From contig NZ_JADDXT010000002.1 in assembly GCF_015330165.1 (NCBI RefSeq), positions 1,812,663 through 1,876,662 on the forward strand: a DNA stretch of 64,000 bases. The letters are read 5' to 3'. The DNA comes from Zobellia roscoffensis (GTDB taxonomy: Bacteria > Bacteroidota > Bacteroidia > Flavobacteriales > Flavobacteriaceae). How positions within the stretch are numbered: the first letter of the stretch is position 1; each line of letters opens with the position of its first letter. The notes under the pieces were generated by a model. The model was not told the DNA's origin. It saw nothing but the letters and a program-made list of their open reading frames with translations, and ran no database searches. Both the position numbers and the translations under genes were made by a program. Positions 1-64,000 of this stretch are shown piece by piece.

Positions 1-785
1 AAGGCTGCTTGTTCTGGGTCATCCTCAATGGCAGACTTACTTATGGAGCTTGGTATTTGAGCAAAGTAATCAATATGGTTCAATAAAAATGAAATTTTGT
101 TTTTAGGGTTGATTTGGTATGAGGTGTTAATTAGAATTCCATCGCGTTCAAACTTATTATTCTCCCGATACCCATCCGTTTCCATATGCCCATAACTAAC
201 TTTTAAGGAAAGTTTTGAATCTGAATGGGTGAACCTGAGATTGTTCTTTTTTAGCCCATAAGATCCCATGGTAAAATTGTTTTTAACTTTAGATGCTTCA
301 TTTGTATTCTCTGGGGAGCGTAAAATGATGGCGCCACCAAGTCCTGTGCCGTAGGCAGTTCCTTTGGGGCCTTTTATTACTTCTATGCCTTCTAGATTTT
401 CCAAGTCGTAAGCTTCAATAGTAGAAGTTCCTGTACCATTGGTCAGGGGAATCTCGTTATAGTAAAGATTAAGCTTGTCCGTTCCATATTGAGCGCGGGC
501 GCCAATACCTCTTATCGTAATTTTATTAGTGTTTAAGGCGCCTGATAGAACAAATACCCCCGGTATTTCATTAATAGCAGATACCATATCTACCGGGCTA
601 TAATTTTGAAAACTTTTTATGTCAACTATTGAAGAGGGTACAATGCCTGTAGCATGTTTTGATAGGATAGTGTCTGTTAGAATTACTTCTTCTAACATGG
701 TTATACTATCTTTTTGAGTTGGATTTTGGGCTTTTATGCTTTGCGCAAAAAAAATAGATAATAAAAGAAAAAAAATGGGTTTCAT
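1..785 (-). CDS. TonB-dependent outer-membrane receptor, N-terminal part. The gene continues past the window start. Signal peptide and plug domain are visible.
   Basis: Reverse-strand ATG at 785. Translation MKPIFFLLLSIFFAQSIKAQ... carries a TonB-box-like stretch (ITMLEEVILTD) and plug-domain motifs (IRGIGARAQYG, IEVIKGP). The open frame runs to position 1. Confidence 0.7.
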   Translation of the reverse strand, partial: MKPIFFLLLSIFFAQSIKAQNPTQKDSITMLEEVILTDTILSKHATGIVPSSIVDIKSFQNYSPVDMVSAINEIPGVFVLSGALNTNKITIRGIGARAQYGTDKLNLYYNEIPLTNGTGTSTIEAYDLENLEGIEVIKGPKGTAYGTGLGGAIILRSPENTNEASKVKNNFTMGSYGLKKNNLRFTHSDSKLSLKVSYGHMETDGYRENNKFERDGILINTSYQINPKNKISFLLNHIDYFAQIPSSISKSAIEDDPEQAA

Positions 786-872
786 TCGGGGCTTTGTTAG
801 AAGGTGGTAAAAATAACAAACTTCACGGGCTTCTTGCTTCACAATGCTTATTTTCGTAAAAAAGTAAAGATT

Positions 873-1640
873 GTGAAGGTAGTCTCATATAATGTAAATG
901 GCATCCGTGCCGCAATTAATAAGGGTTTTTTAGAGTGGTTACAAACGGTTGGTCCAGATGTAGTTTGTCTTCAGGAGATAAAGGCAATGGAAGAGCAGTT
1001 AGATCTAACTCTATTTGAGGAAGCGGGCTATAAATATAATTATTGGTTTAGCGCTCAAAAGAAAGGGTATAGTGGTACAGCTATTCTATCAAAAAAACAA
1101 CCGGATATCATTCAAAAAGGAACGGGAATTGATTATATGGATTTTGAAGGTCGAAATATCAGGGCAGATTTTGGCGATGTTTCAATCATGAGCATGTACT
1201 TGCCCTCGGGCACTAATTTAGCTCGGTTGGATCATAAGCTGATGTATATGGCGGATTTTCAAAAGTATGCTGACGACCTTAGAAAAACACGGCCTAACCT
1301 AATTGTTTTAGGGGATTACAACATTTGTCATGAAGCTATAGATATCCATGACCCCGTGCGTAATAAGAATGTTTCCGGGTTTTTACCTGTTGAACGTGAG
1401 TGGATAGGTGACTTTATGGAAAGCGGATTTATTGATAGCTTTCGTCATTTCAACAAAGAACCAGACAACTATACATGGTGGAGTTACCGAGCCAATGCCA
1501 GAAATAATAATAAGGGATGGCGTTTGGATTACGCTATGGTTGCAGAACCGCTAAGAGATAGGTTGAAAAGGTCAGTGATTTTGTCCGAAGCAAAACATAG
1601 TGATCATTGCCCTATTTTAGTTGAAATTGATACGCCTTAA
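873..1640 (+). CDS. xth: Exodeoxyribonuclease III (AP endonuclease, Xth/ExoIII family).
   Basis: Provided ORF 804..1640. The conserved N-terminus KVVSYNVNGIRA begins at the GTG at 873. LQE, DYNICHE and SDHCPI are ExoIII/APE1 catalytic motifs. The start may lie upstream (ORF opens at 804). Confidence 0.88.
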   Translation: MKVVSYNVNGIRAAINKGFLEWLQTVGPDVVCLQEIKAMEEQLDLTLFEEAGYKYNYWFSAQKKGYSGTAILSKKQPDIIQKGTGIDYMDFEGRNIRADFGDVSIMSMYLPSGTNLARLDHKLMYMADFQKYADDLRKTRPNLIVLGDYNICHEAIDIHDPVRNKNVSGFLPVEREWIGDFMESGFIDSFRHFNKEPDNYTWWSYRANARNNNKGWRLDYAMVAEPLRDRLKRSVILSEAKHSDHCPILVEIDTP

Positions 1641-1788
1641 CCTAGCGAATCAGTTTGTTTGATTCTTTATGAAATAAGCATTTGAGCGAATTTTAGAGAA
1701 CAATCGATAAGGGGTTTTTTGTAACCCTTCAAATTGCTTAAATTTGGGCTTTTTGAAAACAGTACCCCAAAAATACCCCAAAGAATAC

Positions 1789-2829
1789 ATGAAAAATACT
1801 ACCCTACCCTACACTGATATTGAAGTCAGTAAAATTTGCCTTGGTACAATGACCTGGGGCAAACAGAATACGGAAGCAGAAGGCCATGAGCAGATGGATT
1901 TTGCCCTTGAGAATGGTGTTAATTTTTTTGATACAGCAGAATTGTATCCTGTTCCTGCCCATCCAGACCGTCATTCAGACACAGAAAAGATTATTGGAAC
2001 TTGGTTCAAGAAAAACGGTAACCGTGATAAAGTTGTACTCGGAACTAAGATTGCCGGTAAGGCAGAGTTTACCAAGTTTATTAGAACTACAGGTTTTTCA
2101 CCGGATTCCATTCGTTCTGCTGTTGAGGGAAGTTTAGGTCGCCTTCAGACAGATTATATTGATCTATACCAATTGCATTGGCCAGAAAGAAATACTAATT
2201 ACTTTGGCAAAAGAGGGTATAAGCACGACATCTCTGATCATTGGAAAGATAACATTCACCAAGTCTTAGAAACCATGCGAGATTTAATTCGTGAAGGGAA
2301 GATTAGACATGTGGGTATATCTAATGAAACGCCATGGGGAACTATGCGTTTTCTAACGGAAAGTAAAGTGCATGCTAGCTTGCCCCGAGCAATAACAATT
2401 CAGAATCCATATAGTCTTTTGAACCGCCAATTTGAGGTTGGTCTTTCAGAAATTTCATTACGTGAAAAAATAGGTCTTCTGGCATATTCACCAATGGGTT
2501 TTGGAACTTTGTCCGGAAAATATTTAGGAGGTATGAAGCCTGCAACTGGTAGAATTACTCTATTTCCTAATTACAGTAGGTATAGTAGTGACGCAGCTGT
2601 TAACGCAACCGAACAATATCATGATTTAGCCCAGAAACATGGGCTTTCTATGGCGCAAATGGCCCTCGCTTTTGTGAATACTAGACCGTTTGTAACCAGT
2701 ACTATTATTGGAGCTACTTCAATGAAACAATTGCAGGAAAATATTGAAAGTGTAGATTTAAAATTAAGTGAAGAAGTGCTTGAGGGTATTGAGGCAATAC
2801 ACAATTCTATTCCTAATCCTGCGCCATAA
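1789..2829 (+). CDS. NADP(H)-dependent aldo/keto reductase, Tas-like.
   Basis: ORF 1744..2829. The in-frame ATG at 1789 gives MKNTTLPYTDIEVSKICLGTMTWG, the AKR signature, and the fold is typical of Tas/YajO AKRs. Confidence 0.85.
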   Translation: MKNTTLPYTDIEVSKICLGTMTWGKQNTEAEGHEQMDFALENGVNFFDTAELYPVPAHPDRHSDTEKIIGTWFKKNGNRDKVVLGTKIAGKAEFTKFIRTTGFSPDSIRSAVEGSLGRLQTDYIDLYQLHWPERNTNYFGKRGYKHDISDHWKDNIHQVLETMRDLIREGKIRHVGISNETPWGTMRFLTESKVHASLPRAITIQNPYSLLNRQFEVGLSEISLREKIGLLAYSPMGFGTLSGKYLGGMKPATGRITLFPNYSRYSSDAAVNATEQYHDLAQKHGLSMAQMALAFVNTRPFVTSTIIGATSMKQLQENIESVDLKLSEEVLEGIEAIHNSIPNPAP

Positions 2830-2951
2830 ACGTAAACAGACACTATGTTCTTTTTAAAAGTAGGCTTTGGTCAATTAGTAGTAATAGTGGCAGTAATCTT
2901 GATTATTATGGTTACTGCCCGTATTCTACGTGATAAGAGATAAGAATTGGT

Positions 2952-4313
2952 TTAGCCAAAAAGGGTACTAACCATATCTTCTATTTTTGCAACAAGGTGG
3001 ACTTCTATTTTCGAGTTTTTTAAAGTGATTTTATTATTCTTAGAAACATAGATAGAGGTGAAGCCTAGCTTTTCAGCTTCGGAAATTCTTTGATCTACTC
3101 GTTGTACAGGACGTATCTCACCAGCCAGACCTACTTCAGCGGCAAAACAGACACCTTTTTCTATAGGAATATCTTCGTTGCTAGATAATATAGCGGCAAT
3201 TACGGCAAGGTCAATGGCGGGATCATCCACAGAAATACCTCCGGTGATATTCAGGAATACATCTTTGGCCCCTAGTTTAAAACCTGCTCGTTTTTCAAGT
3301 ACGGCCAATAGCATATTGAGTCGTTTGGCATTGTAGCCTGTGGTGGAGCGTTGCGGAGTTCCATAAACGGCCGTGCTGACCAAAGCTTGTATTTCTATCA
3401 TTAATGGCCGCATACCTTCTACGGTAGATGCTATGGCCGTTCCGCTTAATCCTTCATCGTTCTTGGAAATTAATATTTCAGAAGGATTGTTCACTTGTCG
3501 CAATCCACTACCTTGCATTTCATAGATTCCAAGTTCTGCCGTTGAGCCAAATCTATTTTTTAGAGAACGTAGAATACGATACACATAGTTTCGGTCACCT
3601 TCAAACTGCAAAACCGTATCAACCATATGTTCCAATATTTTTGGTCCGGCTATGGAACCATCTTTGGTAATATGGCCAATTAGAATAACAGGTGTATTTG
3701 TTTCTTTGGCAAATTTGATAAGTTCTGCGGTGCATTCTCGAATTTGAGAAATACTCCCGGCAGCAGATTCTATATAATCCGAATGTAATGTTTGAATTGA
3801 ATCGATAACAACAATATCTGGTTCTGTAGATTCTATTTGTTTAAAGATATTCTGTGTCTTGGTTTCTGTAAGGATAAAGCAAGTTTCGCTATTCGGATGA
3901 ATTCTATCCGCCCGCATTTTAATCTGCTTTTGACTCTCTTCCCCTGAAACGTATAGGGTTTTATATGGAAGTTTTAAGGCAATCTGTAAGAGCAAAGTAC
4001 TCTTGCCTACACCAGGCTCTCCTCCAAGAAGTACTAATGCGCCAGGTACAAGCCCGCCACCAAGAACTCGGTTAAATTCCAAATCAAAAGTATTTAATCT
4101 TAGCTCTTTATCCGTGCTGATTTCATTAACACGTAAGGGCTTCGCTATTTTTTTTAGGGGAGTTGTACTGGCCTTCCAGCTTGTTTTTTCTTCCTTTTGA
4201 ACAACCTCTTCAACTACAGTGTTCCATTCTTTACAAGCGGAACATTGCCCTACCCATTTGGCGTATTGAGTACCACAGTTTTGGCAGAAAAAAGCTGTTT
4301 TTGTTTTGGCCAT
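2952..4313 (-). CDS. radA: DNA repair protein RadA/Sms.
   Basis: N-terminal C4 zinc finger (CQNCGTQYAKWVGQCSACKEWNT), Walker A GEPGVGKST, a KNRFG motif and a Lon-like C-terminal domain. Confidence 0.95.
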   Translation of the reverse strand: MAKTKTAFFCQNCGTQYAKWVGQCSACKEWNTVVEEVVQKEEKTSWKASTTPLKKIAKPLRVNEISTDKELRLNTFDLEFNRVLGGGLVPGALVLLGGEPGVGKSTLLLQIALKLPYKTLYVSGEESQKQIKMRADRIHPNSETCFILTETKTQNIFKQIESTEPDIVVIDSIQTLHSDYIESAAGSISQIRECTAELIKFAKETNTPVILIGHITKDGSIAGPKILEHMVDTVLQFEGDRNYVYRILRSLKNRFGSTAELGIYEMQGSGLRQVNNPSEILISKNDEGLSGTAIASTVEGMRPLMIEIQALVSTAVYGTPQRSTTGYNAKRLNMLLAVLEKRAGFKLGAKDVFLNITGGISVDDPAIDLAVIAAILSSNEDIPIEKGVCFAAEVGLAGEIRPVQRVDQRISEAEKLGFTSIYVSKNNKITLKNSKIEVHLVAKIEDMVSTLFG

Positions 4314-4382
4314 ATCTTAGTTTGAAGATTGGCCTAAAGGTAGAAACTTTGTTTGATATTTATGAGTATGAAGTGAGGTGAT

Positions 4383-5525
4383 TTAATATCCAAAATCAGC
4401 TTTCAGAGCATCAATTTTCTCTAGGGCCATTTCTTTGGTCAAGAAATCTATTTCATCCATGGCGAAAGCTTTTTCAAAGGTTTTGAACGCTTTCTTAGGT
4501 TCGCCTAATTGCTCATAGTATTCGCCTTCAAAATAAAAGCCCATCATAGTTTCAGGGAATTCCTTTTTACAAAGGTCTGAAAGCGGTTTTAAAGACTCGG
4601 TATCTTCTTTTTTTCGGCATGCAGCATAAACGGCCATGATATCGTTAAGGTCAACCGTTTTTTTAAATCCGAATAAATCTTCAATACTCTGGTATTTGTT
4701 TTCTAAGTACTGAAAAACAGGATCTTCTGAAGTTAGTATTTGTTCTTTATATTCTTTTGGGCTAATGGGTTTGAACATACCAAAAATGTTATCAAAAGCT
4801 TTTCCTAAACCGTAAGTGGCTATTGAAATATGGTCAGCACCATCATATTGTTCGAAGTTATAATGAAGTGATTCTTTGTCAATAGCTTTAATAGCTTGGT
4901 TCATTTGAAGAATTCGAGGTGTGTCTTTGTTTTTTTCGGCCTCAACAATCAATTGGTAAAAAATTTGCTTGTCAAAAGCTGCTAAACGAGCCGGTACTCT
5001 AGTTTCCATCTCTGGAGCTAAAGTAGGAGAGATATTTACATACGCATTGAATAGTGAATTTTCTTTAAAAAGCCAGTAGTTGCTGAAGTTGGCTGTTATG
5101 TCATAACCAACAATCATTTTAAATGGCGCAGTGCTATAGTTAAGGTCAAGGTAGGGTATGATTTCCATTCCTAGAAATTCAAAAAACTTTTTTGCCTTTT
5201 CAGAAGGAAGTCCAGAGTCTGGTTCAAAAGCGCAATCGTCAAGACGAATACTTTTTTTACTTTGTTCTACACCAACCACAATACTAGCGGGCATACCATG
5301 AAACTTATGGTAAAATTTAGCGTTGGCCACAACTTGATCAAAGAGATATTCTCCGTCTAGGACAACAATTAGAGGGTACTTTTTTTCTTTGTCGTAATCT
5401 TCTGGGAAATAATATTTTACATCGCGTCGCTCTTGTAGTTTGAACGATTCAAAAATTTCTTGTGTGACTTGTGCGTTAAGACTAGCGCATAGTAGGCATG
5501 CAAAAAAAGTAAGTTTGCGTAACAT
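4383..5525 (-). CDS. Secreted alpha/beta-hydrolase (putative esterase family) with a C-terminal TPR-like tail.
   Basis: Signal peptide MLRKLTFFACLLCASLNAQ. The YPLIVVLDGEYLF motif is typical of PF00756-type esterases. The C-terminus resembles helical repeats. Confidence 0.5.
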   Translation of the reverse strand: MLRKLTFFACLLCASLNAQVTQEIFESFKLQERRDVKYYFPEDYDKEKKYPLIVVLDGEYLFDQVVANAKFYHKFHGMPASIVVGVEQSKKSIRLDDCAFEPDSGLPSEKAKKFFEFLGMEIIPYLDLNYSTAPFKMIVGYDITANFSNYWLFKENSLFNAYVNISPTLAPEMETRVPARLAAFDKQIFYQLIVEAEKNKDTPRILQMNQAIKAIDKESLHYNFEQYDGADHISIATYGLGKAFDNIFGMFKPISPKEYKEQILTSEDPVFQYLENKYQSIEDLFGFKKTVDLNDIMAVYAACRKKEDTESLKPLSDLCKKEFPETMMGFYFEGEYYEQLGEPKKAFKTFEKAFAMDEIDFLTKEMALEKIDALKADFGY

Positions 5526-5552
5526 GGTTCAGTTTTTGGGTGCAACAAAACC

Positions 5553-6518
5553 TTATCGGTTTCTGTTGAATAACGGTAATACCAGAAAAGATATTGCCCC
5601 AAAAACGACTATCATTAGAGTTTGTGCAATCCACATAATCCACCCAAATGCATCACCCGAGACAGCACTAATCCCAAAAATGGTTAACGCACTACTTACG
5701 GCAATAGGGTAGAGACCAATACCGCCATTGGTGGCAGTCATGGCAAAAGACCCTGCCACAAAGGCAACCATCAATTCGCTTAAGGAAAGACTAATGGTTT
5801 CGGGAACCGTGAATTTAATAACCCAAAGCATACCAATATAACAGCCCCAAATGAAAAGAGTATGCAGAACAAATGCCCATTTTTTTTTCATTTTAAAGAT
5901 GCTAAAAACACCTTCCATAAGGCCTTTAACAAAACCTTTGATTTTAACGGCAATAGCGTGAGATGATTTTTTAATAAAGAAGAAAAAGAAGACCAACCCA
6001 ATAATTCCTGCCCCCATTAATAATAATAGACCTTTAATATTGAATCCTTTATCTTGTAAAAAACCTAAAATACTGTCTGTTTGAAGTATTAAGGTGACCC
6101 CAATTAATAAAAGTAGCATGATTACGTCAATAACACGTTCCGTTACAATGGTTCCAAATCCTTTTTCAAAGGGCACGTCTTCGTAACTGGTAAGCGCCGT
6201 AGCTCTTAATATTTCACCTGTTCTAGGAATACCCAGGTTTGCGAAATAGGCCATTAAAAGAATGAATACATTATTAATGATCTTGGGCTTGTAACCTAAG
6301 GGTTCTAGCAGGAAATTCCAGCGCACGGCTCGTGAGATATGCCCGAGCATGCCTAATAAAATAGATAGGCCTACCCAAAGAAGGTTTGCTTCCTTTATGT
6401 AAAATAATATTTGCTCTCTGTCTTCTGGCGAGGTCTTGTGGTAGGAGTACCAAACTAAAAAAACTCCCAAGACTATTGGGAGTGCTGTTTTTAGTATCTT
6501 TTTAATGTTATCGTTCAA
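5553..6518 (-). CDS. Integral membrane protein of the lysylphosphatidylglycerol-synthase-TM / flippase-like family.
   Basis: Eight predicted TM helices. The conserved RAVRWNFLLEPLG and ANLGIPRTGEILRA motifs are characteristic of the LPG_synthase_TM (UPF0104) family. Confidence 0.6.
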   Translation of the reverse strand: MNDNIKKILKTALPIVLGVFLVWYSYHKTSPEDREQILFYIKEANLLWVGLSILLGMLGHISRAVRWNFLLEPLGYKPKIINNVFILLMAYFANLGIPRTGEILRATALTSYEDVPFEKGFGTIVTERVIDVIMLLLLIGVTLILQTDSILGFLQDKGFNIKGLLLLMGAGIIGLVFFFFFIKKSSHAIAVKIKGFVKGLMEGVFSIFKMKKKWAFVLHTLFIWGCYIGMLWVIKFTVPETISLSLSELMVAFVAGSFAMTATNGGIGLYPIAVSSALTIFGISAVSGDAFGWIMWIAQTLMIVVFGAISFLVLPLFNRNR

Positions 6519-6520
6519 GG

Positions 6521-6871
6521 CTATGTTAGCAAATTGGTTTGCTCATTAGGAAATACTAACGAAGGGTTGAATGTTTTAGCTTCTTCAATATCCATTCTGC
6601 CATAAGTAATCAAAATAAGGATATCGCCTACGGCTACTTTTCTGGCTGCTGCACCATTTAAAGTAATTTCACCACTATTTCTTGGTCCTGGAATGGCATA
6701 GGTTTCTAACCGTTCACCATTATTGTTATTTACAATTTGTACTTTTTCGCCTCTTATAATATTGGCTGCATCCATTAAATCTTCATCAATGGTTATACTG
6801 CCAATATAATTTAAATCGGCTCCAGTGACTTTTACACGGTGAATCTTGGACTTTACAACTTCTATTTGCAT
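6521..6871 (-). CDS. panD: Aspartate 1-decarboxylase.
   Basis: [38 protein letters not shown]... is a classic PanD with the GS processing site. Confidence 0.92.
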
Positions 6872-6888
6872 GTGACAAAGGTAATTAA

Positions 6889-7731
6889 TTATAGAGCAAT
6901 ATTGTCTATTAGTCTAACGCCATCGGCATAAACGGCAATAAAGGCTCTATATTTTATGTTTTCTTTTTTTGTTGTGATTGGGCTTAGTGTTTCTACATCG
7001 GCTATTTCAATGTATTCCAATTCCAATTTTTCTTGTTCTTTAAATTGTCCTTTAACCCAATCTATTACATAATTAGCACTTTTCATGCCAAATTTTTCTT
7101 TGGCAGTGAGCAATGTATCATATATGAACGCACCTTTTTGTCGTAGTTCAGGAGATAATCTTTCATTCCGGGAACTCATAGCTAGGCCATGGGGTTCCCT
7201 TACAATTGGGCAGCCAACTATTTCAACAGGAATTTGCTGTTGTTTCACAAGTTTCCTTATAATTTGTAGTTGTTGAAAATCTTTTTCGCCAAAATAGGCG
7301 CGATTAGGCTTTACAAGTAAAAGTAGGGCTTCAACAATAGTGCCTACACCATTAAAATGGTCATCTCTAAAGGCACCTTCCATAACAGTATCTAAGCCTT
7401 CAAAATCATACTTTTTGGCTTTTATTTTTTTGTCATAAACTTCGTCTGCTGAGGGTGAAAAAACAAGAATATCTTCCGAAACGCTGGAAAGTAATTCCAA
7501 ATCGGCATCGAAAGTGTGCGGATATTTTGCAAGATCCTCCTTATTGTCAAACTGTGTAGGGTTTACAAAAATACTGACTACTACAGTTTGATTTTCATTA
7601 ACTGCCTTTTGAACTAGCGAGACATGTCCTGTGTGGAGTGCTCCCATAGTAGGTACAAGCCCTAATTCATTAGTTTTTGGCAGTATAGAAATATGGTCTA
7701 AGAGTTCTTTTTTAGTTTTGAATACCAACAT
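6889..7731 (-). CDS. panC: Pantoate--beta-alanine ligase.
   Basis: [10 protein letters not shown] (HIGH-type motif) and PanC-family length. It lies immediately upstream of panD as an operon. Confidence 0.95.
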
Positions 7732-7837
7732 AGGTTTGGTTTAAAAGCGAGCAAACTTACTATAATTACTGCTAATCTGTAGAATTTTTGTAATTTTGCA
7801 GCCACGTTGTACCAAATAAATAATAAACATTGCATAT

Positions 7838-8647
7838 ATGAATGGCAAAAAGATATTGTTCGTATCGTCGGAGTTAGTACCCTATCTTCCACAGAACGAA
7901 GTTTCCCTAATGTCTTATGAAACTCCTAGGATGGTTAACAGCAATGGCGGCCAAATACGGATTTTTATGCCAAGATACGGCAATATAAACGAGCGTAGAC
8001 ATCAGCTTCATGAGGTTATTCGTTTATCGGGGATGAATTTGGTTATTAATGATATGGATATGCCATTGATAATCAAAGTTGCGTCTATACCTCGAGAGCG
8101 TATTCAAGTCTATTTCATAGATAATGACGAATACTTTAAACGAAAGGCTACGTTTGCAGATGCTGAGGGTAATTTATTTCCGGACAATGACCAGAGGGCA
8201 ATTTTCTTTGCTAAAGGGGTTGTTGAAACGGTTAAAAAATTAAACTGGTCGCCAGATATAATTCACGTTCATGGATGGATGGCTTCTTTGTTACCTTTGT
8301 ATCTGAAGAAGTATTATGCAGACGAACCATTGTTTGATGCCAGTAAAATTGTCACTTCAGTTTACGGTAAGTCTTTTGATGGTGAGCTTGATTCTGATAT
8401 GATTAAGAAAGTAGCTTTTGATGGTATATCTGAAGATAGTATTGAGGCGTTAAAAACTCCTACCTATAATAATTTGTTAAAGATAGCCGTAGATCATTCT
8501 GATGCCGTTATTTTAGCAGCGGAAGAAATTCCAGAAGATTTACAAAGTCATATTTCCAACCTTGAAAAACCTGTGTTGCCATATGTTTCCTTACAAGAAT
8601 TTGAGGAGGCGTATGCCAATTTTTATAACACTGAAGTTTTAAAATAG
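7838..8647 (+). CDS. Short glycogen/starch-synthase-like protein. It has only a GT5 N-terminal catalytic-domain homologue and lacks the C-terminal GT1 half.
   Basis: KILFVSSELVPY and HVHGWMASLLPLYLKK resemble the GlgA N-domain (KIL..SSE..P, HxHDW). It is only 269 aa. Confidence 0.6.
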   Translation: MNGKKILFVSSELVPYLPQNEVSLMSYETPRMVNSNGGQIRIFMPRYGNINERRHQLHEVIRLSGMNLVINDMDMPLIIKVASIPRERIQVYFIDNDEYFKRKATFADAEGNLFPDNDQRAIFFAKGVVETVKKLNWSPDIIHVHGWMASLLPLYLKKYYADEPLFDASKIVTSVYGKSFDGELDSDMIKKVAFDGISEDSIEALKTPTYNNLLKIAVDHSDAVILAAEEIPEDLQSHISNLEKPVLPYVSLQEFEEAYANFYNTEVLK

Positions 8648-8652
8648 CCCAA

Positions 8653-10485
8653 ATGATTTTTTTGAACAGATTAAAGCTCCCTGCTCTTGCAGTAATAGTA
8701 TTGGTCACCATCTTTGCATCTTGCGAGGAAGACTTAACAACCGTAGGATCTGGTGTAGTTGGGGGTGAACCGTTCAAAAATAACAAAGCGGTTTTTGACG
8801 TTTTTGCCTATAACAGGAAGATAAAAGCGGTGTCTACCAATAAGTTACCAATTTATCAATTGGGGGTATATGATGACCCACTTTACGGGAAAACAGAGGC
8901 GCAGGTAACTACCCAGGTTTTACTTCCTAGTGGCGACCCTACTTTTGGGGTGACTACTCAGGAGAATGAAGATAATCCTTCTAGTGCAACTCAGATTCTA
9001 GAAAATGAAACTATAGATTCAGTTTACCTTTATATTCCATTTTTGACTAATCCTACTGGTGATGCAGATTTAGATGGACTTATTGATGAGTTGGATGATT
9101 TACCTTTAGATCCCAACAGTGATACTGATGGTGGAGGTTTGACGGATAGTCAGGAAAATTCAAGAGGCTCTAATCCTCTTGATGCGTCCGATGATACGGA
9201 TGATACGAATTTTGTAGCGAATCAATTTGCTAAAACATTTGATCTTGATAGTATTTATGTTGATGGTAGTTTGTATAGTGAAAATAGTGCTAATCCGGTT
9301 TTTAATTTAAAAGTTCAAAGGTCAACGTATTTTTTACGAGATTTAGATCCTTCTGTTAATTTTCAAGAAGCTCAAGAGTACTATTCTTCTCAAGAATTTG
9401 CGCCAGCGTTTGTAGATGAGGTTGTCTATGATAGTGAGGCGAGTGCAGAGCCAATTGTCATAAGCAGAGACCAGATTCCTTTACGTAATGTTGATGATGA
9501 ATCAACAGAAGATGTTGATGAGTCCAGTCAATTTAGTTACCTCGCTCCAGGTATTCGTGTAGCGTTGGATAAAGATTTTTTTCAAGAAAATATTTTGGAT
9601 AAAGAAGGCTCTACGGAGCTTGAAAGTCAGGCAAATTTTAAGGAGTTTTTACGTGGTTTGCATTTTTCGGTATCTTCAGGAGGTAATGATGTCATGTTTT
9701 TGTTTAATCTAAAACTTGCGAATATTACGGTATCATATACGTATGACACGGCAGATAGTGAAGGTGTGGTTACTGAAAAAGGAGGGCAAAAAGATTTGGT
9801 TCTTAATTTTTTAAGAGATTCTTTTAGTTCAACAACTGGTCAACTTCTTTCTACGGACGGTAATGCTGTTAATACATTTGTAAACGAGGTTTATCCTCCT
9901 GAAATAACAGATAATTTAGATACTGGTGAAAATGCATCAGAGATATATTTAAAGGGAGGAGCGGGCACTTTTGCTGAAATTAAATTGTTTGACGAAGTGA
10001 ACAGTCTAGAAGCTATTAATCAGATAAAATCAAATAATTGGATTATCAACAATGCCAATCTTGTATTTTATGTTGCCAATGGAAATTTAGGTGTTGAGCC
10101 GGAACGACTTTATTTATATAATTCTGAGACCAACGCAATATTGCCTTTGTCCGCTACCGATACAGACGGTCTTTCCGAGGAGTATGGAGGGATTATCGAA
10201 ACTTCTAGTGATGGTAAGGGAGTGAAGTACACGATTAACGTAACTACGTATATAAATAATTTGGTCTTGAACGATGCTGATAATGTGACCTTAGGTCTTA
10301 CCACTACTCCTAGTTTGTTTTTGGCTACTGTTGCAAATGCTATGTTGGAGAATGGAGAAGAACAGGAGTTGCCGCTTGCAAATACACTGTCGCCATTGGG
10401 TACGTCACTGTATGGTAGTGCAGTAGATGCGGCTAATGCGGATAAAAAGTTACAGCTTGAAATTTTCTATACCGAAACCAACTAA
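8653..10485 (+). CDS. DUF4270-like surface lipoprotein with thrombospondin-type-3-like Ca-binding Asp-rich repeats.
   Basis: Lipoprotein signal ending in ...IFASC. Asp-rich stretch DADLDGLIDELDDLPLDPNSDTDGGGLTDSQENSRGSNPLDASDDTDDT. The gene arrangement (after panC and the short GT5 gene) is typical of Flavobacteriia. Confidence 0.45.
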   Translation: MIFLNRLKLPALAVIVLVTIFASCEEDLTTVGSGVVGGEPFKNNKAVFDVFAYNRKIKAVSTNKLPIYQLGVYDDPLYGKTEAQVTTQVLLPSGDPTFGVTTQENEDNPSSATQILENETIDSVYLYIPFLTNPTGDADLDGLIDELDDLPLDPNSDTDGGGLTDSQENSRGSNPLDASDDTDDTNFVANQFAKTFDLDSIYVDGSLYSENSANPVFNLKVQRSTYFLRDLDPSVNFQEAQEYYSSQEFAPAFVDEVVYDSEASAEPIVISRDQIPLRNVDDESTEDVDESSQFSYLAPGIRVALDKDFFQENILDKEGSTELESQANFKEFLRGLHFSVSSGGNDVMFLFNLKLANITVSYTYDTADSEGVVTEKGGQKDLVLNFLRDSFSSTTGQLLSTDGNAVNTFVNEVYPPEITDNLDTGENASEIYLKGGAGTFAEIKLFDEVNSLEAINQIKSNNWIINNANLVFYVANGNLGVEPERLYLYNSETNAILPLSATDTDGLSEEYGGIIETSSDGKGVKYTINVTTYINNLVLNDADNVTLGLTTTPSLFLATVANAMLENGEEQELPLANTLSPLGTSLYGSAVDAANADKKLQLEIFYTETN

Positions 10486-10674
10486 TTTTTATACAAAACA
10501 ACTACTCTAATCTTATTTTGCGTGAAGTTATACTTGTAGATGGTGAGATTTGCCTTACTATACCAATTAACGATGTTTTTCGTTTTATAGGTGTATTTTA
10601 GGGAGATTTAACTAGCTTCTAGTACATTTGCGCTAAAGTATTTATTTTCCCCAACTTAAATTAACGTATACAGT

Positions 10675-12522
10675 ATGTGTGGAATAGTAGGTTATATAGG
10701 TCATAGAGATGCGTATCCGATTATTGTCAAAGGTTTGCAACGTCTTGAATATAGAGGGTACGATAGTGCCGGTGTTGCCGTTTATGATGGCGAAAAAATA
10801 AACTTGGCAAAGACCAAAGGTAAGGTCGAGGATTTAAAGAAAAAGGCTGAAAGTTCCATTTCATTAGAAGGGAATCTTGGCATAGGTCATACACGTTGGG
10901 CTACCCACGGTGTGCCAAACGATACAAACTCCCACCCTCATTACTCCAATTCAGGTGATTTGGTAATTATTCATAATGGAATTATTGAAAATTATGAGTC
11001 TATCAAGAAAGAGTTGGTTAAAAGAGGCTATACTTTTGAATCTGATACAGATACTGAAGTTTTAATAAACCTTATTGAAGAAGTTCAAAAAACCGAGGAT
11101 GTAAAGTTGGGTAAAGCAGTTCAGATAGCATTAAATGAAGTTGTAGGTGCATATGCTATTGCTGTTTTTGATATTAAGAAACCAGACGAGATTGTTGTTG
11201 CAAAACTTGGTAGTCCATTAGCCATTGGTGTTGGTGAGGACGAGTTTTTCATAGCTTCGGATGCTTCTCCTTTTATAGAGTTTACTAATAATGCGGTTTA
11301 TCTTCAAGATGAGGAAATGGCCATTGTTCGATTAGGAAAGGAAATCAAACTTCGTAAAATAAAGAATGATGCAGTAGCGTACCCTAATATCCTTGAACTC
11401 AAAATGAATATAGAGGAGATAGAAAAAGGGGGTTATGATCACTTTATGCTTAAGGAAATATATGAGCAACCAAGAGCAATTTTGGATACCTATAGAGGTA
11501 GATTAAGAGCTGCGCAAGGGCTAATAAAAATGGCCGGTATTGATGAGAACATAGAAAAGTTCATGAATGCCAATCGTATAATTATTGTAGCCTGTGGTAC
11601 ATCTTGGCATGCAGGCTTGGTTGCCGAATATATATTTGAGGACTTGGCAAGGATACCTGTAGAGGTGGAATATGCATCTGAATTTAGATATAGAAATCCG
11701 GTTATAACAGATAAAGATGTTCTTATAGCCATTTCGCAATCGGGTGAAACGGCAGATACGTTGGCTGCTATAAAATTGGCGAAGGAGAAAGGAGCATATG
11801 TGTTTGGCGTGTGTAATGTGGTTGGGTCTTCCATTGCGCGTGAAACGGATTCTGGTGCTTATACCCATGCAGGTCCGGAAATAGGAGTGGCATCAACTAA
11901 GGCTTTTACTACTCAAATTACCGTACTTACTTTGGTAGCTTTAAAGTTAGCAAAAGAAAAAGGTGTTTTCTCCCAGTCTAGATTTCATGAATTTTTGACT
12001 GAACTAGAAACTATTCCAGCAAAAGTAGAAAAGGTTTTAGAAAGTAATGCGCTTATCGAAATCATCGCGGATGTATATAAAGATTCTACAAATTGTTTGT
12101 ATTTAGGTAGGGGATATAACTTCCCTGTTGCTTTAGAGGGTGCTTTAAAACTCAAAGAGATTAGTTATATTCATGCTGAGGGATATCCTGCAGCTGAAAT
12201 GAAGCACGGACCAATTGCATTAATAGATGATCAAATGCCTGTTTTTGTTATAGCAACAAAGAAAGGCCACTATGAAAAAGTGGTAAGTAATATCCAAGAG
12301 ATTAAATCTAGAAAAGGAAAGATTATAGCTATTGTAACTGAAGGAGATACGCAGGTTACAGAGTTAGCAGATCACGTGGTGGAAGTTCCTGAAACATTGG
12401 AAAGTCTTACGCCGTTGTTAACAACCATTCCGTTGCAATTGTTGTCATACCATATAGCGGTTATGAGAGGTTGTAACGTGGATCAGCCTAGAAACTTGGC
12501 AAAATCAGTAACCGTGGAATAG
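10675..12522 (+). CDS. glmS: Glutamine--fructose-6-phosphate aminotransferase (isomerising).
   Basis: N-terminal MCGIVGY (Cys1 Ntn amidotransferase). Two SIS domains. C-terminal ...AKSVTVE. Confidence 0.97.
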   Translation: MCGIVGYIGHRDAYPIIVKGLQRLEYRGYDSAGVAVYDGEKINLAKTKGKVEDLKKKAESSISLEGNLGIGHTRWATHGVPNDTNSHPHYSNSGDLVIIHNGIIENYESIKKELVKRGYTFESDTDTEVLINLIEEVQKTEDVKLGKAVQIALNEVVGAYAIAVFDIKKPDEIVVAKLGSPLAIGVGEDEFFIASDASPFIEFTNNAVYLQDEEMAIVRLGKEIKLRKIKNDAVAYPNILELKMNIEEIEKGGYDHFMLKEIYEQPRAILDTYRGRLRAAQGLIKMAGIDENIEKFMNANRIIIVACGTSWHAGLVAEYIFEDLARIPVEVEYASEFRYRNPVITDKDVLIAISQSGETADTLAAIKLAKEKGAYVFGVCNVVGSSIARETDSGAYTHAGPEIGVASTKAFTTQITVLTLVALKLAKEKGVFSQSRFHEFLTELETIPAKVEKVLESNALIEIIADVYKDSTNCLYLGRGYNFPVALEGALKLKEISYIHAEGYPAAEMKHGPIALIDDQMPVFVIATKKGHYEKVVSNIQEIKSRKGKIIAIVTEGDTQVTELADHVVEVPETLESLTPLLTTIPLQLLSYHIAVMRGCNVDQPRNLAKSVTVE

Positions 12523-12718
12523 ACAGTTGCTGCTAATAAGGATTGCTTCTACAGGCCCTGACGTAAGTCGGGGCTTGTTGGTTTTAGTGAATATGTAATT
12601 TGAAGTGTATTTTTTTACGAAAAAAGTACTATGCACGCATAATTTTTTCCATTTTATGATTCTCGGTCGAAAAAAAAATGTAACTTCGAGTTACTAACAT
12701 TTTTAACTTAAACTTAAC

Positions 12719-15505
12719 ATGAGAGCAATACTATTTTTGGCCTTGCTGTTGGCGTCTAGCTTTGGATTTTCGCAAACAACGGTAAACGGGAAAGTGGTAG
12801 ATCAGAACAGTCAGCCTGTACCAGGGGCCAATATCGTTATCGAAGGAAAAGCGATTGGCACCACAACGGATTTTGACGGTAATTTCAATTTACAAACGTC
12901 TGAAGTACCCCCTTTTCAGTTAAGAATTACCAGCATCGGATATTCCGATACTACAGAGGAAGTCACCTCTAACAACCAAACCCTGACCATTGTAATAGAT
13001 GAGTCCCAAACATTTTTGGATGAAGTAGTTATATCGGCTTCTAGAACACCCGAGCGTATTTTTGAATCGCCTGTAACAGTAGAGAGAATAGGTGTTTCTG
13101 AAATAAAGAATACTACGGCCGCCGATTTTTATGGCGGACTAGAAAATTTGAAAGGGGTTGATGTAAATACCAACAGTTTAACGTTCAAATCAATAAACAC
13201 AAGAGGTTTTGCGTCTTTTGCAAATACCCGCTTTATGCAACTTGTTGATGGTATGGACAACTCAACTCCAGCATTAAATTTCCCTATTGGAAACTTGGTA
13301 GGTTTAGTTGAGCCAGATGTATTAAGTGTTGAACTATTGCCAGGAGCATCATCTGCACTTTACGGGGCGAATGCCTTTAATGGTATTTTGTTTATGCGAA
13401 GTAAAAATCCGTTTGATTATGAAGGTATAAGTGTGTCGGTCAAACGGGGAATAACTTCTCAAAAAGCTGCTGGTGATAATTCGTATACAGATTTTGGTAT
13501 CAGGGCTGCATATAAATTCAGTGATAAATTTGCGGGTAAAGTTAATTTCGGATACCTAAAGGGAACTGACTGGGCAGCAAACAACCAAGATGATAGAAAT
13601 ACACCTGGTGGAACAAGAGCTAATTTAAACTACGATGGAATTAATGTTTATGGAGATGAAGTTTCTACAAATATTAAGGAGGTTGCTCTTACTTTGGAAG
13701 GTTTAGGCGTTTTGCCTGCCGGTGCCAATGCTCTCGTTCCTTCAGAGATAGTGAGTAGAACAGGTTATGATGAAGGCGATCTTACCCAGTATAATGCGGA
13801 AAGTATAAAAGCGGATTGGGGTCTGTATTATAGACCAATTGAAGGTAAGAGCTTGGAGATTTCTTACGTGGGTAAAGTAGGTACAGGTACTACAATTTAT
13901 CAAGGAACCAATAGATATAATATTGATGGGTTTTTCCAAGAACAACACAAATTGGAAATTAAGAATGACAACTTTTTTGTAAGAGGTTATGTAGTAGCTG
14001 ATAAAGCAGGTGATTCTTATGATATGGTTTTTACTGGAATCAACATCAACAGGTCTTGGAAAGATGATAATACTTGGTTCGGCGAATATACAGGTGCTTA
14101 TGTTCAGGCTACTTTGGCAGGAGCCACAGATGTTCAGGCACATGCTGCAGCTAGGGCGCAAGCGGAGTCAGGAAGGTATTTGCCAGGAACATCAGAATTT
14201 GAAGCGGCCTTTAATAAAGTAATTAAAGATCCTGATTTGAGCAAAGGGTCTCAGTTTTACGATCAATCTAAATATTATCATGCGGATGGGAATTATAATT
14301 TTTCTCATTTAATAGATTGGGCCGAAATTCAAGTAGGAGGTTCTTTCAGAGAGTATAGTTTAAATTCTTTAGGTACGATTTATACGGATACAGATGGGCC
14401 AATTGACTATTCTGAATTTGGGATTTATTCACAGGTTCAAAAGACGTTACCTTTTGAAGGGGATAAGAGTTTAAAATTAACAGGATCTATTCGTTATGAC
14501 AAATCCGAATTTTTTGACGGCTTCTTTTCTCCTAGAATATCTGCGGGTTATACTTTGAATCGGGACCATAACATTAGGGCTTCGGCACAGACAGGTTTCA
14601 GAAACCCTACTACTCAGGATCTTTTTATCGGTTTGGATGCTGGTAGAGCAATTTTGGTGGGTTCTGCACCAGATAATTTAGAACAGTATTCAAGAGATTA
14701 TGATGTAAGTGCTACAGGTCAAGCTGTATTCGAACAGCCAGCTACTGTAACTCAAACAGGTGCTGTAGCGTATAATAATTCATACTCTGCAGCTTCTGTA
14801 GCTACATTGGGTGTTACTGGAAACTCTGAGGACCTTGAAATAGCCAATCCGGATTTAGTTAAGCCAGAAAAAGTAACTTCTTTTGAAATAGGCTATAGAG
14901 GTAAGGTTGATAAGCTTGTTATTGATTTTAGCACCTACTACAATAGCTATAAAGATTTCATTTCCCAAGAAGTAGTGGTAGCGCCATATTATGGAGAAGT
15001 TGGAGATGGTTCACTTTCTGTAGCGGCAATAGCGAACGGAGATTTTCAGGCTTATAGCACATATACCAATACGGATGCTAACGTTAATTCCTACGGAGCT
15101 TCCTTAGGGCTTAATATGAAGGTGTTTGGAAACTTTAACTTAGGAGGTAGTTATACATTTACAAAATTAGATTTTGATCGTGATGCGAATCCAGATGTTA
15201 TGTTAAATTTCAACACTCCGGAACACAAGTTCAAAGCATCTTTTGGAAATGAGCAGTTATTTGAAAATTTTGGATTTAACGTATCATACAGATTCAGTGA
15301 TGATTATTACTGGGAAGCTACTTTTGGAAATGGCGTTATTCCAGAATTTCATGTAGTTGATGCGCAAATCAATTATGAAGTTCCAAGTATTAAATCTTCC
15401 TTTAAACTGGGAGGAACAAACCTTACGGGTAAAGAATACTACACTGCATTCGGTACCGGAAATATTGGGTCTATGTACTACTTATCTTGGACAATTAATA
15501 ATTAA
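12719..15505 (+). CDS. TonB-dependent outer-membrane receptor with an N-terminal carboxypeptidase-regulatory-like domain.
   Basis: Signal peptide, then the CarbopepD-like VNGKVVDQNSQPVPGANIVIEG, a plug (DEVVISASRTPE) and a long beta-barrel. Not SusC-type (no SusD partner follows). Confidence 0.85.
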   Translation: MRAILFLALLLASSFGFSQTTVNGKVVDQNSQPVPGANIVIEGKAIGTTTDFDGNFNLQTSEVPPFQLRITSIGYSDTTEEVTSNNQTLTIVIDESQTFLDEVVISASRTPERIFESPVTVERIGVSEIKNTTAADFYGGLENLKGVDVNTNSLTFKSINTRGFASFANTRFMQLVDGMDNSTPALNFPIGNLVGLVEPDVLSVELLPGASSALYGANAFNGILFMRSKNPFDYEGISVSVKRGITSQKAAGDNSYTDFGIRAAYKFSDKFAGKVNFGYLKGTDWAANNQDDRNTPGGTRANLNYDGINVYGDEVSTNIKEVALTLEGLGVLPAGANALVPSEIVSRTGYDEGDLTQYNAESIKADWGLYYRPIEGKSLEISYVGKVGTGTTIYQGTNRYNIDGFFQEQHKLEIKNDNFFVRGYVVADKAGDSYDMVFTGININRSWKDDNTWFGEYTGAYVQATLAGATDVQAHAAARAQAESGRYLPGTSEFEAAFNKVIKDPDLSKGSQFYDQSKYYHADGNYNFSHLIDWAEIQVGGSFREYSLNSLGTIYTDTDGPIDYSEFGIYSQVQKTLPFEGDKSLKLTGSIRYDKSEFFDGFFSPRISAGYTLNRDHNIRASAQTGFRNPTTQDLFIGLDAGRAILVGSAPDNLEQYSRDYDVSATGQAVFEQPATVTQTGAVAYNNSYSAASVATLGVTGNSEDLEIANPDLVKPEKVTSFEIGYRGKVDKLVIDFSTYYNSYKDFISQEVVVAPYYGEVGDGSLSVAAIANGDFQAYSTYTNTDANVNSYGASLGLNMKVFGNFNLGGSYTFTKLDFDRDANPDVMLNFNTPEHKFKASFGNEQLFENFGFNVSYRFSDDYYWEATFGNGVIPEFHVVDAQINYEVPSIKSSFKLGGTNLTGKEYYTAFGTGNIGSMYYLSWTINN

Positions 15506-15525
15506 ATTTTTAATCTAAAGTAGAA

Positions 15526-17151
15526 ATGAAAAACTTAAAATATATATACATCTCTTTAGGTATATTGGCTTTAACGGCTTGTAATGACCCTGAAGATGTT
15601 GATCTTGAGCCAGAAGTAGTGGCGGAGGCACTTGTTGAATTAAATGCTGGTTCAGCAGATTTTTCAACTTATGTTTCTTTGGGAAATTCGTTAACGGCAG
15701 GTTTCACGGATAATGCTCTTTTTATTGCAGGGCAAGAAAATTCAATGCCAAATTTATTATCTACAAAATTTGCTTTGGTAGGAGGCGGTGCTTTTTCACA
15801 GCCTTTAATGAACGATAATATTGGAGGCTTGTTGGCTGGAGGGACGCAAATAGAAGGGTTTAATCCAAGGTTAGTTTTTGGAGGTGCAGGACCAGTTGAT
15901 TTGGAAGAAGTTGTTGGGCCTGTTGCTTCAACAACGGATATTGTTTTGAACAATCCAACAGGTCCGTTTAATAATATGGGCGTTCCTGGAGCTAAGAGTT
16001 TTCACTTAATTTTCCCCGGTTATGGTGATATATCCAAACTAGTGGAAGAACGTGCTAATCCGTATTATGTTAGGATGACAGGAGCCACTCCTAATGCATC
16101 GGTGTTAGAGTTGGCAATGGCACAGTCACCAACATTTTTTAGTCTGTGGATTGGAAATAACGATGTTTTGGGCTATGCACTATCAGGTGGAGATGGTACA
16201 AATCTCATAACGGATCAACCCACTTTCGATTTTGCTATAAATACACTGGTGACCACTCTAACTTCAAGTGGTGCAAAAGGTGTAATGGCTAACATACCTT
16301 ATGTAACATCTATACCACACTTTACAACCGTTCCCCATGACCCAATAGATCCAGCAGAAAATGATTTTGCAGCTCAGGTTCCAACTTTAAATACAGTTTA
16401 TGGGGCTTTGAACCAGGTTTACAATGCAATGGGCGAAACAGCACGTGTAGTAGTGTTTTCTGATTCTTTAAATAATGCAGTAGTAATTAAAGATGAGTCA
16501 TTAACGGATATCTCAGCTCAGATTACTGGCGCTTTTAATGCTAACCCTGCTTTCCCTGTCTTTGTAACACAATTAGGTTTATCTGAGGAGGCTGCTCCTT
16601 TGGTGGCTAGTCTTTTGGGTGCCACTTACGGGCAGACAAGGCCGGCAACGGAAAACGATTTATTGGTATTGCCTAGCAGTAATGTTATTGGTACCGTAAA
16701 TGAAGCTTCTTTCGCAGCATTATCTGCAGCAAATTTACCACCTGAAGTTGCCGGACAATTTTCTGTTGAGGGTATTACTTTGCCGTTAGCGGACAAATGG
16801 GTGTTAACGCCAGAGGAACAAGATGAAATTAAAATAGCTACAGATGCTTTTAACGCTACGATTTCTTCTGCTGCATCCGGAGCGAGTTTGGCTTTTGTAG
16901 ACGCCAACCAACTATTACAAGATTTGGCTCAAGGAGGTGTTACTGATGGGGATTTTACCTTAACGGCCAATTTGGTAACTGGTGGAGGTTTTTCTTTAGA
17001 TGGTGTGCATTTGACCGCAAGAGGATACGCTCTAATCGCTAATGAATTTATGAAGGCTATCGATGCTGCTTATCAATCTAATTTTGAGGCATCGGGCTCA
17101 TTGTTCAACATCGGAAATTATCCAACGAACTACTCGCCTGCATTACAATAG
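15526..17151 (+). CDS. SGNH/GDSL-hydrolase-like lipoprotein.
   Basis: Lipoprotein box LALTAC. Block I VSLGNSLTAG and block V DGVHLTARGYALIANEF fit the SGNH fold. Co-oriented with the TonB receptor upstream. Confidence 0.5.
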   Translation: MKNLKYIYISLGILALTACNDPEDVDLEPEVVAEALVELNAGSADFSTYVSLGNSLTAGFTDNALFIAGQENSMPNLLSTKFALVGGGAFSQPLMNDNIGGLLAGGTQIEGFNPRLVFGGAGPVDLEEVVGPVASTTDIVLNNPTGPFNNMGVPGAKSFHLIFPGYGDISKLVEERANPYYVRMTGATPNASVLELAMAQSPTFFSLWIGNNDVLGYALSGGDGTNLITDQPTFDFAINTLVTTLTSSGAKGVMANIPYVTSIPHFTTVPHDPIDPAENDFAAQVPTLNTVYGALNQVYNAMGETARVVVFSDSLNNAVVIKDESLTDISAQITGAFNANPAFPVFVTQLGLSEEAAPLVASLLGATYGQTRPATENDLLVLPSSNVIGTVNEASFAALSAANLPPEVAGQFSVEGITLPLADKWVLTPEEQDEIKIATDAFNATISSAASGASLAFVDANQLLQDLAQGGVTDGDFTLTANLVTGGGFSLDGVHLTARGYALIANEFMKAIDAAYQSNFEASGSLFNIGNYPTNYSPALQ

Positions 17152-17176
17152 GCATTGTTTTTCTTACATTTTATAA

Positions 17177-17202
17177 GGCGCCAGTTAGTGGCGTCTTTTT
17201 TT
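17177..17202 (+). terminator. Rho-independent terminator after the SGNH lipoprotein gene.
   Basis: Hairpin GGCGCCA-GTTAG-TGGCGTC (7 bp stem, one G·U) followed by T7. Confidence 0.6.
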
Positions 17203-17321
17203 GTGCTGAAAAAAGAATAAAAAGTAGTTTACAATTCGAGTTGAAAAACATACCTTTGCAGCCTGAAAAACATAGGTGTATTAAGGTGTTTTTCAATACA
17301 GTAAGTAATTTGAATTCATAA

Positions 17322-18842
<1,521 letters not shown>

Positions 18843-18920
18843 TTAGTACGAAGTAAATTGTAATTAGTACTGAATATACGGTACTAGCTATTAACTACTA
18901 ACTACTCAATACTAAAAAGG

Positions 18921-19199
18921 ATGTATTTAGAAATTGTATCACCAGAAGCCACTTTATTTTCAGGCGAAGTAACATCGGTAACTGTACCAGGTGTGAATGG
19001 CGAGTTTCAGATTTTGAACGGTCACGCCGCTATAGTTTCATTGCTTCAAGAAGGTAATGTTCGTGTTGATGGCAATATAAAAATAGATGAAGCGTACGCT
19101 TCTAAGTTCTCAAAAGATGCTAGCGGAAAGGTAATTCTTCCCATTGCTAGCGGAACTGTTGAAATGAGTGATAATCGGGTAATTGTATTGGCCGATTAA
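18921..19199 (+). CDS. atpC: F0F1 ATP synthase subunit epsilon (short Bacteroidota form).
   Basis: LEIVSPEATLFSGEVTSVTVPGVNGEFQILNGHAAIVSLL is the epsilon-subunit beta-sandwich. Lies directly after atpD. Confidence 0.85.
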   Translation: MYLEIVSPEATLFSGEVTSVTVPGVNGEFQILNGHAAIVSLLQEGNVRVDGNIKIDEAYASKFSKDASGKVILPIASGTVEMSDNRVIVLAD

Positions 19200-19225
19200 A
19201 TAGTACATTTTTATTATAATTATAA

Positions 19226-19256
19226 AGGCTACACCTAAAAGTGTAGCCTTTTTTTA
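19226..19256. terminator. Bidirectional rho-independent terminator between convergent atpC and the XRE gene.
   Basis: AGGCTACAC-CTAAAA-GTGTAGCCT perfect 9 bp stem followed by T7. An A-run lies upstream, so it can terminate on either strand. Confidence 0.65.
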
Positions 19257-19460
19257 TTCTATTTCATAAGAAAGAATATCTGCCGGTTGACAATCTAACG
19301 CCTTACAAATTGCTTCAAGAGTTGAAAACCGTATAGCTTTAGCTTTGCCTGACTTTAGAATAGATAGATTGGCTTCTGTTATACCTATCATTTCTGCGAG
19401 TTCTTTACTTTTTAGATTACGGTCTGCTAATACAGTATTTAAGTTGACGACGATGCTCAT
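19254..19460 (-). CDS. Small XRE-family (YozG-like) helix-turn-helix transcriptional regulator.
   Basis: 68 aa. LKSKELAEMIGITEANLSILKSGKAKAIRFSTLEAICKALDCQPADIL is the Cro/C1 HTH of the YozG subgroup. Confidence 0.8.
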   Translation of the reverse strand: MSIVVNLNTVLADRNLKSKELAEMIGITEANLSILKSGKAKAIRFSTLEAICKALDCQPADILSYEIE

Positions 19461-19462
19461 AG

Positions 19463-20476
19463 TTATATGGTTAGGTCGTTTTCAGATTGTACAGTATAAC
19501 CTTTTTGAAATACGTATGTTAGAAACAAGGAAATCATCCCAAAGATGACCAATAATATAAGATTGTGAACATTTCTAAATTCCGTCTTATGCATTATTGG
19601 ATAATGGATAAGAAAGTATAGAATAGGACCAACAATTAAATTTAGGACGGTTAAAAGTTTCAAATTTTTGACAATACCTTTATTAAATATGACTGTTTTT
19701 TTAAGGGCTTTGAAAATATTAGAAAGTAAATAGAGAAGTAGAATCCCAAAAATTAAGGTTAGGGTAATGGTTAGTATGTCACTAAACTGATAATCGCCTT
19801 GTATAGAACTTCCTGTTAGGGGAATTTGCATATCAAATCTACTATCCTTAACGGTAAATCTATTGGTAATAAAAGCAAATTCCATATAGGTGAGAAAAGC
19901 TAAGAGTGTAATTGAAATACTTCTAAATATATAATAGAAGAATGCTGAAAGTGATTTTGGACCGAATATTTTCATTTTATTCTTTTTTATATAGTTAGGT
20001 CGTTTTCTTGTTTTTAGATGATAGCCTTCTTTAATTAATTGGGCAACAATCAAGAGAAAAAACGCTATTACTAAAAGTGGTACTCTATCACTTAAGGCTG
20101 CACCAAAATCTCTTCCTAGATTAAAAGCGATAGATTCTCCTTTAATTGAAGGTTTGTTCAACATGTTTTCAATTACTCTAATTATATACATACCGACAGA
20201 ATAAAACAATAATCCTCTACCTACTGTAAAGAAAATATATTCGTTTTTTTCAGAAAAAATAGAGTTGGTGTTTAAAGTATTTATTGCCTGTCTAAATTTT
20301 ATTAGTAACCATAGTACATAGCTTAATAATAATAAATTTGATGCAGCAAGAATTAGGCTAGTGTTAGTTGATTTTGAATAATGAAATAACAACTCAATTT
20401 TTTCTGGCATTGAAATAATTACTGTAAATATTAATAAGTTAACAAAGAACTTAAATGCTTTAGTGTAGTTTTTCAT
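19463..20476 (-). CDS. Polytopic membrane protein, DUF2975-like. The usual partner of YozG-type regulators.
   Basis: ORF 19463..20614. The start is trimmed to the ATG at 20476 (MKNYTKAF...) to remove the 58 nt overlap with the GNAT gene. About 8 TM segments. Extremely AT-rich codon usage. Its stop lies 2 nt from the XRE start, which suggests an operon. Confidence 0.5.
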   Translation of the reverse strand: MKNYTKAFKFFVNLLIFTVIISMPEKIELLFHYSKSTNTSLILAASNLLLLSYVLWLLIKFRQAINTLNTNSIFSEKNEYIFFTVGRGLLFYSVGMYIIRVIENMLNKPSIKGESIAFNLGRDFGAALSDRVPLLVIAFFLLIVAQLIKEGYHLKTRKRPNYIKKNKMKIFGPKSLSAFFYYIFRSISITLLAFLTYMEFAFITNRFTVKDSRFDMQIPLTGSSIQGDYQFSDILTITLTLIFGILLLYLLSNIFKALKKTVIFNKGIVKNLKLLTVLNLIVGPILYFLIHYPIMHKTEFRNVHNLILLVIFGMISLFLTYVFQKGYTVQSENDLTI

Positions 20477-20556
20477 AATTATTATATTATCGTTTAACGA
20501 TAACAAATATATTAAAATTATCGAAAAACAATAATTGTATATTAAAATATATTGGA

Positions 20557-21108
20557 TTATGATGTCTTCAAAGAAATCAATTCCCAATCTTGACTTAAGG
20601 AATGATAAGTGCATACATTCTCAAAACCAACGGCATAATGGGCGCCTAATGATCTGCTGTTAGTGGCATCTACTTCCGTGATGATGGCGTCGTATTTTGG
20701 GTAGGAGGCTTTTTTCATGGCGTTATAAAGTCCGCGAAAAACACCCTGTTTTCTATGGGTTTTGGCAACGCATATTTGCCCCATAGTAATAAAATTTTGA
20801 ATGTTTACATTTTCTAGTTCTGTAAACATTGGTCTTAGAACTGAAATTTCATCTTTAAAACCATCGGTCATAGACAGGGCGTAGCCTACAACTTTGTCAT
20901 CATCTTTTGCAATGATATGAGGGCATGCATCATTCATTCTAGTAAGTACGTCTAAATCATGAACTACGGTAACAAAACCTTCTTTTTCCCTTTCTTTGGG
21001 TGAAACGGAAGTAGGTAGATTTGCACGCTGAAGTGATAGTATTTGTTTCAATTCATCCTCGGATGTTGCAGTGGCGTAGCGTATCACTTTTTTTTCGTTT
21101 TTAGCCAT
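20557..21108 (-). CDS. GNAT-family N-acetyltransferase.
   Basis: Acetyl-CoA binding motif A (VAKTHRKQGVFRGL) in a GNAT fold. 183 aa. Confidence 0.8.
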   Translation of the reverse strand: MAKNEKKVIRYATATSEDELKQILSLQRANLPTSVSPKEREKEGFVTVVHDLDVLTRMNDACPHIIAKDDDKVVGYALSMTDGFKDEISVLRPMFTELENVNIQNFITMGQICVAKTHRKQGVFRGLYNAMKKASYPKYDAIITEVDATNSRSLGAHYAVGFENVCTYHSLSQDWELISLKTS

Positions 21109-22895
21109 TCTTGTCTACTTCTCAACTGTTTTTTAGATGGTTTTAAACCCTCTTTTTCTGCAAGGAAAAGACTGTAATCAGGATTACTTTCCAAAACAAG
21201 CGTAGTTTGTTTTTCAAACCCGAAGCGTTCAAAAGTAATTTTCAGTGTATCTCCAATCTTTAGTTTTTCTATATAGGCACTGAATTGTTGCCCGTCCGGG
21301 AATCCATTTCCGTTAATATCGGTAATAACATCACCTTTATCCAACTCAGAAATATAAGCTGGAGTTCCCATTTTTGGATTCGATCGAATTTCGCCATGAC
21401 CATCACCATCTAATGAAACAGCTACCCCAAAATAAGGTGCTTCCATATCTTGTTTTAATATGACTCCAACAGAATTTAAAAGAGCACTGTAATCTGGCAT
21501 TTCACTTTTATATATGTATTTATTAAAGAAAGTATCAGCAAAATCGTTTCCAGCATATTCGGCTAGAGCTTGCTGAAGATTTTTTATGGTGTAGGATTTT
21601 TCTGTTTTGCCATACTGCTCCCAGACGAGTTTCATAAAATCATCCAGGTTCAGTTTTTCCTTCCGAAGGGATAAATCCAGTGCTAAGCCAAGTACACTTC
21701 CGTAAGAATAATAAGAAATAAAGGTATTCTCTCTATTTACGGGGTCCACAGATGTAGCCGCATCCACAAAAGGAGCTTGGTAGCTCATTTCTATAGGATT
21801 AAAATACTGAAGTGCAGGTGAGTTCCAGACATAGTTAAAAGTTCCTGAAATACCTTCTATGTACTTCTCTGGAGTAATAATTCCTGCCCTACAAAGAATA
21901 AGATTGGTGTAGTAACTGGTAAAACCTTCGGCAAACCAAAGTGCACCACTCATATTTGCTTCTTCAAAATTAAAAGGTTCTAATGATTTTGGGCGAATGC
22001 GTTCAACGTTCCATGCATGAAAAAACTCATGAGATACGGTACCTATATTGCCTTCCATGCCACCATTGGCTAGACTGCGTGTACTTGTCAGAATGGTAGA
22101 GTTTCTATGCTCCATGCCGTCTCCAGAGGCATTTGGAATATAACAGGCTAAAAAAGTGTAGGTGCCATAATCAAATTCAGGAAGTTCACCATATACTTCT
22201 TTCTCGGCAAGAACTACTTTCTTTACGTTTTCAAAGTAGGCATCAAGTTCTTCTTCTGTGCCATTGTGGTGGAGAACAAAACGTATTTTTTGTTTCCTTC
22301 CATTGTTTTCTACTTCAAACTCACGAACGGAATGGTTGCTTATTTCCGTTGGGCTATCCATAAAATAATATAGGTTGGGAGCCGAATACGTGGTGCCGGA
22401 AACCAAGGGTAGTTGTGTGGCTACTTTCCAGTTTAAATCTTTTCGAACTTTAAAATCTACTTGAATTTTTCTATCGCTTAAAGTTGGAGCGTACATAAAT
22501 GTTGCGGGAATGTTCAGATGCGCATGGGTTTCGTCTACTTGAGAATAGGTGCCACCTCCTCGGTTGGCAAATAATGTATAGCTAATGGAAACTGAGCCGT
22601 CATGGCCAATTATTTGCCATTGGTACGGGTCTGGGCGTAATACTTCTAAAACTTTTCCTTTACTGTCCGTAGCTTTAAAGTCATAGACGTTTTTAGCAAA
22701 TTCATGCAATGCGTAACGGCCCGGGGATGAGCGGCTCATTCTAAAAGAAACCGTATCCATTTTTAGATTTGGAAAAGTACCTTTTACTACCGCCTCATGA
22801 TGAACGGCATTGTCAAAAGATATTTCATAACTATTGGTTTGAGCAGAAAGTATACTAATAGTAGTAAACAGAAGGAAGGGAAAAACGGATTTCAT
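21084..22895 (-). CDS. M61-family (glycyl aminopeptidase-like) secreted metallopeptidase with a C-terminal PDZ domain.
   Basis: Signal peptide. HEFFHAWNVERIRP is an HExxH...E zinc site, and the layout is M61. PDZ-like C-terminus (GDVITDINGN). Confidence 0.85.
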   Translation of the reverse strand: MKSVFPFLLFTTISILSAQTNSYEISFDNAVHHEAVVKGTFPNLKMDTVSFRMSRSSPGRYALHEFAKNVYDFKATDSKGKVLEVLRPDPYQWQIIGHDGSVSISYTLFANRGGGTYSQVDETHAHLNIPATFMYAPTLSDRKIQVDFKVRKDLNWKVATQLPLVSGTTYSAPNLYYFMDSPTEISNHSVREFEVENNGRKQKIRFVLHHNGTEEELDAYFENVKKVVLAEKEVYGELPEFDYGTYTFLACYIPNASGDGMEHRNSTILTSTRSLANGGMEGNIGTVSHEFFHAWNVERIRPKSLEPFNFEEANMSGALWFAEGFTSYYTNLILCRAGIITPEKYIEGISGTFNYVWNSPALQYFNPIEMSYQAPFVDAATSVDPVNRENTFISYYSYGSVLGLALDLSLRKEKLNLDDFMKLVWEQYGKTEKSYTIKNLQQALAEYAGNDFADTFFNKYIYKSEMPDYSALLNSVGVILKQDMEAPYFGVAVSLDGDGHGEIRSNPKMGTPAYISELDKGDVITDINGNGFPDGQQFSAYIEKLKIGDTLKITFERFGFEKQTTLVLESNPDYSLFLAEKEGLKPSKKQLRSRQEWLKTKKK

Positions 22896-23033
22896 TAATG
22901 TAAATTTAATATCACTAATATACTATTTATAGGGGGTATATGCTAGATTTGATTTTTACAATAAAAAAGTAAGATTCGCATTATTAATATTTTAAAAGCA
23001 ACCTTTTGAAATATAAAGTATCTTCTAAATAAT

Positions 23034-23621
23034 ATGAAAAAAGAATACTGTATTTTGCTATGTGCACTAGGTATTGTTACATCTAGTTTGGCACAAGAAA
23101 AAGAGAATATTCCTAAATACAAAAATCAGGTTTCCACCAATCTACTGTTGCCACTTTTTCAGAGTTTTGATTTGAGTTATGAGCGTACTGTAGCCAATAA
23201 ATGGGCGGTAGGTATATCTGGGTCATTATATGGAGATGATTTTAGTTCATTGGATACGGCTAGTTCTACTTATTATGAGTTGAAGACTAATTTTGAAGTC
23301 ATCCCTTTTGTGAGGTTTTACTTAAACGGTGCCCAGAACAAAAGTCACTTTTTTGAGATTTTTGGTTCGCTTTCAGAGGTTGATGAAACGGGGAGGTACG
23401 TAAGACGTGTAAATGAAGAGGGGTACGGGGTATATTATGTGGGAACTAAAACGTTTACCGTAGGTGGCTTAGGAACGGGATATGGATATAGATTTCTATT
23501 GATGCAAAATAGATTGGTGCTGGAGGCACAGCTAGGTATTCGGACCAACTTTGATTCGGATTACATTTTTTTAAATGGAACATTAGTACGTACAGGAATT
23601 AAAATAGGTTATAGGTTTTAA
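23034..23621 (+). CDS. Small outer-membrane beta-barrel protein (DUF3575-like).
   Basis: Signal peptide, alternating amphipathic beta-strands and a C-terminal aromatic residue (...GYRF). Confidence 0.5.
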   Translation: MKKEYCILLCALGIVTSSLAQEKENIPKYKNQVSTNLLLPLFQSFDLSYERTVANKWAVGISGSLYGDDFSSLDTASSTYYELKTNFEVIPFVRFYLNGAQNKSHFFEIFGSLSEVDETGRYVRRVNEEGYGVYYVGTKTFTVGGLGTGYGYRFLLMQNRLVLEAQLGIRTNFDSDYIFLNGTLVRTGIKIGYRF

Positions 23622-23631
23622 AGATGGTGTT

Positions 23632-24216
23632 ATGGGTGTTAAGTATACATGTTTTTTGTTTTTGGGATTTTTATTAGTGGGTTGTCTTTCGGATGATATT
23701 GGTTATTCTTCAAGCAATATTTCGGTACAGGCAACAAATGCATTTACTTTAGAGGAAAAGGTTGATTATATAGTTGGAGATACCCTTTTCTTTACCCAAA
23801 ATTTCAGTAGATATTTAAAGGAAGAAGGATATAACGAGTTATTGGATGTTTATGAAACCACAAAGGACGAAGAATTTGGTTATGGATTTGATTTGCAGCA
23901 ATTTTCCGAATTTTCAAATTCGTATGAAGCTGTTTATATAGATTCAGAATATGTAATTACCACAGGTGCAAATATAGCAGACTACTATTACTACAATAAT
24001 TATGGTGTTGCTGCTCAATTGAACGAAGCAAAGGATGCTTATGAGTCAAAAGTAGGTATTGTTTTGGTGGAAAGCGGGGATTTTAAACTTGATTTTTCTA
24101 ATGTTTATTTTAGAAATGAATATGACTATTACTCCAACGAAAAGATAAACCTGAATATAGAACACCGGTTTACAGATCAAACTAAAGGTGTATTAGAGTT
24201 TACGGTGTCAGAATAA
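23632..24216 (+). CDS. Hypothetical lipoprotein.
   Basis: Lipobox LLVGC and a Tyr/Asp/Glu-rich beta-rich sequence. It follows the beta-barrel gene after an 11 nt gap. Confidence 0.4.
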   Translation: MGVKYTCFLFLGFLLVGCLSDDIGYSSSNISVQATNAFTLEEKVDYIVGDTLFFTQNFSRYLKEEGYNELLDVYETTKDEEFGYGFDLQQFSEFSNSYEAVYIDSEYVITTGANIADYYYYNNYGVAAQLNEAKDAYESKVGIVLVESGDFKLDFSNVYFRNEYDYYSNEKINLNIEHRFTDQTKGVLEFTVSE

Positions 24217-24277
24217 TTTAGATTCAACTTTTAAGGTAACACATAGTATTTCGCGCAAAGATGCTACATTTGGGGAT

Positions 24278-25429
24278 ATGGATGACTTCCCTAAAAAACT
24301 GACCAAAAAACTGAATGATAGAAGTGATGCAAATGCATTACGAAGTTTGCCAGCACTTAATAAACTGACAGATTTTTCATCGAATGATTATTTAGGGCTT
24401 TCTCGTAACCAAACCATTTCAGGGCAAGTACAACATCTATTAAAAAAGCATAATGCTTTTGAAAATGGAGCAACGGGTTCACGTTTGCTTTCTGGAAATC
24501 ATTCACTTTATGAAACATTAGAAGCTACACTTTGTACATTTCACCAAGCAGAAGCTGCTTTGGTTTTTAACTCGGGTTACGACGCCAATATAGGGTTTTT
24601 TAGCTCCGTTCCACAAAGGGGGGATATTGTTTTATTTGATGAATTTATTCATGCAAGTGTTCGTGACGGCATACGAATGGGTAACGCCAAAAGTTATAAG
24701 TTTAAACATAACAATCTTGAAGATTTACTAATAAAATGTGAGTCTGAACGCAGTCGAAACTTGACGGATGCAGAAATATATGTAGTAACCGAATCTGTTT
24801 TTTCTATGGATGGCGATACTCCAGATTTAAAAGCACTTGCTGAAATTTGTGAGTCTCAAAATTGTCGTTTGGTTATAGATGAAGCTCATGCTGTGGGTGT
24901 TTTTGGAAAACATGGTGAAGGTTTAGTGCAAGAGTTAAACATACAAGACAAAGTTTTTGCACGTTTGGTGACCTTTGGGAAAGGTATTGGCTGTCACGGA
25001 GCTGCAATTTTGGGCAACATCGATTTAAAATCATATTTGGTAAATTTTGCCCGTAGTTTTATCTATACTACAGGGCTTCCACCACATTCTGTAGCTTCGG
25101 TTTTATCTGCTTATAATTATTTAGAAAGTCAGGTTGATGAGGTGGAGGTACTAAAACGTAATATTTCATATTTCAACCGTAAATTAGTGGATTTAAGTCT
25201 GAGTTCAAGTTTTATTCCTAGTAATTCTACCATTCATTGTTGTTTGGTTTCTGGCAATGAAAGGGTACGCGTTATGGGAAAACTAATTCAAGAAAAAGGG
25301 TTTGATGTACGACCTATTCAATCTCCTACAGTGCCTGAAGGTCAAGAAAGATTACGCATATGTCTTCATAGTTTTAATATGAAACAAGAGATTGATAATT
25401 TGCTAAACGCAGTGATTGCTGTCATCTAA
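24278..25429 (+). CDS. bioF: 8-amino-7-oxononanoate synthase (class II aminotransferase).
   Basis: FSSNDYLGLS, a PLP-lysine region (TFGKGIG...) and the bio gene neighbourhood. Confidence 0.85.
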   Translation: MDDFPKKLTKKLNDRSDANALRSLPALNKLTDFSSNDYLGLSRNQTISGQVQHLLKKHNAFENGATGSRLLSGNHSLYETLEATLCTFHQAEAALVFNSGYDANIGFFSSVPQRGDIVLFDEFIHASVRDGIRMGNAKSYKFKHNNLEDLLIKCESERSRNLTDAEIYVVTESVFSMDGDTPDLKALAEICESQNCRLVIDEAHAVGVFGKHGEGLVQELNIQDKVFARLVTFGKGIGCHGAAILGNIDLKSYLVNFARSFIYTTGLPPHSVASVLSAYNYLESQVDEVEVLKRNISYFNRKLVDLSLSSSFIPSNSTIHCCLVSGNERVRVMGKLIQEKGFDVRPIQSPTVPEGQERLRICLHSFNMKQEIDNLLNAVIAVI

Positions 25430-25430
25430 T

Positions 25431-25814
25431 ATGAAAGAGAAATTTTATACCATAGCTTCTTTTGAGTACCCTGCGGATGTTCAGATATTGAAAGGAAAAC
25501 TAGAATCTGAAGGAATTTCTGTTTTTCTTAGAGATGAACATACCTTAAATTCAGACCCTATAATCAGTAATGCTATTGGCGGGGTAAAACTACAAGTATA
25601 TACAGAAGACAAAGAAAAGGCTATTGAGATATACAATGAAATAAGGGCATATGCCATAGATGACAATGGTAATTTGATTGTATGCCCTAACTGTAAAATG
25701 CAAAAATCTGAGGTGTATTATAACAGAAAAGGAATTTTATATAAACTTTTTCCTTTTTTTGAAGAAAAAAAATACAAATGCCTACATTGTAACATGATAA
25801 CAAAACCTCAATAG
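25431..25814 (+). CDS. DUF2007-like small protein with a C-terminal C4 zinc ribbon.
   Basis: ORF 25416..25814. The ATG at 25431 sits 2 nt after the bioF stop. CPNC...CLHC zinc ribbon. The stop abuts the bioD start (25816). Confidence 0.5.
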   Translation: MKEKFYTIASFEYPADVQILKGKLESEGISVFLRDEHTLNSDPIISNAIGGVKLQVYTEDKEKAIEIYNEIRAYAIDDNGNLIVCPNCKMQKSEVYYNRKGILYKLFPFFEEKKYKCLHCNMITKPQ

Positions 25815-25815
25815 A

Positions 25816-26433
25816 ATGCAGCAAATTTTTGTGACAGGAATATCAACTGAAGTAGGTAAAACAATAGCTTCCGCAATTATTGCAGAGGCCCTTGAAGCGG
25901 ATTATTGGAAACCGGTGCAAGCAGGTGATTTAGATAATACAGATAGTGATAAGGTAAAATCCCTAATTTCTAATGATAAGACAGTAATACACAAAAGTAG
26001 TTATGAGTTAAAGACTCCTATGAGTCCGCATGCAGCAGCAGAAAGAGATGGCGTTACAATAGACCGACTAGAAATCATTGAGCCAGAAACGGATAATGCT
26101 TTGGTAATTGAAGGAGCTGGTGGTGTTCTGGTGCCTTTGAGTAAGGATGATACAGTTTTGGATATCATTATGCCAACCTATCATGTAGTCGTGGTATCTA
26201 GACACTATTTAGGAAGTATTAATCATACACTCCTAACTATTGGTTGGTTGCAACAGAAGGGGTACGATGTTTCTGTATTGTTTAGTGGTAAGGAAAATCC
26301 CGAAACTGAAAGTATTATTCTTCACAAAACCAAAGTGTCTTCAATTGGTCGTATAGATGAAGAAGCTGTTTTTGATAAAGCTGTTATTAAGAAATATGCT
26401 GATAAATTCAGATCTGCACTAAAGTCTCTTTAG
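25816..26433 (+). CDS. bioD: Dethiobiotin synthetase.
   Basis: IFVTGISTEVGKT P-loop and the typical BioD length. Confidence 0.9.
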   Translation: MQQIFVTGISTEVGKTIASAIIAEALEADYWKPVQAGDLDNTDSDKVKSLISNDKTVIHKSSYELKTPMSPHAAAERDGVTIDRLEIIEPETDNALVIEGAGGVLVPLSKDDTVLDIIMPTYHVVVVSRHYLGSINHTLLTIGWLQQKGYDVSVLFSGKENPETESIILHKTKVSSIGRIDEEAVFDKAVIKKYADKFRSALKSL

Positions 26434-26440
26434 TCTCTTT

Positions 26441-28108
26441 TCAATCAATTCGCACAAGAGCCAAATCAACCTTACTTATAGTAAAATTGTAAAGTGATTT
26501 TCTGCCTTCTAGATTTTGTTGGTTAAAAATATAATAACCAGGAAGTTCACATTGGTCTGTTTTTGAAACAATTGCTTTACGGGACATTTCTAAATAAGCT
26601 GCCGTCTCATATAATTTAAATGGCGTTTGAATGTGTGTGCGCAAATCTTCTTGCGTAAAAATGTAAAGCGGAGCTTCATTACCAATTATTTCGTAAATCT
26701 CGTTTGCATAAACCTGATGTGGTGCGCTAGATGAAGTTAATGACTTTAGTGGTAATGCTACATGGTCAAAGGCCAATCTACATACTACAATAAAACCAAT
26801 TACAAATAAGTGTTTAACGTAACCAATGGTTTTGTGATGATAAATCCATATAATCAATAACAGTAAGCCAAAAAGAGGCATAGTAAATTTTAGGTGTGGT
26901 AAAATCGAAAAATAACCAATAAACGGAATGGCAAAACAAGCGATGAGAGCAATTGTAATAATCACCTTAAAAAAGGTATGGTATGCTTTATGCATCCAAT
27001 TTTTTTCTTCGAGTTGAAGAAATAATGGATACGTAAGGATAGTAATTACTATGGGAAAAAACATATACGTATAACGTATTCTAGCTCCAGGGGAAATCCA
27101 ATATACTAGGAAATTGGCCAAAAAAGTAATGACCAGAAAAATCAAATAGGGTTGATTTTTAATCTTTTGTAACTGCTCTTTTTTCCAAATGAATAAAAGG
27201 AATAAAGTTGCGGGAAAAATGACGGCAATAAAATTTAAAGGAAAAAAGAAAAGATGTTTTATAATTCCGCTAAAACGGTCACTTAATAAAGTTCGTTGAT
27301 GTGTGAGGCCCCACATTTTGGTGATATACTGCTGTAAATCTTCATAACTAGCATAGGTGTAAAAATAGAAATATACGGCAGCTGCAGCTAGAGTGACGCT
27401 AAAAATATGTCGCCAAGAAAAGAGTCGTTTGAGGTCTTTTTTGTACAAAAGATAAGCGCCTAGTGTAATGATTATGAAGGCGAAAGAAGCAAAACCTTTA
27501 GTTAAAAATGCGAGTGTAATAAAAAAATAGGAGCATCCGAATAATAGAAGAAATCGCTTTTGTTGGTAAAAATGGAAAATGCTGAAAACACTTAGTACCA
27601 CTAATAATGAATAGAAAATATCTATTTCAGCAGTTACGCAGAAATAAAAATAAAGATCGGCACATACCAAATAATATAGCGCGCTCAATATGGCAAATTT
27701 TGGCCCAACATATTTTTTAGCCATATAAAAAGTGAGAATACCTGTCAGTAAGAATGAAAATGCTGAAGGAAATCGAAGTGCAAAGGTGTTGTAGCCAAAG
27801 ATTTTAACGCTTCCGGCAAGAATAATATTCCATAAAGGTGGGTGGTCATAAAAAGTTTCATTGAGAATGGTGGTGACAACAAAATTTTCGTTGAACAACA
27901 TTTCTAAAGCTACCAGTGCTCGTCGTGGTTCCTCGGTGTGTAATGGTGCTAGGTGCAGATTGTAAAAAAGGGATACCGTATAGAGAATAAGAATCAAAAA
28001 CGATAGCCAATATATATTTTTGGTATTGGTCGGTTGTAAAAATCCGGTATCAAAAAACTTCATGTTTCTTAGATTTTTTCTAAACCAAAGATGATCATAA
28101 TACTTCAA
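26441..28108 (-). CDS. ArnT/PMT-like (GT83/GT39 family) polytopic glycosyltransferase that uses polyprenyl-phosphate-sugar donors.
   Basis: More than 10 TM helices. N-terminal loop HTEEPRRALVALEML (DE/RR motif). The start could be the internal ATG at 28063 (MKFFDTGF). Confidence 0.65.
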   Translation of the reverse strand: MKYYDHLWFRKNLRNMKFFDTGFLQPTNTKNIYWLSFLILILYTVSLFYNLHLAPLHTEEPRRALVALEMLFNENFVVTTILNETFYDHPPLWNIILAGSVKIFGYNTFALRFPSAFSFLLTGILTFYMAKKYVGPKFAILSALYYLVCADLYFYFCVTAEIDIFYSLLVVLSVFSIFHFYQQKRFLLLFGCSYFFITLAFLTKGFASFAFIIITLGAYLLYKKDLKRLFSWRHIFSVTLAAAAVYFYFYTYASYEDLQQYITKMWGLTHQRTLLSDRFSGIIKHLFFFPLNFIAVIFPATLFLLFIWKKEQLQKIKNQPYLIFLVITFLANFLVYWISPGARIRYTYMFFPIVITILTYPLFLQLEEKNWMHKAYHTFFKVIITIALIACFAIPFIGYFSILPHLKFTMPLFGLLLLIIWIYHHKTIGYVKHLFVIGFIVVCRLAFDHVALPLKSLTSSSAPHQVYANEIYEIIGNEAPLYIFTQEDLRTHIQTPFKLYETAAYLEMSRKAIVSKTDQCELPGYYIFNQQNLEGRKSLYNFTISKVDLALVRID

Positions 28109-28139
28109 AAAAAAAGTTTTAATTCCTCATCTTTGTATT

Positions 28140-29441
28140 ATGAAGAAGGCAAACACATCAGAAGTCCTAGCGACGGAAAGTCTATCCATTAGAGACAAAA
28201 AACATCTATGGCACCCATTAACACAGCATAAACTGCATCCAGAAATGCTGGGTATAGTTAAGGCTAAGGGTGCTGTTCTGTATGATGAGAACGGCAAGGA
28301 TTATATAGATGGTATTGCCTCTTGGTACACTAGCGCATATGGCCATTGTAACGATTATATAATCGATAAGGTGTATGCTCAAATGCAAAAGTTGGATCAA
28401 GTGGTTTTTAGTGGTTTTACTCATGAACCTGCGGTTAAATTATCTGAAGAACTCATAAAAGTATTACCTGAAAACCAAGAAAAACTATTCTTTTCCGATA
28501 ATGGTTCCACAGCTACTGAAATCGGAATTAAAATGGCATTACAATACCATTTTAATCAAGGTAGGAAGCGTAAAACCATGCTGGCTTTTGAAGAAGGGTT
28601 TCATGGAGACACATTTGGGGCCATGTCTGTTTCGGGACTATCGGTTTATAACGGGCCTTTCGAAGAGTTTTTTATTGATGTAGAGCGTGTTGATGTACCT
28701 ACTGATGAAAATATAGAGGCTATACTTTCTCGGTTAGAAGTAAGGTTACAACGAAACGATATAGCAGGATTCATTTACGAACCTTTGGTGCAAGGTGCGG
28801 CAGCTATGAAAATGCATAAAGCCGAAAACCTGAACCGCATTTTAAAGCTCTTGAAGAAGCATGGCATACTCACCATTGCCGATGAGGTAATGACAGGTTT
28901 TGGTAAAACCGGAAAACCTTTTGCTTCGGAATATATTGAAACCAAACCAGACATCATTTGCATGTCTAAGGCCCTAACGGCTGGTTTAATTCCTATGGCG
29001 ATCACCAGTTGCTCACAAGAGGTTTACGATGCATTTTATAGTGATGATATGGCAAAGGGGCTTTTCCATGGCCATACCTATTCCGGAAACCCATTAGCTT
29101 GCACCGCAGCTTTAGCCGGGTTAGAATTGTTGCAAACACCAGAAATTCAAAACAGTATACAAAGAGTAATCGCTTCGCACGAAGAGTTCGATTCTATAAT
29201 AAAGAACCACCCCAAAGTTGCGCGTACAAGGCAATGTGGAATTATTTATGCATTGGACTTAAATGTGAAAATGGAACGTTACGGGAATTTACGTGACCAA
29301 ATGTTCAAGCATTTTATGGATAATGGCGTATTTTTGCGCCCCCTTGGGAGTACCATTTATATTTCTGCACCTTATGTTATTACTGATGAACAGTTGCAAA
29401 AAATATATACTACCATCGAAGATTTACTGAACAGTATCTAA
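28140..29441 (+). CDS. bioA: Adenosylmethionine--8-amino-7-oxononanoate aminotransferase.
   Basis: LWHPLTQ N-terminal motif, class III aminotransferase fold and bio context. Confidence 0.93.
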   Translation: MKKANTSEVLATESLSIRDKKHLWHPLTQHKLHPEMLGIVKAKGAVLYDENGKDYIDGIASWYTSAYGHCNDYIIDKVYAQMQKLDQVVFSGFTHEPAVKLSEELIKVLPENQEKLFFSDNGSTATEIGIKMALQYHFNQGRKRKTMLAFEEGFHGDTFGAMSVSGLSVYNGPFEEFFIDVERVDVPTDENIEAILSRLEVRLQRNDIAGFIYEPLVQGAAAMKMHKAENLNRILKLLKKHGILTIADEVMTGFGKTGKPFASEYIETKPDIICMSKALTAGLIPMAITSCSQEVYDAFYSDDMAKGLFHGHTYSGNPLACTAALAGLELLQTPEIQNSIQRVIASHEEFDSIIKNHPKVARTRQCGIIYALDLNVKMERYGNLRDQMFKHFMDNGVFLRPLGSTIYISAPYVITDEQLQKIYTTIEDLLNSI

Positions 29442-29450
29442 ATTTTCCGC

Positions 29451-30635
29451 TTGAAAGAACCAATATCCATTACCGCAATAGGCTCAGTTTCCCCATTGGG
29501 AAGGACTTCTGAAGAAACATGGGAGAACTACCTTAAAGACGACCATTTTTTTAGTCAGACTGAATTTGGAGGGGAGATGGAATGGATAGCTTCTTTATCC
29601 AGCGAATCCAGGCAAGAAATTGAGTTGCTTAGAAATTCGGATCAAAAATATAAGAGCCTTGATAATACGGTCTTATTTGCGCTTTATGCCTCAAGAGAAG
29701 CTATAAAAAAAGCTGGATGGAAAACAGGAGATGATTTTGGAGTTAATATGGGATCCTCACGTGGGGCAACGGCACTTTTTGAAAAATACCATCAGGAATT
29801 TTTAGAGAATAATAGAACGGCAACCTTAAGTTCGCCAACCACAACGTTGGGAAATATTTCCTCATGGATAGCACATGATTTAAAAACGAAAGGCCCTGAA
29901 ATCTCACATTCCATAACCTGTTCTACAGCCCTTCATTCTGTTTTAAATGGAGTCGCGTGGATTAGAAGCGGTATGGCGGACAAATTTTTGGTAGGTGGAA
30001 GCGAGGCACCGTTAACGCCCTTTACCATTGCCCAAATGAAGGCGCTAAAAATATATTCGCAATATAAAACGGACATCAGTTCAAAGAATGGAGAAGGATA
30101 TCCTAACCGAGCATTAGATTTCGAAAAGGAAAGGAACATGATGGTTCTAGGGGAGGGCGCTTCTGTCATGTGTCTGGAAAAAAGGGTTTCATCCAAAACT
30201 TTGGCCGTTATAGAAGGTATAGGTTATGCCACTGAACCTTTACGCCATAATATTTCCATTTCTACAGATGCGGAGTGTTTTCAAAGCTCCATGAAAATGG
30301 CTTTGGGAGAAATAAATCCAGAAGAAGTTGATGCGATTGTCATGCATGCACCAGGTACAATTAAGGGTGATATATCTGAGTATAAGGCCATTGAAAAAGT
30401 TTTTTGTAACAAGTTGCCCTTTTTGACTACAAATAAATGGAAAGTAGGGCATACTTTTGGAGCGTCGGGAGCGTTAAGCATAGAATTAGCGGTCTTGATG
30501 ATACAGCATCAACACGAAATAAAAGTGCCTTTTGTCACCTATACTTCATCTCCGAAAAAACTTGAAAAAGTACTCGTAAATGCAGTGGGTTTTGGGGGTA
30601 ACGCAGTTTCAATTTTGTTGTCTCGGAATTTATAG
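29451..30635 (+). CDS. Beta-ketoacyl-ACP synthase I/II-like condensing enzyme (TTG start), embedded in the biotin cluster.
   Basis: Catalytic Cys in ITCSTALHS, His in MHAPGT and His in KWKVGHTFGASGA (a Cys-His-His elongating-KAS triad). 394 aa. Begins 10 nt after bioA. Confidence 0.8.
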   Translation: MKEPISITAIGSVSPLGRTSEETWENYLKDDHFFSQTEFGGEMEWIASLSSESRQEIELLRNSDQKYKSLDNTVLFALYASREAIKKAGWKTGDDFGVNMGSSRGATALFEKYHQEFLENNRTATLSSPTTTLGNISSWIAHDLKTKGPEISHSITCSTALHSVLNGVAWIRSGMADKFLVGGSEAPLTPFTIAQMKALKIYSQYKTDISSKNGEGYPNRALDFEKERNMMVLGEGASVMCLEKRVSSKTLAVIEGIGYATEPLRHNISISTDAECFQSSMKMALGEINPEEVDAIVMHAPGTIKGDISEYKAIEKVFCNKLPFLTTNKWKVGHTFGASGALSIELAVLMIQHQHEIKVPFVTYTSSPKKLEKVLVNAVGFGGNAVSILLSRNL

Positions 30636-30702
30636 TCCGCTTTCGAATGAGCTTTAGGTAAGATTATTCTTATCTTTAGTCACCAACCTAACTTTACTAC
30701 TT

Positions 30703-31281
30703 ATGGAACTAGGGTTCGAAACGATGACTTTATTTGAGAAAATCTATTGGGTGACCGCTGTGGTCGGATCCATTTTTCTTATTATCCTCTTAATCATGAC
30801 CTTTATTGGGGGTGAGATGGATGATATTGACGGTGATGTTGATGCAGAAATAGATGCGGATTCCGGTATTGAGTTTCAGTTTTTATCCTTTAAAAATTTA
30901 GTGGGCTTTTTTACCATTTTCGGATGGTCTGGTATTGCTTGTTTAGACGCGGGCATGTCTACCATGGTCACTGTGCTCATATCCGTAATATGTGGTCTGT
31001 TGATGATGGTTGCCATGGCCTCTTTATTTTATTATTTAGGAAAATTGCAGAGTAGTGGCACGTTAAGATTGAAAAATGCATTGAACCAGATAGGTGAGGT
31101 GTATTTGACTATTGGTGCCAATCGTAAAAGTATAGGAAAGGTAAGTATCAACGTTCAAGGCACTTTACGTGAACTTGAAGCCCTTACCAGTGCTGATATA
31201 GACTTAGTGCAGGGTAATGTTGTCATCGTAAAAGAAGTTACCGCAAACGGAATTTTAATTGTTGAACCCATAAATAAATAA
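30703..31281 (+). CDS. YqiJ/NfeD-like membrane protein with a C-terminal OB-fold.
   Basis: TM helix, acidic stretch (EMDDIDGDVDAEIDADSG), two TM helices and a C-terminal beta-rich OB-like domain. Followed 5 nt later by a flotillin gene (the classic yqiJ-yqiK pairing). Confidence 0.6.
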   Translation: MELGFETMTLFEKIYWVTAVVGSIFLIILLIMTFIGGEMDDIDGDVDAEIDADSGIEFQFLSFKNLVGFFTIFGWSGIACLDAGMSTMVTVLISVICGLLMMVAMASLFYYLGKLQSSGTLRLKNALNQIGEVYLTIGANRKSIGKVSINVQGTLRELEALTSADIDLVQGNVVIVKEVTANGILIVEPINK

Positions 31282-31285
31282 CCAA

Positions 31286-32716
31286 ATGTTACTAGTAGCC
31301 CTACAACTGGCGGGAAGCGCTTCGTTGCTTGCCATTGGCTTTGCCATTCTCTTCTTTTTTATAATCATCATATCTTTTATAAGGCGTTACAAACGTTGTC
31401 CTTCAGATCGTATTTTGGTCGTTTACGGAAAGGTTGGTAGCGGAAATTCTGCTCGTTGTATTCACGGTGGAGCTTCCTTTATTTGGCCTGTAATCCAAGA
31501 TTATGAGTATCTAGATTTAACACCTATTTCTATAGAGGTAAACTTGGTTAATGCATTAAGTAAGCAGAACATTCGTGTAAATGTGCCTTCTCGTTTTACT
31601 ATTGGTATTTCTACGGAGCCGGGTATTATGCAAAATGCGGCAGAGCGTTTGTTAGGTCAAGGTTTAGAGCAGATCCAAGAACTTGCTAAAGAAATTATTT
31701 TCGGACAACTTCGTTTGGTTGTGGCATCAATGGATATTGAAGAAATTAATAACGACAGAGATAAGTTTCTAACGAACATTTCCAACAGTGTAGAATCGGA
31801 ATTGAAGAAAGTAGGTCTAAAACTGATCAACGTAAACATTACGGATATTGTTGATGAGTCCGGGTATATAGAAGCTTTAGGTAAAGAAGCGGCAGCACAC
31901 GCTATAAACGCGGCCAGGAAATCTGTTGCTGAGAAAACTAGAGATGGTTCTATTGGTGAGGCAAACGCGGTCCAAGATGAGCGTACGCAAGTTGCAGCGG
32001 CAAATGCCCAAGCGGTAGAAGGGGAAAATGTTGCAAAGATTAATGTAGCCAATTCGGATTCGTTACGTCGTCAAAGAGAGGCGGAAGCAGAAAGAACGGC
32101 AATTGCGGCAGAAAAAGTACAAGCGGCAAAAGCTTTGGAAGAGTCCTATGCAGCAGAGAAAGATGCGGAAATTGCGAGAGCGGAGCGTGTTCGTAGTTCG
32201 CAAATGGCAGATATTGTTGTGCCTGCGGAAATAGACAAGAAGAAAGTTGAAATTGATGCCGAAGCGGAAGCGGAAATGATTCGTAGAAGAGCGAAAGGTG
32301 AAGCGGACGCAATTCTGTTCAAAGCACAGGCGGAAGCACAAGGTCTGTTTGAAATTCTGACCAAGCAAGCACAAGGTCTCGATGAGATTGTAAAAGCTGC
32401 AGGCAATAATCCTCAAGATGCAGTTCTGTTATTGGTTGCCGATAAGTTGCCCGAGTTGGTAAAAACACAAGCCGAAGCTATCAAGAATATTAAAATAGAT
32501 AAGGTTACCGTTTGGGATTCCGGAGCAAAAACAGCAGATGGAAAAGGCTCTACCGCTAATTTCATTTCGGGAATGTACAAGTCGGTTCCGCCGTTACAAG
32601 AAATGTTTAATATGGCCGGAATGCAATTGCCGGAATATCTAAAGGGGAAAGATATTCCTGAAGGTACAGATGATTCAAAGTCTGTGGATTCGGAAAAGAA
32701 AGTTGACAAGGAGTAA
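31286..32716 (+). CDS. Flotillin-like SPFH/band-7 protein (YqiK/FloA type).
   Basis: N-terminal TM, SPFH domain and a long Ala/Glu-rich coiled-coil (EAEAERTAIAAEKVQAAKALEESYAAEKDAEIARAE...). Confidence 0.85.
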   Translation: MLLVALQLAGSASLLAIGFAILFFFIIIISFIRRYKRCPSDRILVVYGKVGSGNSARCIHGGASFIWPVIQDYEYLDLTPISIEVNLVNALSKQNIRVNVPSRFTIGISTEPGIMQNAAERLLGQGLEQIQELAKEIIFGQLRLVVASMDIEEINNDRDKFLTNISNSVESELKKVGLKLINVNITDIVDESGYIEALGKEAAAHAINAARKSVAEKTRDGSIGEANAVQDERTQVAAANAQAVEGENVAKINVANSDSLRRQREAEAERTAIAAEKVQAAKALEESYAAEKDAEIARAERVRSSQMADIVVPAEIDKKKVEIDAEAEAEMIRRRAKGEADAILFKAQAEAQGLFEILTKQAQGLDEIVKAAGNNPQDAVLLLVADKLPELVKTQAEAIKNIKIDKVTVWDSGAKTADGKGSTANFISGMYKSVPPLQEMFNMAGMQLPEYLKGKDIPEGTDDSKSVDSEKKVDKE

Positions 32717-32736
32717 ATTTATTTTTACATATAAAA

Positions 32737-32772
32737 AGAAGCCTGTTGAATATATTTCAACAGGCTTTTTTC
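32737..32772 (+). terminator. Rho-independent terminator after the flotillin gene.
   Basis: AAGCCTGTTGAA-TATAT-TTCAACAGGCTT perfect 12 bp stem followed by T6. Confidence 0.75.
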
Positions 32773-32853
32773 ATTTGCAAAAGTATGATTATTTCGCCTT
32801 ATTTGGAATTTCAAGTTTAGAAAGGTTATTTTTGACCCGAGATTTCAAAGACT

Positions 32854-33948
32854 ATGAGCGAAACAAGACACAACTGGACGAAAGAAGAGATTCTTGATAT
32901 TTACAATACACCTTTAATGGAGTTGCTTTATGATGCGGCTACTATCCATAGAAAACATCATGATCCAAATACGGTTCAGGTGTCTACCTTACTTTCAATA
33001 AAAACAGGCGGTTGCCCTGAAGACTGTGGGTATTGTCCGCAAGCGGCACGGTACCACACAGATATTGAAGGGAATGATCTTATGAAAGTTTCGCACGTAA
33101 AAGCGCAGGCTTTAAGGGCAAAAGCTTCCGGTAGCTCGCGAGTTTGTATGGGTGCAGCATGGCGGAATGTAAAGGATGGTCCTGAGTTTGATCAGGTGTT
33201 GGAAATGGTGCGTACCATTAACAAGCTAGATATGGAGGTTTGTTGTACGTTGGGTATGTTAACCGAAAATCAAGCACACCGTTTAGCTGAAGCCGGTCTT
33301 TATGCTTATAACCACAATTTAGATACATCAGAAGATTATTATAAAGATGTTATTTCTACACGTGCTTTTGAGGATCGTCTAGAAACAATAGATAATGTTC
33401 GTAAGAGCAATGTAACAGTTTGTAGCGGTGGTATCATCGGTATGGGTGAGGCTATTGAAGATCGCGCCGGAATGTTGGTTGCTTTGGCAAGTTTGAATCC
33501 TCAGCCAGAATCTGTACCTATTAATTCATTAGTGGCCGTAGAAGGAACTCCAATGGAAGATATGGAGCCAGTTTCTATTTGGGATATGATTCGTATGGTA
33601 GCAACCACGCGTATTGTTATGCCGGAAACGCAAGTGCGTTTATCTGCTGGTCGTACGGAAATGAGTAGAGAAGGACAAGCCATGTGCTTCTTTGCAGGTG
33701 CTAATTCCATTTTCGCGGGAGACAAATTGTTGACCACTCCTAATCCAGATGTAAACGAGGATATGGAAATGTTCAAAATGTTAGGTCTTAATCCTCAAAA
33801 ACCATTCACTAAAGTTTCACAACCAAAAACGGTAGAAGCTGCTGAATCTAAGTTGCAACCTTTGGGTGAAAAACCAAAATGGACTCGACCTGGACATACT
33901 ATCGAGAGAAACGAAGAGGCAAAGGCGAAAAGCAAAGTGATAGATTAA
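32854..33948 (+). CDS. bioB: Biotin synthase (radical SAM) with a roughly 45 aa C-terminal extension.
   Basis: CPEDCGYCPQ radical-SAM cluster and the YNHNLDTS motif. Confidence 0.95.
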   Translation: MSETRHNWTKEEILDIYNTPLMELLYDAATIHRKHHDPNTVQVSTLLSIKTGGCPEDCGYCPQAARYHTDIEGNDLMKVSHVKAQALRAKASGSSRVCMGAAWRNVKDGPEFDQVLEMVRTINKLDMEVCCTLGMLTENQAHRLAEAGLYAYNHNLDTSEDYYKDVISTRAFEDRLETIDNVRKSNVTVCSGGIIGMGEAIEDRAGMLVALASLNPQPESVPINSLVAVEGTPMEDMEPVSIWDMIRMVATTRIVMPETQVRLSAGRTEMSREGQAMCFFAGANSIFAGDKLLTTPNPDVNEDMEMFKMLGLNPQKPFTKVSQPKTVEAAESKLQPLGEKPKWTRPGHTIERNEEAKAKSKVID

Positions 33949-34015
33949 TTTAATTTTAAGAAAATATTTACTTAAGGTTAATTAAATTTACCGCTTAAAT
34001 AGAATCATAGTTCCA

Positions 34016-34876
34016 TTGAAGCTAACAGCCATTCCAAGGGTATCTACAATCTCCAAGGAAGATTTTTTAGAACACTATTTTAAACCGCAGAAACCTGTGG
34101 TGATAGAACGTGCTATAGAAAATTGGCCTGCTTTTAAAAAGTGGAATCTTGATTATATTCGTGAAGTTGCAGGAGATAAAATTGTACCATTGTATGATGA
34201 CCGTCCGGTTAACCATGAAGATGGTTTTAACGAGCCACATGCAAAAATGAAAATGTCCGAGTACGTAGATTTGTTAAAGGCAAAGCCTACTAAGTACCGT
34301 ATTTTTCTTTGGAACGTTTTAAAGGAAGTGCCGCAGCTTCAAAAAGATTATGAGTTTCCTGATTTTGGACTCACGTTAAAAAAGAAGCTGCCCATGCTCT
34401 TTTTTGGGGGTAGGGATTCATTTACTTTCATGCACTATGATATTGATATGTCCAATATTTTCCATTTTCATTTCGAAGGTAAAAAGGAGTGTATTCTATT
34501 CGCGCCATCTGAAACTAAGTACTTGTACAAAGTCCCTAATTCACTTATTACGCACGAAAGTATAGATTTTGAAAATCCTGATTTTGAAAAATGGCCTGCG
34601 CTACAGCAAGCCAGCGGTTTCAAAACCGATCTGAACCATGGAGAAGTGCTGTTCATGCCAGAAGGTTATTGGCATTATATGAAGTATAAAACCCCAGGAT
34701 TTTCTATGAGCCTTAGGTCTTGGCCAAAGAACCCGATAAATTTTGCAGAGGGGCTTTATAATGTTTTCATAATGCGTAATTTTGATATTTTAATGAGAAA
34801 AATTCGAGGCCAGAAATGGATAGATCAAAAGAATCGAAGGGCAATAGAGCGAACATCTAAAATAGCCTCCAAATAA
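34016..34876 (+). CDS. JmjC/cupin-like domain protein (putative 2-oxoglutarate/Fe(II) oxygenase).
   Basis: FMHYDID...H motif region and beta-helix cupin topology. 286 aa. Confidence 0.6.
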   Translation: MKLTAIPRVSTISKEDFLEHYFKPQKPVVIERAIENWPAFKKWNLDYIREVAGDKIVPLYDDRPVNHEDGFNEPHAKMKMSEYVDLLKAKPTKYRIFLWNVLKEVPQLQKDYEFPDFGLTLKKKLPMLFFGGRDSFTFMHYDIDMSNIFHFHFEGKKECILFAPSETKYLYKVPNSLITHESIDFENPDFEKWPALQQASGFKTDLNHGEVLFMPEGYWHYMKYKTPGFSMSLRSWPKNPINFAEGLYNVFIMRNFDILMRKIRGQKWIDQKNRRAIERTSKIASK

Positions 34877-34912
34877 TTTTTTGATTATCCGTTTCCATAA
34901 AAAACACTATAA

Positions 34913-35410
34913 ATGAAATTTTACGTTTTATCCCTTTGCTTACTTCTTACAACTACTTTTTTATCGGCACAGGCCTATGAAGGTAGAGATGATCAAAAGT
35001 TTCAAGTAGGGGCAAATTTACAGAGTAACGGCACGGGAATCATGACTTCATATGATTTTGGTTTGGGTGAAAATATATCTATTGGAGCTACGGCAACGTA
35101 TCTTTTAGGTATTGATGAGGGTATATCTGCAAGTACTTGGGAGCGTTTTGATACAAAGGCACGCTTTAGTGCACATTTGGGAAATATTATCGGTCTTAGT
35201 GATGAGGTTGATATTTACCCTGGATTAGATTTAGGTTTGAAAAACTTCGGTTTTCATATGGGAGCGCGTTATTTTTTTTCTGATGGGTTGGGTATTTACA
35301 CCGAACTTGGTTTTCCCATTGCTAAATATAAAATTGAAGATTTAGAGCCAGCTGAAAAACTACACAACCAATTTACCGTGAATATTGGTGCGGTTTTTAA
35401 TTTTTTATAG
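34913..35410 (+). CDS. Small outer-membrane beta-barrel protein.
   Basis: Signal peptide (...FLSAQA), amphipathic beta-strands and a C-terminal ...VFNFL. Confidence 0.45.
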   Translation: MKFYVLSLCLLLTTTFLSAQAYEGRDDQKFQVGANLQSNGTGIMTSYDFGLGENISIGATATYLLGIDEGISASTWERFDTKARFSAHLGNIIGLSDEVDIYPGLDLGLKNFGFHMGARYFFSDGLGIYTELGFPIAKYKIEDLEPAEKLHNQFTVNIGAVFNFL

Positions 35411-35432
35411 GTCTATTTTTTTTCTAAGTGGG

Positions 35433-35906
35433 TTACGGCACAAGTTCTTTGAGCTTTTCATAGACCAAATGGCTCTCCCAACCTCTATATAAAAGGTAAT
35501 CGGCCAACTTTTTCTTTCGCCTTAAAGGATTTCGTTCCGTAATTTGGGAAAGTCTTTTCTCGGCAAGGATGTCTAACGTCCGTAGATAGTCTTCAGCGTC
35601 TATTTCTTTGAGGGCTGTGGTGATATTGTATTTTGAGATATTGCGTTGCTTCAGTTCGTTTACAATACGTTTTTTACCCCATTTCTTTATAGAGAATTTA
35701 CCTCTGGCAAAACTCTGGGCAAATCGCTCTTCGTTTAAAAAGTTCTCGTGGATTAAATGAACCACAATCTGGTCTATGGCTTCAGGAATCATTCGCATTT
35801 CACGAAGCTTTGTAACCACTTCTTTATGACAACGATCTTGATAGGCGCAATACCCTTCTAATTTTCTCTTTGCTTCTTCAATGGAATAAGCGCGTTGTTC
35901 GTGCAT
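35433..35906 (-). CDS. recX: RecA regulator RecX.
   Basis: ORF 35433..35951. The likely start is the internal ATG at 35906 (MHEQRAYSIEEAKRKL...). Three-repeat helical RecX architecture. Confidence 0.8.
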   Translation of the reverse strand: MHEQRAYSIEEAKRKLEGYCAYQDRCHKEVVTKLREMRMIPEAIDQIVVHLIHENFLNEERFAQSFARGKFSIKKWGKKRIVNELKQRNISKYNITTALKEIDAEDYLRTLDILAEKRLSQITERNPLRRKKKLADYLLYRGWESHLVYEKLKELVP

Positions 35907-36037
35907 AAATATATTCTGGTTTTGCCAATGGCTCGTGAAGCAAAAATACAATTTGAGGTGGTAAGAAGACGAACTTAAAATTTAAATGTAAAGCATAAAA
36001 AAAGCGACCATCGTTGCCGAAGGTCGCTTTAAAACTT

Positions 36038-37642
36038 TTAATATATGGTTTTACCGTCTTTGTCTTTAAAACGGTATTCAAGATACGTATACGCGTCTCT
36101 AGGTTGTATTTTAATCCATTTTTTGTGTTCTAAGAACCACTTAGAACGCATGGAAGGAAAGCCTTTAGTAATGTAGGCCGCGATAAACGGATGAATGTTA
36201 AGTGTAATTCCGTTATCTTTCTTAGGACCTTTTAAGAGCTTTTCAAGGTCGGCGTTAATTTTGTCTATCAAAACAATTGGGGCTTCAATTTCTTTCCCAT
36301 TACCATTCGGATTTACCTCGGTAGTTTTGATATTCATTTCGGGCCGTACCCGTTGCCTTGTAATCTGTATAAGTCCAAATTTACTTGGAGGTAATATTTT
36401 GTGTTTTGCACGATCATCTTTCATCTCATCCCTAAGATGATCAAAAAGCTTTTTACGGTGCGGCGCTTTTACCATGTCAATAAAATCAACAACAATAATA
36501 CCGCCCATATCACGCAAACGCAATTGTCGGGCTATTTCTGAAGCTGCCAGTAAATTCACCTCTAAAGCGGTGTCTTCTTGATTTTTGGCCTTGTTAGAAC
36601 GGTTACCACTGTTTACATCTACAACGTGTAGTGCTTCCGTATGTTCTATAATAAGATAAGCGCCTTTACTCATACTGGCGGTTCGGCCAAAAGAAGTTTT
36701 TATTTGTCGCTCAATTCCAAATTTTTCAAAAATAGGAACAGAAGAATTATACAGTTTAACTATGGATTCCTTTCCAGGTGCAATTTCTAGCAAGTAATCT
36801 TTGATTTGCTCATAAAGGGTTTCATCATCAACATTGATTCCTGTGAAAGAATCATTGAAAATATCCCTAAGGATGGAAGATGCCCTGTTGAGTTCAACCA
36901 ACACTTTTGAAGGTGTGTGAGCCTTGTACAATTTTTTACACATTGTTGACCATTTAGCCAACAAATTTTCTAGGTCTTTGTCTAGTTCCGCTACTTTTTT
37001 GCCTTCGGCAACTGTTCTTATAATGACGCCGAATCCTTTAGGTTTAATACTTCTTACGAGTATTTTTAACCTTTCTTTTTCTTCGCTACTTCCTATTTTT
37101 TGAGATACGGAAACACGATCAGAAAAAGGTACCATTACCAAATAACGCCCAGCTATAGAAAGCTCGGAGCTAATTCTTGGTCCTTTGGTTGAGATAGGTT
37201 CTTTAACGATTTGAACCAATAACGACTGATTTGCTTTGATGACGTCTGTGATTACGCCATTCTTGTCAATATCTTTTTCGAATGGAAAGTTGGCAAGTGA
37301 GTAATCTGTAATCTTATTGGTACTCACGCCCTTTATGAATTTAAGCATAGTGGCCAATTGTGGGCCAAGGTCATGATAGTGCAGAAACGCATCTTTTTCA
37401 TAACCAACATTTACAAAAGCTGCGTTTAGACCGGTGACCGGTTTACGAACCTTTGCTAAGAAAATATCACCAACGGAAAAATCGTTGTTGTCTTCTTCTT
37501 TATGCAATTCAGTGAGCTTTCCATCTTTTAGGAGTGCAAAATCGACGGCATCAGAACTAGATCTTACGATTAATTCTCTATTCACCTGAATGTATTTGTA
37601 TTTGCCAACACTTAATATTAAGTAGGCAAACAGATTAAACAA
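36038..37642 (-). CDS. rng: Ribonuclease G/E family endoribonuclease.
   Basis: S1 domain (NRELIVRSSSDAVDFALLKDGKLTELH) and DNase-I-like catalytic region (VVDVNSG). The start may be the GTG at 37585. Confidence 0.85.
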   Translation of the reverse strand: MFNLFAYLILSVGKYKYIQVNRELIVRSSSDAVDFALLKDGKLTELHKEEDNNDFSVGDIFLAKVRKPVTGLNAAFVNVGYEKDAFLHYHDLGPQLATMLKFIKGVSTNKITDYSLANFPFEKDIDKNGVITDVIKANQSLLVQIVKEPISTKGPRISSELSIAGRYLVMVPFSDRVSVSQKIGSSEEKERLKILVRSIKPKGFGVIIRTVAEGKKVAELDKDLENLLAKWSTMCKKLYKAHTPSKVLVELNRASSILRDIFNDSFTGINVDDETLYEQIKDYLLEIAPGKESIVKLYNSSVPIFEKFGIERQIKTSFGRTASMSKGAYLIIEHTEALHVVDVNSGNRSNKAKNQEDTALEVNLLAASEIARQLRLRDMGGIIVVDFIDMVKAPHRKKLFDHLRDEMKDDRAKHKILPPSKFGLIQITRQRVRPEMNIKTTEVNPNGNGKEIEAPIVLIDKINADLEKLLKGPKKDNGITLNIHPFIAAYITKGFPSMRSKWFLEHKKWIKIQPRDAYTYLEYRFKDKDGKTIY

Positions 37643-37725
37643 TAATTGAAGCGAATTACCTGAATTCGCCGAGATTTTCTGTAATCTCTATGTCAATGAA
37701 CATATGGGGTGAAAAAACAAGCAAA

Positions 37726-37747
37726 GGGGTTGAAAAATTTCAACCCC
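37726..37747 (-). terminator. Hairpin terminator downstream of the small basic ORF on the minus strand.
   Basis: GGGGTTGAAAAATTTCAACCCC perfect 8 bp stem, followed on the minus strand by a T-rich run (TTTGCTTGTTTTTTC). Confidence 0.5.
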
Positions 37748-37753
37748 TAGCAA

Positions 37754-37843
37754 TTATTTTTTCTTGTGTCGGTTAGCTCTCCTGCGCTTCTTGCGCTTAT
37801 GGGTAGCTACCTTATGTCTCTTTCTTTTCTTACCACTCGGCAT
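37754..37843 (-). CDS. Unannotated 29-aa ultra-basic peptide, resembling ribosomal protein bS22.
   Basis: Hand translation of the minus strand gives ATG...TAA = MPSGKKRKRHKVATHKRKKRRRANRHKKK. It is not in the ORF track because it is too short. It lies between HU and its terminator. Confidence 0.5.
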   Translation of the reverse strand: MPSGKKRKRHKVATHKRKKRRRANRHKKK

Positions 37844-37868
37844 AAAATTCTACTTTAAGTTAGTATAT

Positions 37869-38159
37869 TTATTTTACTTGTACGTTGCTTTTGACACCTT
37901 CTACAAAAACCTTGGCAGGCTTAAATGCAGGAATATTGTGTGCCGGTATTTTAATTGTAGTGTTCTTACTAATGTTCCTTCCGGTTTTTTCGGCTCTTGT
38001 TTTAATGATAAAACTACCAAAACCGCGAAGATAAACATTGTCACCACTTTCCAAAGAAGATTTCACCTCTTCCATAAAACTTTCAACTGTGGCCTGCACA
38101 TCACCTTTTTCAATTCCCAGCTTGTCTGAGATCTTCGATACAATTTCTGCTTTCGTCAT
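37869..38159 (-). CDS. hup: Histone-like DNA-binding protein HU.
   Basis: MTKAEIVSKI...RGFGSFIIKTRAEKTGRN... HU/IHF fold with the arm motif. 96 aa. Confidence 0.9.
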   Translation of the reverse strand: MTKAEIVSKISDKLGIEKGDVQATVESFMEEVKSSLESGDNVYLRGFGSFIIKTRAEKTGRNISKNTTIKIPAHNIPAFKPAKVFVEGVKSNVQVK

Positions 38160-38337
38160 CTTTCGTGTTAAATTTTCAGTATAATTTTTTTGGGATGCAA
38201 ATATATAAATTAAAATTAATCTTTCGTGCTAAAGGGTTAATTTTAAGTCGTTCACCTTCACTTTTCAATTTATGCCTATTCTTGGGTATGCATATCATTT
38301 AATAAACAATTAATTTCGTGCCATAGCAGTTACAAAA

Positions 38338-39378
38338 ATGACATTTTCAGAGCGAATTCTTGTTTGGTATAAAGTAAATAAAAGAACCTTGCCGTGGAGG
38401 AGCACAAGGGACCCATATAAGATATGGCTTTCTGAGATTATGTTGCAGCAAACACGGGTGGTTCAAGGTACTCCGTACTACTTAAAGTTCATTCATAATT
38501 ACCCTAAAGTACATGATCTTGCAAGCGCTTCCGAGGAGGAAGTTTTAAAGCTTTGGCAGGGTTTGGGCTATTATTCAAGAGCACGAAACTTACATGCTAC
38601 GGCTAAGATGGTAGTTGGTGAATATGGGGGTAAATTTCCTGATACCTATAAAGAATTACTGTTGCTCAAAGGAGTGGGGGACTATACGGCAAGTGCAATT
38701 TCATCTATTTGTTTTGATAGGCCTGAAGCAGTGGTAGATGGTAATGTTTATAGGGTTTTGTCACGTTATTTTGGAGTTGATTTACCCATTAATAGTACCG
38801 AAGGTGTTAAATATTTCAAAAAGTTAGCCAAGGAGGTCATGAATGTGCAAAACATTCGTGATTATAACCAAGGAATTATGGAATTTGGTGCCATTCAGTG
38901 TTCGCCAAAAAGTCCAGATTGCAACATATGCCCTTTGAATGAAAGTTGTGTAGCGCTACAAACTAATAAGGTGGCAGAGCTCCCGGTAAAGTTGAAAAAG
39001 ACTAAAGTCCGCAATAGATACTTCAATTATGTGGTTTTTATATCGGAACGAGGGGAAACAATACTCGAACAACGAAAAGGTAAAGGAATATGGCAAAATC
39101 TTTGGCAATTTCCACTTGTGGAGTCAGATAGTGAACTTTCAAAACCTGCTTTGGAGCGGGAATTAAGTACTTTATATTGTAATACTGAAGTGGTTTCTGT
39201 GGATAAGTTTAATACAGATGCTATTGTTCATAAGCTATCGCATCAACATTTATATACTACATTTTGGATCGTGCATACAAAAGGTGGTCTCAAAGAGAGT
39301 ATTTCGTTTGAAGACGTTGAGAACTACCCTGTACCCGTTCTTATTGCTGAGTTTTTAGATCGGTTTGGAAAGAAGTAG
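38338..39378 (+). CDS. mutY: A/G-specific adenine DNA glycosylase.
   Basis: HhH-GPD (LLKGVGDYTASAI), FeS cluster loop (C-X6-C-X2-C-X5-C: CSPKSPDCNICPLNESC) and a C-terminal NUDIX-like domain. Confidence 0.9.
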   Translation: MTFSERILVWYKVNKRTLPWRSTRDPYKIWLSEIMLQQTRVVQGTPYYLKFIHNYPKVHDLASASEEEVLKLWQGLGYYSRARNLHATAKMVVGEYGGKFPDTYKELLLLKGVGDYTASAISSICFDRPEAVVDGNVYRVLSRYFGVDLPINSTEGVKYFKKLAKEVMNVQNIRDYNQGIMEFGAIQCSPKSPDCNICPLNESCVALQTNKVAELPVKLKKTKVRNRYFNYVVFISERGETILEQRKGKGIWQNLWQFPLVESDSELSKPALERELSTLYCNTEVVSVDKFNTDAIVHKLSHQHLYTTFWIVHTKGGLKESISFEDVENYPVPVLIAEFLDRFGKK

Positions 39379-39517
39379 TTTTTGGTAGCATGCCTTACCT
39401 TTTCCATTTTCTGTTGACCTTTGCATAAATTATAAAAATCGTAACAGAATCACTTGGTACTGAAGGCTAAAAAACAAGTATATTTGTAGATTCAAATTGC
39501 AAAAAAAAAAGGAGACT

Positions 39518-39982
39518 ATGAGTGGTACGTTGAATAAAGTAATGTTAATTGGCCATTTAGGTGATGAGGTGAAGATGCATTATTTTGAAGGAGGAGGATG
39601 TATTGGTCGGTTTCCTATTGCTACTAATGAAAGCTATACCAACAAGCAAACCGGAGAGCGCGTTACAAATACAGATTGGCATAATGTTGTAGTGCGAAAT
39701 AAAGCTGCTGAAATATGTGAAAAGTATTTGAGTAAAGGCGATAAGGTGTATGTGGAAGGCCGTTTGAAAAACCGTCAATGGCAAGGTGAAGATGGTAATA
39801 CACGTTACAGTACGGAAATTCATGTTCAAGAGTTTACATTTCTCTCTACGAAGAAAGAAAGTATGTCAAATCAACAATCTGGAGGACAACAACCACAGCA
39901 AAATACCGTTTCAAATACAGCCAGTAGCGCTAAGGCAGCTCCAGAAGTTAGATCAGAGGAAGATGATGACCTTCCTTTTTAA
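39518..39982 (+). CDS. ssb: Single-stranded DNA-binding protein.
   Basis: ORF 39497..39982. The start is more likely the ATG at 39518 (MSGTLNKVMLIGHLG). OB fold, Gln/Gly-rich tail and an acidic C-terminus DDDLPF. Confidence 0.9.
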   Translation: MSGTLNKVMLIGHLGDEVKMHYFEGGGCIGRFPIATNESYTNKQTGERVTNTDWHNVVVRNKAAEICEKYLSKGDKVYVEGRLKNRQWQGEDGNTRYSTEIHVQEFTFLSTKKESMSNQQSGGQQPQQNTVSNTASSAKAAPEVRSEEDDDLPF

Positions 39983-40158
39983 GAAAAATTATGTATTTTT
40001 AGTAAACCCCTAGAGATACAATTAAATGCTATGAAGCAAGTATATTTAGACAATTGTAGTTTTATAGAATCTTTGGACTCTGCCAGTTTGCATATTGGGC
40101 AGAAGTTAGGGGTTAAGTTGTATTCACAAACCACTGTTTATTTCTAAATTTTTGGCCG

Positions 40159-41478
40159 TTGGACCCTGACCCCCTTAGTTTAGTACCTTATTTCATTACT
40201 CTAGTAGGTGCTTTTGCATTTGAGATTACAATTCTTGTTGTATTATTAATGTCATCTGCGCTTGTTTCTGGTGCAGAAGTTGCTTTTTTTGGACTTTCAC
40301 CTACAGATGTAAATGAGATTTCGGAAGAGAAAAGTGTACGTGGAAATATAATAGTTAAACTTCTTGATCGCCCTAAAAAACTACTGGCTACTATTCTTAT
40401 CGCTAATAATGCCATTAATATTGGTGTAGTTCTACTATTCAGTACTATTGGCAACTCTCTTTTTGCAAATGTTGAGTTAGAATGGGTACGGTTTCTCTTA
40501 GAAGTTGTAGTAGCTACTTTTTTGATATTAATGTTCGGTGAGATTTTACCAAAAGTTTATGCAAACCGAAATAGAAAAGCATTTGCCCACCTTATGTCAT
40601 ACCCGCTTAATGTGCTAGATTTTTTGTTTAGTCCGTTGAGTCTTCCTATGCGGGCGGGAACTCTATTTTTATATGATAAATTGGGTAAGCAAAAATCCAA
40701 TTTAAGCGTAGATCATCTTTCTCAAGCTTTAGAATTAACTTCGGACGGAGATACAACCAAAGAAGAACAAAAGATACTACAAGGTATAGTAACCTTTGGG
40801 AATACAGATACCAAACAGGTAATGCGTCCGCGTATAGACATCTTTGCAGTGAGCGAGGATATGAAATTTCTTGAAATTTTTGCAGAAATTAAAAAACACG
40901 GGTATTCTAGAATTCCGGTTTTTTCAGAGAATATGGACAATGTTCTGGGAGTGCTCTACGTTAAAGATTTGTTACCTTATATAGATAGGAAGACCTTTAA
41001 CTGGATGACGCTTATCCGTGAGCCCTATTTTGTTCCGGAAAACAAAAAGCTAGATGACTTATTATTAGAGTTCCAGGAGAAAAAAAATCACCTGGCTGTA
41101 GTTGTAGATGAGTATGGAGGTACTTCAGGTATTGTTACTTTAGAAGATATTATTGAGGAAATAGTTGGTGATATTAGCGATGAATTTGATGATGAAGACC
41201 TTATTTTTTCAAAACTAGATGATTTTAATTTTGTTTTTGATGGGAAGACTGCGCTTAAGGATTTTTATCGCGTAGCCAAAATTGAAAATGAAATCGATTT
41301 TGAAGAACACAAGGGAGAGTCTGAGACTATTGCTGGTTTTGTTCTTGAAATAGCGGGAAGTTTTCCTAAAAGAGGAGAGATAATTGTATTTAATGAATAT
41401 CAGTTTATAGTAGAAAGCTTAGACAAAAAGAGGTTGAAGCAAATAAAAATAACGTTGCCCCAAGATGTACAGATATAG
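40159..41478 (+). CDS. gldE: Gliding-motility-associated GldE (DUF21-CBS-CorC/HlyC family membrane protein).
   Basis: DUF21 TM domain, tandem CBS domains and a CorC_HlyC C-terminal domain. Immediately followed by gldD, overlapping by 14 nt, as in Flavobacterium johnsoniae. Confidence 0.78.
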   Translation: MDPDPLSLVPYFITLVGAFAFEITILVVLLMSSALVSGAEVAFFGLSPTDVNEISEEKSVRGNIIVKLLDRPKKLLATILIANNAINIGVVLLFSTIGNSLFANVELEWVRFLLEVVVATFLILMFGEILPKVYANRNRKAFAHLMSYPLNVLDFLFSPLSLPMRAGTLFLYDKLGKQKSNLSVDHLSQALELTSDGDTTKEEQKILQGIVTFGNTDTKQVMRPRIDIFAVSEDMKFLEIFAEIKKHGYSRIPVFSENMDNVLGVLYVKDLLPYIDRKTFNWMTLIREPYFVPENKKLDDLLLEFQEKKNHLAVVVDEYGGTSGIVTLEDIIEEIVGDISDEFDDEDLIFSKLDDFNFVFDGKTALKDFYRVAKIENEIDFEEHKGESETIAGFVLEIAGSFPKRGEIIVFNEYQFIVESLDKKRLKQIKITLPQDVQI

Positions 41479-42019
41479 TTTTTTTCTTTTGATGGTATTC
41501 ATATTAGCTATTGGCTGTAAAGAGGAGGTCTTGCCAAAGCCTAAAGCGCAATTACGTTTGGAATATGGGGCACCAAAGCAAGGAAAATTGCAGACAGAAC
41601 ATTTTATGTTCGACTACAATATCAAGGCTAAAATAAAAAGTAAAACAAAGACTTCTCTAGTTTTAGGATACCCAGAGATGAAGGGTGAGATTTATATCAA
41701 CTATAAAAAGGTAGAGGACAATGTTGAAAAGTTGCTTGCTGATGCCCAAAGACTAAGTTATGAGCATTCTGTGAAAGCAGATGGTATATTGGAGCAACCT
41801 TTTGTAAATGAAAAAAACGGTGTTTACGGTATGTTTTATGAGGTTACTGGTAATGCTGCATCACAAGCACAATTTTATGTTACTGATAGTACTGATAACT
41901 TTGTAACGGGGTCATTATATTTCTACACGAGACCCAACTATGATTCAATATATCCAGCGGCGGCCTATCTTCAGAATGATATTCGAGGGATTATGGAAAC
42001 CTTAAAGTGGAAAGAGTAA
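41465..42019 (+). CDS. gldD: Gliding motility lipoprotein GldD.
   Basis: Lipobox LAIGC, then PKPKAQLRLEYG, which is typical of the GldD N-terminus. 184 aa. Confidence 0.72.
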   Translation: MYRYSFFLLMVFILAIGCKEEVLPKPKAQLRLEYGAPKQGKLQTEHFMFDYNIKAKIKSKTKTSLVLGYPEMKGEIYINYKKVEDNVEKLLADAQRLSYEHSVKADGILEQPFVNEKNGVYGMFYEVTGNAASQAQFYVTDSTDNFVTGSLYFYTRPNYDSIYPAAAYLQNDIRGIMETLKWKE

Positions 42020-42277
42020 AAAGGCGCCTAGAGTATGAGCTTTGATTTGGTCTTTTCTTTTAAAAACCTTAAGTTTTGTGCTAAATTTAGGTGTCTATAA
42101 ATCTAAATCAGGCTGATTGAATTGTGTATTCATCAAAAATGAAAGTAATATTTACTTCCATGTGAAATATTTGTTCTTTTGTTATTAAAAAAGTTAACGG
42201 TTTTGAAGTTTATTATAATAAATTTGTATTATTATACTTACAAAGCGCACCCTATTTTTAATTTTCAATAATACTTA

Positions 42278-43291
42278 ATGTCTTTACTCCAGATAATCCA
42301 TCGACTAAAAGAAGTAAATAGCTTGACCAAGCACGAACAATTGGTGCATGGTGTTATAGAAGCTTTGGATTCTGGGGAGCTTTTGGTTGGTGATAAATTA
42401 CCATCAATAAATAAAATGGTATCAGATATTGGCTATGCTAGAAAGACCATAGTTAAGGCTTATGAGGAGTTAAAAGAGAGAGGGCTGGTAGAGTCTAAAA
42501 AATTAAAAGGGTACTTTATTATAAGTGATGAGACTAAAGTGACGTTGAGGATAGCCTTGCTTTTATTTTCTTTTCAACGTTTCCAAGAAGACTTTTATAA
42601 CTCTTTCAGAAAAGAACTAGGAAATAAGTATCAGATAGATGTTTTTTTTCATCACAACAACATTTCGATTTTTGAGACCATTTTCAATAATATTCGAGGT
42701 AAATATGGAATGTATGTGGTAGCTCCAATTCCAGATAAGGTAATTAGGCCTCTTCTTTTGACGATCGAACCTCAAAAGTTACTGATAGTTGACCGGTATT
42801 TGCCAATGCCAGATGAGTATTCGTATATAGCTCAGGAATTTGAGGCAACCACATTTGATAAGTTAATAGAGTTGCTTCCAGAAATTAGAAAATATAAGAA
42901 GCTAGTTCTTTTTTATGCTGAAAATAGAGACTACCCACGTGGAATTTTATTGGCCTTCCATAGGTTCATTGCTGATTATGGTATAAATGGAGTTGTGTTA
43001 GAGGATTATGTTGAAGGTTCTCTTGAAAAAGAATCCATTTACTTTTTCATTAATGACGCTTCTCTTTGGGAATTACTTAAGGACTGCCATAATTCTAATT
43101 TGGAAGTGGGCGAAGATGTGGGGGTGCTATCTCATAATGACCACATAATTAAAGAAATTGCCTTTGGAGGTATTACTACAATCTCTACGGATTTTAAAGA
43201 TATGGCTACAATGGCTGCCCAACACATTAAAAATAACATGGTTTCTCAGACCATTGTTACTTCAAAACTGTTTAAGCGTAACTCTTTGTGA
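42278..43291 (+). CDS. GntR-family winged-HTH transcriptional regulator with a periplasmic-binding-protein-like sugar/effector domain. Likely regulator of the downstream SusCD locus.
   Basis: GntR-type wHTH (LPSINKMVSDIGYARKTIVKAYEELKERGLV). The C-terminal domain resembles LacI/PBP type I. Confidence 0.65.
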   Translation: MSLLQIIHRLKEVNSLTKHEQLVHGVIEALDSGELLVGDKLPSINKMVSDIGYARKTIVKAYEELKERGLVESKKLKGYFIISDETKVTLRIALLLFSFQRFQEDFYNSFRKELGNKYQIDVFFHHNNISIFETIFNNIRGKYGMYVVAPIPDKVIRPLLLTIEPQKLLIVDRYLPMPDEYSYIAQEFEATTFDKLIELLPEIRKYKKLVLFYAENRDYPRGILLAFHRFIADYGINGVVLEDYVEGSLEKESIYFFINDASLWELLKDCHNSNLEVGEDVGVLSHNDHIIKEIAFGGITTISTDFKDMATMAAQHIKNNMVSQTIVTSKLFKRNSL

Positions 43292-43432
43292 TATTAGCGT
43301 AATAGCTGAATTTGCTGTAAAATTCATCCTTATAAATTTTAGAATATCTATTTTTTAGCGCTTAAAATGATTAATTCTCATTTTTGGCAGCGAAAATTGT
43401 TTTTGGTATGGAAAAAATTCTTATTTTTGCTT

Positions 43433-43452
43433 TGTAGCATAGTGTAGCATAG
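43433..43452. repeat. Perfect tandem direct repeat TGTAGCATAG x2 in the regulator-SusC intergenic region.
   Basis: Read directly from the sequence: ...gctttGTAGCATAGTGTAGCATAGattc... Confidence 0.9.
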
Positions 43453-43558
43453 ATTCTTTTCGTGATGTTAAATATTTTGTTGTTCAATGCCTTTAAATTT
43501 TGTTTTTTTCAAAAAAAAGGGGGTAACTTGTATTATAATACCGTTAAAGTGCATTTAT

Positions 43559-43614
43559 GTAACGCTCGGCTTAATTTTGTTTTTAGTCTTTTTTAACGTT
43601 CTGATGAGCGTTAC
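43559..43614. promoter_or_regulatory. 9 bp perfect inverted repeat GTAACGCTC...GAGCGTTAC with a 38 bp spacer. It encloses a Bacteroidota -7-like box TAATTTTG (43572-43579). Candidate promoter and operator of the SusC operon.
   Basis: The inverted repeat arms (43559-43567 and 43606-43614) are read directly. TAnnTTTG is the Bacteroidetes sigma-A -7 consensus. No clean -33 TTG was seen. Confidence 0.35.
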
Positions 43615-43669
43615 GTGTGGTGAAAACAAAAATACTAACTCAATTTATTACTAACTTAAACTACTCATT

Positions 43670-46600
43670 ATGAACCAGAACTTTAAGAGATTAAATAGAG
43701 TTCGATCACATGGTTTTGTGCTCGCAGCTTTGTTTTTCTTCAGTGTTGCATCTTTGTGCGCACAAACCACAATTTCAGGTACTACTTCTGACGACCAGGG
43801 CGTATTGCCTGGCGTAAACGTATTGGTGAAAGGTACTACCGTTGGAAGCGTTTCGGATTTTGATGGAAATTACAGTATAGAGGTGCCGGAAGGCAGCTCT
43901 GCTTTGGTCTTCTCCTATGTGGGGTATTCCAAACAAGAAGTGGCTATAGATGGCCGCACAACAATTAATGTTACTTTGGCCGAAGATGCACAGGCACTTA
44001 GCGAAGTAGTTGTCGTTGGGTACGGTACCCAACGAAAAGCAGATTTAACAGGTGCTGTTGGATCTATTAGTTCTGCGGATATTGTTTCCAAACCTATTAC
44101 TAGCCCTGATCAAGCGTTGGCGGGTACTATTTCTGGGGTAAATATTACAAATCGTAGTGGTGATCCAGGTGCCCCTATTAGTGTGTTGATTAGAGGTGTA
44201 GGTACTGCGGGAAATACAGACCCATTATGGGTAATTGATGGTATTCCTATTGTACAGACAACCAATATAACTGTAAACACCTCTTCTACTACAGATTCTA
44301 ACCCATTAGCTGGTTTAAATGCTAATGATATTGAATCTATAGATGTTTTAAAGGATGCTGCCTCAACGGCAATTTATGGGTCTAGAGCTGCAAACGGTGT
44401 TATTATCGTTACGACCAAAAGAGGAAAGAGCGGAGACGCTAAGGTAACTTATAACGGTTATGTTTCAACTTCTACGGCTAGAGATAGAATAGATGTTCTA
44501 GATGTAGAGCAGTTTATTGATATTCAAGGTCAATTAGGTAGGGACCTTTCAGAGTTTTCTGGAAGCCCATATGTTGATTGGCAAGATTTAATTTTTCAAA
44601 CAGGATTCATTCAAAACCACAATGTAAGTGTTAGTGGTGGAAATGATAAGGCCAAATATTTTATTTCCGGAGGATTGTTAGATCAGGATGGTATTGAATT
44701 AGCTCAAGGTTTTAAAAGGTATTCTTTGAAAGCTAATTCAGAAATTAACGTTGGTAAATATTTAAAATTTGGTGAATCCATTCTTTTAAGTCAAACGGAT
44801 AGACAAGTGCAAAGTGAACAAGGTATTTATGCAGGTTTTAATTCTGCATTGAATGCACCATATTACCAGCCTTATGGTAATGGAGCTTTTGGTTATAATG
44901 ATTCTACTCCGGAAACTAGGGGTAACGGTATAACAGCGAACAACTACCTGTTTAATACCGATGATAGATACACAACCACAAATTTACAGACACGCAAAAT
45001 CTTAGCTAGTTTCTACGGGGAATTACAGATTTTAGACGGGTTAAGATTTAGACCTTCTTTAGGTATAGATTACAACGTGGGTGTTGGTGATTATTTTACA
45101 TCTGATGCCGTTCTGAATAATTCTACTGGGTCATCTCTTTTGGTTTCTTCCAGACCTATTGAATTAACGTTAACATCAGCTGCTACTTTGCAGTACGATA
45201 AGACTTTTGGCGATCATAATATAGGAGCATTGTTCGGTTTTGAGCAAACAAAATTTAGATTTGACAAGTTACGTGTACAAGGTAGAAGTTTATTTAATGA
45301 GAACTTTGCATCAACCGGAGAGGTTGGCACGGTAGGGGCGGCCAATGAGGCGGATTTATGGACCTTACAAGGATGGTTGGGTAGACTCACCTATAACTAT
45401 CAAGGAAAATATTTAGCTACATTTAATATTCGACGTGATGCAACTTCAAGATTTTCTCCTGATAACAGAACAGATGTGTTTCCTTCTGTATCTTTAGGTT
45501 GGAGAGTTTCAGATGAGGAATTTTTTCCAAAGGATGGAGCTTTTGATGATTTAAAGATTCGTGCAGGATGGGGTCAGTCTGGTAACCAGGCCTCGCCAAC
45601 GAATTTCCCATATTTAAGTGCTGTAGATAGTAATATAAGATATGTGATCGGTGATGATCAGGGGACAGTTACAGCTCCTGCACCTACCACTTTTGCCAAT
45701 CAAGATTTGTTTTGGGAAACGAGTACTCAATTTGATGTAGGTCTTGATTTTAGTTTATTCAATTACAAGTTGACCGGTAGCTTTGATTATTACAATAAAG
45801 TTAATGACGGCGTTCTTATCGGGTTACCATTACCATACGTTTCTGGCTTTTTCTTAGCTCCTGATGCTAATATCGGTTCTATTAAAAACTCTGGACTTGA
45901 ATTATCACTTAACTACGCAGGTGAAGCTGGGGATTTTACATATTCTATTGGTGGTAATTTCACAACAAACAATAATGAGGTTACTGATTTAGGAGAGGTT
46001 ACTCAAATCATAACAGGAATTGGAGGTGCAAGTACGCACAGAACTATAGAAGGTGAAAGCCTTGGCCATTTTTATGGCTATAAGACTGATGGTTTGTATC
46101 AAAATGATGCTGAGGTTGCGGCTGCCGTACCAGATGCTAACGGAACGCCTTCTCCTGGAGACATACGTTTTGTAGATGTAAATGGTGATGGTATTGTTGA
46201 CGCTGATGATAGAACTGAACTAGGAAGTCCTTTTCCTGGATTCTACTACGGTATGAATTTTAATGCAGCATATAAAGGGTTTGATTTCTCAATCAATTTT
46301 AGAGGGGTAGGAAACAAGCAAGTTTATAATTCTGCTAGAATAGCATTGGAAGATTTAAGTTCTGGTAACAACTTTAGTACGCAGGTTTTAGACCGGTGGA
46401 CGGGTGAAGGAACTGCTACTTCTAGTTCAAATCCAAGATTGACGTTGAACGATCCTAACGGGAACAACAGATATTCAGATAGATGGATTGAAGATGCAGG
46501 TTATTTAAGAATTCAGAATGCACAAATAGGCTATAACCTTCCTCAAGATTTATTAACTTCTTGGACAAACGATATGATTTCTAATTTTAGAATTTATGTT

Positions 46601-46768
46601 GGTGCTCAAAACTTAGCAACATTTACTAAGTATTCTGGTTATGATCCAGAAGTTGGTAGAACGCAGAGTTTTCAAAAGGGTGAGTTTACATTGGCTACAG
46701 GTCAAGATGGTGGAGCTTCACCAACACCTAGAATCTTTCAGTTAGGGTTATCCGTAACGTTCAATTAA
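43670..46768 (+). CDS. susC: SusC/RagA-type TonB-dependent outer-membrane transporter.
   Basis: Signal peptide, CarbopepD-like domain (ISGTTSDDQGVLPGVNVLVKGTTVGSVSDFDGNYSI), plug with the SusC-specific segment, a 1032 aa barrel and a C-terminal ...SVTFN. Confidence 0.95.
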   Translation: MNQNFKRLNRVRSHGFVLAALFFFSVASLCAQTTISGTTSDDQGVLPGVNVLVKGTTVGSVSDFDGNYSIEVPEGSSALVFSYVGYSKQEVAIDGRTTINVTLAEDAQALSEVVVVGYGTQRKADLTGAVGSISSADIVSKPITSPDQALAGTISGVNITNRSGDPGAPISVLIRGVGTAGNTDPLWVIDGIPIVQTTNITVNTSSTTDSNPLAGLNANDIESIDVLKDAASTAIYGSRAANGVIIVTTKRGKSGDAKVTYNGYVSTSTARDRIDVLDVEQFIDIQGQLGRDLSEFSGSPYVDWQDLIFQTGFIQNHNVSVSGGNDKAKYFISGGLLDQDGIELAQGFKRYSLKANSEINVGKYLKFGESILLSQTDRQVQSEQGIYAGFNSALNAPYYQPYGNGAFGYNDSTPETRGNGITANNYLFNTDDRYTTTNLQTRKILASFYGELQILDGLRFRPSLGIDYNVGVGDYFTSDAVLNNSTGSSLLVSSRPIELTLTSAATLQYDKTFGDHNIGALFGFEQTKFRFDKLRVQGRSLFNENFASTGEVGTVGAANEADLWTLQGWLGRLTYNYQGKYLATFNIRRDATSRFSPDNRTDVFPSVSLGWRVSDEEFFPKDGAFDDLKIRAGWGQSGNQASPTNFPYLSAVDSNIRYVIGDDQGTVTAPAPTTFANQDLFWETSTQFDVGLDFSLFNYKLTGSFDYYNKVNDGVLIGLPLPYVSGFFLAPDANIGSIKNSGLELSLNYAGEAGDFTYSIGGNFTTNNNEVTDLGEVTQIITGIGGASTHRTIEGESLGHFYGYKTDGLYQNDAEVAAAVPDANGTPSPGDIRFVDVNGDGIVDADDRTELGSPFPGFYYGMNFNAAYKGFDFSINFRGVGNKQVYNSARIALEDLSSGNNFSTQVLDRWTGEGTATSSSNPRLTLNDPNGNNRYSDRWIEDAGYLRIQNAQIGYNLPQDLLTSWTNDMISNFRIYVGAQNLATFTKYSGYDPEVGRTQSFQKGEFTLATGQDGGASPTPRIFQLGLSVTFN

Positions 46769-46790
46769 GTTTAAAAAATTATAAAATATT

Positions 46791-48317
46791 ATGAAAAAAA
46801 TAATTGTATTTTTTGCATGTGCATCACTGTTAGGAGTTCTCTCCTGTGGTGACCAGCTAGACCTTGAGCCTCTGGACCGTGTGACTACGGATCAGTTTTA
46901 CAAAACAAGAACGGATTTTGATGGAGCTGTTTTTGCTTCCTATTCATCTATCCAAGATTTTTGGGGAACTAGTACTGAGACGTTGGGTGAAAGAGGTGAG
47001 TTTTGGAAAATCTCCTTGGCAATAACCGATGATGTAGCAGCCGATGAAGTAAACGGAACTTCTTCTAGAGATATAGATAACCTCTTACTTCGTTCTAATG
47101 ATGTTCCTTTCGGAGCAGTTTACACTCAGATTTATGAAGGTATATATAGAGCAAATATTGTACTTGAAAATCTTGAAAAAGAGAATGAGTTAACTGCAGA
47201 AGATAAGACCATAATTAATGCCGAAGCTAAATTTTTAAGAGCTTGGTTTCATTTTCAGGCTATGAAGATGTTTGGTACGCCACCTTTAGCCCTAGATATT
47301 AGAACAGATATTAATGATCAGGCCAGACCAAATGCAACACAAGAAGAATTATATGCCGCAATATTGGCAGATTTGGCTGAAGCTGAGGCAGGTCTTCCTG
47401 CTGATTGGGATGGCTCTAATACAGGTAGAGTTACCTTATGGACTGCTAAAGCGTATATTGGTAAAGTAAATGTTTGGAAAGAAGATTGGCCAACAGCTAT
47501 TACGGCACTAGAAGAGGTTGTTAATTCGGGACCTTATGTTTTGGTTCCAGACTATGAGCAGTTATTTGCTTACACGAATGAGAATAATTCAGAATCTATT
47601 TTTGAAATCCAGTATGGTGGTCCGTTTTCTGATGATAACCTTTGGGTTTTTGATGATACACACTCAGAAGATTTTAAAGCTTCTCAAGGAACGGCGCGAG
47701 GAAATTATTGGGATGCAGGTGGTGATGCACCGGGCGGAAAACAAGGTCAGTGGGTTCCTACTCAAGATTTAGTGGATGCTTATGAGGCAGGTGATGAAAG
47801 ATTAGCGGTTACTGTATATCAAGATGGTGATATGTATTATTCTTTTGATGGAACGCGTTATGAAATTCCTTATGATCCTGCTTGGTCTTCGTCAGGGTAT
47901 ACTTTGAAGAAGTATAGAGGAACTTTAAATGCTGTAGTAGGTAACTCTTCTGCTAACGGACAAGTAGATTTTAACAATGAGCGTTGGTTTAGATTTGCAG
48001 AAGCTAAATTACTTTATGCGGAAGCTTTGATTCAAGGTGGAGGTGATGTTGGACTTGCTTTTGACGAAATAGATGATATTCGTGATAGAGCTGGTCTAGG
48101 TCTTGTTGACCGTTCGTTAGACCCTATGGACGCGTTAATGCAGGAAAAAAGAGTAGAGCTGGCCTTAGAACCACACAGGTACTTTGATATTACTAGATGG
48201 GGAATTGGAGCTGAGATTTTTGGAGCTGCTTGGGACGATAAATACAATGTATTTCCGTTTCCACTTACAGAAATTGATAGGTCTAAAGGTTTGCTAATCC
48301 AGAACTCAGGATATTAA
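46791..48317 (+). CDS. susD: SusD/RagB-family surface glycan-binding lipoprotein.
   Basis: Lipobox LSCGD. TPR-like SusD fold with WF..R/EL motifs. Immediately downstream of SusC. Confidence 0.9.
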   Translation: MKKIIVFFACASLLGVLSCGDQLDLEPLDRVTTDQFYKTRTDFDGAVFASYSSIQDFWGTSTETLGERGEFWKISLAITDDVAADEVNGTSSRDIDNLLLRSNDVPFGAVYTQIYEGIYRANIVLENLEKENELTAEDKTIINAEAKFLRAWFHFQAMKMFGTPPLALDIRTDINDQARPNATQEELYAAILADLAEAEAGLPADWDGSNTGRVTLWTAKAYIGKVNVWKEDWPTAITALEEVVNSGPYVLVPDYEQLFAYTNENNSESIFEIQYGGPFSDDNLWVFDDTHSEDFKASQGTARGNYWDAGGDAPGGKQGQWVPTQDLVDAYEAGDERLAVTVYQDGDMYYSFDGTRYEIPYDPAWSSSGYTLKKYRGTLNAVVGNSSANGQVDFNNERWFRFAEAKLLYAEALIQGGGDVGLAFDEIDDIRDRAGLGLVDRSLDPMDALMQEKRVELALEPHRYFDITRWGIGAEIFGAAWDDKYNVFPFPLTEIDRSKGLLIQNSGY

Positions 48318-48432
48318 TAATCTTCTTTTAGGGTTTCCCTAAAAAGTATAGTAATTTTACTGAAAGGAATCCAATTTTGAATAACCCCTAGATTGGATTC
48401 CTTTCTATTTATAGACGTTTTTAATTTCTTTC

Positions 48433-51400
48433 ATGTTCGCTACGTATAAAATCAGTTTGTTTTATTACTCGCTCTTCTCCTGCGTGGTATTATGTATTTT
48501 ATCATGCTCTAAGAATGAAAAAACACTTTTTAAAGAAATAACATCTTCTGAATCTGGTCTAACGTTTCAAAATAAACTAAACCTAACAGATACACTTACC
48601 ATACTAGATTTTGAGTATATGTACAATGGCGCTGGTGTTGCTGTGGCCGATTTTGATTTGGACGGCCTTCAGGATGTCTATTTTACGGGAAATATGGTGA
48701 GCAACCGCCTGTATCGTAACCAAGGTAATTTTAAGTTTGAAGATATTACTGAGTCGGCAAATGTGGGTTCTACGCATTGGTCTAATGGTGTGGCTATAGT
48801 TGATATTAATCAAGATGGTTTTCCTGATATTTATGTTTGTAGAGCAGGGCCAAGAAATGCAAAAAGTGAAAACAAAGCGAACCTATTGTTTGTAAATAAT
48901 GGTTTAAAGGATGGTAAGTTGTCTTTTACTGAAGAAGCTCAAAAATGGGGGTTGGCAGACACAAGTTATTCAGTGCAATCGGTTTTCTTTGATTATGATG
49001 GAGATGGCGATTTAGATATGTACCTTTTGAACAATGCATTGGTAGATTTTAATAGAAATACGGCAAAACCTAAAGAAGGTCGAGAAAAAGTTCCTTCTGT
49101 AGATAAACTCTTTAGAAATGACAGTGGCGAGAACGAAGCTGGGAATCCAGTTTTTACCGATGTTTCGGCCGAATCAGGTATTTCTATTGAAGGGTATGGT
49201 CTTGGTATTGAAGTATGTGATATGAATTCAGATGGTTGGCCAGATATCTATGTGTCCAATGATTTCCTTACGGATGATTTGCTCTATATCAATCAAAAAA
49301 ATGGTACGTTCAAAAATGAAATAGCCTCTTATTTTAAACATCTTACTTTTAATGGTATGGGCAATGATATTGCTGATATTAATAATGACGGGAATATGGA
49401 TGTTGTTGTTTTGGATATGCTTCCGCCAGACAATAAACGGTGGAAACTCACCATGATGGGCAATAATTATGATCAGTTTAGAAATAGACTAGATTACGGT
49501 TATCAACCTCAATATATTAGAAACACACTGCAGCTCAACAATGGCAATGGTTCTTTTAGTGAAGTGGGACAGCTTGCAGGAATTGATGCAACGGAATGGA
49601 GCTGGAGTGCCTTGTTTGCAGATTTTGACCAAGACGGACTTAATGATCTTTGCATTACTAATGGTTACCGACAAGATATTACCAATCTGGACTTTATGGT
49701 CTACGGGGATCGGGTATTAACCATGGGTACAGCAGAGGCCAATCGTAAAAAACGTATTGAAGAACTCAATAAACTACCGGGAATAAAAGAAAACAACTAC
49801 TTCTTCAAGAATACTGGTAACCTAACATTTGAAGATGCTTCTACAGAAGTAGGTTTTGATAAACCAACATACTCTAATGGCATGGCATACGCCGATTTGG
49901 ATAATGATGGCGATTTGGATTTGGTAATGAACAATATTGATGATCCCGCTGGTTTATTTGAAAACACACTTTCTTCAGAGGAAAACAGATACATTAGGTT
50001 CAAGTTTAAAGGTTCTGAAAAGAACAAACAAGCGTTAGGAAGCAAGGTCGAAATCTTCTATGGGGGTAGTGTACAAAAAAAATATTTCACGCCTTATCGT
50101 GGGTATTTATCTACGGTAGAACAAGCGTTGCATTTTGGAGTGGGCCAATCCAAAGAATTGGATAGCATAAAAGTCATATGGCCCGATGGGAAAACTCAGA
50201 ATCTTCAAGGCGTTGCTGTCAATCAGGAGTTGGTACTTCAGTATGAGAATGCTGTAGAAGGAAAACAAACCAAAAAAAGCGAAACACTTAAAACATGGCT
50301 TCAGCCAATAGATAGTATTGGTCTTAATCGGTTACACGTTGAGAATGAATTTGTAGATTTTAAGGTTCAGGCATTGTTGCCACATATGCATTCTAAAAAT
50401 GGACCGGGAATGGCGGTGGCAGATGTAAATGGCGATGGTTTGGAAGATTTATACGTTGGTGGGGCAACTGGTCAAGCCGGTGCAATACTACTTCAAAAAG
50501 TAGATGGTTCTTTTATAACTTCCGAATTTGAGGAAATGAAAAATGAAGACATGGGTGCGTTGTTTTTTGATGTCGACAATGATGGTGACCAAGATTTGTA
50601 TGTTGTAAGTGGTGGCTCTTCATATCAGGTGGGTGATAAGGCCTACCAAGATAGACTTTATGAAAATGATGGGTTGGGTAACTTTACTCAAACCAATGCA
50701 CTTCCAAATATGTTGGTCAGTGGTTCTGTGGTTACGGCGGCAGATTATGATAAAGATGGTGATTTAGACCTTTTTGTAGGTGGTAGAATAAGACCTGGTG
50801 AATACCCATTATCGCCGGAGAGTTTTCTCTTGAAAAATAACGGTACAGGAACCGGAATAAAGTTTGTAAAAGATGAACAGTCTGCCAATTTAGACCTTAC
50901 CAATTTGGGGATGGTAACTTCGGCCTTATGGACGGATTTTAATAATGATGGCTGGGAAGATTTAATTGTTGTTGGGGAATTTATGGCGGCTCGTTTCTTT
51001 CAGAATAATAAAGGAGAATTGTCCGATGTTACCGAAATAACAGGTCTTTCGCACACTAATGGTTGGTGGAATAGCATTACATCAGGTGATTTTGATAAGG
51101 ATGGAGATACAGATTATGTTTTAGGAAATCTTGGACTCAATAGTAAATTCAAGGCCAGTACAAAAGAACCTTTGTGCGTCTACGCTAGCGACTATGATAA
51201 GAACGGCCAAATAGACCCGGTTATGTGTCATTATGTAGATGGAGAAAACTATGTGGCACACTCACGTAATGATTTAATTAGTCAGGTCAATGCTATGCGC
51301 TCACGCTTCAGGACTTTTTCTGATTATGCAGATGCTACTTTTGAGGAGTCTTTTTTAAAGGAAGAAATAGAGCAAGCGCACGTGGTACGAAGTGAAACTT

Positions 51401-51969
51401 TTGCTAATTCGTATCTTGAGAATTTGGGAAATGGAAAATTCAGGCTTTCAGAATTGCCAAGAGCTGCCCAAATTGCGCCTATGTATGGCATGATGGTTGG
51501 CGATTATAATAATGATCAAAATTTAGATGTTTTGGCAGTTGGTAATTTCTACAGTGGGGAAGTGTTTTCAGGCAGGTATGATGCCGCTATAGGATGGTTG
51601 TTGCTTGGTGATGGTATAGGAGGTTTTAGTAAAGCCGATGTCTCTCAAAGCGGATTTTTCGTAGATGGGGATGCAAAAAGCCTAGTTAGCTTAAATGCTG
51701 GTGATAGAGAATTACTTATAGCGGGAATGAATAATGCCGGTTTAAAAAGCTTTTATCGACCTATAAAAAATAGAATTTATAAACCGAAGCCCAATGAGGT
51801 ATCAGCTTTGGTCACTTTTGATAATGGAACGAAACAAAAAGTAGAATTCCATTATGGGGCGGGTTATCTTTCAAGCTCAAGCCGAAATTTTAATGTTCCA
51901 GATTCTGCAGTTTCCCTAAAGGTTATAGATGTAAATGGTGTTGAAACTGAAATCTTGAAAAAACCATGA
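48433..51969 (+). CDS. Lipoprotein with two FG-GAP-type (integrin alpha-like) 7-bladed beta-propellers plus ASPIC/UnbV domains (CRTAC1 family).
   Basis: Lipobox ILSCS. Fourteen Ca-binding DxDxDGxxD loops (for example DFDLDGLQD, DINQDGFPD, DYDGDGDLD, DLDNDGDLD, DVNGDGLED, DYDKDGDLD). UnbV_ASPIC-like segments lie after each propeller. Confidence 0.8.
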   Translation: MFATYKISLFYYSLFSCVVLCILSCSKNEKTLFKEITSSESGLTFQNKLNLTDTLTILDFEYMYNGAGVAVADFDLDGLQDVYFTGNMVSNRLYRNQGNFKFEDITESANVGSTHWSNGVAIVDINQDGFPDIYVCRAGPRNAKSENKANLLFVNNGLKDGKLSFTEEAQKWGLADTSYSVQSVFFDYDGDGDLDMYLLNNALVDFNRNTAKPKEGREKVPSVDKLFRNDSGENEAGNPVFTDVSAESGISIEGYGLGIEVCDMNSDGWPDIYVSNDFLTDDLLYINQKNGTFKNEIASYFKHLTFNGMGNDIADINNDGNMDVVVLDMLPPDNKRWKLTMMGNNYDQFRNRLDYGYQPQYIRNTLQLNNGNGSFSEVGQLAGIDATEWSWSALFADFDQDGLNDLCITNGYRQDITNLDFMVYGDRVLTMGTAEANRKKRIEELNKLPGIKENNYFFKNTGNLTFEDASTEVGFDKPTYSNGMAYADLDNDGDLDLVMNNIDDPAGLFENTLSSEENRYIRFKFKGSEKNKQALGSKVEIFYGGSVQKKYFTPYRGYLSTVEQALHFGVGQSKELDSIKVIWPDGKTQNLQGVAVNQELVLQYENAVEGKQTKKSETLKTWLQPIDSIGLNRLHVENEFVDFKVQALLPHMHSKNGPGMAVADVNGDGLEDLYVGGATGQAGAILLQKVDGSFITSEFEEMKNEDMGALFFDVDNDGDQDLYVVSGGSSYQVGDKAYQDRLYENDGLGNFTQTNALPNMLVSGSVVTAADYDKDGDLDLFVGGRIRPGEYPLSPESFLLKNNGTGTGIKFVKDEQSANLDLTNLGMVTSALWTDFNNDGWEDLIVVGEFMAARFFQNNKGELSDVTEITGLSHTNGWWNSITSGDFDKDGDTDYVLGNLGLNSKFKASTKEPLCVYASDYDKNGQIDPVMCHYVDGENYVAHSRNDLISQVNAMRSRFRTFSDYADATFEESFLKEEIEQAHVVRSETFANSYLENLGNGKFRLSELPRAAQIAPMYGMMVGDYNNDQNLDVLAVGNFYSGEVFSGRYDAAIGWLLLGDGIGGFSKADVSQSGFFVDGDAKSLVSLNAGDRELLIAGMNNAGLKSFYRPIKNRIYKPKPNEVSALVTFDNGTKQKVEFHYGAGYLSSSSRNFNVPDSAVSLKVIDVNGVETEILKKP

Positions 51970-54900
51970 AAATGTTGAAACCTTTAATATTTGTGTTGGG
52001 TCTCACATTTCTATTTGTGGGTTGTGGTGAGAAAGAAACGCATCGTTTCAGGTTGCTTGATGCGTCAAAAACGGGCATCGATTTTCAAAATACGATTACG
52101 GAAAACGATAGCATTAATGTTTTTGAATTCATGAATGTGTATACCGGTGCTGGTGTTGCGGTAGGAGATATTGATAATGATGGCCTCACGGATGTGTATT
52201 TTAGCGGGAACATGGTTTCAGGTAGGTTGTATCGGAATAAAGGAAATTTTCAGTTTGAGGATATTACTGAAAAATCAGGACTGCTCAATACCCGTTGGGG
52301 AACAGGGGTAAGTATGGTAGATATTAACCAAGATGGATTTTTAGATATTTATGTGTGCGTTTCAGGAAGTGCAGAGGTTTCCGAGCGAGCCAATATGCTT
52401 TATATTAATAACGGTGATATGACCTTTACCGAAATGGCCGAGGAGTATGGTCTTGCGGATACGCGGCAAAGCATGCATGCTGCTTTTATGGATTACGATA
52501 AGGATGGCGATTTGGATATGTATCTTTTGGTAAACCCTGCGGCATACGAATACAATGTAAATGTGAGCAAACCACGTGAAGTAGAAGGGCAATCTGTCAG
52601 TAATGACCGCTTATATGAAAACATGGGTAACGGTAAGTTTCAGGATATTTCCGATAAAGCAGGAATTGTACTGGAGGGCTATGGACTTGGTGTAGGCATC
52701 TCAGACATTAATGGTGATAACTGGCCGGATATTTATGTATCCAATGATTTTATTGGGAATGATATTCTCTATATCAACCAAAAAGATGGCACGTTCAAAG
52801 ACCAGATTACAGAGCAAATAAAGCATACCTCATATGCGGGAATGGGTAACGATGTTGCAGATGTGGATAATAATGGTGAGCCCGATATTATGGTATTGGA
52901 TATGCGCCCAGAAGATAATGAACGTCAAAAATTGATTATTTCCTCAACGGGTTATGACCGTTTTCAAATTATGTTAGATGCAGGTTACAATGCACAATAC
53001 AGTCGCAATACGCTGCAGTTAAACCAAGGCCGGGATAAGTTTAGTGAAGTAGGTTTTATGGCAGGCATTAGTAGTACGGATTGGAGTTGGAGCCCGTTAT
53101 TAGCAGATTATGATAATGATGGCCGTAAAGATTTATACGTTACCAATGGTTTTTTAAGGGATTTGGGAGATTTAGATTATATCCATTATCAGAAGGCCTA
53201 TGATAATCCCGTAGGTGATGTGGATACAAAAATCCAAATGAAATTGAAATCCATAAGTGAACTGCCCATGGCAGATTTACCAAACTACGCCTATCGTAAT
53301 AAAGGGGATATGACTTTTGAAAAAGTTTCCGATAGTTGGGGGATTGATAAAGCCAGTTGTTCCCATGGTGCGGCATATGCCGATCTGGATAATGATGGGG
53401 ATTTGGATTTACTGGTGAACAATATGGATCAACCTGCTTTTGTATATGAAAACGTGGGCCTTCCAGAGAAAAAAAATCACTATTTAAAAATTAAGCTGAA
53501 AGGTGAAAAAGGCAATCTTCAAGGGATAGGAGCAAAATTGAAGCTGACAACCACAGATTCGGAACAATTTTACCAACATTATTTGAGTCGGGGATATGAG
53601 TCTAGCGTAGATCCTACAGTACATTTTGGTTTGGGTAAATCCAAAGAGATAGAGAGTATTGAGGTTTGGTGGCCAAACGGTACATATCAGATTTTGAATA
53701 ATCAGGCAGTAGATACGGTCTTGGTGTTGCAACAGTCAAATGCAACCAAAGATATTCCACAGAAAAAAGAATTTAAAAAACAATTTTTCTCTGATGTAAC
53801 GGATAGTTTAGGTGTAAGCTTTAAGCATCAAGAAGACGACTTCGTAGATTTTAAACTACAGCCTATTTTACCGCACATGCATTCACGAAACGGACCAGGT
53901 TTAGCTGTTTCGGATGTAAATGGAGATGGCTTGGAAGATTTTTATATTGGCGGAGCAATTGGTCAACCAGGAGAATTACTTTTACAAAAAACTGACGGAA
54001 GTTTTGTTTCAAAGGAAGGTTTTGATGCCGATTTTGAGGACCTGGGTGTCCTATTGTTTGATGCTAATGGTGATGGGTATAATGACCTCTATGTGGTTAG
54101 TGGTGGTGTAAGTGCAAGTGTTGATGCTGGAAAATTTCAAGATAGGCTATACGTGAATGATGGTAAAGGTGGTTTTATGTTGTCTGATGCTTTGCCTGCC
54201 ATTAGTGCAAGTGGATCGTGCGTAGTTGCTAATGATTATGACAAAGATGGAGACCTGGATTTGTTTGTAGGGGGTAGGGTTAATCCTGGTAAATATCCAA
54301 TGCCTGCACAAAGTTATTTGCTCGAAAACCAATCATCCGGTAGTGATTTCAAGTTCGTTGATGCGAGCAATACAATAGAAGGTTGGAAAGAATTGACTAT
54401 GGTTACTTCTGCTTTATGGACAGATTATGATAATGATGGGTGGACAGACCTTATTGCGGTAGGTGAATTTATGCCTATCAGTATTTTTCATAACGAAAAA
54501 GGAAAGCTTGTTCTGCAAAAGGAAGGCACTGGATTAACAAAAACTGAAGGTTGGTGGAACAGCATTAACGGAGGAGATTTTGACCAAGATGGCGATGTAG
54601 ATTATATTCTTGGTAACCTTGGTCTTAACAGTAAGTACACTGTTACTGCAGATGAGCCACTTTGTATCTATGCTAAGGATTATGATAAAGACGGTCGGGT
54701 AGACCCTATAATGTGTTATTTTATTAATGGTGAAAACCATTTAGCGCATTCGCGTGATGAGATTATTGGTCAGGTTAATGCCATGCGGAGCAGATTTAAA
54801 ACCTATAAATCATATGCCGAAACTAATTTTGAAAAATCATTTTTGCAGGAAGAATTGAAAGACGCTTATGTGGTAAAGAGTTATACTTTCTCAAGTAGTT

Positions 54901-55475
54901 ATGTAGAAAATCAAGGGAATGGAAAATTTAAACTCCATGAGCTTCCATTGGAATTGCAAACAGCACCTATTCAGGGTGTGGTGGTCAGTGATTTTAATGA
55001 AGATGGAAATCTAGATGTGCTCATGACGGGTAACTCGTATGCTACAGAAGCGGCAACAGGACGTTATGATGCATTTGTTGGGGCTTTCTTAAAAGGAAAC
55101 GGTAAAGGTTCTTTTGAAAATATTTCTATAGCTGAAAGCGGGTTTTTAAGTGATTGGGATGCGAGTGGTTTGGCTTTGATTCATATGGGTGACGGAAGAC
55201 AAAATATATTGGCGGCAAATAATGATAATCAACTAAAAATATTTCAGCAGACAGAACTCGGAAATGGAAAGGTGATTAATGTAGGGGCAAATGCACTTTC
55301 GGCTGTTATTAAATTAAAGAACGGGCAGAAATACAAGAAGGAGTTTTACTTTGGTTCGGGATATTTATCTCAAAGTAGCAGAAGTATTGGCTTAAATAAG
55401 AATATTAGAGAGATTGAGGTTATAGATAAAAATGGAAATACAAAAACAGTGTATTTAGATGAAGCAGTTAAGTAG
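51966..55475 (+). CDS. Paralogous FG-GAP / ASPIC-UnbV (CRTAC1 family) lipoprotein. Tandem duplicate of the preceding gene.
   Basis: Lipobox LFVGCG. Same domain order and DxDxDG loops, collinear with 48433..51969 along the whole length. Its start ATGA overlaps the upstream stop. Confidence 0.8.
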   Translation: MKMLKPLIFVLGLTFLFVGCGEKETHRFRLLDASKTGIDFQNTITENDSINVFEFMNVYTGAGVAVGDIDNDGLTDVYFSGNMVSGRLYRNKGNFQFEDITEKSGLLNTRWGTGVSMVDINQDGFLDIYVCVSGSAEVSERANMLYINNGDMTFTEMAEEYGLADTRQSMHAAFMDYDKDGDLDMYLLVNPAAYEYNVNVSKPREVEGQSVSNDRLYENMGNGKFQDISDKAGIVLEGYGLGVGISDINGDNWPDIYVSNDFIGNDILYINQKDGTFKDQITEQIKHTSYAGMGNDVADVDNNGEPDIMVLDMRPEDNERQKLIISSTGYDRFQIMLDAGYNAQYSRNTLQLNQGRDKFSEVGFMAGISSTDWSWSPLLADYDNDGRKDLYVTNGFLRDLGDLDYIHYQKAYDNPVGDVDTKIQMKLKSISELPMADLPNYAYRNKGDMTFEKVSDSWGIDKASCSHGAAYADLDNDGDLDLLVNNMDQPAFVYENVGLPEKKNHYLKIKLKGEKGNLQGIGAKLKLTTTDSEQFYQHYLSRGYESSVDPTVHFGLGKSKEIESIEVWWPNGTYQILNNQAVDTVLVLQQSNATKDIPQKKEFKKQFFSDVTDSLGVSFKHQEDDFVDFKLQPILPHMHSRNGPGLAVSDVNGDGLEDFYIGGAIGQPGELLLQKTDGSFVSKEGFDADFEDLGVLLFDANGDGYNDLYVVSGGVSASVDAGKFQDRLYVNDGKGGFMLSDALPAISASGSCVVANDYDKDGDLDLFVGGRVNPGKYPMPAQSYLLENQSSGSDFKFVDASNTIEGWKELTMVTSALWTDYDNDGWTDLIAVGEFMPISIFHNEKGKLVLQKEGTGLTKTEGWWNSINGGDFDQDGDVDYILGNLGLNSKYTVTADEPLCIYAKDYDKDGRVDPIMCYFINGENHLAHSRDEIIGQVNAMRSRFKTYKSYAETNFEKSFLQEELKDAYVVKSYTFSSSYVENQGNGKFKLHELPLELQTAPIQGVVVSDFNEDGNLDVLMTGNSYATEAATGRYDAFVGAFLKGNGKGSFENISIAESGFLSDWDASGLALIHMGDGRQNILAANNDNQLKIFQQTELGNGKVINVGANALSAVIKLKNGQKYKKEFYFGSGYLSQSSRSIGLNKNIREIEVIDKNGNTKTVYLDEAVK

Positions 55476-56781
55476 TATACTCATATTATGTTTGGTTTTA
55501 TTGGTGTCCTGTGGCACCAAGCACAATCAAGAAGGGCTAGATGCTTATTTTGAAGGAGGTTTATCAAACTATAATCGTCAGCTTACAAATGTTATAGTTG
55601 CTGATATTTTTACCCCGCCAGTAGCAAGTAGAATTTATGCGTATTCCAACGTGGCCGCCTATGAGGGTATTCGTTTTGCAGATGCATCAAAGGAGTCTTT
55701 AGTGTCTAAGTTGAATGATTTAGATAAATTATCAGAACCGGAAGCTGGTAAAAAATATTATTACCCATTGGTTTCTGCGGTGGCTTTCATGAATGTGGGT
55801 AAAGCCTTGGTGTTTGATTTGGATAAAGTGGAAGCTATTAAGAGTAGTATGTTGACCGAAGTTAAGGATATCGGTATTGACGAAGCAGTTTACCAAAATT
55901 CAGTATCCTTTGGAGAAAAATTGGCAACTGAAATCTTGAGTTGGGCAGCAAAAGATGGATACTTGCGCCGTACTGCGCTTCCTAGATATTCGGTAAGTGA
56001 TGATGCGGGTCGTTGGAGGCCAACCCCTCCAGATTATATGGAGGCCATAGAGCCACATTGGAACACCATTAGACCCTTTGTTTTAGAATCTGCTGGACAA
56101 TTTGATCCTGGACTTCCTACTGCTTTTAATATTGAAAAAGATTCTAAGTTTTATGAGGAAGCTGTTGAGGTGTATGAAACCGTAAATAAATTAGATGATA
56201 AGCAATTGGAGGTCGCCAAGTTTTGGGACTGTAATCCTAATATATCTCATACCAAGGGGCATGTCATGTATTTTCAGCAGCAAATATCACCCGGAGGACA
56301 TTGGATGCACATTGCAGCACAAGTATTGGAAGAAGAAAAAGCTGATGGCGTAACAGCTGCTGAAACCATGTCTTTGTTAGGAGTGACAATTGCAGATGCA
56401 TTTATCAGTTGTTGGGATCAGAAGTATAAGAGTAGTTTAACCAGGCCAGAAACGTATATCAATAATTACATAGACCAAGATTGGGAGCCTATTCTTCAAA
56501 CACCGGCTTTTCCTGAGCATACATCAGGACACAGTGTGGCTTCTAGTGCCGCAGCAACGGCCTTAACGGAGTTGTTTGGTGAGAACTATGCTTTTGTGGA
56601 TGCAACCGAAGTTCCATACGGTCTTCCTCCAAGAAGTTTTCAGTCGTTTTGGCAAGCTGCAGAAGAAGCAGCTATTAGTCGCTTATATGGAGGAATACAC
56701 TATAGACCTGCTATTGAACTTGGCGTTGCGCAGGGAAAGGCAGTAGGAGGGTTTGTTATAAAACGCCTTAAGTCTGACTAA
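55459..56781 (+). CDS. PAP2-superfamily lipoprotein of the vanadium-dependent haloperoxidase / acid-phosphatase type.
   Basis: Lipobox LLVSCG. All three PAP2 motifs are present: K-x6-RP (KYKSSLTRP), PSGH-like (PEHTSGHS) and SR-x5-H-x3-D-like (SRLYGGIHYRPAIE). Overlaps the upstream gene by 17 nt. Confidence 0.7.
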   Translation: MKQLSSILILCLVLLVSCGTKHNQEGLDAYFEGGLSNYNRQLTNVIVADIFTPPVASRIYAYSNVAAYEGIRFADASKESLVSKLNDLDKLSEPEAGKKYYYPLVSAVAFMNVGKALVFDLDKVEAIKSSMLTEVKDIGIDEAVYQNSVSFGEKLATEILSWAAKDGYLRRTALPRYSVSDDAGRWRPTPPDYMEAIEPHWNTIRPFVLESAGQFDPGLPTAFNIEKDSKFYEEAVEVYETVNKLDDKQLEVAKFWDCNPNISHTKGHVMYFQQQISPGGHWMHIAAQVLEEEKADGVTAAETMSLLGVTIADAFISCWDQKYKSSLTRPETYINNYIDQDWEPILQTPAFPEHTSGHSVASSAAATALTELFGENYAFVDATEVPYGLPPRSFQSFWQAAEEAAISRLYGGIHYRPAIELGVAQGKAVGGFVIKRLKSD

Positions 56782-57262
56782 GGGTTCAAGCTAAAAGTTA
56801 TTGAGCGAAAGGATATGTTTTTGAGTCTAAGTATATTTTGGATAGTTGGCTGTCTTTTTAGATGAAGTATGTAGAAGGTTTACTAAAAATGAAAGATATT
56901 TCTTATGTTTTTATTAAATAATGGGTATATTTCGATGTGTTTTTGTCGAAAGAATATTTTTCTCTTAAATAAGATTCTAAGTAGGTTTTTAAAAAACGAA
57001 TATTTCTATTCATTTGAAATAATGGTTGGTCTGTAAATCAGAGTTTTAGATAATGATAGCGATAAGTTTTTTTGGAGACCTTTAGAATACACTGTATATT
57101 TGAATAGTAGCATAGAATATCATAGTATAATAAAAAACAATTATATCTTGTTTTCCTATCATGAATGGAAGAAGGTTTTAGTTTTAAAGAATACTTTATT
57201 GCTCAATAGAAAATGATAATACCATCAGTTGTTAATTAATTTCCTCCCAATAAAAAAATCAG

Positions 57263-59032
57263 ATGATTGTAAACACTACCCTAACAGCAACCTCCGACAT
57301 AACGATTATCGGTGCAGAGCAAAATTTCCAAACGTCACTTAAAAAAGTACATGATCATGAAGGTACAGTGGTCTATGATTTTGAAGTAGCAGGAGATGAG
57401 AAACAGATACCGAAACCTATAACGCTACAATGGAAGGTTCCTGCGATTAATGTAAAGGGAGTTTGGAAGCCTACAACAGATTTTAACAAACGTATTCAGG
57501 CAGATTGGGAGTTAGATAATATGGAATCTAGAATTTCTATTGATTCTCCTGTGATTTCCCTTTTTGGTAATAGTGATGAGAATATTTTAACTTTTGCTTG
57601 TTCCAATGCCATTAATAAATTAGAAATGAATGCGCGTTTGCGTGAGGAGGACAATTGTTTTTATTGCTATATCACTTTTTTTATGGAACAACATTACCCT
57701 CTTAAAAATTTCAAAGCACAGATAAGACTTGATCATCAAAATCAGCATTTTTCTGATAGTCTCCGTGCCGTATCTTCTTGGTGGGAAACTTTTGAGCAGT
57801 TAAAACCAGCTTATGTTCCGGATATCGCTAAAAAACCATTGTATTCTACCTGGTATCAATTTCATCAAAACTTAGAAATACCACTACTTTTAGAGGAATG
57901 TAGATTGGCCAAGGATTTAGGTTACGAGGCAATTATTATTGATGACGGTTGGCAGACATTTGACTCTAATAGAGGGTATGATTTTACTGGAGATTGGCAG
58001 CCGGACCGTATTCCTGAAATGGCGGAATTCGTAAAAAGTGTGCATGAAACAGGAATGAAAGTAGCCCTTTGGTATTCCGTTCCGTTTTGTGGTGAAAAAT
58101 CAAAAGCTTTCAAACGTTTTAAAGGGAAATTCTTGACGGAAGACCATAGATGGGCACCAGTTTTTGATCCGCGCTACCCAGATGTACGACAATATTTAAT
58201 CGATATTTATTCAAGTGCTGCTAAAGACTGGAATCTAGATGGCTTTAAACTCGATTTTATAGACGATTTTAGATTTTATAAAGACACACCTACGAAATTA
58301 GGAGCAGATGCGGATTACGCTTCTATTAACGGTGCGGTTGACCGTTTGTTAACAGACGTAAAAAATGCTTTAACAGAAATAAACCCCGAAATCTTTATTG
58401 AGTTCAGACAAAAATATACTGGACCGGCAATGCGTAAGTATGGCAATATGTTCCGGGCTTTTGATTGCCCGGGAGATGCCACTATGAACCGTTTGCGAAT
58501 TGCAGATATACGTATGCTTGCGGGTAACACAGCAGTGCATTCTGATATGGTTACCTGGCATGAAGATGAACCTTTGGAAATTGCAGCACTTCAGGTAATC
58601 AACACGCTTTTTGGGGTTCCTCAACTGTCAATTATGTTGAGTGAAACTCCTAAAGAGTATGTAAATATGATTGGGTTTTATACTAAATATTGGAATGAAA
58701 ATGCCGATGTTCTTATGAACGGTGATTTTCTTCCTTCTAAACCTCTTGCCAACTATCCCACGAAGCGAGTTTCTAAAAATGGGCAAGTCATTATTGGAGT
58801 ATATGATACTTGGATTATTGAACTTAACGAAGCACATAATTTAGTCGATATCTTAAATGCACAGATAGCGAATCAGGTTGTTATCAGAAATACGAAAGAC
58901 TTAGGAGCGTATCGTTGTAAAATTTATGATTGCCAAGGAAGTTTGATACGGGAAGATAATGTAGTATTTTCGAAAGGCGTACTTGAAATTGAGGTTCCCG
59001 CTTGTGGAATCATCAAAGCCGAGAAAATATAA
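57263..59032 (+). CDS. Cytoplasmic glycoside hydrolase, GH36-like (clan GH-D alpha-galactosidase family).
   Basis: IIIDDGWQ....GDW...IPEMAEFVKSVHETGMKVALWYSVP closely tracks the GH36 catalytic-domain consensus (DDGWF...GDW...vH..GMKFGLW). Candidate nucleophile in FKLDFID (the KWD equivalent). No signal peptide. Confidence 0.6.
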   Translation: MIVNTTLTATSDITIIGAEQNFQTSLKKVHDHEGTVVYDFEVAGDEKQIPKPITLQWKVPAINVKGVWKPTTDFNKRIQADWELDNMESRISIDSPVISLFGNSDENILTFACSNAINKLEMNARLREEDNCFYCYITFFMEQHYPLKNFKAQIRLDHQNQHFSDSLRAVSSWWETFEQLKPAYVPDIAKKPLYSTWYQFHQNLEIPLLLEECRLAKDLGYEAIIIDDGWQTFDSNRGYDFTGDWQPDRIPEMAEFVKSVHETGMKVALWYSVPFCGEKSKAFKRFKGKFLTEDHRWAPVFDPRYPDVRQYLIDIYSSAAKDWNLDGFKLDFIDDFRFYKDTPTKLGADADYASINGAVDRLLTDVKNALTEINPEIFIEFRQKYTGPAMRKYGNMFRAFDCPGDATMNRLRIADIRMLAGNTAVHSDMVTWHEDEPLEIAALQVINTLFGVPQLSIMLSETPKEYVNMIGFYTKYWNENADVLMNGDFLPSKPLANYPTKRVSKNGQVIIGVYDTWIIELNEAHNLVDILNAQIANQVVIRNTKDLGAYRCKIYDCQGSLIREDNVVFSKGVLEIEVPACGIIKAEKI

Positions 59033-59042
59033 CGAACTTCAA

Positions 59043-59603
59043 ATGACCGAAAAAGAGAAAATGATTGGTGGAAAACCTTATAACCCTCATGATAAGGAGT
59101 TGGTTAGAGGTAGGTTGAACGCAAGAAGACTAATGCGTGAAATTGAAGCCATACCCATGGATAAGGAACGGCAACGTAAACATTTTTTCAAAGAGTTATT
59201 TGCTGAGACCGGTAAAAATTTTTACATAGAGAATCGTTTTACTTGCGATTATGGCTTCAATATTTATTGGGGGGAAAACTCATACGCTAATTTTGATTGT
59301 ATTATTTTGGATGCAGCGCCAGTTTACATTGGTAAGAATGTTATGATAGCTCCTGCGGTAAAACTTCTTACGGCAACGCATCCTCTTGAATTTGAAGCAC
59401 GCAATTCCGGCATTGAATACGCAAAACCTATAAGAATAGGTGATAACGTTTGGATTGGCGGCGGGGTAATCGTTAATCCAGGGGTTACAATAGGAAATAA
59501 CAGTGTTATAGGTTCTGGTAGTGTTGTGGTAAAAGACATTCCTGAAAATGTAGTAGCTGTTGGTAATCCGTGTCGCGTACTAAAGAAAATTGATAACTCA
59601 TAA
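59043..59603 (+). CDS. maa: Maltose/galactoside O-acetyltransferase (Maa/LacA family, left-handed beta-helix).
   Basis: ORF 58983..59603. The ATG at 59043 gives MTEKEKMIGGKPYNP, the Maa N-terminus. Hexapeptide repeats (IGDNVWIGGGVIVNPGVTIGNNSVIGSGSVV). Confidence 0.85.
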   Translation: MTEKEKMIGGKPYNPHDKELVRGRLNARRLMREIEAIPMDKERQRKHFFKELFAETGKNFYIENRFTCDYGFNIYWGENSYANFDCIILDAAPVYIGKNVMIAPAVKLLTATHPLEFEARNSGIEYAKPIRIGDNVWIGGGVIVNPGVTIGNNSVIGSGSVVVKDIPENVVAVGNPCRVLKKIDNS

Positions 59604-59648
59604 TTATAGCTCTTCACTCTCTCAACACCAACTTAAAACACTAAAAAT

Positions 59649-61298
59649 ATGCTCTCAATAGTTTCATTTGTAGGTTTTACGCTCTTAGTTGCGCTAATTG
59701 CGTGGTACGCTACACGAAGTACCAATGAAAAGTCTGCTGATGGCTATTTTTTAGCAGGTAGGAGTTTAGGAGCAATCACTATAGCGGGTTCATTACTCTT
59801 AACTAACCTTTCAGCTGAACAGATTGTCGGCCTTAACGGGCAGGCGTTTACGGAAGGTGTACTGGTAATGGCTTGGGAGACATTGGCGGCTATTGCTATG
59901 ATTATTACCGCTGTATTTCTGCTTCCAAGGTATATGAGAGGCGGTATAACAACTATTCCGCAATTTGTGGCAGATAGGTTTGATCATGGAACAAAAGCTA
60001 TTCTAACGGCGCTGTTTTTATCTGGTTATGTTATTGTGGTAATTCCATCCGTACTGTATTCAGGTTCATTGGCATTCAGTACCATGTTTGATTTACCTAG
60101 CCTTCTTGGACTTTCAGATACAGCCACTCTATGGATTTGCGTTTGGAGTATTGGTATCATTGGAATTATATATGCAATTTTTGGAGGATTAAAAGCAGTT
60201 GCGGTCTCTGACCTTATCAATTCTATAGGACTTTTAATTGGTGGACTTCTTATTCCGGTTTTTGGACTGTTGGCTATTGGAGATGGAAGTATTTCTGATG
60301 GGGTGAGTATACTTTGGGAGAGTCATCCAGAGAAATTCAACGTTAAAGGAGATGTAGATGCTTCTATTCCCTTTGGAACGATTTTTACAGGAATGATGTT
60401 GGTGCAGATGTTCTATTGGGGAACGAACCAAGTTATTTTGCAACGTGTTTTTGGAGCTAAGAATCTAAAGGAAGGTCAAAAAGGGGTGATTCTTGCCGCT
60501 TTAGTGAAGTTTTTAATACCCATAATAGTAGTGTTACCAGGTATTATTGCATGGCATATTTTTGAAGGTAACCTTGATAATCCAGATCAAGCCTATCCTA
60601 AATTAGTAGCAACGGTACTTCCTGCGGCATTTACAGGTCTTTTTGCGGCTGTACTTTTTGGTGCTATTCTTAGCTCTTTTAATAGTTTATTGAATAGTAG
60701 CGCCACTTTATTTGGTTTTGACCTTTATCGTCAATATTTCAAAAAGAATGCCACAGAGCTTGAAACCGTAAAAGCGGGTAAGATGTTTGGTCTTGTTCTG
60801 GGTATCCTAGGTATGTGTGTGGCTCCTTTAATAGCGAATGCTCCCCAAGGTTTGTTTGCGTGGTTGCAGGAGGCCAATGGTTGTTATAGTATTCCTATTT
60901 TAACGGTAATTGTTATTGGTTTCTTTACCAAGCGTGTGCCGGCCATAGCGGCGAAAATTGGTGTGATTTCAGGTGTTGTGCTGTATTCTATTAGTCAGTT
61001 TATCATTAAGCCTTATTTTGTAGATAATGCACTTACCGAGGCTGCACAAAATGGAATAACAGATGCCAAGGCTTTAAGTGTGATTCAGGCCGAGGCTTAT
61101 CCTCACTTTTTACACGTAATGGCTATTTTATTCGCCTTGAATATTATTATCATGTTGGTTATAGGTAAACTTCACCCAAGAGAAACAGATTACCAACCTA
61201 TGACAACAGATGCTGTAAGTGTGGAGCCATGGAAATATGCTTTTATAGCAGGAGCAGCTATTACAGCTTTAGTTTTAAGTACGTATTTGATATTCTAA
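59649..61298 (+). CDS. Sodium:solute symporter (SSS family, SGLT-like sugar transporter).
   Basis: About 14 TM helices. GYFLAGRSLG N-terminal motif and SSS signature regions. Confidence 0.88.
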   Translation: MLSIVSFVGFTLLVALIAWYATRSTNEKSADGYFLAGRSLGAITIAGSLLLTNLSAEQIVGLNGQAFTEGVLVMAWETLAAIAMIITAVFLLPRYMRGGITTIPQFVADRFDHGTKAILTALFLSGYVIVVIPSVLYSGSLAFSTMFDLPSLLGLSDTATLWICVWSIGIIGIIYAIFGGLKAVAVSDLINSIGLLIGGLLIPVFGLLAIGDGSISDGVSILWESHPEKFNVKGDVDASIPFGTIFTGMMLVQMFYWGTNQVILQRVFGAKNLKEGQKGVILAALVKFLIPIIVVLPGIIAWHIFEGNLDNPDQAYPKLVATVLPAAFTGLFAAVLFGAILSSFNSLLNSSATLFGFDLYRQYFKKNATELETVKAGKMFGLVLGILGMCVAPLIANAPQGLFAWLQEANGCYSIPILTVIVIGFFTKRVPAIAAKIGVISGVVLYSISQFIIKPYFVDNALTEAAQNGITDAKALSVIQAEAYPHFLHVMAILFALNIIIMLVIGKLHPRETDYQPMTTDAVSVEPWKYAFIAGAAITALVLSTYLIF

Positions 61299-61309
61299 AA
61301 GAAATACCT

Positions 61310-62143
61310 TTAAAATTGTAGAACAACGCCTAAAGTACCAGGCCCAAAGTTGAGGTTCCAACTCATCTTCTTGGCTTGGTCGTTGTATTTTTCATCGTAT
61401 TTTTTGTCTAAATAACGGTCAATAGACTCTACTGTTGCTATACTAATCGCAACTGCGAATACAAAATCGCTCAAATAGTGCTGACCATCCCAAATACGGG
61501 AAATACCAGGTATAGCACCTAGGGTATAAACACCTGCTTTTATCCACGGACTTTTAAATTGCTTACCAATAGCATAGGCATTGGTAAATGCCAATAATGC
61601 GTGCCCAGATGGAAAAGAATGATAATTTCGGTTGGAATTGAAAGGGTCAAACGTATCTTTTCCTTTTTCTGCAACAGGTCTTGCCCTACCTACAGCAGAT
61701 TTTAAAACTTGTTGTAAAAAGCCTGAAGAAGTTGCAGATGCGATCAATAAAACTCCTGTGCGGCGAAGTTTCTCGTTTTTTGTAATAAGTCCCGCCAAAT
61801 ACACACCTGAAGTTGCTAAGTAATTATTTTCCGGACTCCCGTAAAGTTCACCATACTCACGAATAACATGTGGTACACTTTCTTTTTGTCTTTGTATAAA
61901 CTCAGAGGTTTGCTCATCAAAAAGATAAACAGCCCCGGTGCCAGCCACAACACCACCTAGTTGAGCCCATTGTTGTCCTTTCCAGTGAAACGGTCTGGCG
62001 TAGGAATATCCTACACCCTTAAACATATTCACAAAATCATATTTAAACATGTCCCATCTTTTTTCGGTAGGTGCTACAAGAGAGTCTTGTGCGTACGTGC
62101 CAATTGTAAAGCAAACAAAGAGTAGGGCTATGGTCTTTTTCAT
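61310..62143 (-). CDS. Secreted PAP2-family phosphatase.
   Basis: ORF 61310..62353. The start is trimmed to the ATG at 62143 (MKKTIALLFVCFTIGTYAQ signal peptide) to remove the overlap with the upstream HDAC gene. Motifs [15 protein letters not shown] and SRIWDGQHYLSD. Confidence 0.75.
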   Translation of the reverse strand: MKKTIALLFVCFTIGTYAQDSLVAPTEKRWDMFKYDFVNMFKGVGYSYARPFHWKGQQWAQLGGVVAGTGAVYLFDEQTSEFIQRQKESVPHVIREYGELYGSPENNYLATSGVYLAGLITKNEKLRRTGVLLIASATSSGFLQQVLKSAVGRARPVAEKGKDTFDPFNSNRNYHSFPSGHALLAFTNAYAIGKQFKSPWIKAGVYTLGAIPGISRIWDGQHYLSDFVFAVAISIATVESIDRYLDKKYDEKYNDQAKKMSWNLNFGPGTLGVVLQF

Positions 62144-62306
62144 AATAAGTGCAAAACTAGATTTATTCTGTAAAGCTTCAAGGTTTAAAGACAAAAAAAT
62201 AGAATTTGTTGGTTGTTCTAGTGAATAGGGGGTTGTTCCTGTTAATTTACGAAATAAATGAATAGAGTTGTAGATAACAGGATTAATGAAAAAGGAGAAC
62301 TCTGTT

Positions 62307-63209
62307 TTAGAAATAAATTTCTTGTGCCAGTCTATATGTGTTGGCATGAGCATCTACAATAGTTCTAATTCCTGGGGAGTAACCACCGCCCATACTGCAT
62401 TGAACAGGTATTTGAAGTTGATAACAAGTTTCCAGAACAAAAGCATCTCTTTTTTTGCACCCTTTGATGCTTAGTGCTAATGTGCCTAGTTTATCGGAAG
62501 AAATTACGTCAACTCCGCTTAAATAGAATATGAAATCGGGTTTTTCTTGTTGTATTAGTGTGGGGAGTATTTCCTTTAATCGAAATAAATATTCATCATC
62601 CTTAGTGTCTTTAGGAAGGGAGATGTCTAAATCTGATTGTTCTTTTTTAAACGGATAATTACTTTCTCCATGCATAGAAAACGTATAAACGGAAGCATCG
62701 TTTTGAAAAATTTCAGCTGTGCCGTTTCCTTGATGTACATCTAAGTCTACGATGAGTATTTTTTGCGCTAACTTTTTTGCTTGTAAATAACGTGCACCAA
62801 TTGCCTGGTCGTTCAGCATACAAAAAGCTTCGCCTCGATCTGAGTAGGCATGGTGAGTTCCCCCGGCTATGTTCATAGAGATACCATAATCGAGTGCATA
62901 ATGACAGCATTTCATTGTGCCGTCGGCAATGATGCGTTCCCTTTCTACTAAATCTTCTGTAAGTGGGAAGCCTATTTTTCTAGCTTCACGAGGTGGAATT
63001 TTAATGTTCAATAAATCATAGAAATACTCTGGGTCGTGAACAGCAACAATATATTTGTCATTGGGTATTTCTGGTTCAAAGAAATTTTCAGGAATACAAG
63101 TGCCTTCGTGTAAAAGTTGTTGGGATAACAGCTCATACTTTATCATAGGAAACCGATGGCCTTCAGGTAGTGGGTGATTATAAATTGGGTGATAGGCTAT
63201 TTTGAGCAT
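62307..63209 (-). CDS. Histone-deacetylase-superfamily (arginase/deacetylase fold) amidohydrolase.
   Basis: Zn-binding D..H..D constellation (IVDLDVHQGNG, GGGY) and the HHA motif (GGTHHAYSDRGEAFC). 300 aa. Confidence 0.85.
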   Translation of the reverse strand: MLKIAYHPIYNHPLPEGHRFPMIKYELLSQQLLHEGTCIPENFFEPEIPNDKYIVAVHDPEYFYDLLNIKIPPREARKIGFPLTEDLVERERIIADGTMKCCHYALDYGISMNIAGGTHHAYSDRGEAFCMLNDQAIGARYLQAKKLAQKILIVDLDVHQGNGTAEIFQNDASVYTFSMHGESNYPFKKEQSDLDISLPKDTKDDEYLFRLKEILPTLIQQEKPDFIFYLSGVDVISSDKLGTLALSIKGCKKRDAFVLETCYQLQIPVQCSMGGGYSPGIRTIVDAHANTYRLAQEIYF

Positions 63210-63276
63210 GCTACAAATATAGCTTTCTATTCTTGTTCAAATGAGATGTGGGAGGAAGGTAGGCAAGCAAAAAGTA

Positions 63277-63471
63277 CTATGCTACTTTTTTCAATAAGTC
63301 AAAACAAGGGCATTTACCACACCTTTTATTTTCGCTTTTCTCGTATTTTTTACAACACTTACCTTTTAATTTGGCATTAGCGGCAAGGGCTTTCTCTACC
63401 TTATGCTTTAGAAGCTCGGTATTGACTTTTTTTTTGTCCTTCTTTTTAGACGATTTCTTTTTCTTCGACAC
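63277..63471 (-). CDS. Small lysine-rich protein with a C-terminal Cys cluster. Hypothetical.
   Basis: 64 aa, more than 20 Lys. CC-x9-C-x2-C-x-C cluster (CCKKYEKSENKRCGKCPC). Lies 68 nt upstream of the HDAC-family gene on the same strand. Confidence 0.4.
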   Translation of the reverse strand: MSKKKKSSKKKDKKKVNTELLKHKVEKALAANAKLKGKCCKKYEKSENKRCGKCPCFDLLKKVA

Positions 63472-63736
63472 TGGCCTGAATTCTAAATAGATGACAAATG
63501 TAATTATTTTAAGTAAATCTAAATAAGGTTTAAAAGTTAAAATTTAGGTTTGCAGTCTAATTATTTAAATTTTTAACCATTTGATAGTAAGTGTTTTGTT
63601 GGTTTTAGCTAGTAATTCCTAGTTGTATGATAGGAATAGTAGGGATTAATTTTTTGGAATCACAAGAGTTCTTATATCTTTGCGGATTCTTTGCGGAATC
63701 GAAAGGTAAATTGAATTGTAAAAAGAAGCATTTGCA

Positions 63737-64000
63737 ATGAAAACAGGAAGCAAACTAAGTAAAAAAATTAACCGTAAAGCCCGTATTTCTAGGTACGTCA
63801 TTTACAAAGAGACTTTAGTGGATTTTAAAGAGCAATTTTGGTCTTTTTTAGGAGCCTTTATTGGAATTGGGTTAATTGCGCTATTACAATCGTACTATCT
63901 TCCGAAAATGGAAAATGCCCTTTTAATAGGGTCGTTTGGGGCTTCTAGTGTATTAATTTATGGTGCTATTGAAAGTCCGTTGGCGCAACCTCGTAATTTC
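63737..64000 (+). CDS. HPP-family integral membrane protein, N-terminal part. The gene continues past the window end.
   Basis: IGSFGASSVLIYGAIESPLAQPRN matches the HPP-family signature (GSFGASAVLxFGxP). The open frame reaches the window end. Confidence 0.7.
   Translation, partial: MKTGSKLSKKINRKARISRYVIYKETLVDFKEQFWSFLGAFIGIGLIALLQSYYLPKMENALLIGSFGASSVLIYGAIESPLAQPRNF

Follow-up and report, generated by a model that had tools for sequence, protein, structure and literature searches.

The Zobellia roscoffensis contig NZ_JADDXT010000002.1 carries a cluster of the four late biotin genes (bioF, bioD, bioA, and bioB), and the locus raises the question of where BioF obtains its pimeloyl substrate. 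The first stage of the biotin pathway, in which the pimelate moiety is made, is variable and has yet to be mapped in full, and in Flavobacteriia usually just the four late genes are scored. An earlier note on the 64,000-nucleotide stretch analyzed here (the window) proposed that a ketosynthase (KAS) gene directly after bioA encodes a candidate pimeloyl-moiety synthase. Operon linkage, a score unlike that of FabF, and a remodelled acyl pocket support this proposal, by computation only; on balance we favor the interpretation that biotin synthesis has taken over a ketosynthase of the KAS II fold, which supplies pimeloyl-ACP to BioF, with both its activity and its substrate inferred.

The late genes read by the earlier note are present in the window (Table 1): bioD, bioA, and bioB exceed the cut-offs of their NCBIfam equivalogs, and bioF has its best match in the expected family at a score below the cut-off. 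The note had also described the window as lacking bioC, bioH, bioG, bioW, and bioI, and none of these was found by Pfam and NCBIfam among the ~30 window ORFs scanned (~15 others of at least 150 aa were outside the scan). The sole esterase-like ORF of the window (4383–5525; PF00756) was rejected as a BioH candidate: it is 19 kb away and not BioH-like. The bioA stop codon is followed by a 9-nt gap to the KAS start; bioA and KAS are in one frame, and no terminator-like site was seen between them. The NfeD-like and flotillin genes 3′ of KAS are variable passengers, probably on the same transcript as KAS, and a hairpin beyond them is the probable end of a bioA-KAS-nfeD-flotillin transcript. A shared bio operator was sought 5′ of bioF, bioA, and bioB, where little was seen but promoter-like TAnnTTTG-type motifs.

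Table 1. Biotin cluster genes, ketosynthase codons, and neighboring features, in window positions.
Feature	Position	Strand	Remarks
bioF	24278..25429	+	TIGR00858 best match, 336 bits (cut-off 426; below); in 79/88 loci
DUF2007-like small protein, 4-Cys ribbon	25416..25814	+	Between bioF and bioD; in 53/88 loci
bioD	25816..26433	+	TIGR00347, 116 bits (cut-off 83)
bioA	28140..29441	+	TIGR00508, 529 bits (cut-off 405)
KAS I/II-fold ketosynthase of bio cluster	29451..30635	+	394 aa, starts at TTG; candidate condensing enzyme for the pimelate arm
Arg104 codon	29760..29762	+	Position of E. coli FabF back-gate Ile108
Catalytic Cys157 codon (FabF Cys163)	29919..29921	+	TCST; invariant 374/374
His299 codon (FabF His303)	30345..30347	+	HAPGT motif; invariant 374/374
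Lys329 to His334 (FabF Lys335, His340)	30435..30452	+	KWKVGH; both invariant 374/374
Lys329 codon	30435..30437	+	
His334 codon	30450..30452	+	GHTFGASG
Phe381 codon (FabF gating Phe400)	30591..30593	+	GFGG motif; invariant 374/374
NfeD-like gene (30703–31281) and flotillin/Band_7 gene (31286–32716)	30703..32716	+	3′ of KAS; 31/88 loci
GC-rich 12-bp hairpin	32739..32767		T-runs flanking on both strands
bioB	32854..33948	+	TIGR00433, 404 bits (cut-off 225)
Cupin_8/JmjC-like protein	34016..34876	+	Paired with bioB; after bioB in 55 loci

The KAS I/II-like ORF with a TTG start directly after bioA is as the earlier note described it, and its product matches the Pfam ketoacyl-synt domains PF00109 (89 bits, E 4e-25) and PF02801 (58 bits, E 2e-15). 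Only the TTG preserves the conserved N-terminus, and at the homologous site of 90 loci the start codon is TTG in 49, ATG in 34, and GTG in 7. The AlphaFold model of the protein (pLDDT 91.5) has FabF structures as its best matches in a structure search (TM 0.84–0.88), with which it shares 21–25% identity; the criterion for the elongating KAS I/II class of the thiolase superfamily, N- and C-terminal ketoacyl-synt domains together with a FabF-like fold, is met. The protein shares 97% identity with a Z. roscoffensis protein that NCBI labels with a generic domain name only, and no curated family that matches it was found in the libraries searched. It is not the housekeeping FabF, because its 159 bits with the FabF equivalog (TIGR03150) fall well short of the cut-off, 493.75; it also falls far under every cut-off of the remaining ketosynthase equivalogs of NCBIfam.

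With FabF of E. coli (PDB 2GFW, 6OKG) the KAS shares, besides the fold, the catalytic Cys, two His, and Lys, and the gating Phe. The intact Cys-His-His triad that had been noted is borne out by CST, HAPGT (HGTST in FabF), and GHTFGASG motifs that align with the catalytic residues of FabF, and alignment of the family to FabF reveals no variation in the Cys/His/Lys/His set or the gating Phe (374/374). The KAS differs from FabF in that its gene lies in a bio operon and not a fab cluster, and in its acyl pocket, where Arg stands in place of Ile108, and Ser, Thr, or Gln in place of at least seven apolar residues. The FabF back gate Ile108–Phe202 corresponds to Arg104 and Met196, and the further swaps from FabF to KAS are G107 to Ser, L111 to Thr, V134 to Ser, I138 to Thr, A162 to Thr, G198 to Thr, and G201 to Gln. 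Arg occupies the Ile108 position in 37/37 and 374/374 family members. Thus, the KAS does not meet the criterion of a hydrophobic FabF acyl channel with an Ile108–Phe202 back gate; its pocket residues are polar from Cys157 (Thr156, Thr192, Gln195) on to Arg104. In FabF, the I108–F202 gate lies at about C7–C8 of the bound acyl chain, and the substitution I108F restricts priming to C6 (PMC9006962); judging from the alignment, a guanidinium at the I108 position could reach a C5 carboxylate. By alignment to FabF, the KAS has an intact catalytic set and an acyl pocket remodelled to be polar and cationic; such a pocket, with Arg104, would meet the needs of a dicarboxylate primer.

In the reaction that we propose, Cys157 would be loaded with a short acyl group whose ω-carboxylate is free, and this carboxylate would be held by Arg104 and a ring of Ser, Thr, and Gln residues that replaces the hydrophobic FabF pocket and its I108–F202 gate. 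The primer would most likely be glutaryl (C5), derived from glutaryl-CoA or glutaryl-ACP; the identity of the primer and its carrier are both inferred. His299, His334, and Lys329 would decarboxylate malonyl-ACP, and the condensation would yield 3-oxopimeloyl-ACP, which housekeeping FabG, FabZ, and FabI are inferred to reduce to pimeloyl-ACP, as after BioZ. It counts against this reaction that acyl-ACP is the usual primer of KAS I/II enzymes and we know of no route to glutaryl-ACP, so that a KAS primed by glutaryl-CoA would be unusual within its class. The addition of a ketosynthase alone fits the precedent of BioZ, where the fatty acid synthesis system (FAS II) of E. coli finishes the BioZ cycle (PMC7645780). 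The methyl-ester disguise of BioC/BioH would be unnecessary in this route; the genome-wide absence of bioC and bioH is itself an inference.

The adjacency of bioA and KAS is kept in relatives. The bioA gene lies immediately 5′ of KAS, on the same strand, in 83 of the 88 ketosynthase-centered loci (80 Flavobacteriaceae species), and KAS lies downstream of bioA in 37/39 bioA-centered metagenome loci with enough flank. The earlier note would have regarded its proposal as refuted had the gene been missing from the bio clusters of close relatives; it is present there. The KAS family comprises 381 clusters (50% identity) at E ≤ 1e-30, the best 150 of the 381 representatives scoring at least 236 bits, and at least 508 relatives are among the 600 pattern matches listed for a species-representative genome set. 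The genes of distant members (38–45% identity) stand at the end of tightly packed operons, bioB-bioF-bioD-bioA-KAS or bioF-bioD-bioA-KAS, in which neighboring genes often overlap. Two distant family members (L005/L006 and L091) are outside bio clusters, on short contigs, and could point to a role unconnected with biotin, that of a specialized lipid or secondary-metabolite ketosynthase that shares bio synteny and is perhaps tied to NfeD/flotillin: there are no bio genes at L005/L006, an unrelated NfeD/FloA pair precedes the family member at L091 (likewise without bio genes), and KAS is followed by NfeD and flotillin in 31 loci. We regard such a role as very unlikely, however, because the linkage to bioA persists down to 38% identity and across varied gene orders, some of them five-gene operons that hold no other gene and whose stop and start codons overlap, NfeD/flotillin are missing from most loci, and an Arg-closed polar pocket would be ill-suited to a fatty acyl chain.

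Partners for the ketosynthase that we infer to serve biotin synthesis were sought by tblastn in the flanks of 143 loci (2.29 Mb), with the sequences of E. coli BioC, BioH, AcpP, FabG, and FabZ as queries; the BioC, BioH, AcpP, and FabZ queries were validated against NCBIfam and the FabG query was not. No homologues of BioC, BioH, ACP, or FabZ were found by tblastn in these flanks, and FabG-like short-chain dehydrogenases (detected with the unvalidated query) were sporadic, in 3–4 of the 143 loci. All-vs-all clustering of ORFs from 88 loci yielded as recurrent neighbors only syntenic housekeeping genes (e.g., those for RecX, RNase E/G, and ATP synthase), with no recurrent methyltransferase or esterase family in the flanks, and in none of the 88 loci does KAS cluster with a gene dedicated to the supply of glutaryl-CoA. 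Two individual neighbors were set aside: a ligase encoded 3′ of KAS (L092), considered as a dicarboxylate activator, is a bona fide acetate–CoA ligase, and a 554-aa protein encoded 5′ of KAS (L005), considered as kin of the PMT_2 protein of the window, is unrelated to it.

As in the BioC–BioH(G/K/J/V) pathway, the end product of the proposed KAS route would be pimeloyl-ACP and the FAS II reductive enzymes would be needed, whereas no methyltransferase or esterase partner was identified in the scanned window ORFs or the 143 related loci. It is conceivable that the KAS is instead a dedicated ketosynthase for the methyl esters of malonyl- and glutaryl-ACP, with bioC and an esterase gene located outside the cluster, given that the rest of the Zobellia genome lies outside the search, that esterases in the BioH role are highly diverse and could escape detection, and that one Tenacibaculum cluster contains an α/β hydrolase. 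We consider this improbable. The Tenacibaculum hydrolase was rejected as a BioH, being proline-iminopeptidase-like and lineage-specific, and the 2.29 Mb around the 143 bio clusters, as described above, yielded neither BioC/BioH homologues nor a recurrent methyltransferase or esterase. Moreover, E. coli elongates the methyl esters with its ordinary FabF/FabB (PMC9006962), and an invariant Arg and a polar pocket would be superfluous for a neutral methyl ester; the predicted chemistry of the pocket favors a free carboxylate over a methyl ester.

A KAS I/II-fold solution to pimelate synthesis is not wholly unprecedented, because a FabF-like ketosynthase (DVU2563) is encoded in the bio cluster of Desulfovibrio vulgaris, together with a dedicated ACP and FabG-like and FabZ-like proteins, in a pathway reported as limited to anaerobes of a few phyla (PMC10102598). 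The two systems are alike in having a FabF-type ketosynthase among bioF, bioA, bioD, and bioB, with bioC and bioH absent from Desulfovibrio, and in the non-esterified dicarboxylate intermediates that are proposed; the authors of the DVU2563 study predicted less hydrophobic active sites (PMC10102598). The flavobacterial KAS, in contrast, is without a dedicated ACP, reductase, or dehydratase, and the criterion for a bio-FAS of the Desulfovibrio type (clustered ACP and reductase with FabZ-like dehydratases) is not met in the 143 loci. This genetic precedent for a FabF-like ketosynthase working in a bio cluster without bioC/bioH (PMC10102598) also speaks for a two-round route free of methyl esters, in which the KAS would take first malonyl (C3) and then glutaryl (C5) ω-carboxy primers and, with housekeeping FabG, FabZ, and FabI, would generate pimeloyl-ACP from three malonyl units, independently of lysine catabolism. 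The polarity of the pocket over the whole stretch from Cys157 (Thr156, Thr192, Gln195) to Arg104, and the lack of a dedicated glutaryl-CoA-supplying gene in the cluster, are in keeping with two rounds of extension, which we hold to be unlikely but not negligible: Arg104 is at the C7–C8 gate, distant from a C3 carboxylate; malonyl on the active-site Cys would be prone to decarboxylation (inferred from ketosynthase chemistry); and the Desulfovibrio cluster depends on an ACP, a reductase, and dehydratases encoded within it, which were not found in the 143 loci apart from the sporadic FabG-like short-chain dehydrogenases.

The glutaryl-primed condensation that we prefer would most likely make the flavobacterial KAS a KAS II-fold analogue of BioZ, an alpha-proteobacterial 3-ketoacyl-ACP synthase III encoded in bioBFDAZ operons (PMC7645780; PMC8024396; PMC12625853), although activity is inferred for the KAS. 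In both, the operon has a single gene specific to pimelate, which follows bioA and encodes a condensing enzyme (bioBFDAZ and bioBFDA-KAS, respectively), the chemistry proposed joins a glutaryl thioester and malonyl-ACP into 3-oxopimeloyl-ACP, and a charged ω-carboxylate must be accommodated. However, BioZ resembles FabH and has a Cys-His-Asn triad, whereas the KAS resembles FabF and has a Cys-His-His-Lys set; Pfam detected no ACP_syn_III domain in the KAS, which thus does not fulfil the KAS III criterion of BioZ. The C5 carboxylate rests on two Ser residues in BioZ, whereas the candidates in the KAS are the invariant Arg and the Ser/Thr/Gln residues, and the KAS occurs in Bacteroidota but BioZ in alpha-proteobacteria. 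BioE, a ferritin-like diiron oxygenase of Weeksellaceae (PMC12704756) found in some Flavobacteriaceae too (PMC12915131), and the P450 BioI resemble the KAS as one extra gene beside bioFD/BA in Flavobacteriales for the supply of a pimeloyl thioester; they differ in cleaving long-chain acyl thioesters oxidatively, whereas the KAS would catalyze a Claisen condensation, and the folds are unrelated.

Papers of December 2025 give BioC-BioH, BioI-BioW, BioZ, and BioE as the only pimelate routes, and the literature searched, which covered few subscription journals, yielded no description of a biotin ketosynthase of the FabF type from Bacteroidota. Our reading, which we hold to be more likely than not, is that an unnamed Arg-gated KAS II-fold family primes on a free ω-carboxy-acyl thioester and is alone in making the pimelate arm, without BioC/BioH, in most Flavobacteriaceae and in a number of further Bacteroidota lineages. 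Earlier new solutions to pimelate synthesis (BioZ in 2020 and BioE in 2025) were notable findings and candidate drug targets. If the present reading is true, a KAS II scaffold would have been switched from lipid to dicarboxylate priming, largely via a back-gate residue, and would offer a compact part for engineering pimelate and biotin production. The KAS would fill the pimelate gap for hundreds of species, and pathway predictions that label these bacteria incomplete would need correction. Flavobacteriia are among the main oceanic biotin producers (PMC9561691); the KAS would give these main marine producers an independent source of pimeloyl-ACP, by a route that converges on that of BioZ.

The biotin genes of the window, which the earlier note had listed as bioF, bioD, bioA and bioB with a ketosynthase gene directly 3' of bioA opening on a TTG codon, were all located as described (see table). 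Only 9 nt separate the bioA stop from the ketosynthase TTG, both genes are in one frame, and no terminator-like site was found at their junction. None of bioC, bioH, bioG, bioW or bioI was identified by Pfam among ~30 window ORFs (~15 others of ≥150 aa were outside the scan). Gene order, start and Pfam scans therefore agree with the earlier observation in every particular. A Z. roscoffensis protein has 97% identity to the gene product, which places the window in a Zobellia genome. At the homologous position in 90 loci, the start codon is TTG (49), ATG (34) or GTG (7); the weak TTG kept in 49/90 loci would fit an enzyme of a cofactor pathway that is translated at a deliberately low level.

Features of the biotin gene region in the window
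Feature	Position	Strand	Remark
bioF	24278-25429	+	
DUF2007-like small protein, 132 aa	25416-25814	+	overlaps bioF end
bioD	25816-26433	+	
PMT_2 glycosyltransferase (membrane), 555 aa	26441-28108	-	between bioD and bioA
bioA	28140-29441	+	
ketosynthase	29451-30635	+	TTG start
NfeD-like gene	30703-31281	+	
flotillin/Band_7 gene	31286-32716	+	
strong hairpin terminator	32739-32767		predicted from sequence
bioB	32854-33948	+	
Cupin_8/JmjC-like gene	34016-34876	+	

Linkage to the biotin genes was tested both from the ketosynthase outward and from BioA outward. Scanning a single genome for each species yielded at least 508 ketosynthase relatives, the best 80 of which represent 80 different Flavobacteriaceae species (Zobellia, Maribacter, Flagellimonas, Cellulophaga, Arenibacter, Tenacibaculum, Algibacter, and many Flavobacterium, including F. 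psychrophilum). Together with eight loci from other look-ups, these gave 88 ketosynthase-centred loci, and the preceding recognised same-strand gene is bioA in 83 of them. In the BioA-centred sample, drawn from metagenome contigs that continue for ≥1.5 kb past bioA, the ketosynthase lies downstream of bioA in 37/39 loci. This junction apparently tolerates insertions: in one exception (L109, 9384-13968) a block of small unknown ORFs takes the expected place of the ketosynthase 3' of bioA and extends to the contig end, and in another locus (L113) the ketosynthase is ~6 kb downstream of bioA. Family members at 38–45% identity are the last gene of tight operons in which stop and start codons often overlap; the order is bioB-bioF-bioD-bioA-KAS (L007/L008, L089, L090) or bioF-bioD-bioA-KAS (L004, L093, L092). 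The adjacency on which the earlier note had relied is thus kept in relatives down to 38% identity. These distant operons come from metagenomes, and T9SS-type Por_Secre_tail genes on some of the contigs suggest a Bacteroidota origin; two other distant members (L005/L006 and L091) are on short contigs and have no adjoining bio genes. In the absence of activity data, we consider a role of the gene in biotin precursor synthesis likely.

The NfeD/flotillin pair is apparently co-transcribed with bioA and the ketosynthase gene up to the predicted terminator. The pair is present downstream of the ketosynthase in only 31/88 loci; in many other loci, which lack it, bioB directly follows the ketosynthase. 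A non-biotin role tied to flotillins is suggested only by such variable neighbours and by one contig on which NfeD and FloA genes (L091:865-2331) precede a family member, bio genes being absent; the window-type and L091 pairs had no homology by BLASTP, and this role is hard to square with the five-gene bio operons.

Other neighbours were also recorded. A Cupin_8/JmjC-like putative 2-oxoglutarate oxygenase (best solved relative human JMJD5, 106 bits; HxD...H motif visible) is encoded directly after bioB in the window, in L004 and L071, and in 55 ketosynthase-centred loci. The gene remains with bioB even in loci that have bioB apart from bioFDA-KAS, but it is missing from compact bioBFDA-KAS operons; its product may be a BioB accessory. 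The DUF2007-like protein, whose C-terminal part has a ribbon of four cysteines (CPNC...CLHC), is encoded between bioF and bioD in 53/88 loci. A sequence-similar homologue of the PMT_2 gene was detected in the bioD-bioA gap of just five loci (Zobellia, one Maribacter, Pareuzebyella), and Flagellimonas (L003) has a PMT_2-family gene at the same position; the minus-strand insertion splits the bio cluster into separate transcription units. TAnnTTTG-type motifs, the form of the Bacteroidota -7 promoter element, occur just upstream of bioF (window 24265-24272), bioA and bioB and are found again in related loci, examples being TACATTTG before bioF, TATTTTTG before bioB (35/65 loci) and ATCTTTGCA before bioA (25/83 loci). 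The word AACAATAAT/TTATTGTT is also repeated ahead of bioF among the loci, and no clear operator shared upstream of bioF, bioA and bioB was found in related loci.

The ketosynthase has both ketoacyl-synthase domains (Pfam), and its catalytic residues are intact on alignment to FabF, which bears out its earlier description as a KAS I/II-like condensing enzyme. Its nearest solved structures by sequence are FabF enzymes (~100 bits), and a confident AlphaFold model built from a 37-sequence family alignment (pLDDT 91.5, pTM 0.93) matches FabF structures at TM 0.84–0.88 with identity of only 21–25%. The protein scores 159 bits against the FabF equivalog model (cut-off 494) and reaches none of the NCBIfam curated ketosynthase models; its NCBI name is no more than a generic domain name. 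In 1.8 billion cluster representatives, searched exhaustively, 381 clusters (50% identity) were recovered at E<=1e-30, the best 150 representatives having ≥236 bits and 37–67% identity. Judged by sequence, the ketosynthase is not a FabF orthologue and belongs to a large, distinct family.

The family was aligned with E. coli FabB and FabF (the FabF reference being 100% identical to PDB 6OKG), and residue counts were repeated on 374 family sequences. FabF catalytic residues Cys163, His303, Lys335 and His340 correspond to Cys157, His299, Lys329 and His334, and gating Phe400 to Phe381, each in 374/374; with the catalytic set intact, the protein is expected to function as a decarboxylating condensing enzyme, an activity that is inferred. 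The FabF acyl-channel residues are systematically replaced by polar ones: Gly107 by Ser (362/374), Leu111 by Thr (367/374), Val134 by Ser (373/374), Ile138 by Thr (370/374), Ala162 by Thr (370/374), Gly198 by Thr (357/374) and Gly201 by Gln (373/374). At the back gate, Phe202 is Met (329/374) and Ile108 is Arg104 (374/374). In FabF, the Ile108-Phe202 gate is located at about C7-C8 of a bound acyl chain, and I108F leads to elongation of mainly C6 (PMC9006962). Arg104 at the gate and a hydroxyl/amide-lined channel would shut the pocket to long chains, and the positive charge would be placed where the terminal carboxylate of a Cys-bound C5 diacid would lie, as inferred from the alignment alone. 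A polar, cationic pocket also argues against methyl-ester (BioC) chemistry, which serves to hide charge; that the enzyme assists a BioC pathway whose genes are elsewhere in the genome cannot be excluded, although nothing supports it.

Most likely, the ketosynthase would load a free omega-carboxy-acyl primer and condense it with malonyl-ACP. Glutaryl would be the best-fitting primer, giving 3-oxopimeloyl-ACP, which housekeeping FabG, FabZ and FabI would reduce to pimeloyl-ACP for BioF; the net outcome would be the BioZ reaction on a KAS II scaffold. In the absence of activity data, we somewhat favor this free-carboxylate, glutaryl-primed mechanism. For BioZ, the ketosynthase alone suffices because E. 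coli FAS II completes the cycle on free-carboxylate C7 intermediates (PMC7645780). With queries validated for all but FabG, the 2.29 Mb of sequence flanking 143 bio clusters gave no clustered gene for an ACP, a reductase, a dehydratase, a methyltransferase or an esterase, apart from FabG-like short-chain dehydrogenases in 3–4 loci, which matches a ketosynthase-only addition as in the BioZ case. It is still possible that the chain is built from malonyl-ACP in two rounds without methyl esters, a route that has genetic support in the Desulfovibrio bio cluster, which has a FabF-like ketosynthase (PMC10102598); however, the Desulfovibrio cluster also supplies a dedicated ACP, reductase and dehydratases, and the position of Arg104 suits C5 rather than C3.

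December 2025 surveys of pimelate routes cover BioC-BioH and variants, BioI-BioW, BioZ and BioE, and mention no FabF-type enzyme in Bacteroidota; nor did we find a report of a FabF-like biotin ketosynthase in this phylum in the full-text literature (subscription-only literature was outside the search). The architecture of the tight distant operons is that of alpha-proteobacterial bioBFDAZ, with the ketosynthase gene in the bioZ slot (PMC7645780). The enzyme is like BioZ in position and proposed chemistry, but is not a BioZ because triad and fold class differ. It shares the elongating ketosynthase superfamily with FabF but fails the FabF score and pocket tests, and it resembles Desulfovibrio DVU2563 in idea, although the companion genes of the Desulfovibrio system are missing. 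We therefore regard the flavobacterial enzyme, whose activity is inferred, as a putative dedicated pimelate ketosynthase.

Follow-up and report, generated by a model that had tools for sequence, protein, structure and literature searches.

Identity of a 29-codon open reading frame downstream of hup

The region between the gene for an HU family DNA-binding protein (hup) and the RNase G gene of Zobellia roscoffensis holds an open reading frame of only 29 codons, which raises the question whether so short a frame encodes a protein and, if so, which one. The frame was analyzed within a stretch of 64,000 nucleotides of this genome (contig NZ_JADDXT010000002.1, positions 1,812,663 to 1,876,662), hereafter called the window, and all window coordinates below are counted from its first letter. 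Three genes in the window are concerned:

37869..38159, minus strand: gene for the HU family DNA-binding protein, 96 aa (Pfam PF00216 Bac_DNA_binding, E = 9e-28)
37754..37843, minus strand: gene assigned to ribosomal protein bS22, 29 codons plus TAA (28/29 identity to 7JIL chain 5; codon-difference counts in 80 loci)
36038..37585, minus strand: gene for a Rne/Rng family ribonuclease, RNase G (TIGR00757, E = 6e-121), with a likely GTG start at 37585 (VNRELIV...)

A preliminary description, made from the DNA letters without database searches, had pointed to the minus-strand frame as the gene of a bS22-like ribosomal protein. Translation of the window reproduced its ATG (37843), its TAA (37756..37754) and its peptide (MPSGKKRKRHKVATHKRKKRRRANRHKKK). 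The peptide has a length of 29 aa, a size of about 3.6 kDa, 59% K+R, a pI of 12.0 and a C-terminal KKK. Its K, R and H residues add up to 20 of 29 (69%), which corrects the 72% given earlier. A phmmer search of all PDB chains with this peptide returned three matches, all of them over the full length: chain 5 of 7JIL, the 2.8 Å cryo-EM structure of the Flavobacterium johnsoniae 70S ribosome (Jha et al., 2021; PMC7797042), with 28/29 identical residues (E = 4e-11); chain 10 of 9I5V, the bS22 protein of P. gingivalis (83% identity, E = 3e-8); and chain V of 8FMW, named '30S ribosomal protein bS22', from Borrelia burgdorferi (71% identity, E = 2e-6). The same three entries were found when a profile of eight variants was used in hmmsearch (E = 3e-16 to 1e-13). 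Judged by this similarity, the open reading frame is a bS22 gene, orthologous to a ribosomal protein already known. The match to the F. johnsoniae chain also bears out the earlier belief that bS22 occurs in Bacteroidota ribosomes. Since the sequence is nearly identical to the published F. johnsoniae bS22, the peptide finding is already known and holds nothing new.

Domain databases did not recognize the peptide. NCBIfam models (bTHX included) and Pfam both returned no family at E ≤ 10. This includes the Pfam model COX24_C (PF08213), so that the proposed check with an AURKAIP1/COX24-like HMM came out negative. The P. gingivalis bS22 protein reached E = 0.26 and 11.7 bits against COX24_C, below the gathering threshold of 23 bits, in a scan in which the composition filters of HMMER may mask low-complexity matches. 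Exact look-up of the 29-aa peptide and of four 30-aa variants in a collection of 15 billion proteins found none of them; a length cut-off is probably the cause, and this absence is uninformative on annotation.

Conservation of the peptide and of the gene order

Relatives were collected with a peptide-pattern scan using one genome per species. At least 244 were found, and the best 80 by identity, all of them Flavobacteriales, were examined. The peptide is identical over all 29 residues in 58 of these 80 loci, across Flavobacteriaceae and Weeksellaceae, including such distant genera as Chryseobacterium, Kordia, Winogradskyella and Aequorivita. Within the first 28 codons, the 81 sequences compared comprise 75 distinct DNA versions that translate into five peptides, and the numbers of variable columns at codon positions 1, 2 and 3 are 8, 2 and 27 of 28. 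Relative to the window, the 80 loci display 1015 synonymous and 21 non-synonymous codon differences at DNA identities down to 71%, a contrast that is somewhat inflated by the choice of loci by peptide pattern and identity rank. The third-position pattern is unambiguous despite this selection. Frame-disrupting indels, which the preliminary description had named as evidence against a gene, were sought in the 80 related loci and none was found. The pattern of substitutions indicates that the bS22 frame is under strong purifying selection.

The gene order is conserved as well. HU lies directly upstream of bS22 in all 80 loci, RNase G directly downstream wherever the contig reaches far enough, and MutY is usually found in divergent orientation upstream of the HU-bS22-RNase G genes. 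The position after hup, whose conservation had been suggested as a check, is thus kept in every related locus. The N-terminus of RNase G (VNRELIV...) is also kept in relatives. Among the retrieved genomes the closest is that of an Ulvibacterium sp. MAG, with HU 99% and RNase G 92% identical. One contig labelled 'Lachnospiraceae bacterium' (L071, CAVBJB010000018.1) carries a MutY-HU-bS22-RNase G locus typical of Flavobacteriaceae, with an HU protein 93% identical to that of the window; this contig is probably mis-binned or a contaminant.

Probable co-transcription of hup and bS22, and the hairpin at the bS22 stop codon

Outside the coding sequences, three elements were recognized around hup and bS22:

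38198..38205, minus strand: sigma-A '-7 box' (TAnnTTTG) TATATTTG, likely hup-bS22 promoter, the sole TAnnTTTG on this strand in 37500..38400
37844..37868, minus strand: A-rich spacer and translation initiation region, 25 nt, with no Shine-Dalgarno sequence
37711..37748, minus strand: intrinsic-terminator-like hairpin (10-bp stem and 4-nt loop, 37748..37725) with a U-rich tail (37724..37711)

The distance of 25 nt between the HU stop and the bS22 start had been noted before and was confirmed (37868..37844). In relatives this spacer measures 9-83 nt, mostly 24-31 nt, and an A-run is kept at about -10 to -18. Translation of bS22 would start from this A-rich initiation region without a Shine-Dalgarno sequence. 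Seven loci of the Ulvibacterium/Kriegella/Flagellimonas/Allomuricauda group (L058 (3981-4000), L035, L007, L016, L023, L034, and L055) possess a Shine-Dalgarno-like AAAGGAG(A) or AAAGGAAGAG at 7-13 nt before the bS22 start, where the window has AAAGTAGA. In Bacteroidota, strong Shine-Dalgarno sequences are reported mainly before rpsU and rpsR, and their occurrence elsewhere is unusual.

No sigma-A -7 box (TAnnTTTG on the minus strand) was found between hup and the RNase G start. In F. psychrophilum, a near-identical TTTATATATTTGCA precedes a strong mapped sigA transcription start site (TSS) 35 nt upstream of hupA (PMC9723704, supplementary file 3). In that species, the interval from hupA to cafA (RNase G) is covered by two 'new transcription segments' (131 and 253 nt), one segment boundary falling about 131 nt past hupA; at the hupA stop there is a weak 5' end that lacks a promoter motif, and no other TSS is listed for this interval (PMC9723704). 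By its size and position, the 131-nt segment would correspond to an unannotated bS22 gene plus hairpin. We infer from the motif that TATATTTG acts as a promoter in Z. roscoffensis, from which hup and bS22 are most likely co-transcribed, a view partly supported by the TSS map of F. psychrophilum. The single -7 box before hup, together with the TSS and, as indirect support, the segment boundary of F. psychrophilum, suggests that most hup-bS22 transcripts end at the hairpin and that the remainder read through to the RNase G gene.

The perfect 8-bp hairpin of the preliminary description is real as a core (GGGGTTGA/TCAACCCC), and the full stem extends to 10 bp, five of which are GC pairs. The complete stem-loop reads AGGGGTTGAA-ATTT-TTCAACCCCT and is followed by the T-rich tail TTGCTTGTTTTTTC. 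Its folding energy is -18.9 kcal/mol (z = -4.9 relative to 200 dinucleotide shuffles), and as a GC-containing stem-loop directly before a U-tract it has the form of a rho-independent terminator. A stem of at least 7 bp is present at this position in 66 of the 81 sequences, compared to 18 expected (maximum 30) in shuffles. In most Flavobacteriaceae, a stem GAAAAAGUAGUU-loop-AACUACUUUUUC overlaps the stop codon of bS22, such that its 5' arm, AAA-AAG-TAG, consists of the last two lysine codons and the stop (L058:4079-4115, L002, L007 and about 55 other loci). Relatives that end bS22 with TAA have another AAAAAGTAG copy 2-9 nt downstream as the 5' arm, and Weeksellaceae have only small 6-bp hairpins at this position. 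The window differs from its relatives in that their usual stem (AAAAAGUAG/CUACUUUUU) is swapped for an unrelated GC-rich hairpin in the same place, which begins 5 nt past the stop. This replacement by a different sequence argues that the structure matters and not the sequence. The hairpin and U-tract most likely end, or stabilize the 3' end of, most hup-bS22 transcripts, and read-through would run into a structured leader and then into the RNase G gene. More speculatively, the nearness of the hairpin to the stop means that translation of bS22 may modulate termination.

The same arrangement could be taken to mean that the frame is primarily a regulatory upstream open reading frame (uORF). Since the hairpin lies within a few nucleotides of the stop or is even built from the last codons, a ribosome terminating there would melt it, and whether transcription reads through into the leader of RNase G would become linked to whether the peptide is translated. 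Both the overlapping AAA-AAG-TAG arms and the short distances in loci with a TAA stop, that of the window included, agree with this explanation, as does the lack of room for a promoter between hairpin and leader, where F. psychrophilum has no TSS. However, the peptide sequence is kept far beyond the needs of a regulatory uORF, the protein is physically present in the ribosomes of F. johnsoniae (PMC7797042), and the hairpins of Weeksellaceae are small. We therefore consider it improbable that regulation is the primary function of the frame; such a role would come in addition and is not exclusive, as the peptide could still be bS22.

Probable placement in the ribosome and comparison with known bS22 proteins

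The assignment to bS22 implies a defined place in the ribosome. In the F. johnsoniae structure, a previously unassigned 30S density with side-chain density was built de novo and assigned to Fjoh_1533, a 30-aa hypothetical protein with a pI of 12.7 that is stated to be highly conserved in Bacteroidetes. The protein lies between 16S h44 and h45 and touches 23S H70, and was named bS22 because it occupies the same site as bS22 of M. smegmatis (PMC7797042). In 70S initiation complexes it was observed with its C-terminal lysines directed toward the 50S subunit; isolated 30S subunits did not show it (PMC13000457). The P. gingivalis protein has been modelled at the same h44/h45 site with the H70 contact (PMC12123416), and the B. 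burgdorferi protein in the same pocket (PMC10618245).

The window peptide resembles F. johnsoniae bS22 in length, charge and C-terminal lysine run besides the identical residues, and the HU-bS22-RNase G order is shared with Flavobacterium species (L072-L080). The two proteins differ in that F. johnsoniae has A where the window has R21, and in that the window protein is, with 29 instead of 30 aa, one C-terminal lysine shorter. Given the 97% identity to the F. johnsoniae protein, the window peptide presumably occupies the h44/h45 site too. There it would form a short bent helix inserted between 16S h44 and h45, beneath the platform in the vicinity of the decoding centre; the C-terminal lysines of the peptide would reach 23S rRNA helix H70, thereby providing an extra intersubunit contact. 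The P. gingivalis and B. burgdorferi proteins belong to another order and another phylum, respectively, and the Borrelia gene (bb0822) differs further in its GUG start and in being unannotated. Given their full-length similarity, the Bacteroidota and spirochaete bS22 peptides constitute one sequence family; Borrelia bS22 is reported to resemble F. johnsoniae bS22 more than that of M. smegmatis (PMC10618245).

The relation to actinobacterial bS22, which the preliminary description had put forward, is supported with a caveat. According to the literature, the proteins of Mycobacterium smegmatis, M. tuberculosis and Cutibacterium acnes share the pocket, similar size, charge and bent-helix fold. 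Sequence similarity went undetected: neither phmmer nor hmmsearch of PDB sequences returned an actinobacterial bS22 chain at E ≤ 10, although such chains exist in the PDB, for example in 5O61 (PMC12123416). The equivalence to actinobacterial bS22 therefore rests on published structural superposition and position. Mitochondrial mS38 (AURKAIP1/COX24, PF08213) and eukaryotic eL41 are structural analogs in the equivalent rRNA pocket (PMC12123416, PMC10618245), and neither was retrieved from the PDB with the peptide or the eight-variant profile.

Sequestration of the anti-Shine-Dalgarno sequence does not need bS22 (PMC7797042, PMC13000457). Deletion of bS22 in M. smegmatis yields a viable strain that is more sensitive to kanamycin, via the contact of bS22 with the h44 backbone (bioRxiv 10.1101/2023.03.31.535098). 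As bS22 adjoins the aminoglycoside site in h44, and M. smegmatis is sensitized to kanamycin when it is lost, the presence of bS22 is of importance to models of how Bacteroidota translate and how drugs act on them.

A function outside the ribosome, as a protamine-like nucleoid peptide or as a DNA-binding peptide associated with HU, is suggested by the extreme positive charge and by the location next to HU in all loci, with which the gene is probably co-transcribed. Orthologs have been resolved in the rRNA pocket of three bacterial ribosomes and no link to DNA is apparent, which makes this function very unlikely. That the frame arose by chance in a purine-rich intergenic spacer or in the hup 3' UTR and yields no protein, as its shortness, its low complexity, its lack of Pfam and NCBIfam matches and its absence from the protein collection (possibly due to a length cut-off) might suggest, is refuted to near certainty by variation almost exclusively at third positions, by identical peptides from DNA that has diverged to 71% identity, and by the bS22 matches in the PDB, where a near-identical peptide has side-chain density in cryo-EM maps. 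As a whole, the observations are best explained by a bS22 gene whose product is placed at h44/h45, which is most likely co-transcribed with hup and most of whose transcripts would end at the hairpin, and we hold this explanation with high confidence.

Annotation status and visibility in proteomics

The frame had been described as one that gene callers miss. This holds for B. burgdorferi, in which the ortholog is unannotated, and not for F. johnsoniae and P. gingivalis, in which hypothetical proteins are annotated; whether the gene is called depends on the pipeline, and the ortholog of F. psychrophilum is apparently unannotated. Detection by mass spectrometry is problematic as well. In an in-silico digest of the window peptide with trypsin, the longest product has five residues, and in Borrelia bS22 was the sole ribosomal protein missed by mass spectrometry, though visible in the map (PMC10618245). 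Absence from ribosome mass-spectrometry data, which had been proposed as evidence against the peptide, is therefore a misleading sign. As bS22 is real and yet often left out by gene callers and protein databases, and as tryptic proteomics is blind to it, the locus merits the annotation '30S ribosomal protein bS22', and the value of the peptide finding itself lies in annotation quality.

Naming in the PDB is inconsistent. The sequence cluster of 7JIL chain 5 comprises 7JIL, 9OZ9, 9OZN, 9OZZ and 9P0E, and two molecule names, '30S ribosomal protein S22' and '50S ribosomal protein L38', are in use for this one sequence. In the paper describing 7JIL, bL38 is another protein, Fjoh_4981 (PMC7797042), so that at least one entry of the cluster is apparently mislabelled and the 'L38' label must stem from the naming of another entry.

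A structured leader upstream of the RNase G gene

The hairpin and the start codon of RNase G are separated by a structured leader of about 125 nt, in which the following parts were distinguished:

37583..37704, minus strand: structured RNase G leader (alignment, RNAalifold, covariance model)
37701..37687, minus strand: 5' block GTTCATTGACATAGA, invariant in the alignment
37688..37671, minus strand: hairpin P1 (alignment, RNAalifold)
37669..37651, minus strand: hairpin P2 (alignment, RNAalifold)
37644..37633, minus strand: conserved block TATTGTTTAATC (alignment)
37632..37599, minus strand: hairpin P3 (alignment, RNAalifold)
37585..37583, minus strand: GTG start of RNase G

The 5' block, (C)GTTCWTTGA(M)A or, written differently, GTTCATTGA, shows no variation in any of the Flavobacteriaceae loci (about 63 of 80), and Weeksellaceae lack it. 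Its core 9-mer GTTCWTTGA is non-coding and occurs directly after the hairpin in dozens of genera. A covariance model of the leader, built from 16 close sequences, gave one match per locus, always at the leader, in 39 of 81 sources, 23 of which lie outside the training set (window 37583..37704, minus strand; L058:4117-4240; L034:4123-4250; and 36 others). On an alignment that was fitted to this model and hence favours the structure, 91.7% of the paired cells are standard pairs compared to 33-50% with slid partners, the covariation score is 0.598 compared to at most 0.105 with slid partners, a value that none of 500 shuffles reached, and all 24 pairs of P1-P3 display compensatory double changes. 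Compensatory changes in P1 and P2 are already seen in a plain MAFFT alignment analyzed with RNAalifold, and the single-sequence minimum free energy fold of the window recovers P1, P2 and P3. In Flavobacterium spp. (L066-L080), P3 is enlarged by short tandem-like repeats amounting to 60-130 nt, such as TTTTAGTT and CCATTAC units; these leaders reach 210-260 nt, and most of the L066-L080 loci fall below the threshold of the covariance model.

Pairing of the 5' block with the start codon of RNase G in a long-range helix, as proposed by RNAalifold, was rejected as unproven. A double change was present in only one of eight pairs, and the duplex did not exceed control start regions in stability, with a median energy of -4.9 kcal/mol compared to -3.6 kcal/mol for the controls, 28% of which were as good. 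Pairing of GTTCWTTGA with the RNase G start is non-specific, and F. psychrophilum has no TSS at this block.

Searches against Rfam 15 gave no match at E ≤ 1 in 37300..38400 and none at the gathering score in the whole window, and literature searches for an RNase G/E leader in Bacteroidota turned up nothing specific. The leader looks undescribed so far. The RNase E 5' UTR elements, rne5 of Enterobacteria and rne-II of Pseudomonas, are likewise conserved multi-hairpin leaders immediately in front of RNase E/G family genes. They differ in sequence, architecture and phylum, and their Rfam families do not match the Flavobacteriaceae leader. In E. coli, rne is subject to autoregulatory cleavage. The leader is a candidate for a new cis-regulatory RNA of the Flavobacteriaceae RNase E/G homolog, and together with the hairpin that overlaps the stop codon it is the only element of this locus that may be new. 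We tentatively suggest, as a possibility with somewhat less than even chances, that in Flavobacteriaceae hup, bS22 and the RNase G gene form one transcription unit in which a terminator overlapping or abutting the stop could sense translation of bS22 and the three-hairpin leader of about 125 nt with its invariant GUUCWUUGA block could control RNase G synthesis, for instance by autoregulatory cleavage. These bacteria have a single RNase E/G homolog, and the leader in front of its gene is apparently transcribed only through the bS22 terminator. It may thus be a handle on the regulation of RNA decay, which is little studied in this phylum, and be of more research interest than the peptide.

Follow-up and report, generated by a model that had tools for sequence, protein, structure and literature searches.

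A SusCD locus of Zobellia roscoffensis combines tandem-propeller lipoproteins with a predicted vanadium haloperoxidase in an arrangement conserved across Bacteroidota

Classical Sus-like PULs ("utilisomes") resemble the gene cluster analyzed here in having a SusC/SusD pair, large lipoproteins encoded right after susD and a sugar-type regulator, as well as (in the Zobellia cluster) an inner-membrane transporter and an intracellular glycosidase. The cluster differs from them in several respects: the window (i.e., the whole 64-kb stretch of Z. roscoffensis DNA that was analyzed) contains no secreted GH, PL or CE recognizable by profile searches, as the first-pass annotation had observed; the third lipoprotein is a predicted halide-oxidizing metalloenzyme; the twin-propeller (Unb) and vanadium-dependent haloperoxidase (VHPO) lipoproteins mostly lack a surface-export motif; and induction was seen on none of six purified algal polysaccharides in Z. 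galactanivorans. Zg-VIPO1 (PDB 4CIT/4USZ) and Zg-VIPO2 have the family, fold, lipoprotein signal and vanadate-binding residues in common with the window VHPO, although Zg-VIPO1 is only 48% identical to it and has Tyr263 in place of an Asn; no published link of the Zg-VIPO enzymes to SusCD or propeller proteins was found in the literature searched. Compared with the CRTAC1/ASPIC-UnbV family (murine CRTAC1, PDB 9ETN; enediyne UnbV/E4), the Unb proteins have the module duplicated in tandem, are lipid-anchored, lack an EGF domain and are encoded as two paralogues beside SusCD and VHPO; we know of no family member with a defined, transferable biochemical function. A phenotypic parallel is iodine uptake by Arenibacter sp. 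C-21, from a Flavobacteriaceae genus with the Unb-VHPO arrangement, which requires an H2O2 source, haloperoxidase and Ca2+; a TonB-dependent SusCD importer is not called for there, and no gene is tied to the phenotype. The component genes of the cluster are already known, and neither an account of the SusC-SusD-Unb-Unb-VHPO arrangement nor an assigned substrate or role for it was found in the literature searched, in line with the earlier view that it lies outside the described systems.

Nine ORFs make up the region 42278-61298 of the window, all on the + strand and at the coordinates given by the first-pass annotation, whose family assignments were borne out by profile searches:

42278-43291, +: regulator with GntR HTH and Peripla_BP_3 domains, AraR-like architecture, orthologue of ZGAL_2083
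43670-46768, +: SusC-type TonB-dependent outer-membrane transporter
46791-48317, +: SusD-family lipoprotein
48433-51969, +: UnbA, FG-GAP_3/UnbV_ASPIC lipoprotein of 1178 aa
51966-55475, +: UnbB, FG-GAP_3/UnbV_ASPIC paralogue of UnbA, 1169 aa
55459-56781, +: predicted VHPO lipoprotein, PAP2 fold, with 4CIT/4USZ match and vanadate ligands
57263-59032, +: GH36-like (clan GH-D) protein, weak Melibiase/GH31-like match, cytoplasmic, no signal peptide
59043-59603, +: Maa/LacA-type hexapeptide O-acetyltransferase (Mac and Hexapep), 186 aa
59649-61298, +: YidK-type SSS symporter of the inner membrane (NF007790/PRK10484)

The proposed coupling of the genes from susC to the VHPO gene by overlapping start and stop codons holds for Unb-Unb (UnbB start over UnbA stop, ATGA, a 4-nt overlap) and Unb-VHPO (17-nt overlap), but not for SusC-SusD and SusD-UnbA, which are spaced by 22 and 115 nt, respectively. 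AT-rich gaps of 378 nt 5' of susC and 481 nt 5' of the GH36-like gene point to transcription in three or more units.

The SusC/SusD pair represents a TonB-dependent outer-membrane importer, with SusC scoring 885 bits against TIGR04056 (cut-off 368) and containing the SusC signature TIGR04057 along with CarbopepD_reg_2 and Plug domains, and SusD matching SusD_RagB (104 bits) and SusD-like_3 (77 bits). The SusD lipoprotein bears the acidic surface-export signal C-G-D-Q-L-D-L-E; such a signal (at least two acidic residues at +1 to +5 after the lipobox Cys) occurs in 90% of SusD, 21% of Unb and 14% of VHPO orthologues. Given these low fractions, the surface location previously ascribed to Unb and VHPO is not established, despite their lipoboxes. 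UnbA and UnbB (50% identity over the full length, both lipobox-bearing) are paralogous lipoproteins in which two CRTAC1-like seven-bladed Ca-binding propellers follow one another; in UnbA, each of the two modules combines a seven-bladed Ca-binding FG-GAP propeller with a UnbV_ASPIC beta-sandwich. The calcium sites, 14 loops per Unb protein, are structural loops of the FG-GAP blades, and nothing points to the "Ca-associated" substrate once suggested. A binding or catalytic site on the propellers was not located in the predicted models, and the most conserved insertions are their least confidently modelled parts.

Alignment of the VHPO with Zg-VIPO1 (E 2.5e-135, 48% identity) revealed that all vanadate ligands are kept (K322, R329, S356, G357, H358, R408, H414) and that W319, C318 and F351 are likewise conserved, whereas Tyr263 of VIPO1 corresponds to Asn261, an Asn invariant in the orthologous group of VHPO. 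Its motif 3, SRx5Hx3A, is devoid of the Asp of PAP2 phosphatases. The window VHPO is 100% identical to that of Z. roscoffensis, and its positional orthologue is ZGAL_2088 (CAZ96246; 82% identity, identical neighbours), one of three Z. galactanivorans VHPO genes and probably Zg-VIPO2, whose iodide specificity was reportedly described by Fournier and colleagues in 2014; ZGAL_1262 we take, from its locus number, to be the crystallized VIPO1. Judged by sequence, the core thus ends with a gene for a predicted vanadium haloperoxidase whose vanadate site is intact and which has an orthologue among the VHPO genes of Z. galactanivorans. The former label "PAP2/haloperoxidase-like" had the kinship right and understated it, this being a bona fide VHPO homologue. 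The orthology to ZGAL_2088, taken with a characterized iodoperoxidase in the family, points to halide oxidation by H2O2 as the chemistry to be explained, rather than, as proposed before, capture of a glycan bearing halogen or phosphate.

The GH36-like protein scores 24.6 bits with Melibiase (cut-off 27), and the best Foldseek matches of its AF2 model (pLDDT 83.5) are all GH36, led by the F. plautii alpha-galactosaminidase 9AWT (E 4e-28) and followed by alpha-galactosidases. Its invariant motifs DDGW(227), K-L-D331 and R-A-F-D401-C-P-G-D are those (DDGW, K-x-D, R-x-x-D-C-x-G) of the clan GH-D enzymes of GH36 alpha-galactosidase/alpha-galactosaminidase operons, from which it differs by the subthreshold Melibiase score and by an identity of 12-16% to any solved GH36, at which Gal, GalN or GalNAc specificity is not callable. 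The model supports a predicted cytoplasmic glycosidase of GH36 fold with catalytic motifs kept. The acetyltransferase matches PRK10092 at 238 bits (equivalog cut-off 314, not reached) and PRK09527 (LacA) at 183 bits; its start is most likely the ATG at 59043 given by the gene call (186 aa), not the TTG at 58983 chosen initially. The symporter is assigned by NF007790/PRK10484 (739.5 bits, cut-off 401) and SSF (179 bits). As in lacZYA, an organizational analogue, a hexapeptide sugar acetyltransferase and a cation symporter share one block, although the transporter here is SSS/YidK-type, not MFS. Identity to Z. galactanivorans is 86-96% for these three proteins vs. 73-82% for the core; this difference in evolutionary rate, together with the 481-nt gap, sets the cytoplasmic module apart as a unit of its own.

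The regulator matches GntR over residues 20-81 (38 bits) and Peripla_BP_3 over residues 257-321 (29 bits); its Z. galactanivorans orthologue ZGAL_2083 is annotated as "GntR-type transcriptional regulator", and homologues adjoin the core in L003, L004, L005, L012 and L016. The "operator repeats" noted earlier proved to be one perfect palindrome and two near-copies flanking the regulator gene:

43530-43541, no strand assigned: perfect palindrome GTATTATAATAC, candidate operator, about 140 nt 5' of susC
42210-42237, no strand assigned: near-copies TTATTATAATAA (42210) and GTATTATTATAC (42226), candidate operator, 5' of the regulator gene

The palindrome fits the GT...AC shape usual among GntR-family operators and has its sole exact match in the 64-kb window at 43530; the near-copies, located 40-70 nt before the GntR start, are its 1- and 2-mismatch relatives, and the three sites are the three best matches in the window. 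None of the three sites was seen in the inspected parts of the loci of other genera (upstream of GntR genes and, in one locus, upstream of susC), so that these sites are candidates only.

The cluster in Z. galactanivorans (ZGAL_2084-2091) has an identical gene order. Across 80 species-level loci (L081 of Z. galactanivorans and 79 that a genome scan yielded), 32 carry SusC-SusD-Unb-Unb-VHPO in the same order, counting those with SusD, at least two Unb and VHPO. They come from Flavobacteriia (including Zobellia, Maribacter, Flagellimonas, Ulvibacterium, Christiangramia and Aquimarina), Cytophagales (L029, L030) and Saprospiraceae (L021, L032, L036, L039, L044, L062). The order and strand of the five core genes do not change across three Bacteroidota classes, a synteny that places the cluster far beyond chance. 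Relatives carry it intact, with the exception of L009 (a MAG), in which the alignments of susD and of the first of the Unb genes are fragmentary. Unb is tied more closely to VHPO than to SusCD: ZGAL_1259-1261 adjoin the VHPO gene ZGAL_1262 without SusCD, and ZGAL_158-160 represent SusCD-Unb without VHPO. Glycan-module families (GH36-like or GH36, GH2, GH97, GH109, sulfatase, DUF5009, SSS) occur downstream in 26 of 45 Unb+VHPO loci vs. none of 16 VHPO-only loci (Fisher p = 2e-5, uncorrected for phylogeny), and in many genera none is present within 10 kb downstream (19 of the 45 loci). Examples, all on the same strand as the core, are:

L036: GH36-like, SSS
L032: canonical GH36 (343 bits), SSS
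L039: GH36-like, GH2, SSS
L062: GlpD/GlpO-like, GH36-like, GH2, GH36-like, SSS
L020: GH36-like, GH97, sulfatase, DUF5009
L014/L015: DUF5009, 3-keto-disaccharide hydrolase, FGE, GFO, GH109, sulfatase

The presence of GH36-like, canonical GH36, GH2, GH97 and GH109 genes after the core in other lineages supports the galactose-bearing substrate suggested at first as a possibility.

[quoted passage not shown] On fresh Laminaria, Fucus and Ascophyllum vs. maltose, log2FC values range from -1.2 to +0.2, the sole nominally significant one being -1.19 for ZGAL_2087 on Laminaria. The unlinked VHPO gene ZGAL_2250 (published as vIPO3) is up by 2.4 log2 on Ascophyllum vs. alginate.

Several other explanations have to be weighed. 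Adjacency by chance or as a remnant, with no functional unit, is hardly credible: the 378- and 481-nt gaps do imply more than one transcript, but the order and strand kept in 32 loci of three classes, the overlapping Unb-Unb-VHPO frames and the intact, expressed genes of relatives all speak against it, and the synteny effectively refutes it. Very improbable, too, is an in vivo phosphatase role of the PAP2-fold protein (as apo-haloperoxidases can have) in scavenging phosphate from phosphorylated glycoconjugates. The fold and the shared K-x6-RP, SGH and R-x5-H motifs would allow it, much as in soil Flavobacterium with its Pho-regulated SusCD-like systems, and coupling of SusCD-like transporters to lipoprotein phosphatases is known in Bacteroidota (PMC8115612). 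Against this stand the 48% identity to a crystal structure named "vanadium-dependent haloperoxidase", the loss from motif 3 (SRLYGGIHYRPA) of the charge-relay Asp that the neighbouring membrane PAP2 protein (61310-62353) keeps (SRIWDGQHYLSD), and a window free of other Pho-type genes. The locus is, moreover, expressed under all culture conditions of the published arrays, in media that were presumably phosphate-replete. We regard it as rather unlikely that the twin-propeller proteins are themselves enzymes and not passive binders, in which case they would form a new family of lyases, dehydratases or sugar oxidases dependent on Ca2+ or another metal and would depolymerize the substrate or make H2O2 for the VHPO. 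The family is very large and strongly conserved (14,551 cluster representatives at E<=1e-30), many of its invariant residues are located away from the Ca loops (including L-P-H-M-H-S-x-N-G-P-G at 649-659, H943/R945/R956/R958 and Q360-Y361-x-R363), and the namesake UnbV/E4 occurs in enediyne biosynthetic cassettes, one homologue being named "enediyne biosynthesis protein E4" by JGI. Nevertheless, HMM searches assigned the large lipoproteins to no known PL/GH family, neither HMMs nor fold comparisons matched them to a CAZy family, no cofactor motif was found, the slot after susD is typical for binding proteins, and the only specific relative is CRTAC1, an extracellular protein that is not known to be an enzyme.

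An iodine-handling or peroxide-defence module is unlikely as well, though less so than the other alternatives. Unb-VHPO would oxidize iodide with H2O2 for iodine accumulation and/or detoxification of the algal oxidative burst, SusCD would import the iodinated or oxidized product, and the glycan genes would be loosely related, e.g., through sugar oxidation supplying H2O2. The VHPO family includes a proven iodoperoxidase, Tat-exported flavin amine oxidases (H2O2 producers) adjoin the core in four loci, and expression is nearly flat over carbon sources, with no significant induction by purified polysaccharides. Iodine accumulation by Arenibacter C-21, which has at least five VIPO homologues, depends on glucose, O2 and Ca2+ or else on an external H2O2 source (PMC5064120), and Z. 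galactanivorans is a reported iodine accumulator (PMC9296495). Arenibacter genomes contain the Unb-VHPO arrangement (L013), and the 14 Ca2+ loops per Unb could account for the Ca2+ requirement. However, HOI and I2 are membrane-permeant, which makes a TonB-dependent SusCD and an AraR-like sugar-sensing regulator needless for iodine uptake. Beyond the macroalga-associated genera, Saprospiraceae and further Bacteroidota MAGs also have the core, and iodide is expected to be scarcer in some of their habitats; the glycan-module enrichment is confined to loci with Unb. Finally, living brown algae give off H2O2 and iodine, yet ZGAL_2084-2087 are uninduced on them, as opposed to the unlinked ZGAL_2250.

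The reading that we tentatively prefer, at somewhat less than an even chance, is a PUL-like importer of a galactose- or hexosamine-bearing glycoconjugate that employs H2O2/iodide oxidation in place of extracellular CAZymes. The Unb propellers, which hold the position of surface glycan-binding proteins in classical PULs, would act as substrate-binding partners of SusCD, and the translationally coupled VHPO would make hypoiodous acid from H2O2 and iodide at the cell envelope, possibly in the periplasm rather than at the surface since most Unb and VHPO orthologues have no acidic export motif. The imported material would have galacto configuration, as an alpha/beta-galactoside and/or GalN/GalNAc, with sulfation in some cases. 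In Zobellia, the YidK-type symporter would carry it over the inner membrane for cytoplasmic cleavage by the GH36-like enzyme, with the LacA/Maa-type acetyltransferase in a side role like that in lacZYA and the AraR-like GntR/PBP regulator sensing a sugar product. Hypoiodous acid may either oxidatively loosen or modify a recalcitrant glycoconjugate, allowing import of fragments, or its formation may consume H2O2 arising from this catabolism. A binding-plus-oxidation module would stand in for the glycoside hydrolases or lyases that PULs ordinarily place outside the cell.

Nine open reading frames, all in one direction, lie at 42278-61298 of the window, and Pfam and NCBIfam searches assign them to the families below, in 5' to 3' order.

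Genes of the locus at 42278-61298 (+)
Upstream of the core (+): GntR-HTH/Peripla_BP_3 regulator (Pfam, NCBIfam)
Core (+): SusC, TIGR04056, 885 bits against a cut-off of 368; gene adjoins susD
Core (+): SusD, PF07980/PF14322; SusD_RagB 104 bits
Core (+), UnbA at 48433-51969: FG-GAP/UnbV_ASPIC lipoproteins UnbA (1178 aa) and UnbB (1169 aa), each combining nine FG-GAP_3 stretches with a single UnbV_ASPIC domain
Core (+): PAP2-fold protein (vanadium haloperoxidase, VHPO), 440 aa
57263-59032 (+): GH36-like protein, 589 aa; Melibiase (Pfam, 24.6 bits against a cut-off of 27), GH31 and GH97 matches all sub-threshold
59043-59603 (+): acetyltransferase of Maa/LacA type, Mac cap and hexapeptide domains; PRK10092 238 bits (cut-off 314), LacA 183 (cut-off 347)
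59649-61298 (+): SSS symporter, NCBIfam NF007790 (YidK equivalog), 739.5 bits against a cut-off of 401

The first-pass annotation had the core genes tightly coupled by overlapping start and stop codons, which holds for the Unb-Unb and Unb-VHPO junctions but not for the others; susC lies behind an AT-rich gap of 378 nt and the GH36-like gene behind one of 481 nt, and 59043 is the probable start of the acetyltransferase. Housekeeping genes bound the locus on both flanks, namely mutY, ssb, a CorC/CNNM-type gene and gldD on the 5' side, and genes for a membrane PAP2 and an HDAC-like deacetylase on the opposite strand at the 3' side. Further features of the window are as follows.

40159-42019 (+): CNNM/CBS/CorC-type gene (putatively GldE-like, by position) and the gliding-motility lipoprotein gene gldD, directly 5' of the regulator, marking the left border
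61310-62353 (-): membrane PAP2 carrying every phosphatase motif; directly 3' of the locus and transcribed towards it
62307-63209 (-): HDAC-like deacetylase, overlapping the membrane PAP2 by 47 nt; both genes are retained beside the locus in Z. galactanivorans (as ZGAL_2092/2093), in Z. uliginosa and in Ulvibacterium
12719-17151 (+): separate non-SusD uptake pair, a TonB-dependent receptor of 928 aa (CarbopepD_reg_2, Plug, barrel) then a 541-aa protein whose C-terminus gives a weak GDSL-lipase match

The palindrome GTATTATAATAC is a candidate operator, judged by sequence; it is absent 5' of the GntR homologues in five relatives' loci (L003, L004, L005, L012, L016) and 5' of susC in a sixth (L022). 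A scan for sigma-70 promoters and terminators gave counts no higher than in shuffled sequence, such a sigma-70 scan not being meaningful for Bacteroidota promoters; no riboswitches or other RNA families were found in the locus leaders, and neither the closest solved SusD nor the closest solved regulator offered a clue to the ligand.

The PAP2-fold lipoprotein, previously described as haloperoxidase-like, can be assigned to the VHPOs with its vanadate site intact. Its sequence matches that of 'vanadium-dependent haloperoxidase [Zobellia roscoffensis]' at 100% identity, and a PDB sequence search returned one match, the 'vanadium-dependent haloperoxidase' of Z. galactanivorans (Zg-VIPO1, 4CIT/4USZ; E 2.5e-135, 455 bits; 48% identity to 4CIT over 428 residues). 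The vanadate site of VHPOs comprises Lys, Arg, Ser-Gly-His, Arg and a covalent His, which in Zg-VIPO1 we take to be K324, R331, S358, G359, H360, R410 and H416; the aligned residues of the window enzyme (K322, R329, S356-G357-H358, R408 and H414) are invariant in 14 orthologues. W321, C320 and F353 of Zg-VIPO1 are likewise conserved, whereas its Tyr263 is replaced by an invariant Asn in the window VHPO group. Exactly three Z. galactanivorans genes are annotated as VHPO (ZGAL_1262, ZGAL_2088 and ZGAL_2250); presumably VIPO1 is zobellia_1262 and VIPO2 is zobellia_2088, and two of the three Zobellia enzymes are reportedly strictly iodide-specific. The name vIPO3 was given by Brunet et al. to an Ascophyllum-induced gene, whose matching table row is ZGAL_2250.

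UnbA and UnbB share 50% identity end to end, and the Unb architecture is an internal duplication (N-half vs. C-half 26% identity, E 4e-11), with 7+7 calcium loops of the form Dx[DN]x[DN]G in each protein. An FG-GAP propeller followed by an UnbV_ASPIC domain places them with CRTAC1/ASPIC-UnbV proteins; unlike vertebrate CRTAC1, they lack the C-terminal EGF-like domain (no EGF match) and carry a second propeller module instead. Other fold matches of the AlphaFold2 model (pLDDT 76.6, pTM 0.73) are generic seven-bladed propellers. Clustered at 50% identity, the family comprises 14,551 representatives at E<=1e-30, the best 150 of which all score >1,080 bits and nearly all span the full twin-propeller length. 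Numerous invariant residues fall in insertions outside the calcium loops, and the same segments are modelled least confidently; Y361, R363, H651, H653, H943, R945, R956 and R958 are among the invariant positions. For UnbA, pLDDT is < 50 at residues 339-364, 414-438, 639-654, 943-957 and 1039-1052, segments that include several of the best-conserved non-calcium motifs, QYIRNTLQLN, LPHMHSxNGPG and HSRNDLIxQxNAMRxRF; such a pattern is unusual and, going by the model, may denote a ligand- or partner-dependent site. A lipobox Cys is present in 29 SusD, 84 Unb and 76 VHPO orthologues, and an acidic surface-export motif (at least two D/E at +1 to +5) in 90% of SusD, 21% of Unb and 14% of VHPO orthologues.

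Within the window, the only CAZyme beside SusCD is the sub-threshold GH36-like gene behind its 481-nt gap. The protein, named 'glycoside hydrolase family 36 protein' by NCBI, is devoid of a signal peptide and of Pfam GH36N and GH36C matches. Its AlphaFold2 model (pLDDT 83.5) shows the three-domain GH36 fold; the best 33 Foldseek matches are all GH36 (TMq 0.56-0.67), headed by an alpha-galactosaminidase of Flavonifractor plautii (9AWT; E 4e-28, TMq 0.66), with alpha-galactosidases next and GH31 alpha-galactosidases lower-ranked. The motifs DDGW, K-L-D331 and R-A-F-D401-C-P-G-D do not vary among 33 homologues; by analogy, K-x-D would provide the nucleophile and R-x-x-D the acid/base. A sulfoquinovosidase assignment was dropped because DDGW and C-x-G are GH36-type, the GH31 SQase fold match is distant (rank 43) and no sulfoglycolysis genes were found. 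With the LacA/Maa-type acetyltransferase and the symporter, the GH36-like gene forms a cytoplasmic block reminiscent of the lac operon.

A VHPO profile scan of one genome per GTDB species yielded 79 loci (L numbers denote single loci), in which the window proteins were mapped and neighbouring ORFs clustered. SusD, at least two Unb and VHPO occur in the same order and strand as in the window in 32 loci, with a one-Unb version in 2 more; several others have Unb and VHPO with SusCD not in reach, including L052, L063, L069 and L075 (mostly Saprospiraceae) with three Unb. Loci whose VHPO shares 57% identity or more with the query all have the full gene set, contig permitting. The taxa extend over numerous genera of Flavobacteriaceae, Cytophagales (Agaribacillus, Cyclobacteriaceae) and Saprospiria. 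The sole locus looking disrupted is L009 (1330-6499; a MAG, isolate name MFD09779), where the alignment of susD is broken into three pieces and that of the first Unb into two, assembly frameshifts being more likely than real pseudogenes. At least one glycan-module family lies within 10 kb 3' in 26 of 45 Unb+VHPO loci vs. 0 of 16 VHPO-only loci (Fisher p = 2e-5, a statistic that ignores phylogeny). The recurring downstream themes are alpha-/beta-galactoside cleavage, alpha-GalNAc/GalN, sulfate esters, amino-group acetylation (DUF5009 is HGSNAT-like) and sodium symport.

Genes after VHPO in individual loci (same strand unless stated)
L036: GH36-like, SSS
L032: canonical GH36 (Melibiase 343 bits), SSS
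L039: GH36-like, GH2 LacZ-type, SSS
L062: GlpD/GlpO-like, GH36-like, GH2, GH36-like, SSS
L020: GH36-like, GH97, sulfatase, DUF5009
L014/L015: DUF5009, 3-keto-disaccharide hydrolase, FGE-like, GFO; GH109 (opposite strand), sulfatase with SGSH_C domain
L030: sulfatase, unknown, GH97

Several neighbours deserve separate mention. A DUF5009/HGSNAT-like multi-pass membrane protein directly follows VHPO in L014, L015, L018, L021, L023, L024, L025 and L027 (about 11350-12550) and lies near it in five further loci; Zobellia has a soluble Maa-type acetyltransferase at this position, so that two unrelated acetyltransferase types are tied to one core. In L010, L018, L023 and L034, a flavin amine oxidase (Amino_oxidase, 146 bits) of the Tat-exported kind stands beside DUF5009, near VHPO. 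In L018 (12632-14116, twin-arginine signal KRREFLRSGVLAGSSLLATPLAFG) and L023 it lies directly 3' of DUF5009; the enzyme might supply VHPO with H2O2 in the periplasm. A different recurrent partnership is seen in distant loci whose VHPO is without an Unb neighbour (L042, L051, L061, L065, L068, L070), where a DASS/SLC13 sodium:sulfate-type anion symporter (Na_sulph_symp, 266 bits; about 11300-12900) directly follows VHPO and might serve anion supply (halide, vanadate or sulfate). L063 (Saprospiraceae; 10001-11332 and 13567-14958) has two VHPO genes, separated by a GH65-family gene and preceded by three Unb.

The Z. galactanivorans DsijT counterpart of the window VHPO is CAZ96246, in the same gene order (FP476056, 2424305-2445630). 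In the supplementary tables of two transcriptome papers on Zobellia, ZGAL_2083 is labelled GntR, ZGAL_2084 TonB-dependent receptor, ZGAL_2085 SusD, ZGAL_2090 maltose O-acetyltransferase and ZGAL_2091 sodium/solute symporter. Identity to the window climbs from 5' to 3' (SusC 73%, SusD 73%, UnbA 81%, UnbB 80%, VHPO 82%), reaching 86% for GH36-like, 92% for Maa and 96% for SSS in the cytoplasmic block. The Z. uliginosa locus (L002) is a mosaic, with the core 64-77% and the GH36-like, Maa and SSS proteins 90-97% identical to the window, which suggests that the outer-membrane core has been replaced, or is evolving fast, relative to the cytoplasmic block. Z. galactanivorans also has a second cluster, without SusCD, of ZGAL_1258 (SSS), ZGAL_1259-1261 (three Unb) and ZGAL_1262 (VIPO1), and a SusC-SusD-Unb trio, ZGAL_158-160, with no VHPO annotated alongside in the table rows covered; Unb-VHPO and SusCD-Unb are thus two recurrent couplings, joined in the present locus.

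[quoted passage not shown] No significant change vs. glucose was seen on the six purified polysaccharides (FWER 1), the largest changes being +1.3 to +1.4 log2 for ZGAL_2086 and ZGAL_2087 on laminarin. By RNA-seq, fresh Laminaria, Fucus and Ascophyllum gave log2FC of -1.2 to +0.2 vs. maltose, the only (nominally) significant change being that of ZGAL_2087 on Laminaria (-1.19, p 0.002), and log2FC of at most +1.6 vs. alginate. Classical algal polysaccharides do not induce the locus, and the cognate substrate may lie outside those tested.

Our preferred reading, which we hold tentatively, is a PUL-like system that takes up a galacto-configured glycoconjugate, which may also be amino-sugar-bearing or sulfated, with propellers that bind and an iodoperoxidase that performs H2O2/iodide chemistry at the envelope. 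The twin propellers would act as binding partners of SusCD, and the iodoperoxidase would target either the substrate itself or, as a sink, peroxide from substrate catabolism. An iodine-uptake or peroxide-defence module, an unlikely alternative, would fit the iodine uptake of Arenibacter, which depends on Ca2+, H2O2 and glucose (PMC5064120).

Catalytic propellers are a rather doubtful option: membership of the large lipoproteins in a known PL or GH family was an early concern, and neither HMM nor fold similarity to a CAZy catalytic module (PL11, PL22, PL24, PL25, PL42 or any GH) was found in them. A phosphatase role for the PAP2-fold protein is improbable, since its motif 3 (SRx5Hx3A; SRLYGGIHYRPA) carries Ala where PAP2 acid phosphatases have the charge-relay Asp, which the adjacent membrane PAP2 retains (SRIWDGQHYLSD). 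Mere chance adjacency of the genes is hardly credible beside an arrangement recurring in 32 loci.

All the gene families are known already, the model-strain locus has been annotated gene by gene, and the haloperoxidase family has been characterised biochemically. No description of the SusCD-Unb-Unb-VHPO arrangement was found in the full-text literature searched, where the phylum-wide unit, the galactoside/hexosamine/sulfatase linkage and any propeller function appear undescribed; the arrangement may be informally familiar to the group working on the model strain. On sequence grounds, we rate the locus as a putative PUL with an oxidative, non-CAZyme front end. A bolder and rather unlikely extension is an 'oxidative PUL' widespread in Bacteroidota, in which envelope-anchored VHPO and CRTAC1-like propellers would break up or expose a recalcitrant glycoconjugate with the help of H2O2 and halide, via N-halo-amide or amine intermediates on GalN/GalNAc-type sugars or via attack on phenolic, tyrosine or unsaturated-lipid aglycones, and SusCD would import the fragments. 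If true, hypohalite chemistry would replace extracellular glycoside hydrolases, and bacterial iodoperoxidases and the bacterial CRTAC1/UnbV family would gain a first physiological role.

To our knowledge, bacterial vanadium iodoperoxidases have structures and in-vitro chemistry and no established physiological role; likewise, we know of no function assigned to the bacterial CRTAC1/UnbV twin-propeller family and of no resolved mechanism for iodine accumulation by marine Flavobacteriaceae. The locus links these questions to a TonB-dependent SusCD system and galactoside/hexosamine/sulfatase genes and, its host being kin of the genetically tractable Z. galactanivorans, all three are testable through one operon. 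If VHPO acts on the substrate, halogen-based oxidative chemistry would join the glycan-foraging repertoire and link marine carbon and iodine cycling; if it merely detoxifies peroxide, the locus would still represent a common, expressed SusCD system with a substrate beyond current PUL annotation schemes.

Follow-up and report, generated by a model that had tools for sequence, protein, structure and literature searches.

A conserved head-to-tail repeat at the start of a susC transcript in Zobellia roscoffensis as the predicted operator of an adjacent GntR-type regulator

Introduction

The promoter region of a susC gene in Zobellia roscoffensis carries a tandem direct repeat that, judging by its conservation and surroundings in related genomes, is probably the operator of the adjacent GntR-type regulator, which would act as a repressor released by a sugar. 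The repeat consists of TGTAGCATAG twice, back to back (43433-43442 and 43443-43452, plus strand), and is predicted to cover approximately +1 to +19 of the transcript. It lies in a 64 kb stretch of DNA, which we refer to as the window and from whose first nucleotide positions are counted. A sequence-only reading of this region had proposed a composite operator in which the tandem repeat acts together with an inverted repeat bracketing a -7 box further downstream. The first part of this proposal stands, as the tandem repeat is conserved and behaves like a cis-element linked to the regulator, while the inverted repeat and the box that it encloses are not conserved. In this paper, we describe the repeat and its promoter, the distribution of the motif across genera, the regulator and its target operons, and the mechanism that these features suggest, together with the explanations that compete with it.

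The tandem repeat and the susC promoter

Both copies of TGTAGCATAG are present at 43433-43452 as the earlier reading had reported, and its placing of the end of the regulator gene about 140 bp upstream is likewise accurate: the open reading frame (ORF) extends to 43291, 141 nt short of the repeat, and the ATG of susC follows at 43670. The core of the repeat is TAGCATAG-TG-TAGCATAG (43435-43452), so that two 8-bp TAGCATAG half-sites are placed 10 bp, or one helical turn, apart. According to both a repeat finder and the sequence logo of the motif family, this 18-bp repeat is arranged head to tail and is devoid of dyad symmetry. Its occurrence is far above the chance level. Specifically, when the 378-nt intergenic region was shuffled 5000 times with its dinucleotides preserved, 0.1% of the shuffles contained a perfect tandem 10-mer, and the 64 kb of the window contain no tandem 10-mer other than the TGTAGCATAG pair. 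When the window was scanned with a position weight matrix (PWM) built from other loci, exactly two sites were returned, one of 37.2 bits (57106-57129) and one of 25.4 bits at the repeat itself (43433-43456); the next best non-site scored -1.1 bits.

The repeat is preceded by a -7 box of the sigma-A type, TATTTTTG (43422-43429, plus strand), which conforms to TAnnTTTG and is a conserved promoter element. All 61 non-redundant sites of the family have such a box 5-7 nt before the motif, exact at 53 of them and near-consensus at 8. The gap between the G of the box and the first T of the motif amounts, for the exact boxes, to 5 nt (40 sites), 6 nt (10) or 7 nt (3), and the remaining 8 boxes, each one base off, are all at the 5-nt spacing. 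The logo, built from 63 non-redundant sites, is circular in its core, as the sites were chosen by the search pattern, and the flanks, counts and positions constitute the independent evidence. Outside the pattern and in motif numbering, the logo has G at -1 (54/63 sites), A at -2 (46/63), T-A-n-n-T-T-T-G at -13 to -6 and a T-rich TTTT(G/A) at -36 to -32.

For Flavobacterium psychrophilum, dRNA-seq places the sigma-A box TAnnTTTG at -12 to -5 relative to mapped start sites (PMC9723704), and so +1 is predicted to fall on the conserved G at 43434 (plus strand), the base found at -1 of the logo, with the repeat at about +1/+2 to +19. We infer a start at approximately 43434 by this analogy; TATTTTTG would then stand about 5 nt before it, as in a sigma-A promoter. 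A possible -33 element, TTTG at 43402-43405 (plus strand), is suggested by the sequence and the family logo and is uncertain: this nearest TTTG lies 16 nt from the -7 box, compared with about 18 nt in the family logo, and it varies among Zobellia. In Bacteroidota, the sigma-A -33 TTTG is expected about 19-21 nt upstream of the -7 box. A sigma-70-type promoter scan, which does not model Bacteroidota promoters, gave hits no commoner than in shuffles, and a terminator scan revealed no terminator-like site.

Conservation of the motif in Zobellia and other genera

We aligned the spacer between the regulator gene and susC in the window with the corresponding spacers of five other Zobellia species. 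The six spacers have a mean column identity of 80% and contain long variable stretches. Despite this divergence, the arrangement TTATTTTTG-n4/5-TAGCATAG-n-GTAGCATAG is invariant in all six species; TTATTTTTG contains the TAnnTTTG box at 43422-43429, and TAGCATAG-n-GTAGCATAG comes directly after it. Other invariant or near-invariant blocks of the spacer are CAAAAAAAAG..GGTAAnTTG, CGTTAAAGT, GTCTTTCTTAAC and the 40 nt before the ATG.

The comparison was extended across genera with a set of 80 loci encoding orthologues of the regulator, from which 81 sequences were scanned for TAGCATAG-nn-TA[G/T]CATAG with at most two mismatches (the core is also written with a leading (G)). The pattern was found in 70 of the 81 sequences, a co-occurrence with the regulator that is partly built in, the loci having been sampled through the regulator gene. 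These sequences gave 80 matches, against approximately 0.4 expected from base composition over about 1.5 Mb on both strands. Phylogenetic footprinting of the tandem repeat, both within Zobellia and across genera, was thus strongly positive. The motif-bearing genera include Maribacter, Ulvibacterium, Spongiimicrobium, Croceitalea, Dokdonia, Cellulophaga and Muriicola, in addition to a metagenome-assembled genome labelled Cyclobacteriaceae. In the family, the usual form is TAGCATAG-nn-TATCATAG, and the repeat of Zobellia is perfect because of a G in its second unit.

The motif sits between the regulator and SusC genes and is always directed at the regulated gene, being on the plus strand when susC is downstream of the regulator and on the minus strand when susC is divergent. 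The 11 of the 81 loci that lack it are exactly those without a susC or GH589 neighbour (GH589, an alpha-galactosidase-like glycoside hydrolase, is described below), and in these 11 loci nothing better than 3-4 mismatches was found within about 4 kb. Therefore, the element belongs to the target promoters and not to the regulator gene, and the same search, within about 4 kb in the 11 loci, found no autoregulatory site near the regulator gene.

Where extra copies of the motif are present (loci L044 and L046), they come in 10-bp steps, in keeping with binding along a single face of the DNA. Several further features of the units were observed. The three-unit promoters, with TAGCATAG-nn-TATCATAG-nn-TATCATAG at 10-bp spacing, are located at 5124-5151 in L044 and at 3663-3690 (minus strand) in L046. 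At 11 of the 61 sites, the sequence runs on with CATA, giving an overlapping third TAGCATA at an offset of 5 bp, and the number of operator units differs between genomes. A half-site-like CTATGCTA was also seen inside the coding sequence of the regulator (42433-42442, minus strand), at codons ~52-54 in the helix-turn-helix region. It is exact in several orthologues (position 4156 in L052, L060 and L064) and one base off in the window. It lacks both a partner unit and a -7 box, and coding constraint is its probable explanation.

A scan of metagenome contigs with the exact pattern was free of regulator-based sampling and returned at least 127 sites in at least 120 loci. Most of the matches listed are chance or microsatellite-like occurrences without promoter context; among the matches listed, 13 sites in 12 loci follow a -7 box, one of these boxes being one base off consensus. 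The regulator is encoded on the same fragment in nine of these 12 loci, and in the other three the contig either breaks off or bears different operons of the regulon (susC, GH589). So, among the matches listed, the motif in promoter context belongs to this regulon, a result drawn from 12 loci in a scan swamped by chance matches. In one metagenome contig (OFEO01068970.1, 1132 nt; L105), the exact 18-nt pattern is repeated five times within 1.1 kb, flanked by GGATAGCA-like sequence and outside any promoter context. This is an unrelated tandem satellite that contains the motif by accident, and it calls for caution in pattern-only searches.

The regulator protein

The regulator gene (42278-43291, plus strand) encodes a protein of 337 aa with an N-terminal GntR winged helix-turn-helix and a C-terminal LacI/GalR-type sugar-binding domain. 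Its assignment to the GntR family, made in the sequence-only reading, was borne out by a match of residues 20-81 to PF00392 (38.3 bits against a cut-off of 27, E 1.1e-9). The match to Peripla_BP_3 is weak and above threshold (29.3 bits, cut-off 26.5). Sequence matches in the PDB comprise GntR/YtrA-type heads and AraR-NTD. An AlphaFold (AF2) model derived from 21 orthologues reached a pLDDT of 74.6, with the linker residues 85-104 below 50, and in Foldseek its residues ~90-337 matched LacI-family effector domains with a probability of 1.0, an E of about 3e-9 and a TM score to the target of 0.6-0.69. As modelled, the regulator is a GntR head on a LacI-type sugar sensor, a predicted architecture like that of AraR. 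The regulator has orthologues of 57-93% identity in Zobellia, Maribacter, Cellulophaga, Ulvibacterium, Spongiimicrobium, Croceitalea, Dokdonia, Muriicola and further Flavobacteriaceae. NCBIfam provides no specific name for the regulator, nor for the FG-GAP proteins or the hydrolase of the operons described below.

Target operons and the putative regulon

The operon downstream of the tandem repeat (43670-56781, plus strand) was delineated from ORFs and Pfam domains. It begins with susC (43670-46768, 1032 aa) and susD (46791-48317), followed by genes for two FG-GAP/ASPIC-UnbV proteins (48433-51969 and 51966-55475) and for a PAP2-superfamily protein (55459-56781), all on the plus strand. The two FG-GAP/ASPIC-UnbV proteins are paralogous and of about 1170 aa each; the PAP2 protein has 440 aa and a C-terminal PAP2 domain, and the start of its gene overlaps the end of the preceding one. 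Among the genes of this polysaccharide utilization locus (PUL) at 48433-56781, Pfam recognised no glycoside hydrolase and NCBIfam names none.

The second PWM site of the window precedes another operon. This predicted operator, TAGCATAG-AA-TATCATAG (57108-57125, plus strand), is a perfect match to the family consensus and has the top PWM score; it follows a second -7 box, TATATTTG (57095-57102, plus strand), with a TTTG at 57071-57074, 20 nt upstream, and would thus mark a second regulated promoter. The operon, as judged from ORFs, Pfam and NCBIfam, extends over 57263-61298 on the plus strand. It encodes the glycoside hydrolase GH589 (57263-59032, 589 aa), a TIM-barrel protein distantly related to the alpha-galactosidases of GH36, GH31 and GH27, as well as two proteins recognised by domain searches, a Mac/hexapeptide acetyltransferase (58983-59603) and a Na+/solute symporter (59649-61298).

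A coherent picture of targets was obtained from all loci taken together: the 88 ORFs downstream of the motif encode SusC (76), orthologues of GH589 (8) or galactokinase (GalK; 4). GH589 orthologues follow the motif in 7 other loci, and the motif-linked SusC proteins include paralogues of only 30-40% identity, which shows that the motif is independent of the identity of the target. The combination of SusC, hydrolase and galactokinase points to a regulon for the use of galactose or alpha-galactosides, and the effector is, from this gene content, probably galactose or an alpha-galactoside.

In Zobellia laminariae AS94 (locus L002, 5398-5544 and downstream), the orthologous susC looks interrupted: tblastn recovers residues 1-49, after which a 523-aa ORF restarts at about residue 51, and the promoter and operator are intact. 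The interruption may stem from a frameshift, from pseudogene formation or from an assembly error.

The inverted repeat and other elements of the leader

The inverted repeat is composed of GTAACGCTC (43559-43567) and its reverse complement GAGCGTTAC (43606-43614), separated by 38 nt. It was proposed to be part of the operator, with the enclosed TAATTTTG (43572-43579) as the -7 box of the promoter. The strings are present as described, and TAATTTTG does match TAnnTTTG. However, a perfect 9-bp inverted repeat with a loop of 3-60 nt occurs in 34% of shuffles and 51 times in the window; therefore, this one is no more than expected by chance. Nor is there an excess of GTAACGCTC elsewhere in the window (7 found, 6.3 expected). 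Neither the arms nor TAATTTTG are conserved in the five other Zobellia species, in which the position of the first arm reads GCGATAGTA, GTAATGGTA, GCTGAAATA, GTGCTACTA and GTGATAATA and that of TAATTTTG reads CAATAGTG, CAATATTG, CAACAGCT, TAATGATG and TAATGGTG, and they are not present in other genera. On conservation, the criterion for refutation set in the sequence-only reading itself, the inverted repeat does not hold up as a part of the operator, and the role of -7 box passes from TAATTTTG to the conserved TATTTTTG at 43422-43429.

With a start predicted at about 43434, upstream of the inverted repeat, the latter would be part of the 5' leader. The stem of 9 bp and loop of 38 nt that had been envisaged for it are absent from both the minimum-free-energy and the centroid folds of the leader. 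Instead, GAGCGTTA (43606-43613) pairs with the adjoining TAACGTTC (43595-43602), and the z-score of the whole leader is -1.44. The inverted repeat and the enclosed TAATTTTG are incidental and stand outside the system. In view of these chance frequencies, the lack of conservation and the predicted fold, we consider it very improbable that the regulator binds the tandem repeat together with both arms, looping or bracketing a promoter at TAATTTTG, or that the arms form a stem of the leader.

The local hairpin TAACGTTC-TGAT-GAGCGTTA (43595-43614, plus strand), which belongs to the minimum-free-energy fold and uses the 3' arm of the inverted repeat, is of uncertain status. It follows a conserved GTCTTTnTTAAC and has 8 bp and a 4-nt loop here, and 5-10 bp in other Zobellia. 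A hairpin is formed at this position in six of six Zobellia species with differing sequences (z-scores from -0.01 to -4.0), which is only suggestive of conservation by position. There is no U-run after the hairpin, so it is not a terminator.

Additionally, the leader contains blocks that are conserved in sequence. The block before the ATG, TACTAACTCAA...TACTAACTTAAACTACTCATT (43633-43669, plus strand), is near-invariant in Zobellia and corresponds to the translation-initiation region of susC. Its AACTAAC...TAAAC, located 20-30 nt ahead of the ATG of susC, is shared by 36 of 56 non-redundant susC leaders (for example, in L012, L034, L037 and L045), including those of 30-40% identical paralogues and of other genera, and the AACTAAC block is duplicated in the window (TACTAACTCAA / TACTAACTTAA). 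It may serve translation initiation or be targeted by an sRNA in susC mRNAs, of which the window encodes one. Another conserved block is CAAAAAAAAGGGGGTAACTTG (43509-43531); AAAAAG-n4-TAAnTTG is invariant in the six Zobellia and in three Ulvibacterium leaders that are otherwise unalignable. Within it, TAACTTGT (43524-43531) fits TAnnTTGY, the 'SM5' promoter box reported for F. psychrophilum (PMC9723704), and may act as an internal promoter, beyond the operator, for basal expression of susC. An Rfam scan of 43200-43800 with E up to 10 returned noise only (best E 0.92, far below gathering scores). Taken with the terminator scan, the leader z-score and a covariation term of +0.09 for the consensus fold discussed below, this gives no indication of a structured RNA or terminator at the leader.

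Proposed mechanism and alternative explanations

The features described above suggest the following mechanism. The two TAGCATAG half-sites would begin at the predicted start, 5 nt after TATTTTTG, and the two winged-helix heads of a regulator dimer would occupy the same face of the DNA over approximately +1 to +19. The bound regulator would keep RNA polymerase from opening the susC promoter or from escaping the open complex there, and the site at 57108-57125 would work alike on the operon of the alpha-galactosidase-like enzyme, acetyltransferase and symporter. A sugar bound by the LacI-type domain would then release the repressor and turn both operons on; from the gene content, the inducing sugar would be galactose or a breakdown product of alpha-galactosides. 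The half-site geometry requires comment. As a rule, LacI-type effector domains dimerise with two-fold symmetry and read palindromes, and AraR is no exception. A head-to-tail repeat is therefore unexpected for a GntR-LacI architecture and, according to the model of the protein, would need flexible linkers (residues 85-104, with a pLDDT below 50) or a different oligomer.

One alternative is that the conserved 18-22 nt act as RNA, forming the 5' end of the susC and GH mRNAs (GUAGCAUAGnnUAUCAUAG) and serving as a site for an sRNA or an RNA-binding protein or as a stability element, with the regulator acting elsewhere. The near-fixed distance to the -7 box, by which every transcript would begin with the motif, and its constant presence in the transcribed orientation fit a 5'-RNA element equally well. 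In RNAalifold, four or five of the six leaders from Zobellia could also pair a downstream TATGC/TTTATG segment with the repeats (five of them through the central G-C, A-U and U-A pairs). That consensus, however, is weak (-6.9 kcal/mol, with hardly any covariation) and its pairs are broken in the sequence of the window itself, for which reason this pairing was rejected; short leaders, of 26-35 nt, that occur in other genera are without a complementary partner, and no Rfam family matches. Moreover, the 10-bp phasing and the addition of units at 10-bp steps are properties of DNA binding, and a DNA-binding regulator co-occurs with the motif. The motif is conserved while its flanks diverge, and it precedes a coherent set of genes, as is typical of the operator of a transcription factor. 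The phasing, the co-occurrence with a DNA-binding regulator and the weakness of the predicted RNA pairing together favour a DNA operator, and an element acting solely as RNA appears unlikely, although the same 18 nt might additionally be a 5'-RNA tag on every regulated transcript.

It is similarly unlikely that the motif is bound by another protein, for instance an activator or a global carbon regulator, or that the adjacent regulator activates through it. The pairing of regulator and motif is itself deduced from genomic context, the direct repeat is atypical for a LacI-type dimer and the lack of an autoregulatory site near the regulator gene in our search would also suit this view. Against it, the motif follows the regulator gene across genera and in two gene arrangements, and its targets are limited to a coherent galactose-related set. 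In bacterial promoters, an operator at +1 to +19 is in the position of a repressor and not of an activator, and the predicted location of the repeat is precisely this one. Repression by the adjacent regulator through the tandem repeat thus remains the explanation that we regard as probable.

Comparison with known regulators

Among characterised systems, the closest is AusR, a GntR repressor of the FadR subfamily that controls the alginate PUL of Zobellia galactanivorans and was published as the first model of PUL regulation in marine Flavobacteriaceae (Dudek et al. 2020, PMC7641319). The regulator described here belongs to the same superfamily in the same genus and is likewise encoded beside a SusC/D locus. 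AusR has one to three operator copies at or next to a TAnnTTTG -7 box, unites dispersed operons in one regulon and is released by a degradation product of its substrate (PMC7641319); here, too, the repeat is box-proximal, two operons carry it and release by a sugar is proposed. The two systems differ in the effector domain, which is all-helical and FadR-type in AusR and LacI-type here, and in the operators. Those of AusR are palindromic, TKGT-N2-3-ACMA, and overlap the -7 box (PMC7641319), whereas the present one comes shortly after the box and consists of head-to-tail units of 10 bp, and TAGCATAG has no GT...AC dyad.

In domain architecture, the counterpart is AraR of Bacillus subtilis (PDB 4EGY/4EGZ/4H0E), which also joins a GntR head to a LacI/GalR-like sugar-binding domain. 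AraR is a sugar-responsive repressor of a glycan/monosaccharide regulon with operators at several operon promoters, and a similar set-up is proposed here. In contrast, sequence similarity to AraR is marginal (E 0.0019) and confined to the head. AraR reads palindromic operators, in pairs that loop the DNA. The element described here is a tandem direct repeat, and a distant auxiliary site is not in evidence. As far as sequence can tell, the regulator is thus AraR-like in architecture and is not filed as an AraR orthologue, lacking both a palindromic site and clear relatedness in sequence.

Direct repeats as such are read by several GntR proteins, namely FarR/MngR (TGTATTAWTT), NanR (TGGTATAW), NagQ (TGGTATT) and the MocR-type GabR/PdxR (Suvorova et al. 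2015, PMC4494728). These resemble the present case in having GntR heads on tandem half-sites, and the unit of FarR is also 10 bp (PMC4494728). They differ in their effector domains, which are of the FadR, HutC or aminotransferase type, and in the sequences of their half-sites; none is from Bacteroidota or linked to SusC/D. In literature searches of incomplete coverage on the motif string, Zobellia GntR operators and UnbV/SusD/GntR, we did not find this motif and regulator described. In kind, the system is an ordinary repressor-operator pair. What is unusual is the geometry of the half-sites and the functional clue that it offers to a widespread locus.

Biological significance

A broader reading, which we put forward only tentatively, is that of a Flavobacteriaceae-wide regulon of which our literature searches, of incomplete coverage, returned no description, comprising SusC/D with FG-GAP/ASPIC proteins, the alpha-galactosidase-like hydrolase with its symporter, and galactokinase, under a GntR-LacI hybrid repressor that would read a head-to-tail 10-bp repeat at the transcription start. 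If this is true, a LacI-type dimer would have to set its two GntR heads in tandem, asymmetrically, and not across a dyad. We know of no such tandem-head geometry of DNA recognition for the GntR-LacI architecture, and how a LacI-type dimer could read tandem half-sites is a structural question that the motif raises.

The regulation of PULs in marine Flavobacteriaceae has been characterised experimentally for very few systems. The present result provides a precise predicted operator of 18 bp, at two promoters in the window and at about 90 sites elsewhere, and it names a candidate regulator and a candidate class of effector, galactose or alpha-galactosides. The locus encoding SusC/D and FG-GAP/ASPIC-UnbV proteins is widespread, and we found no substrate assigned to it. 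By tying this locus to an alpha-galactosidase-like enzyme and to galactokinase, the shared predicted operator gives a first clue to its function.
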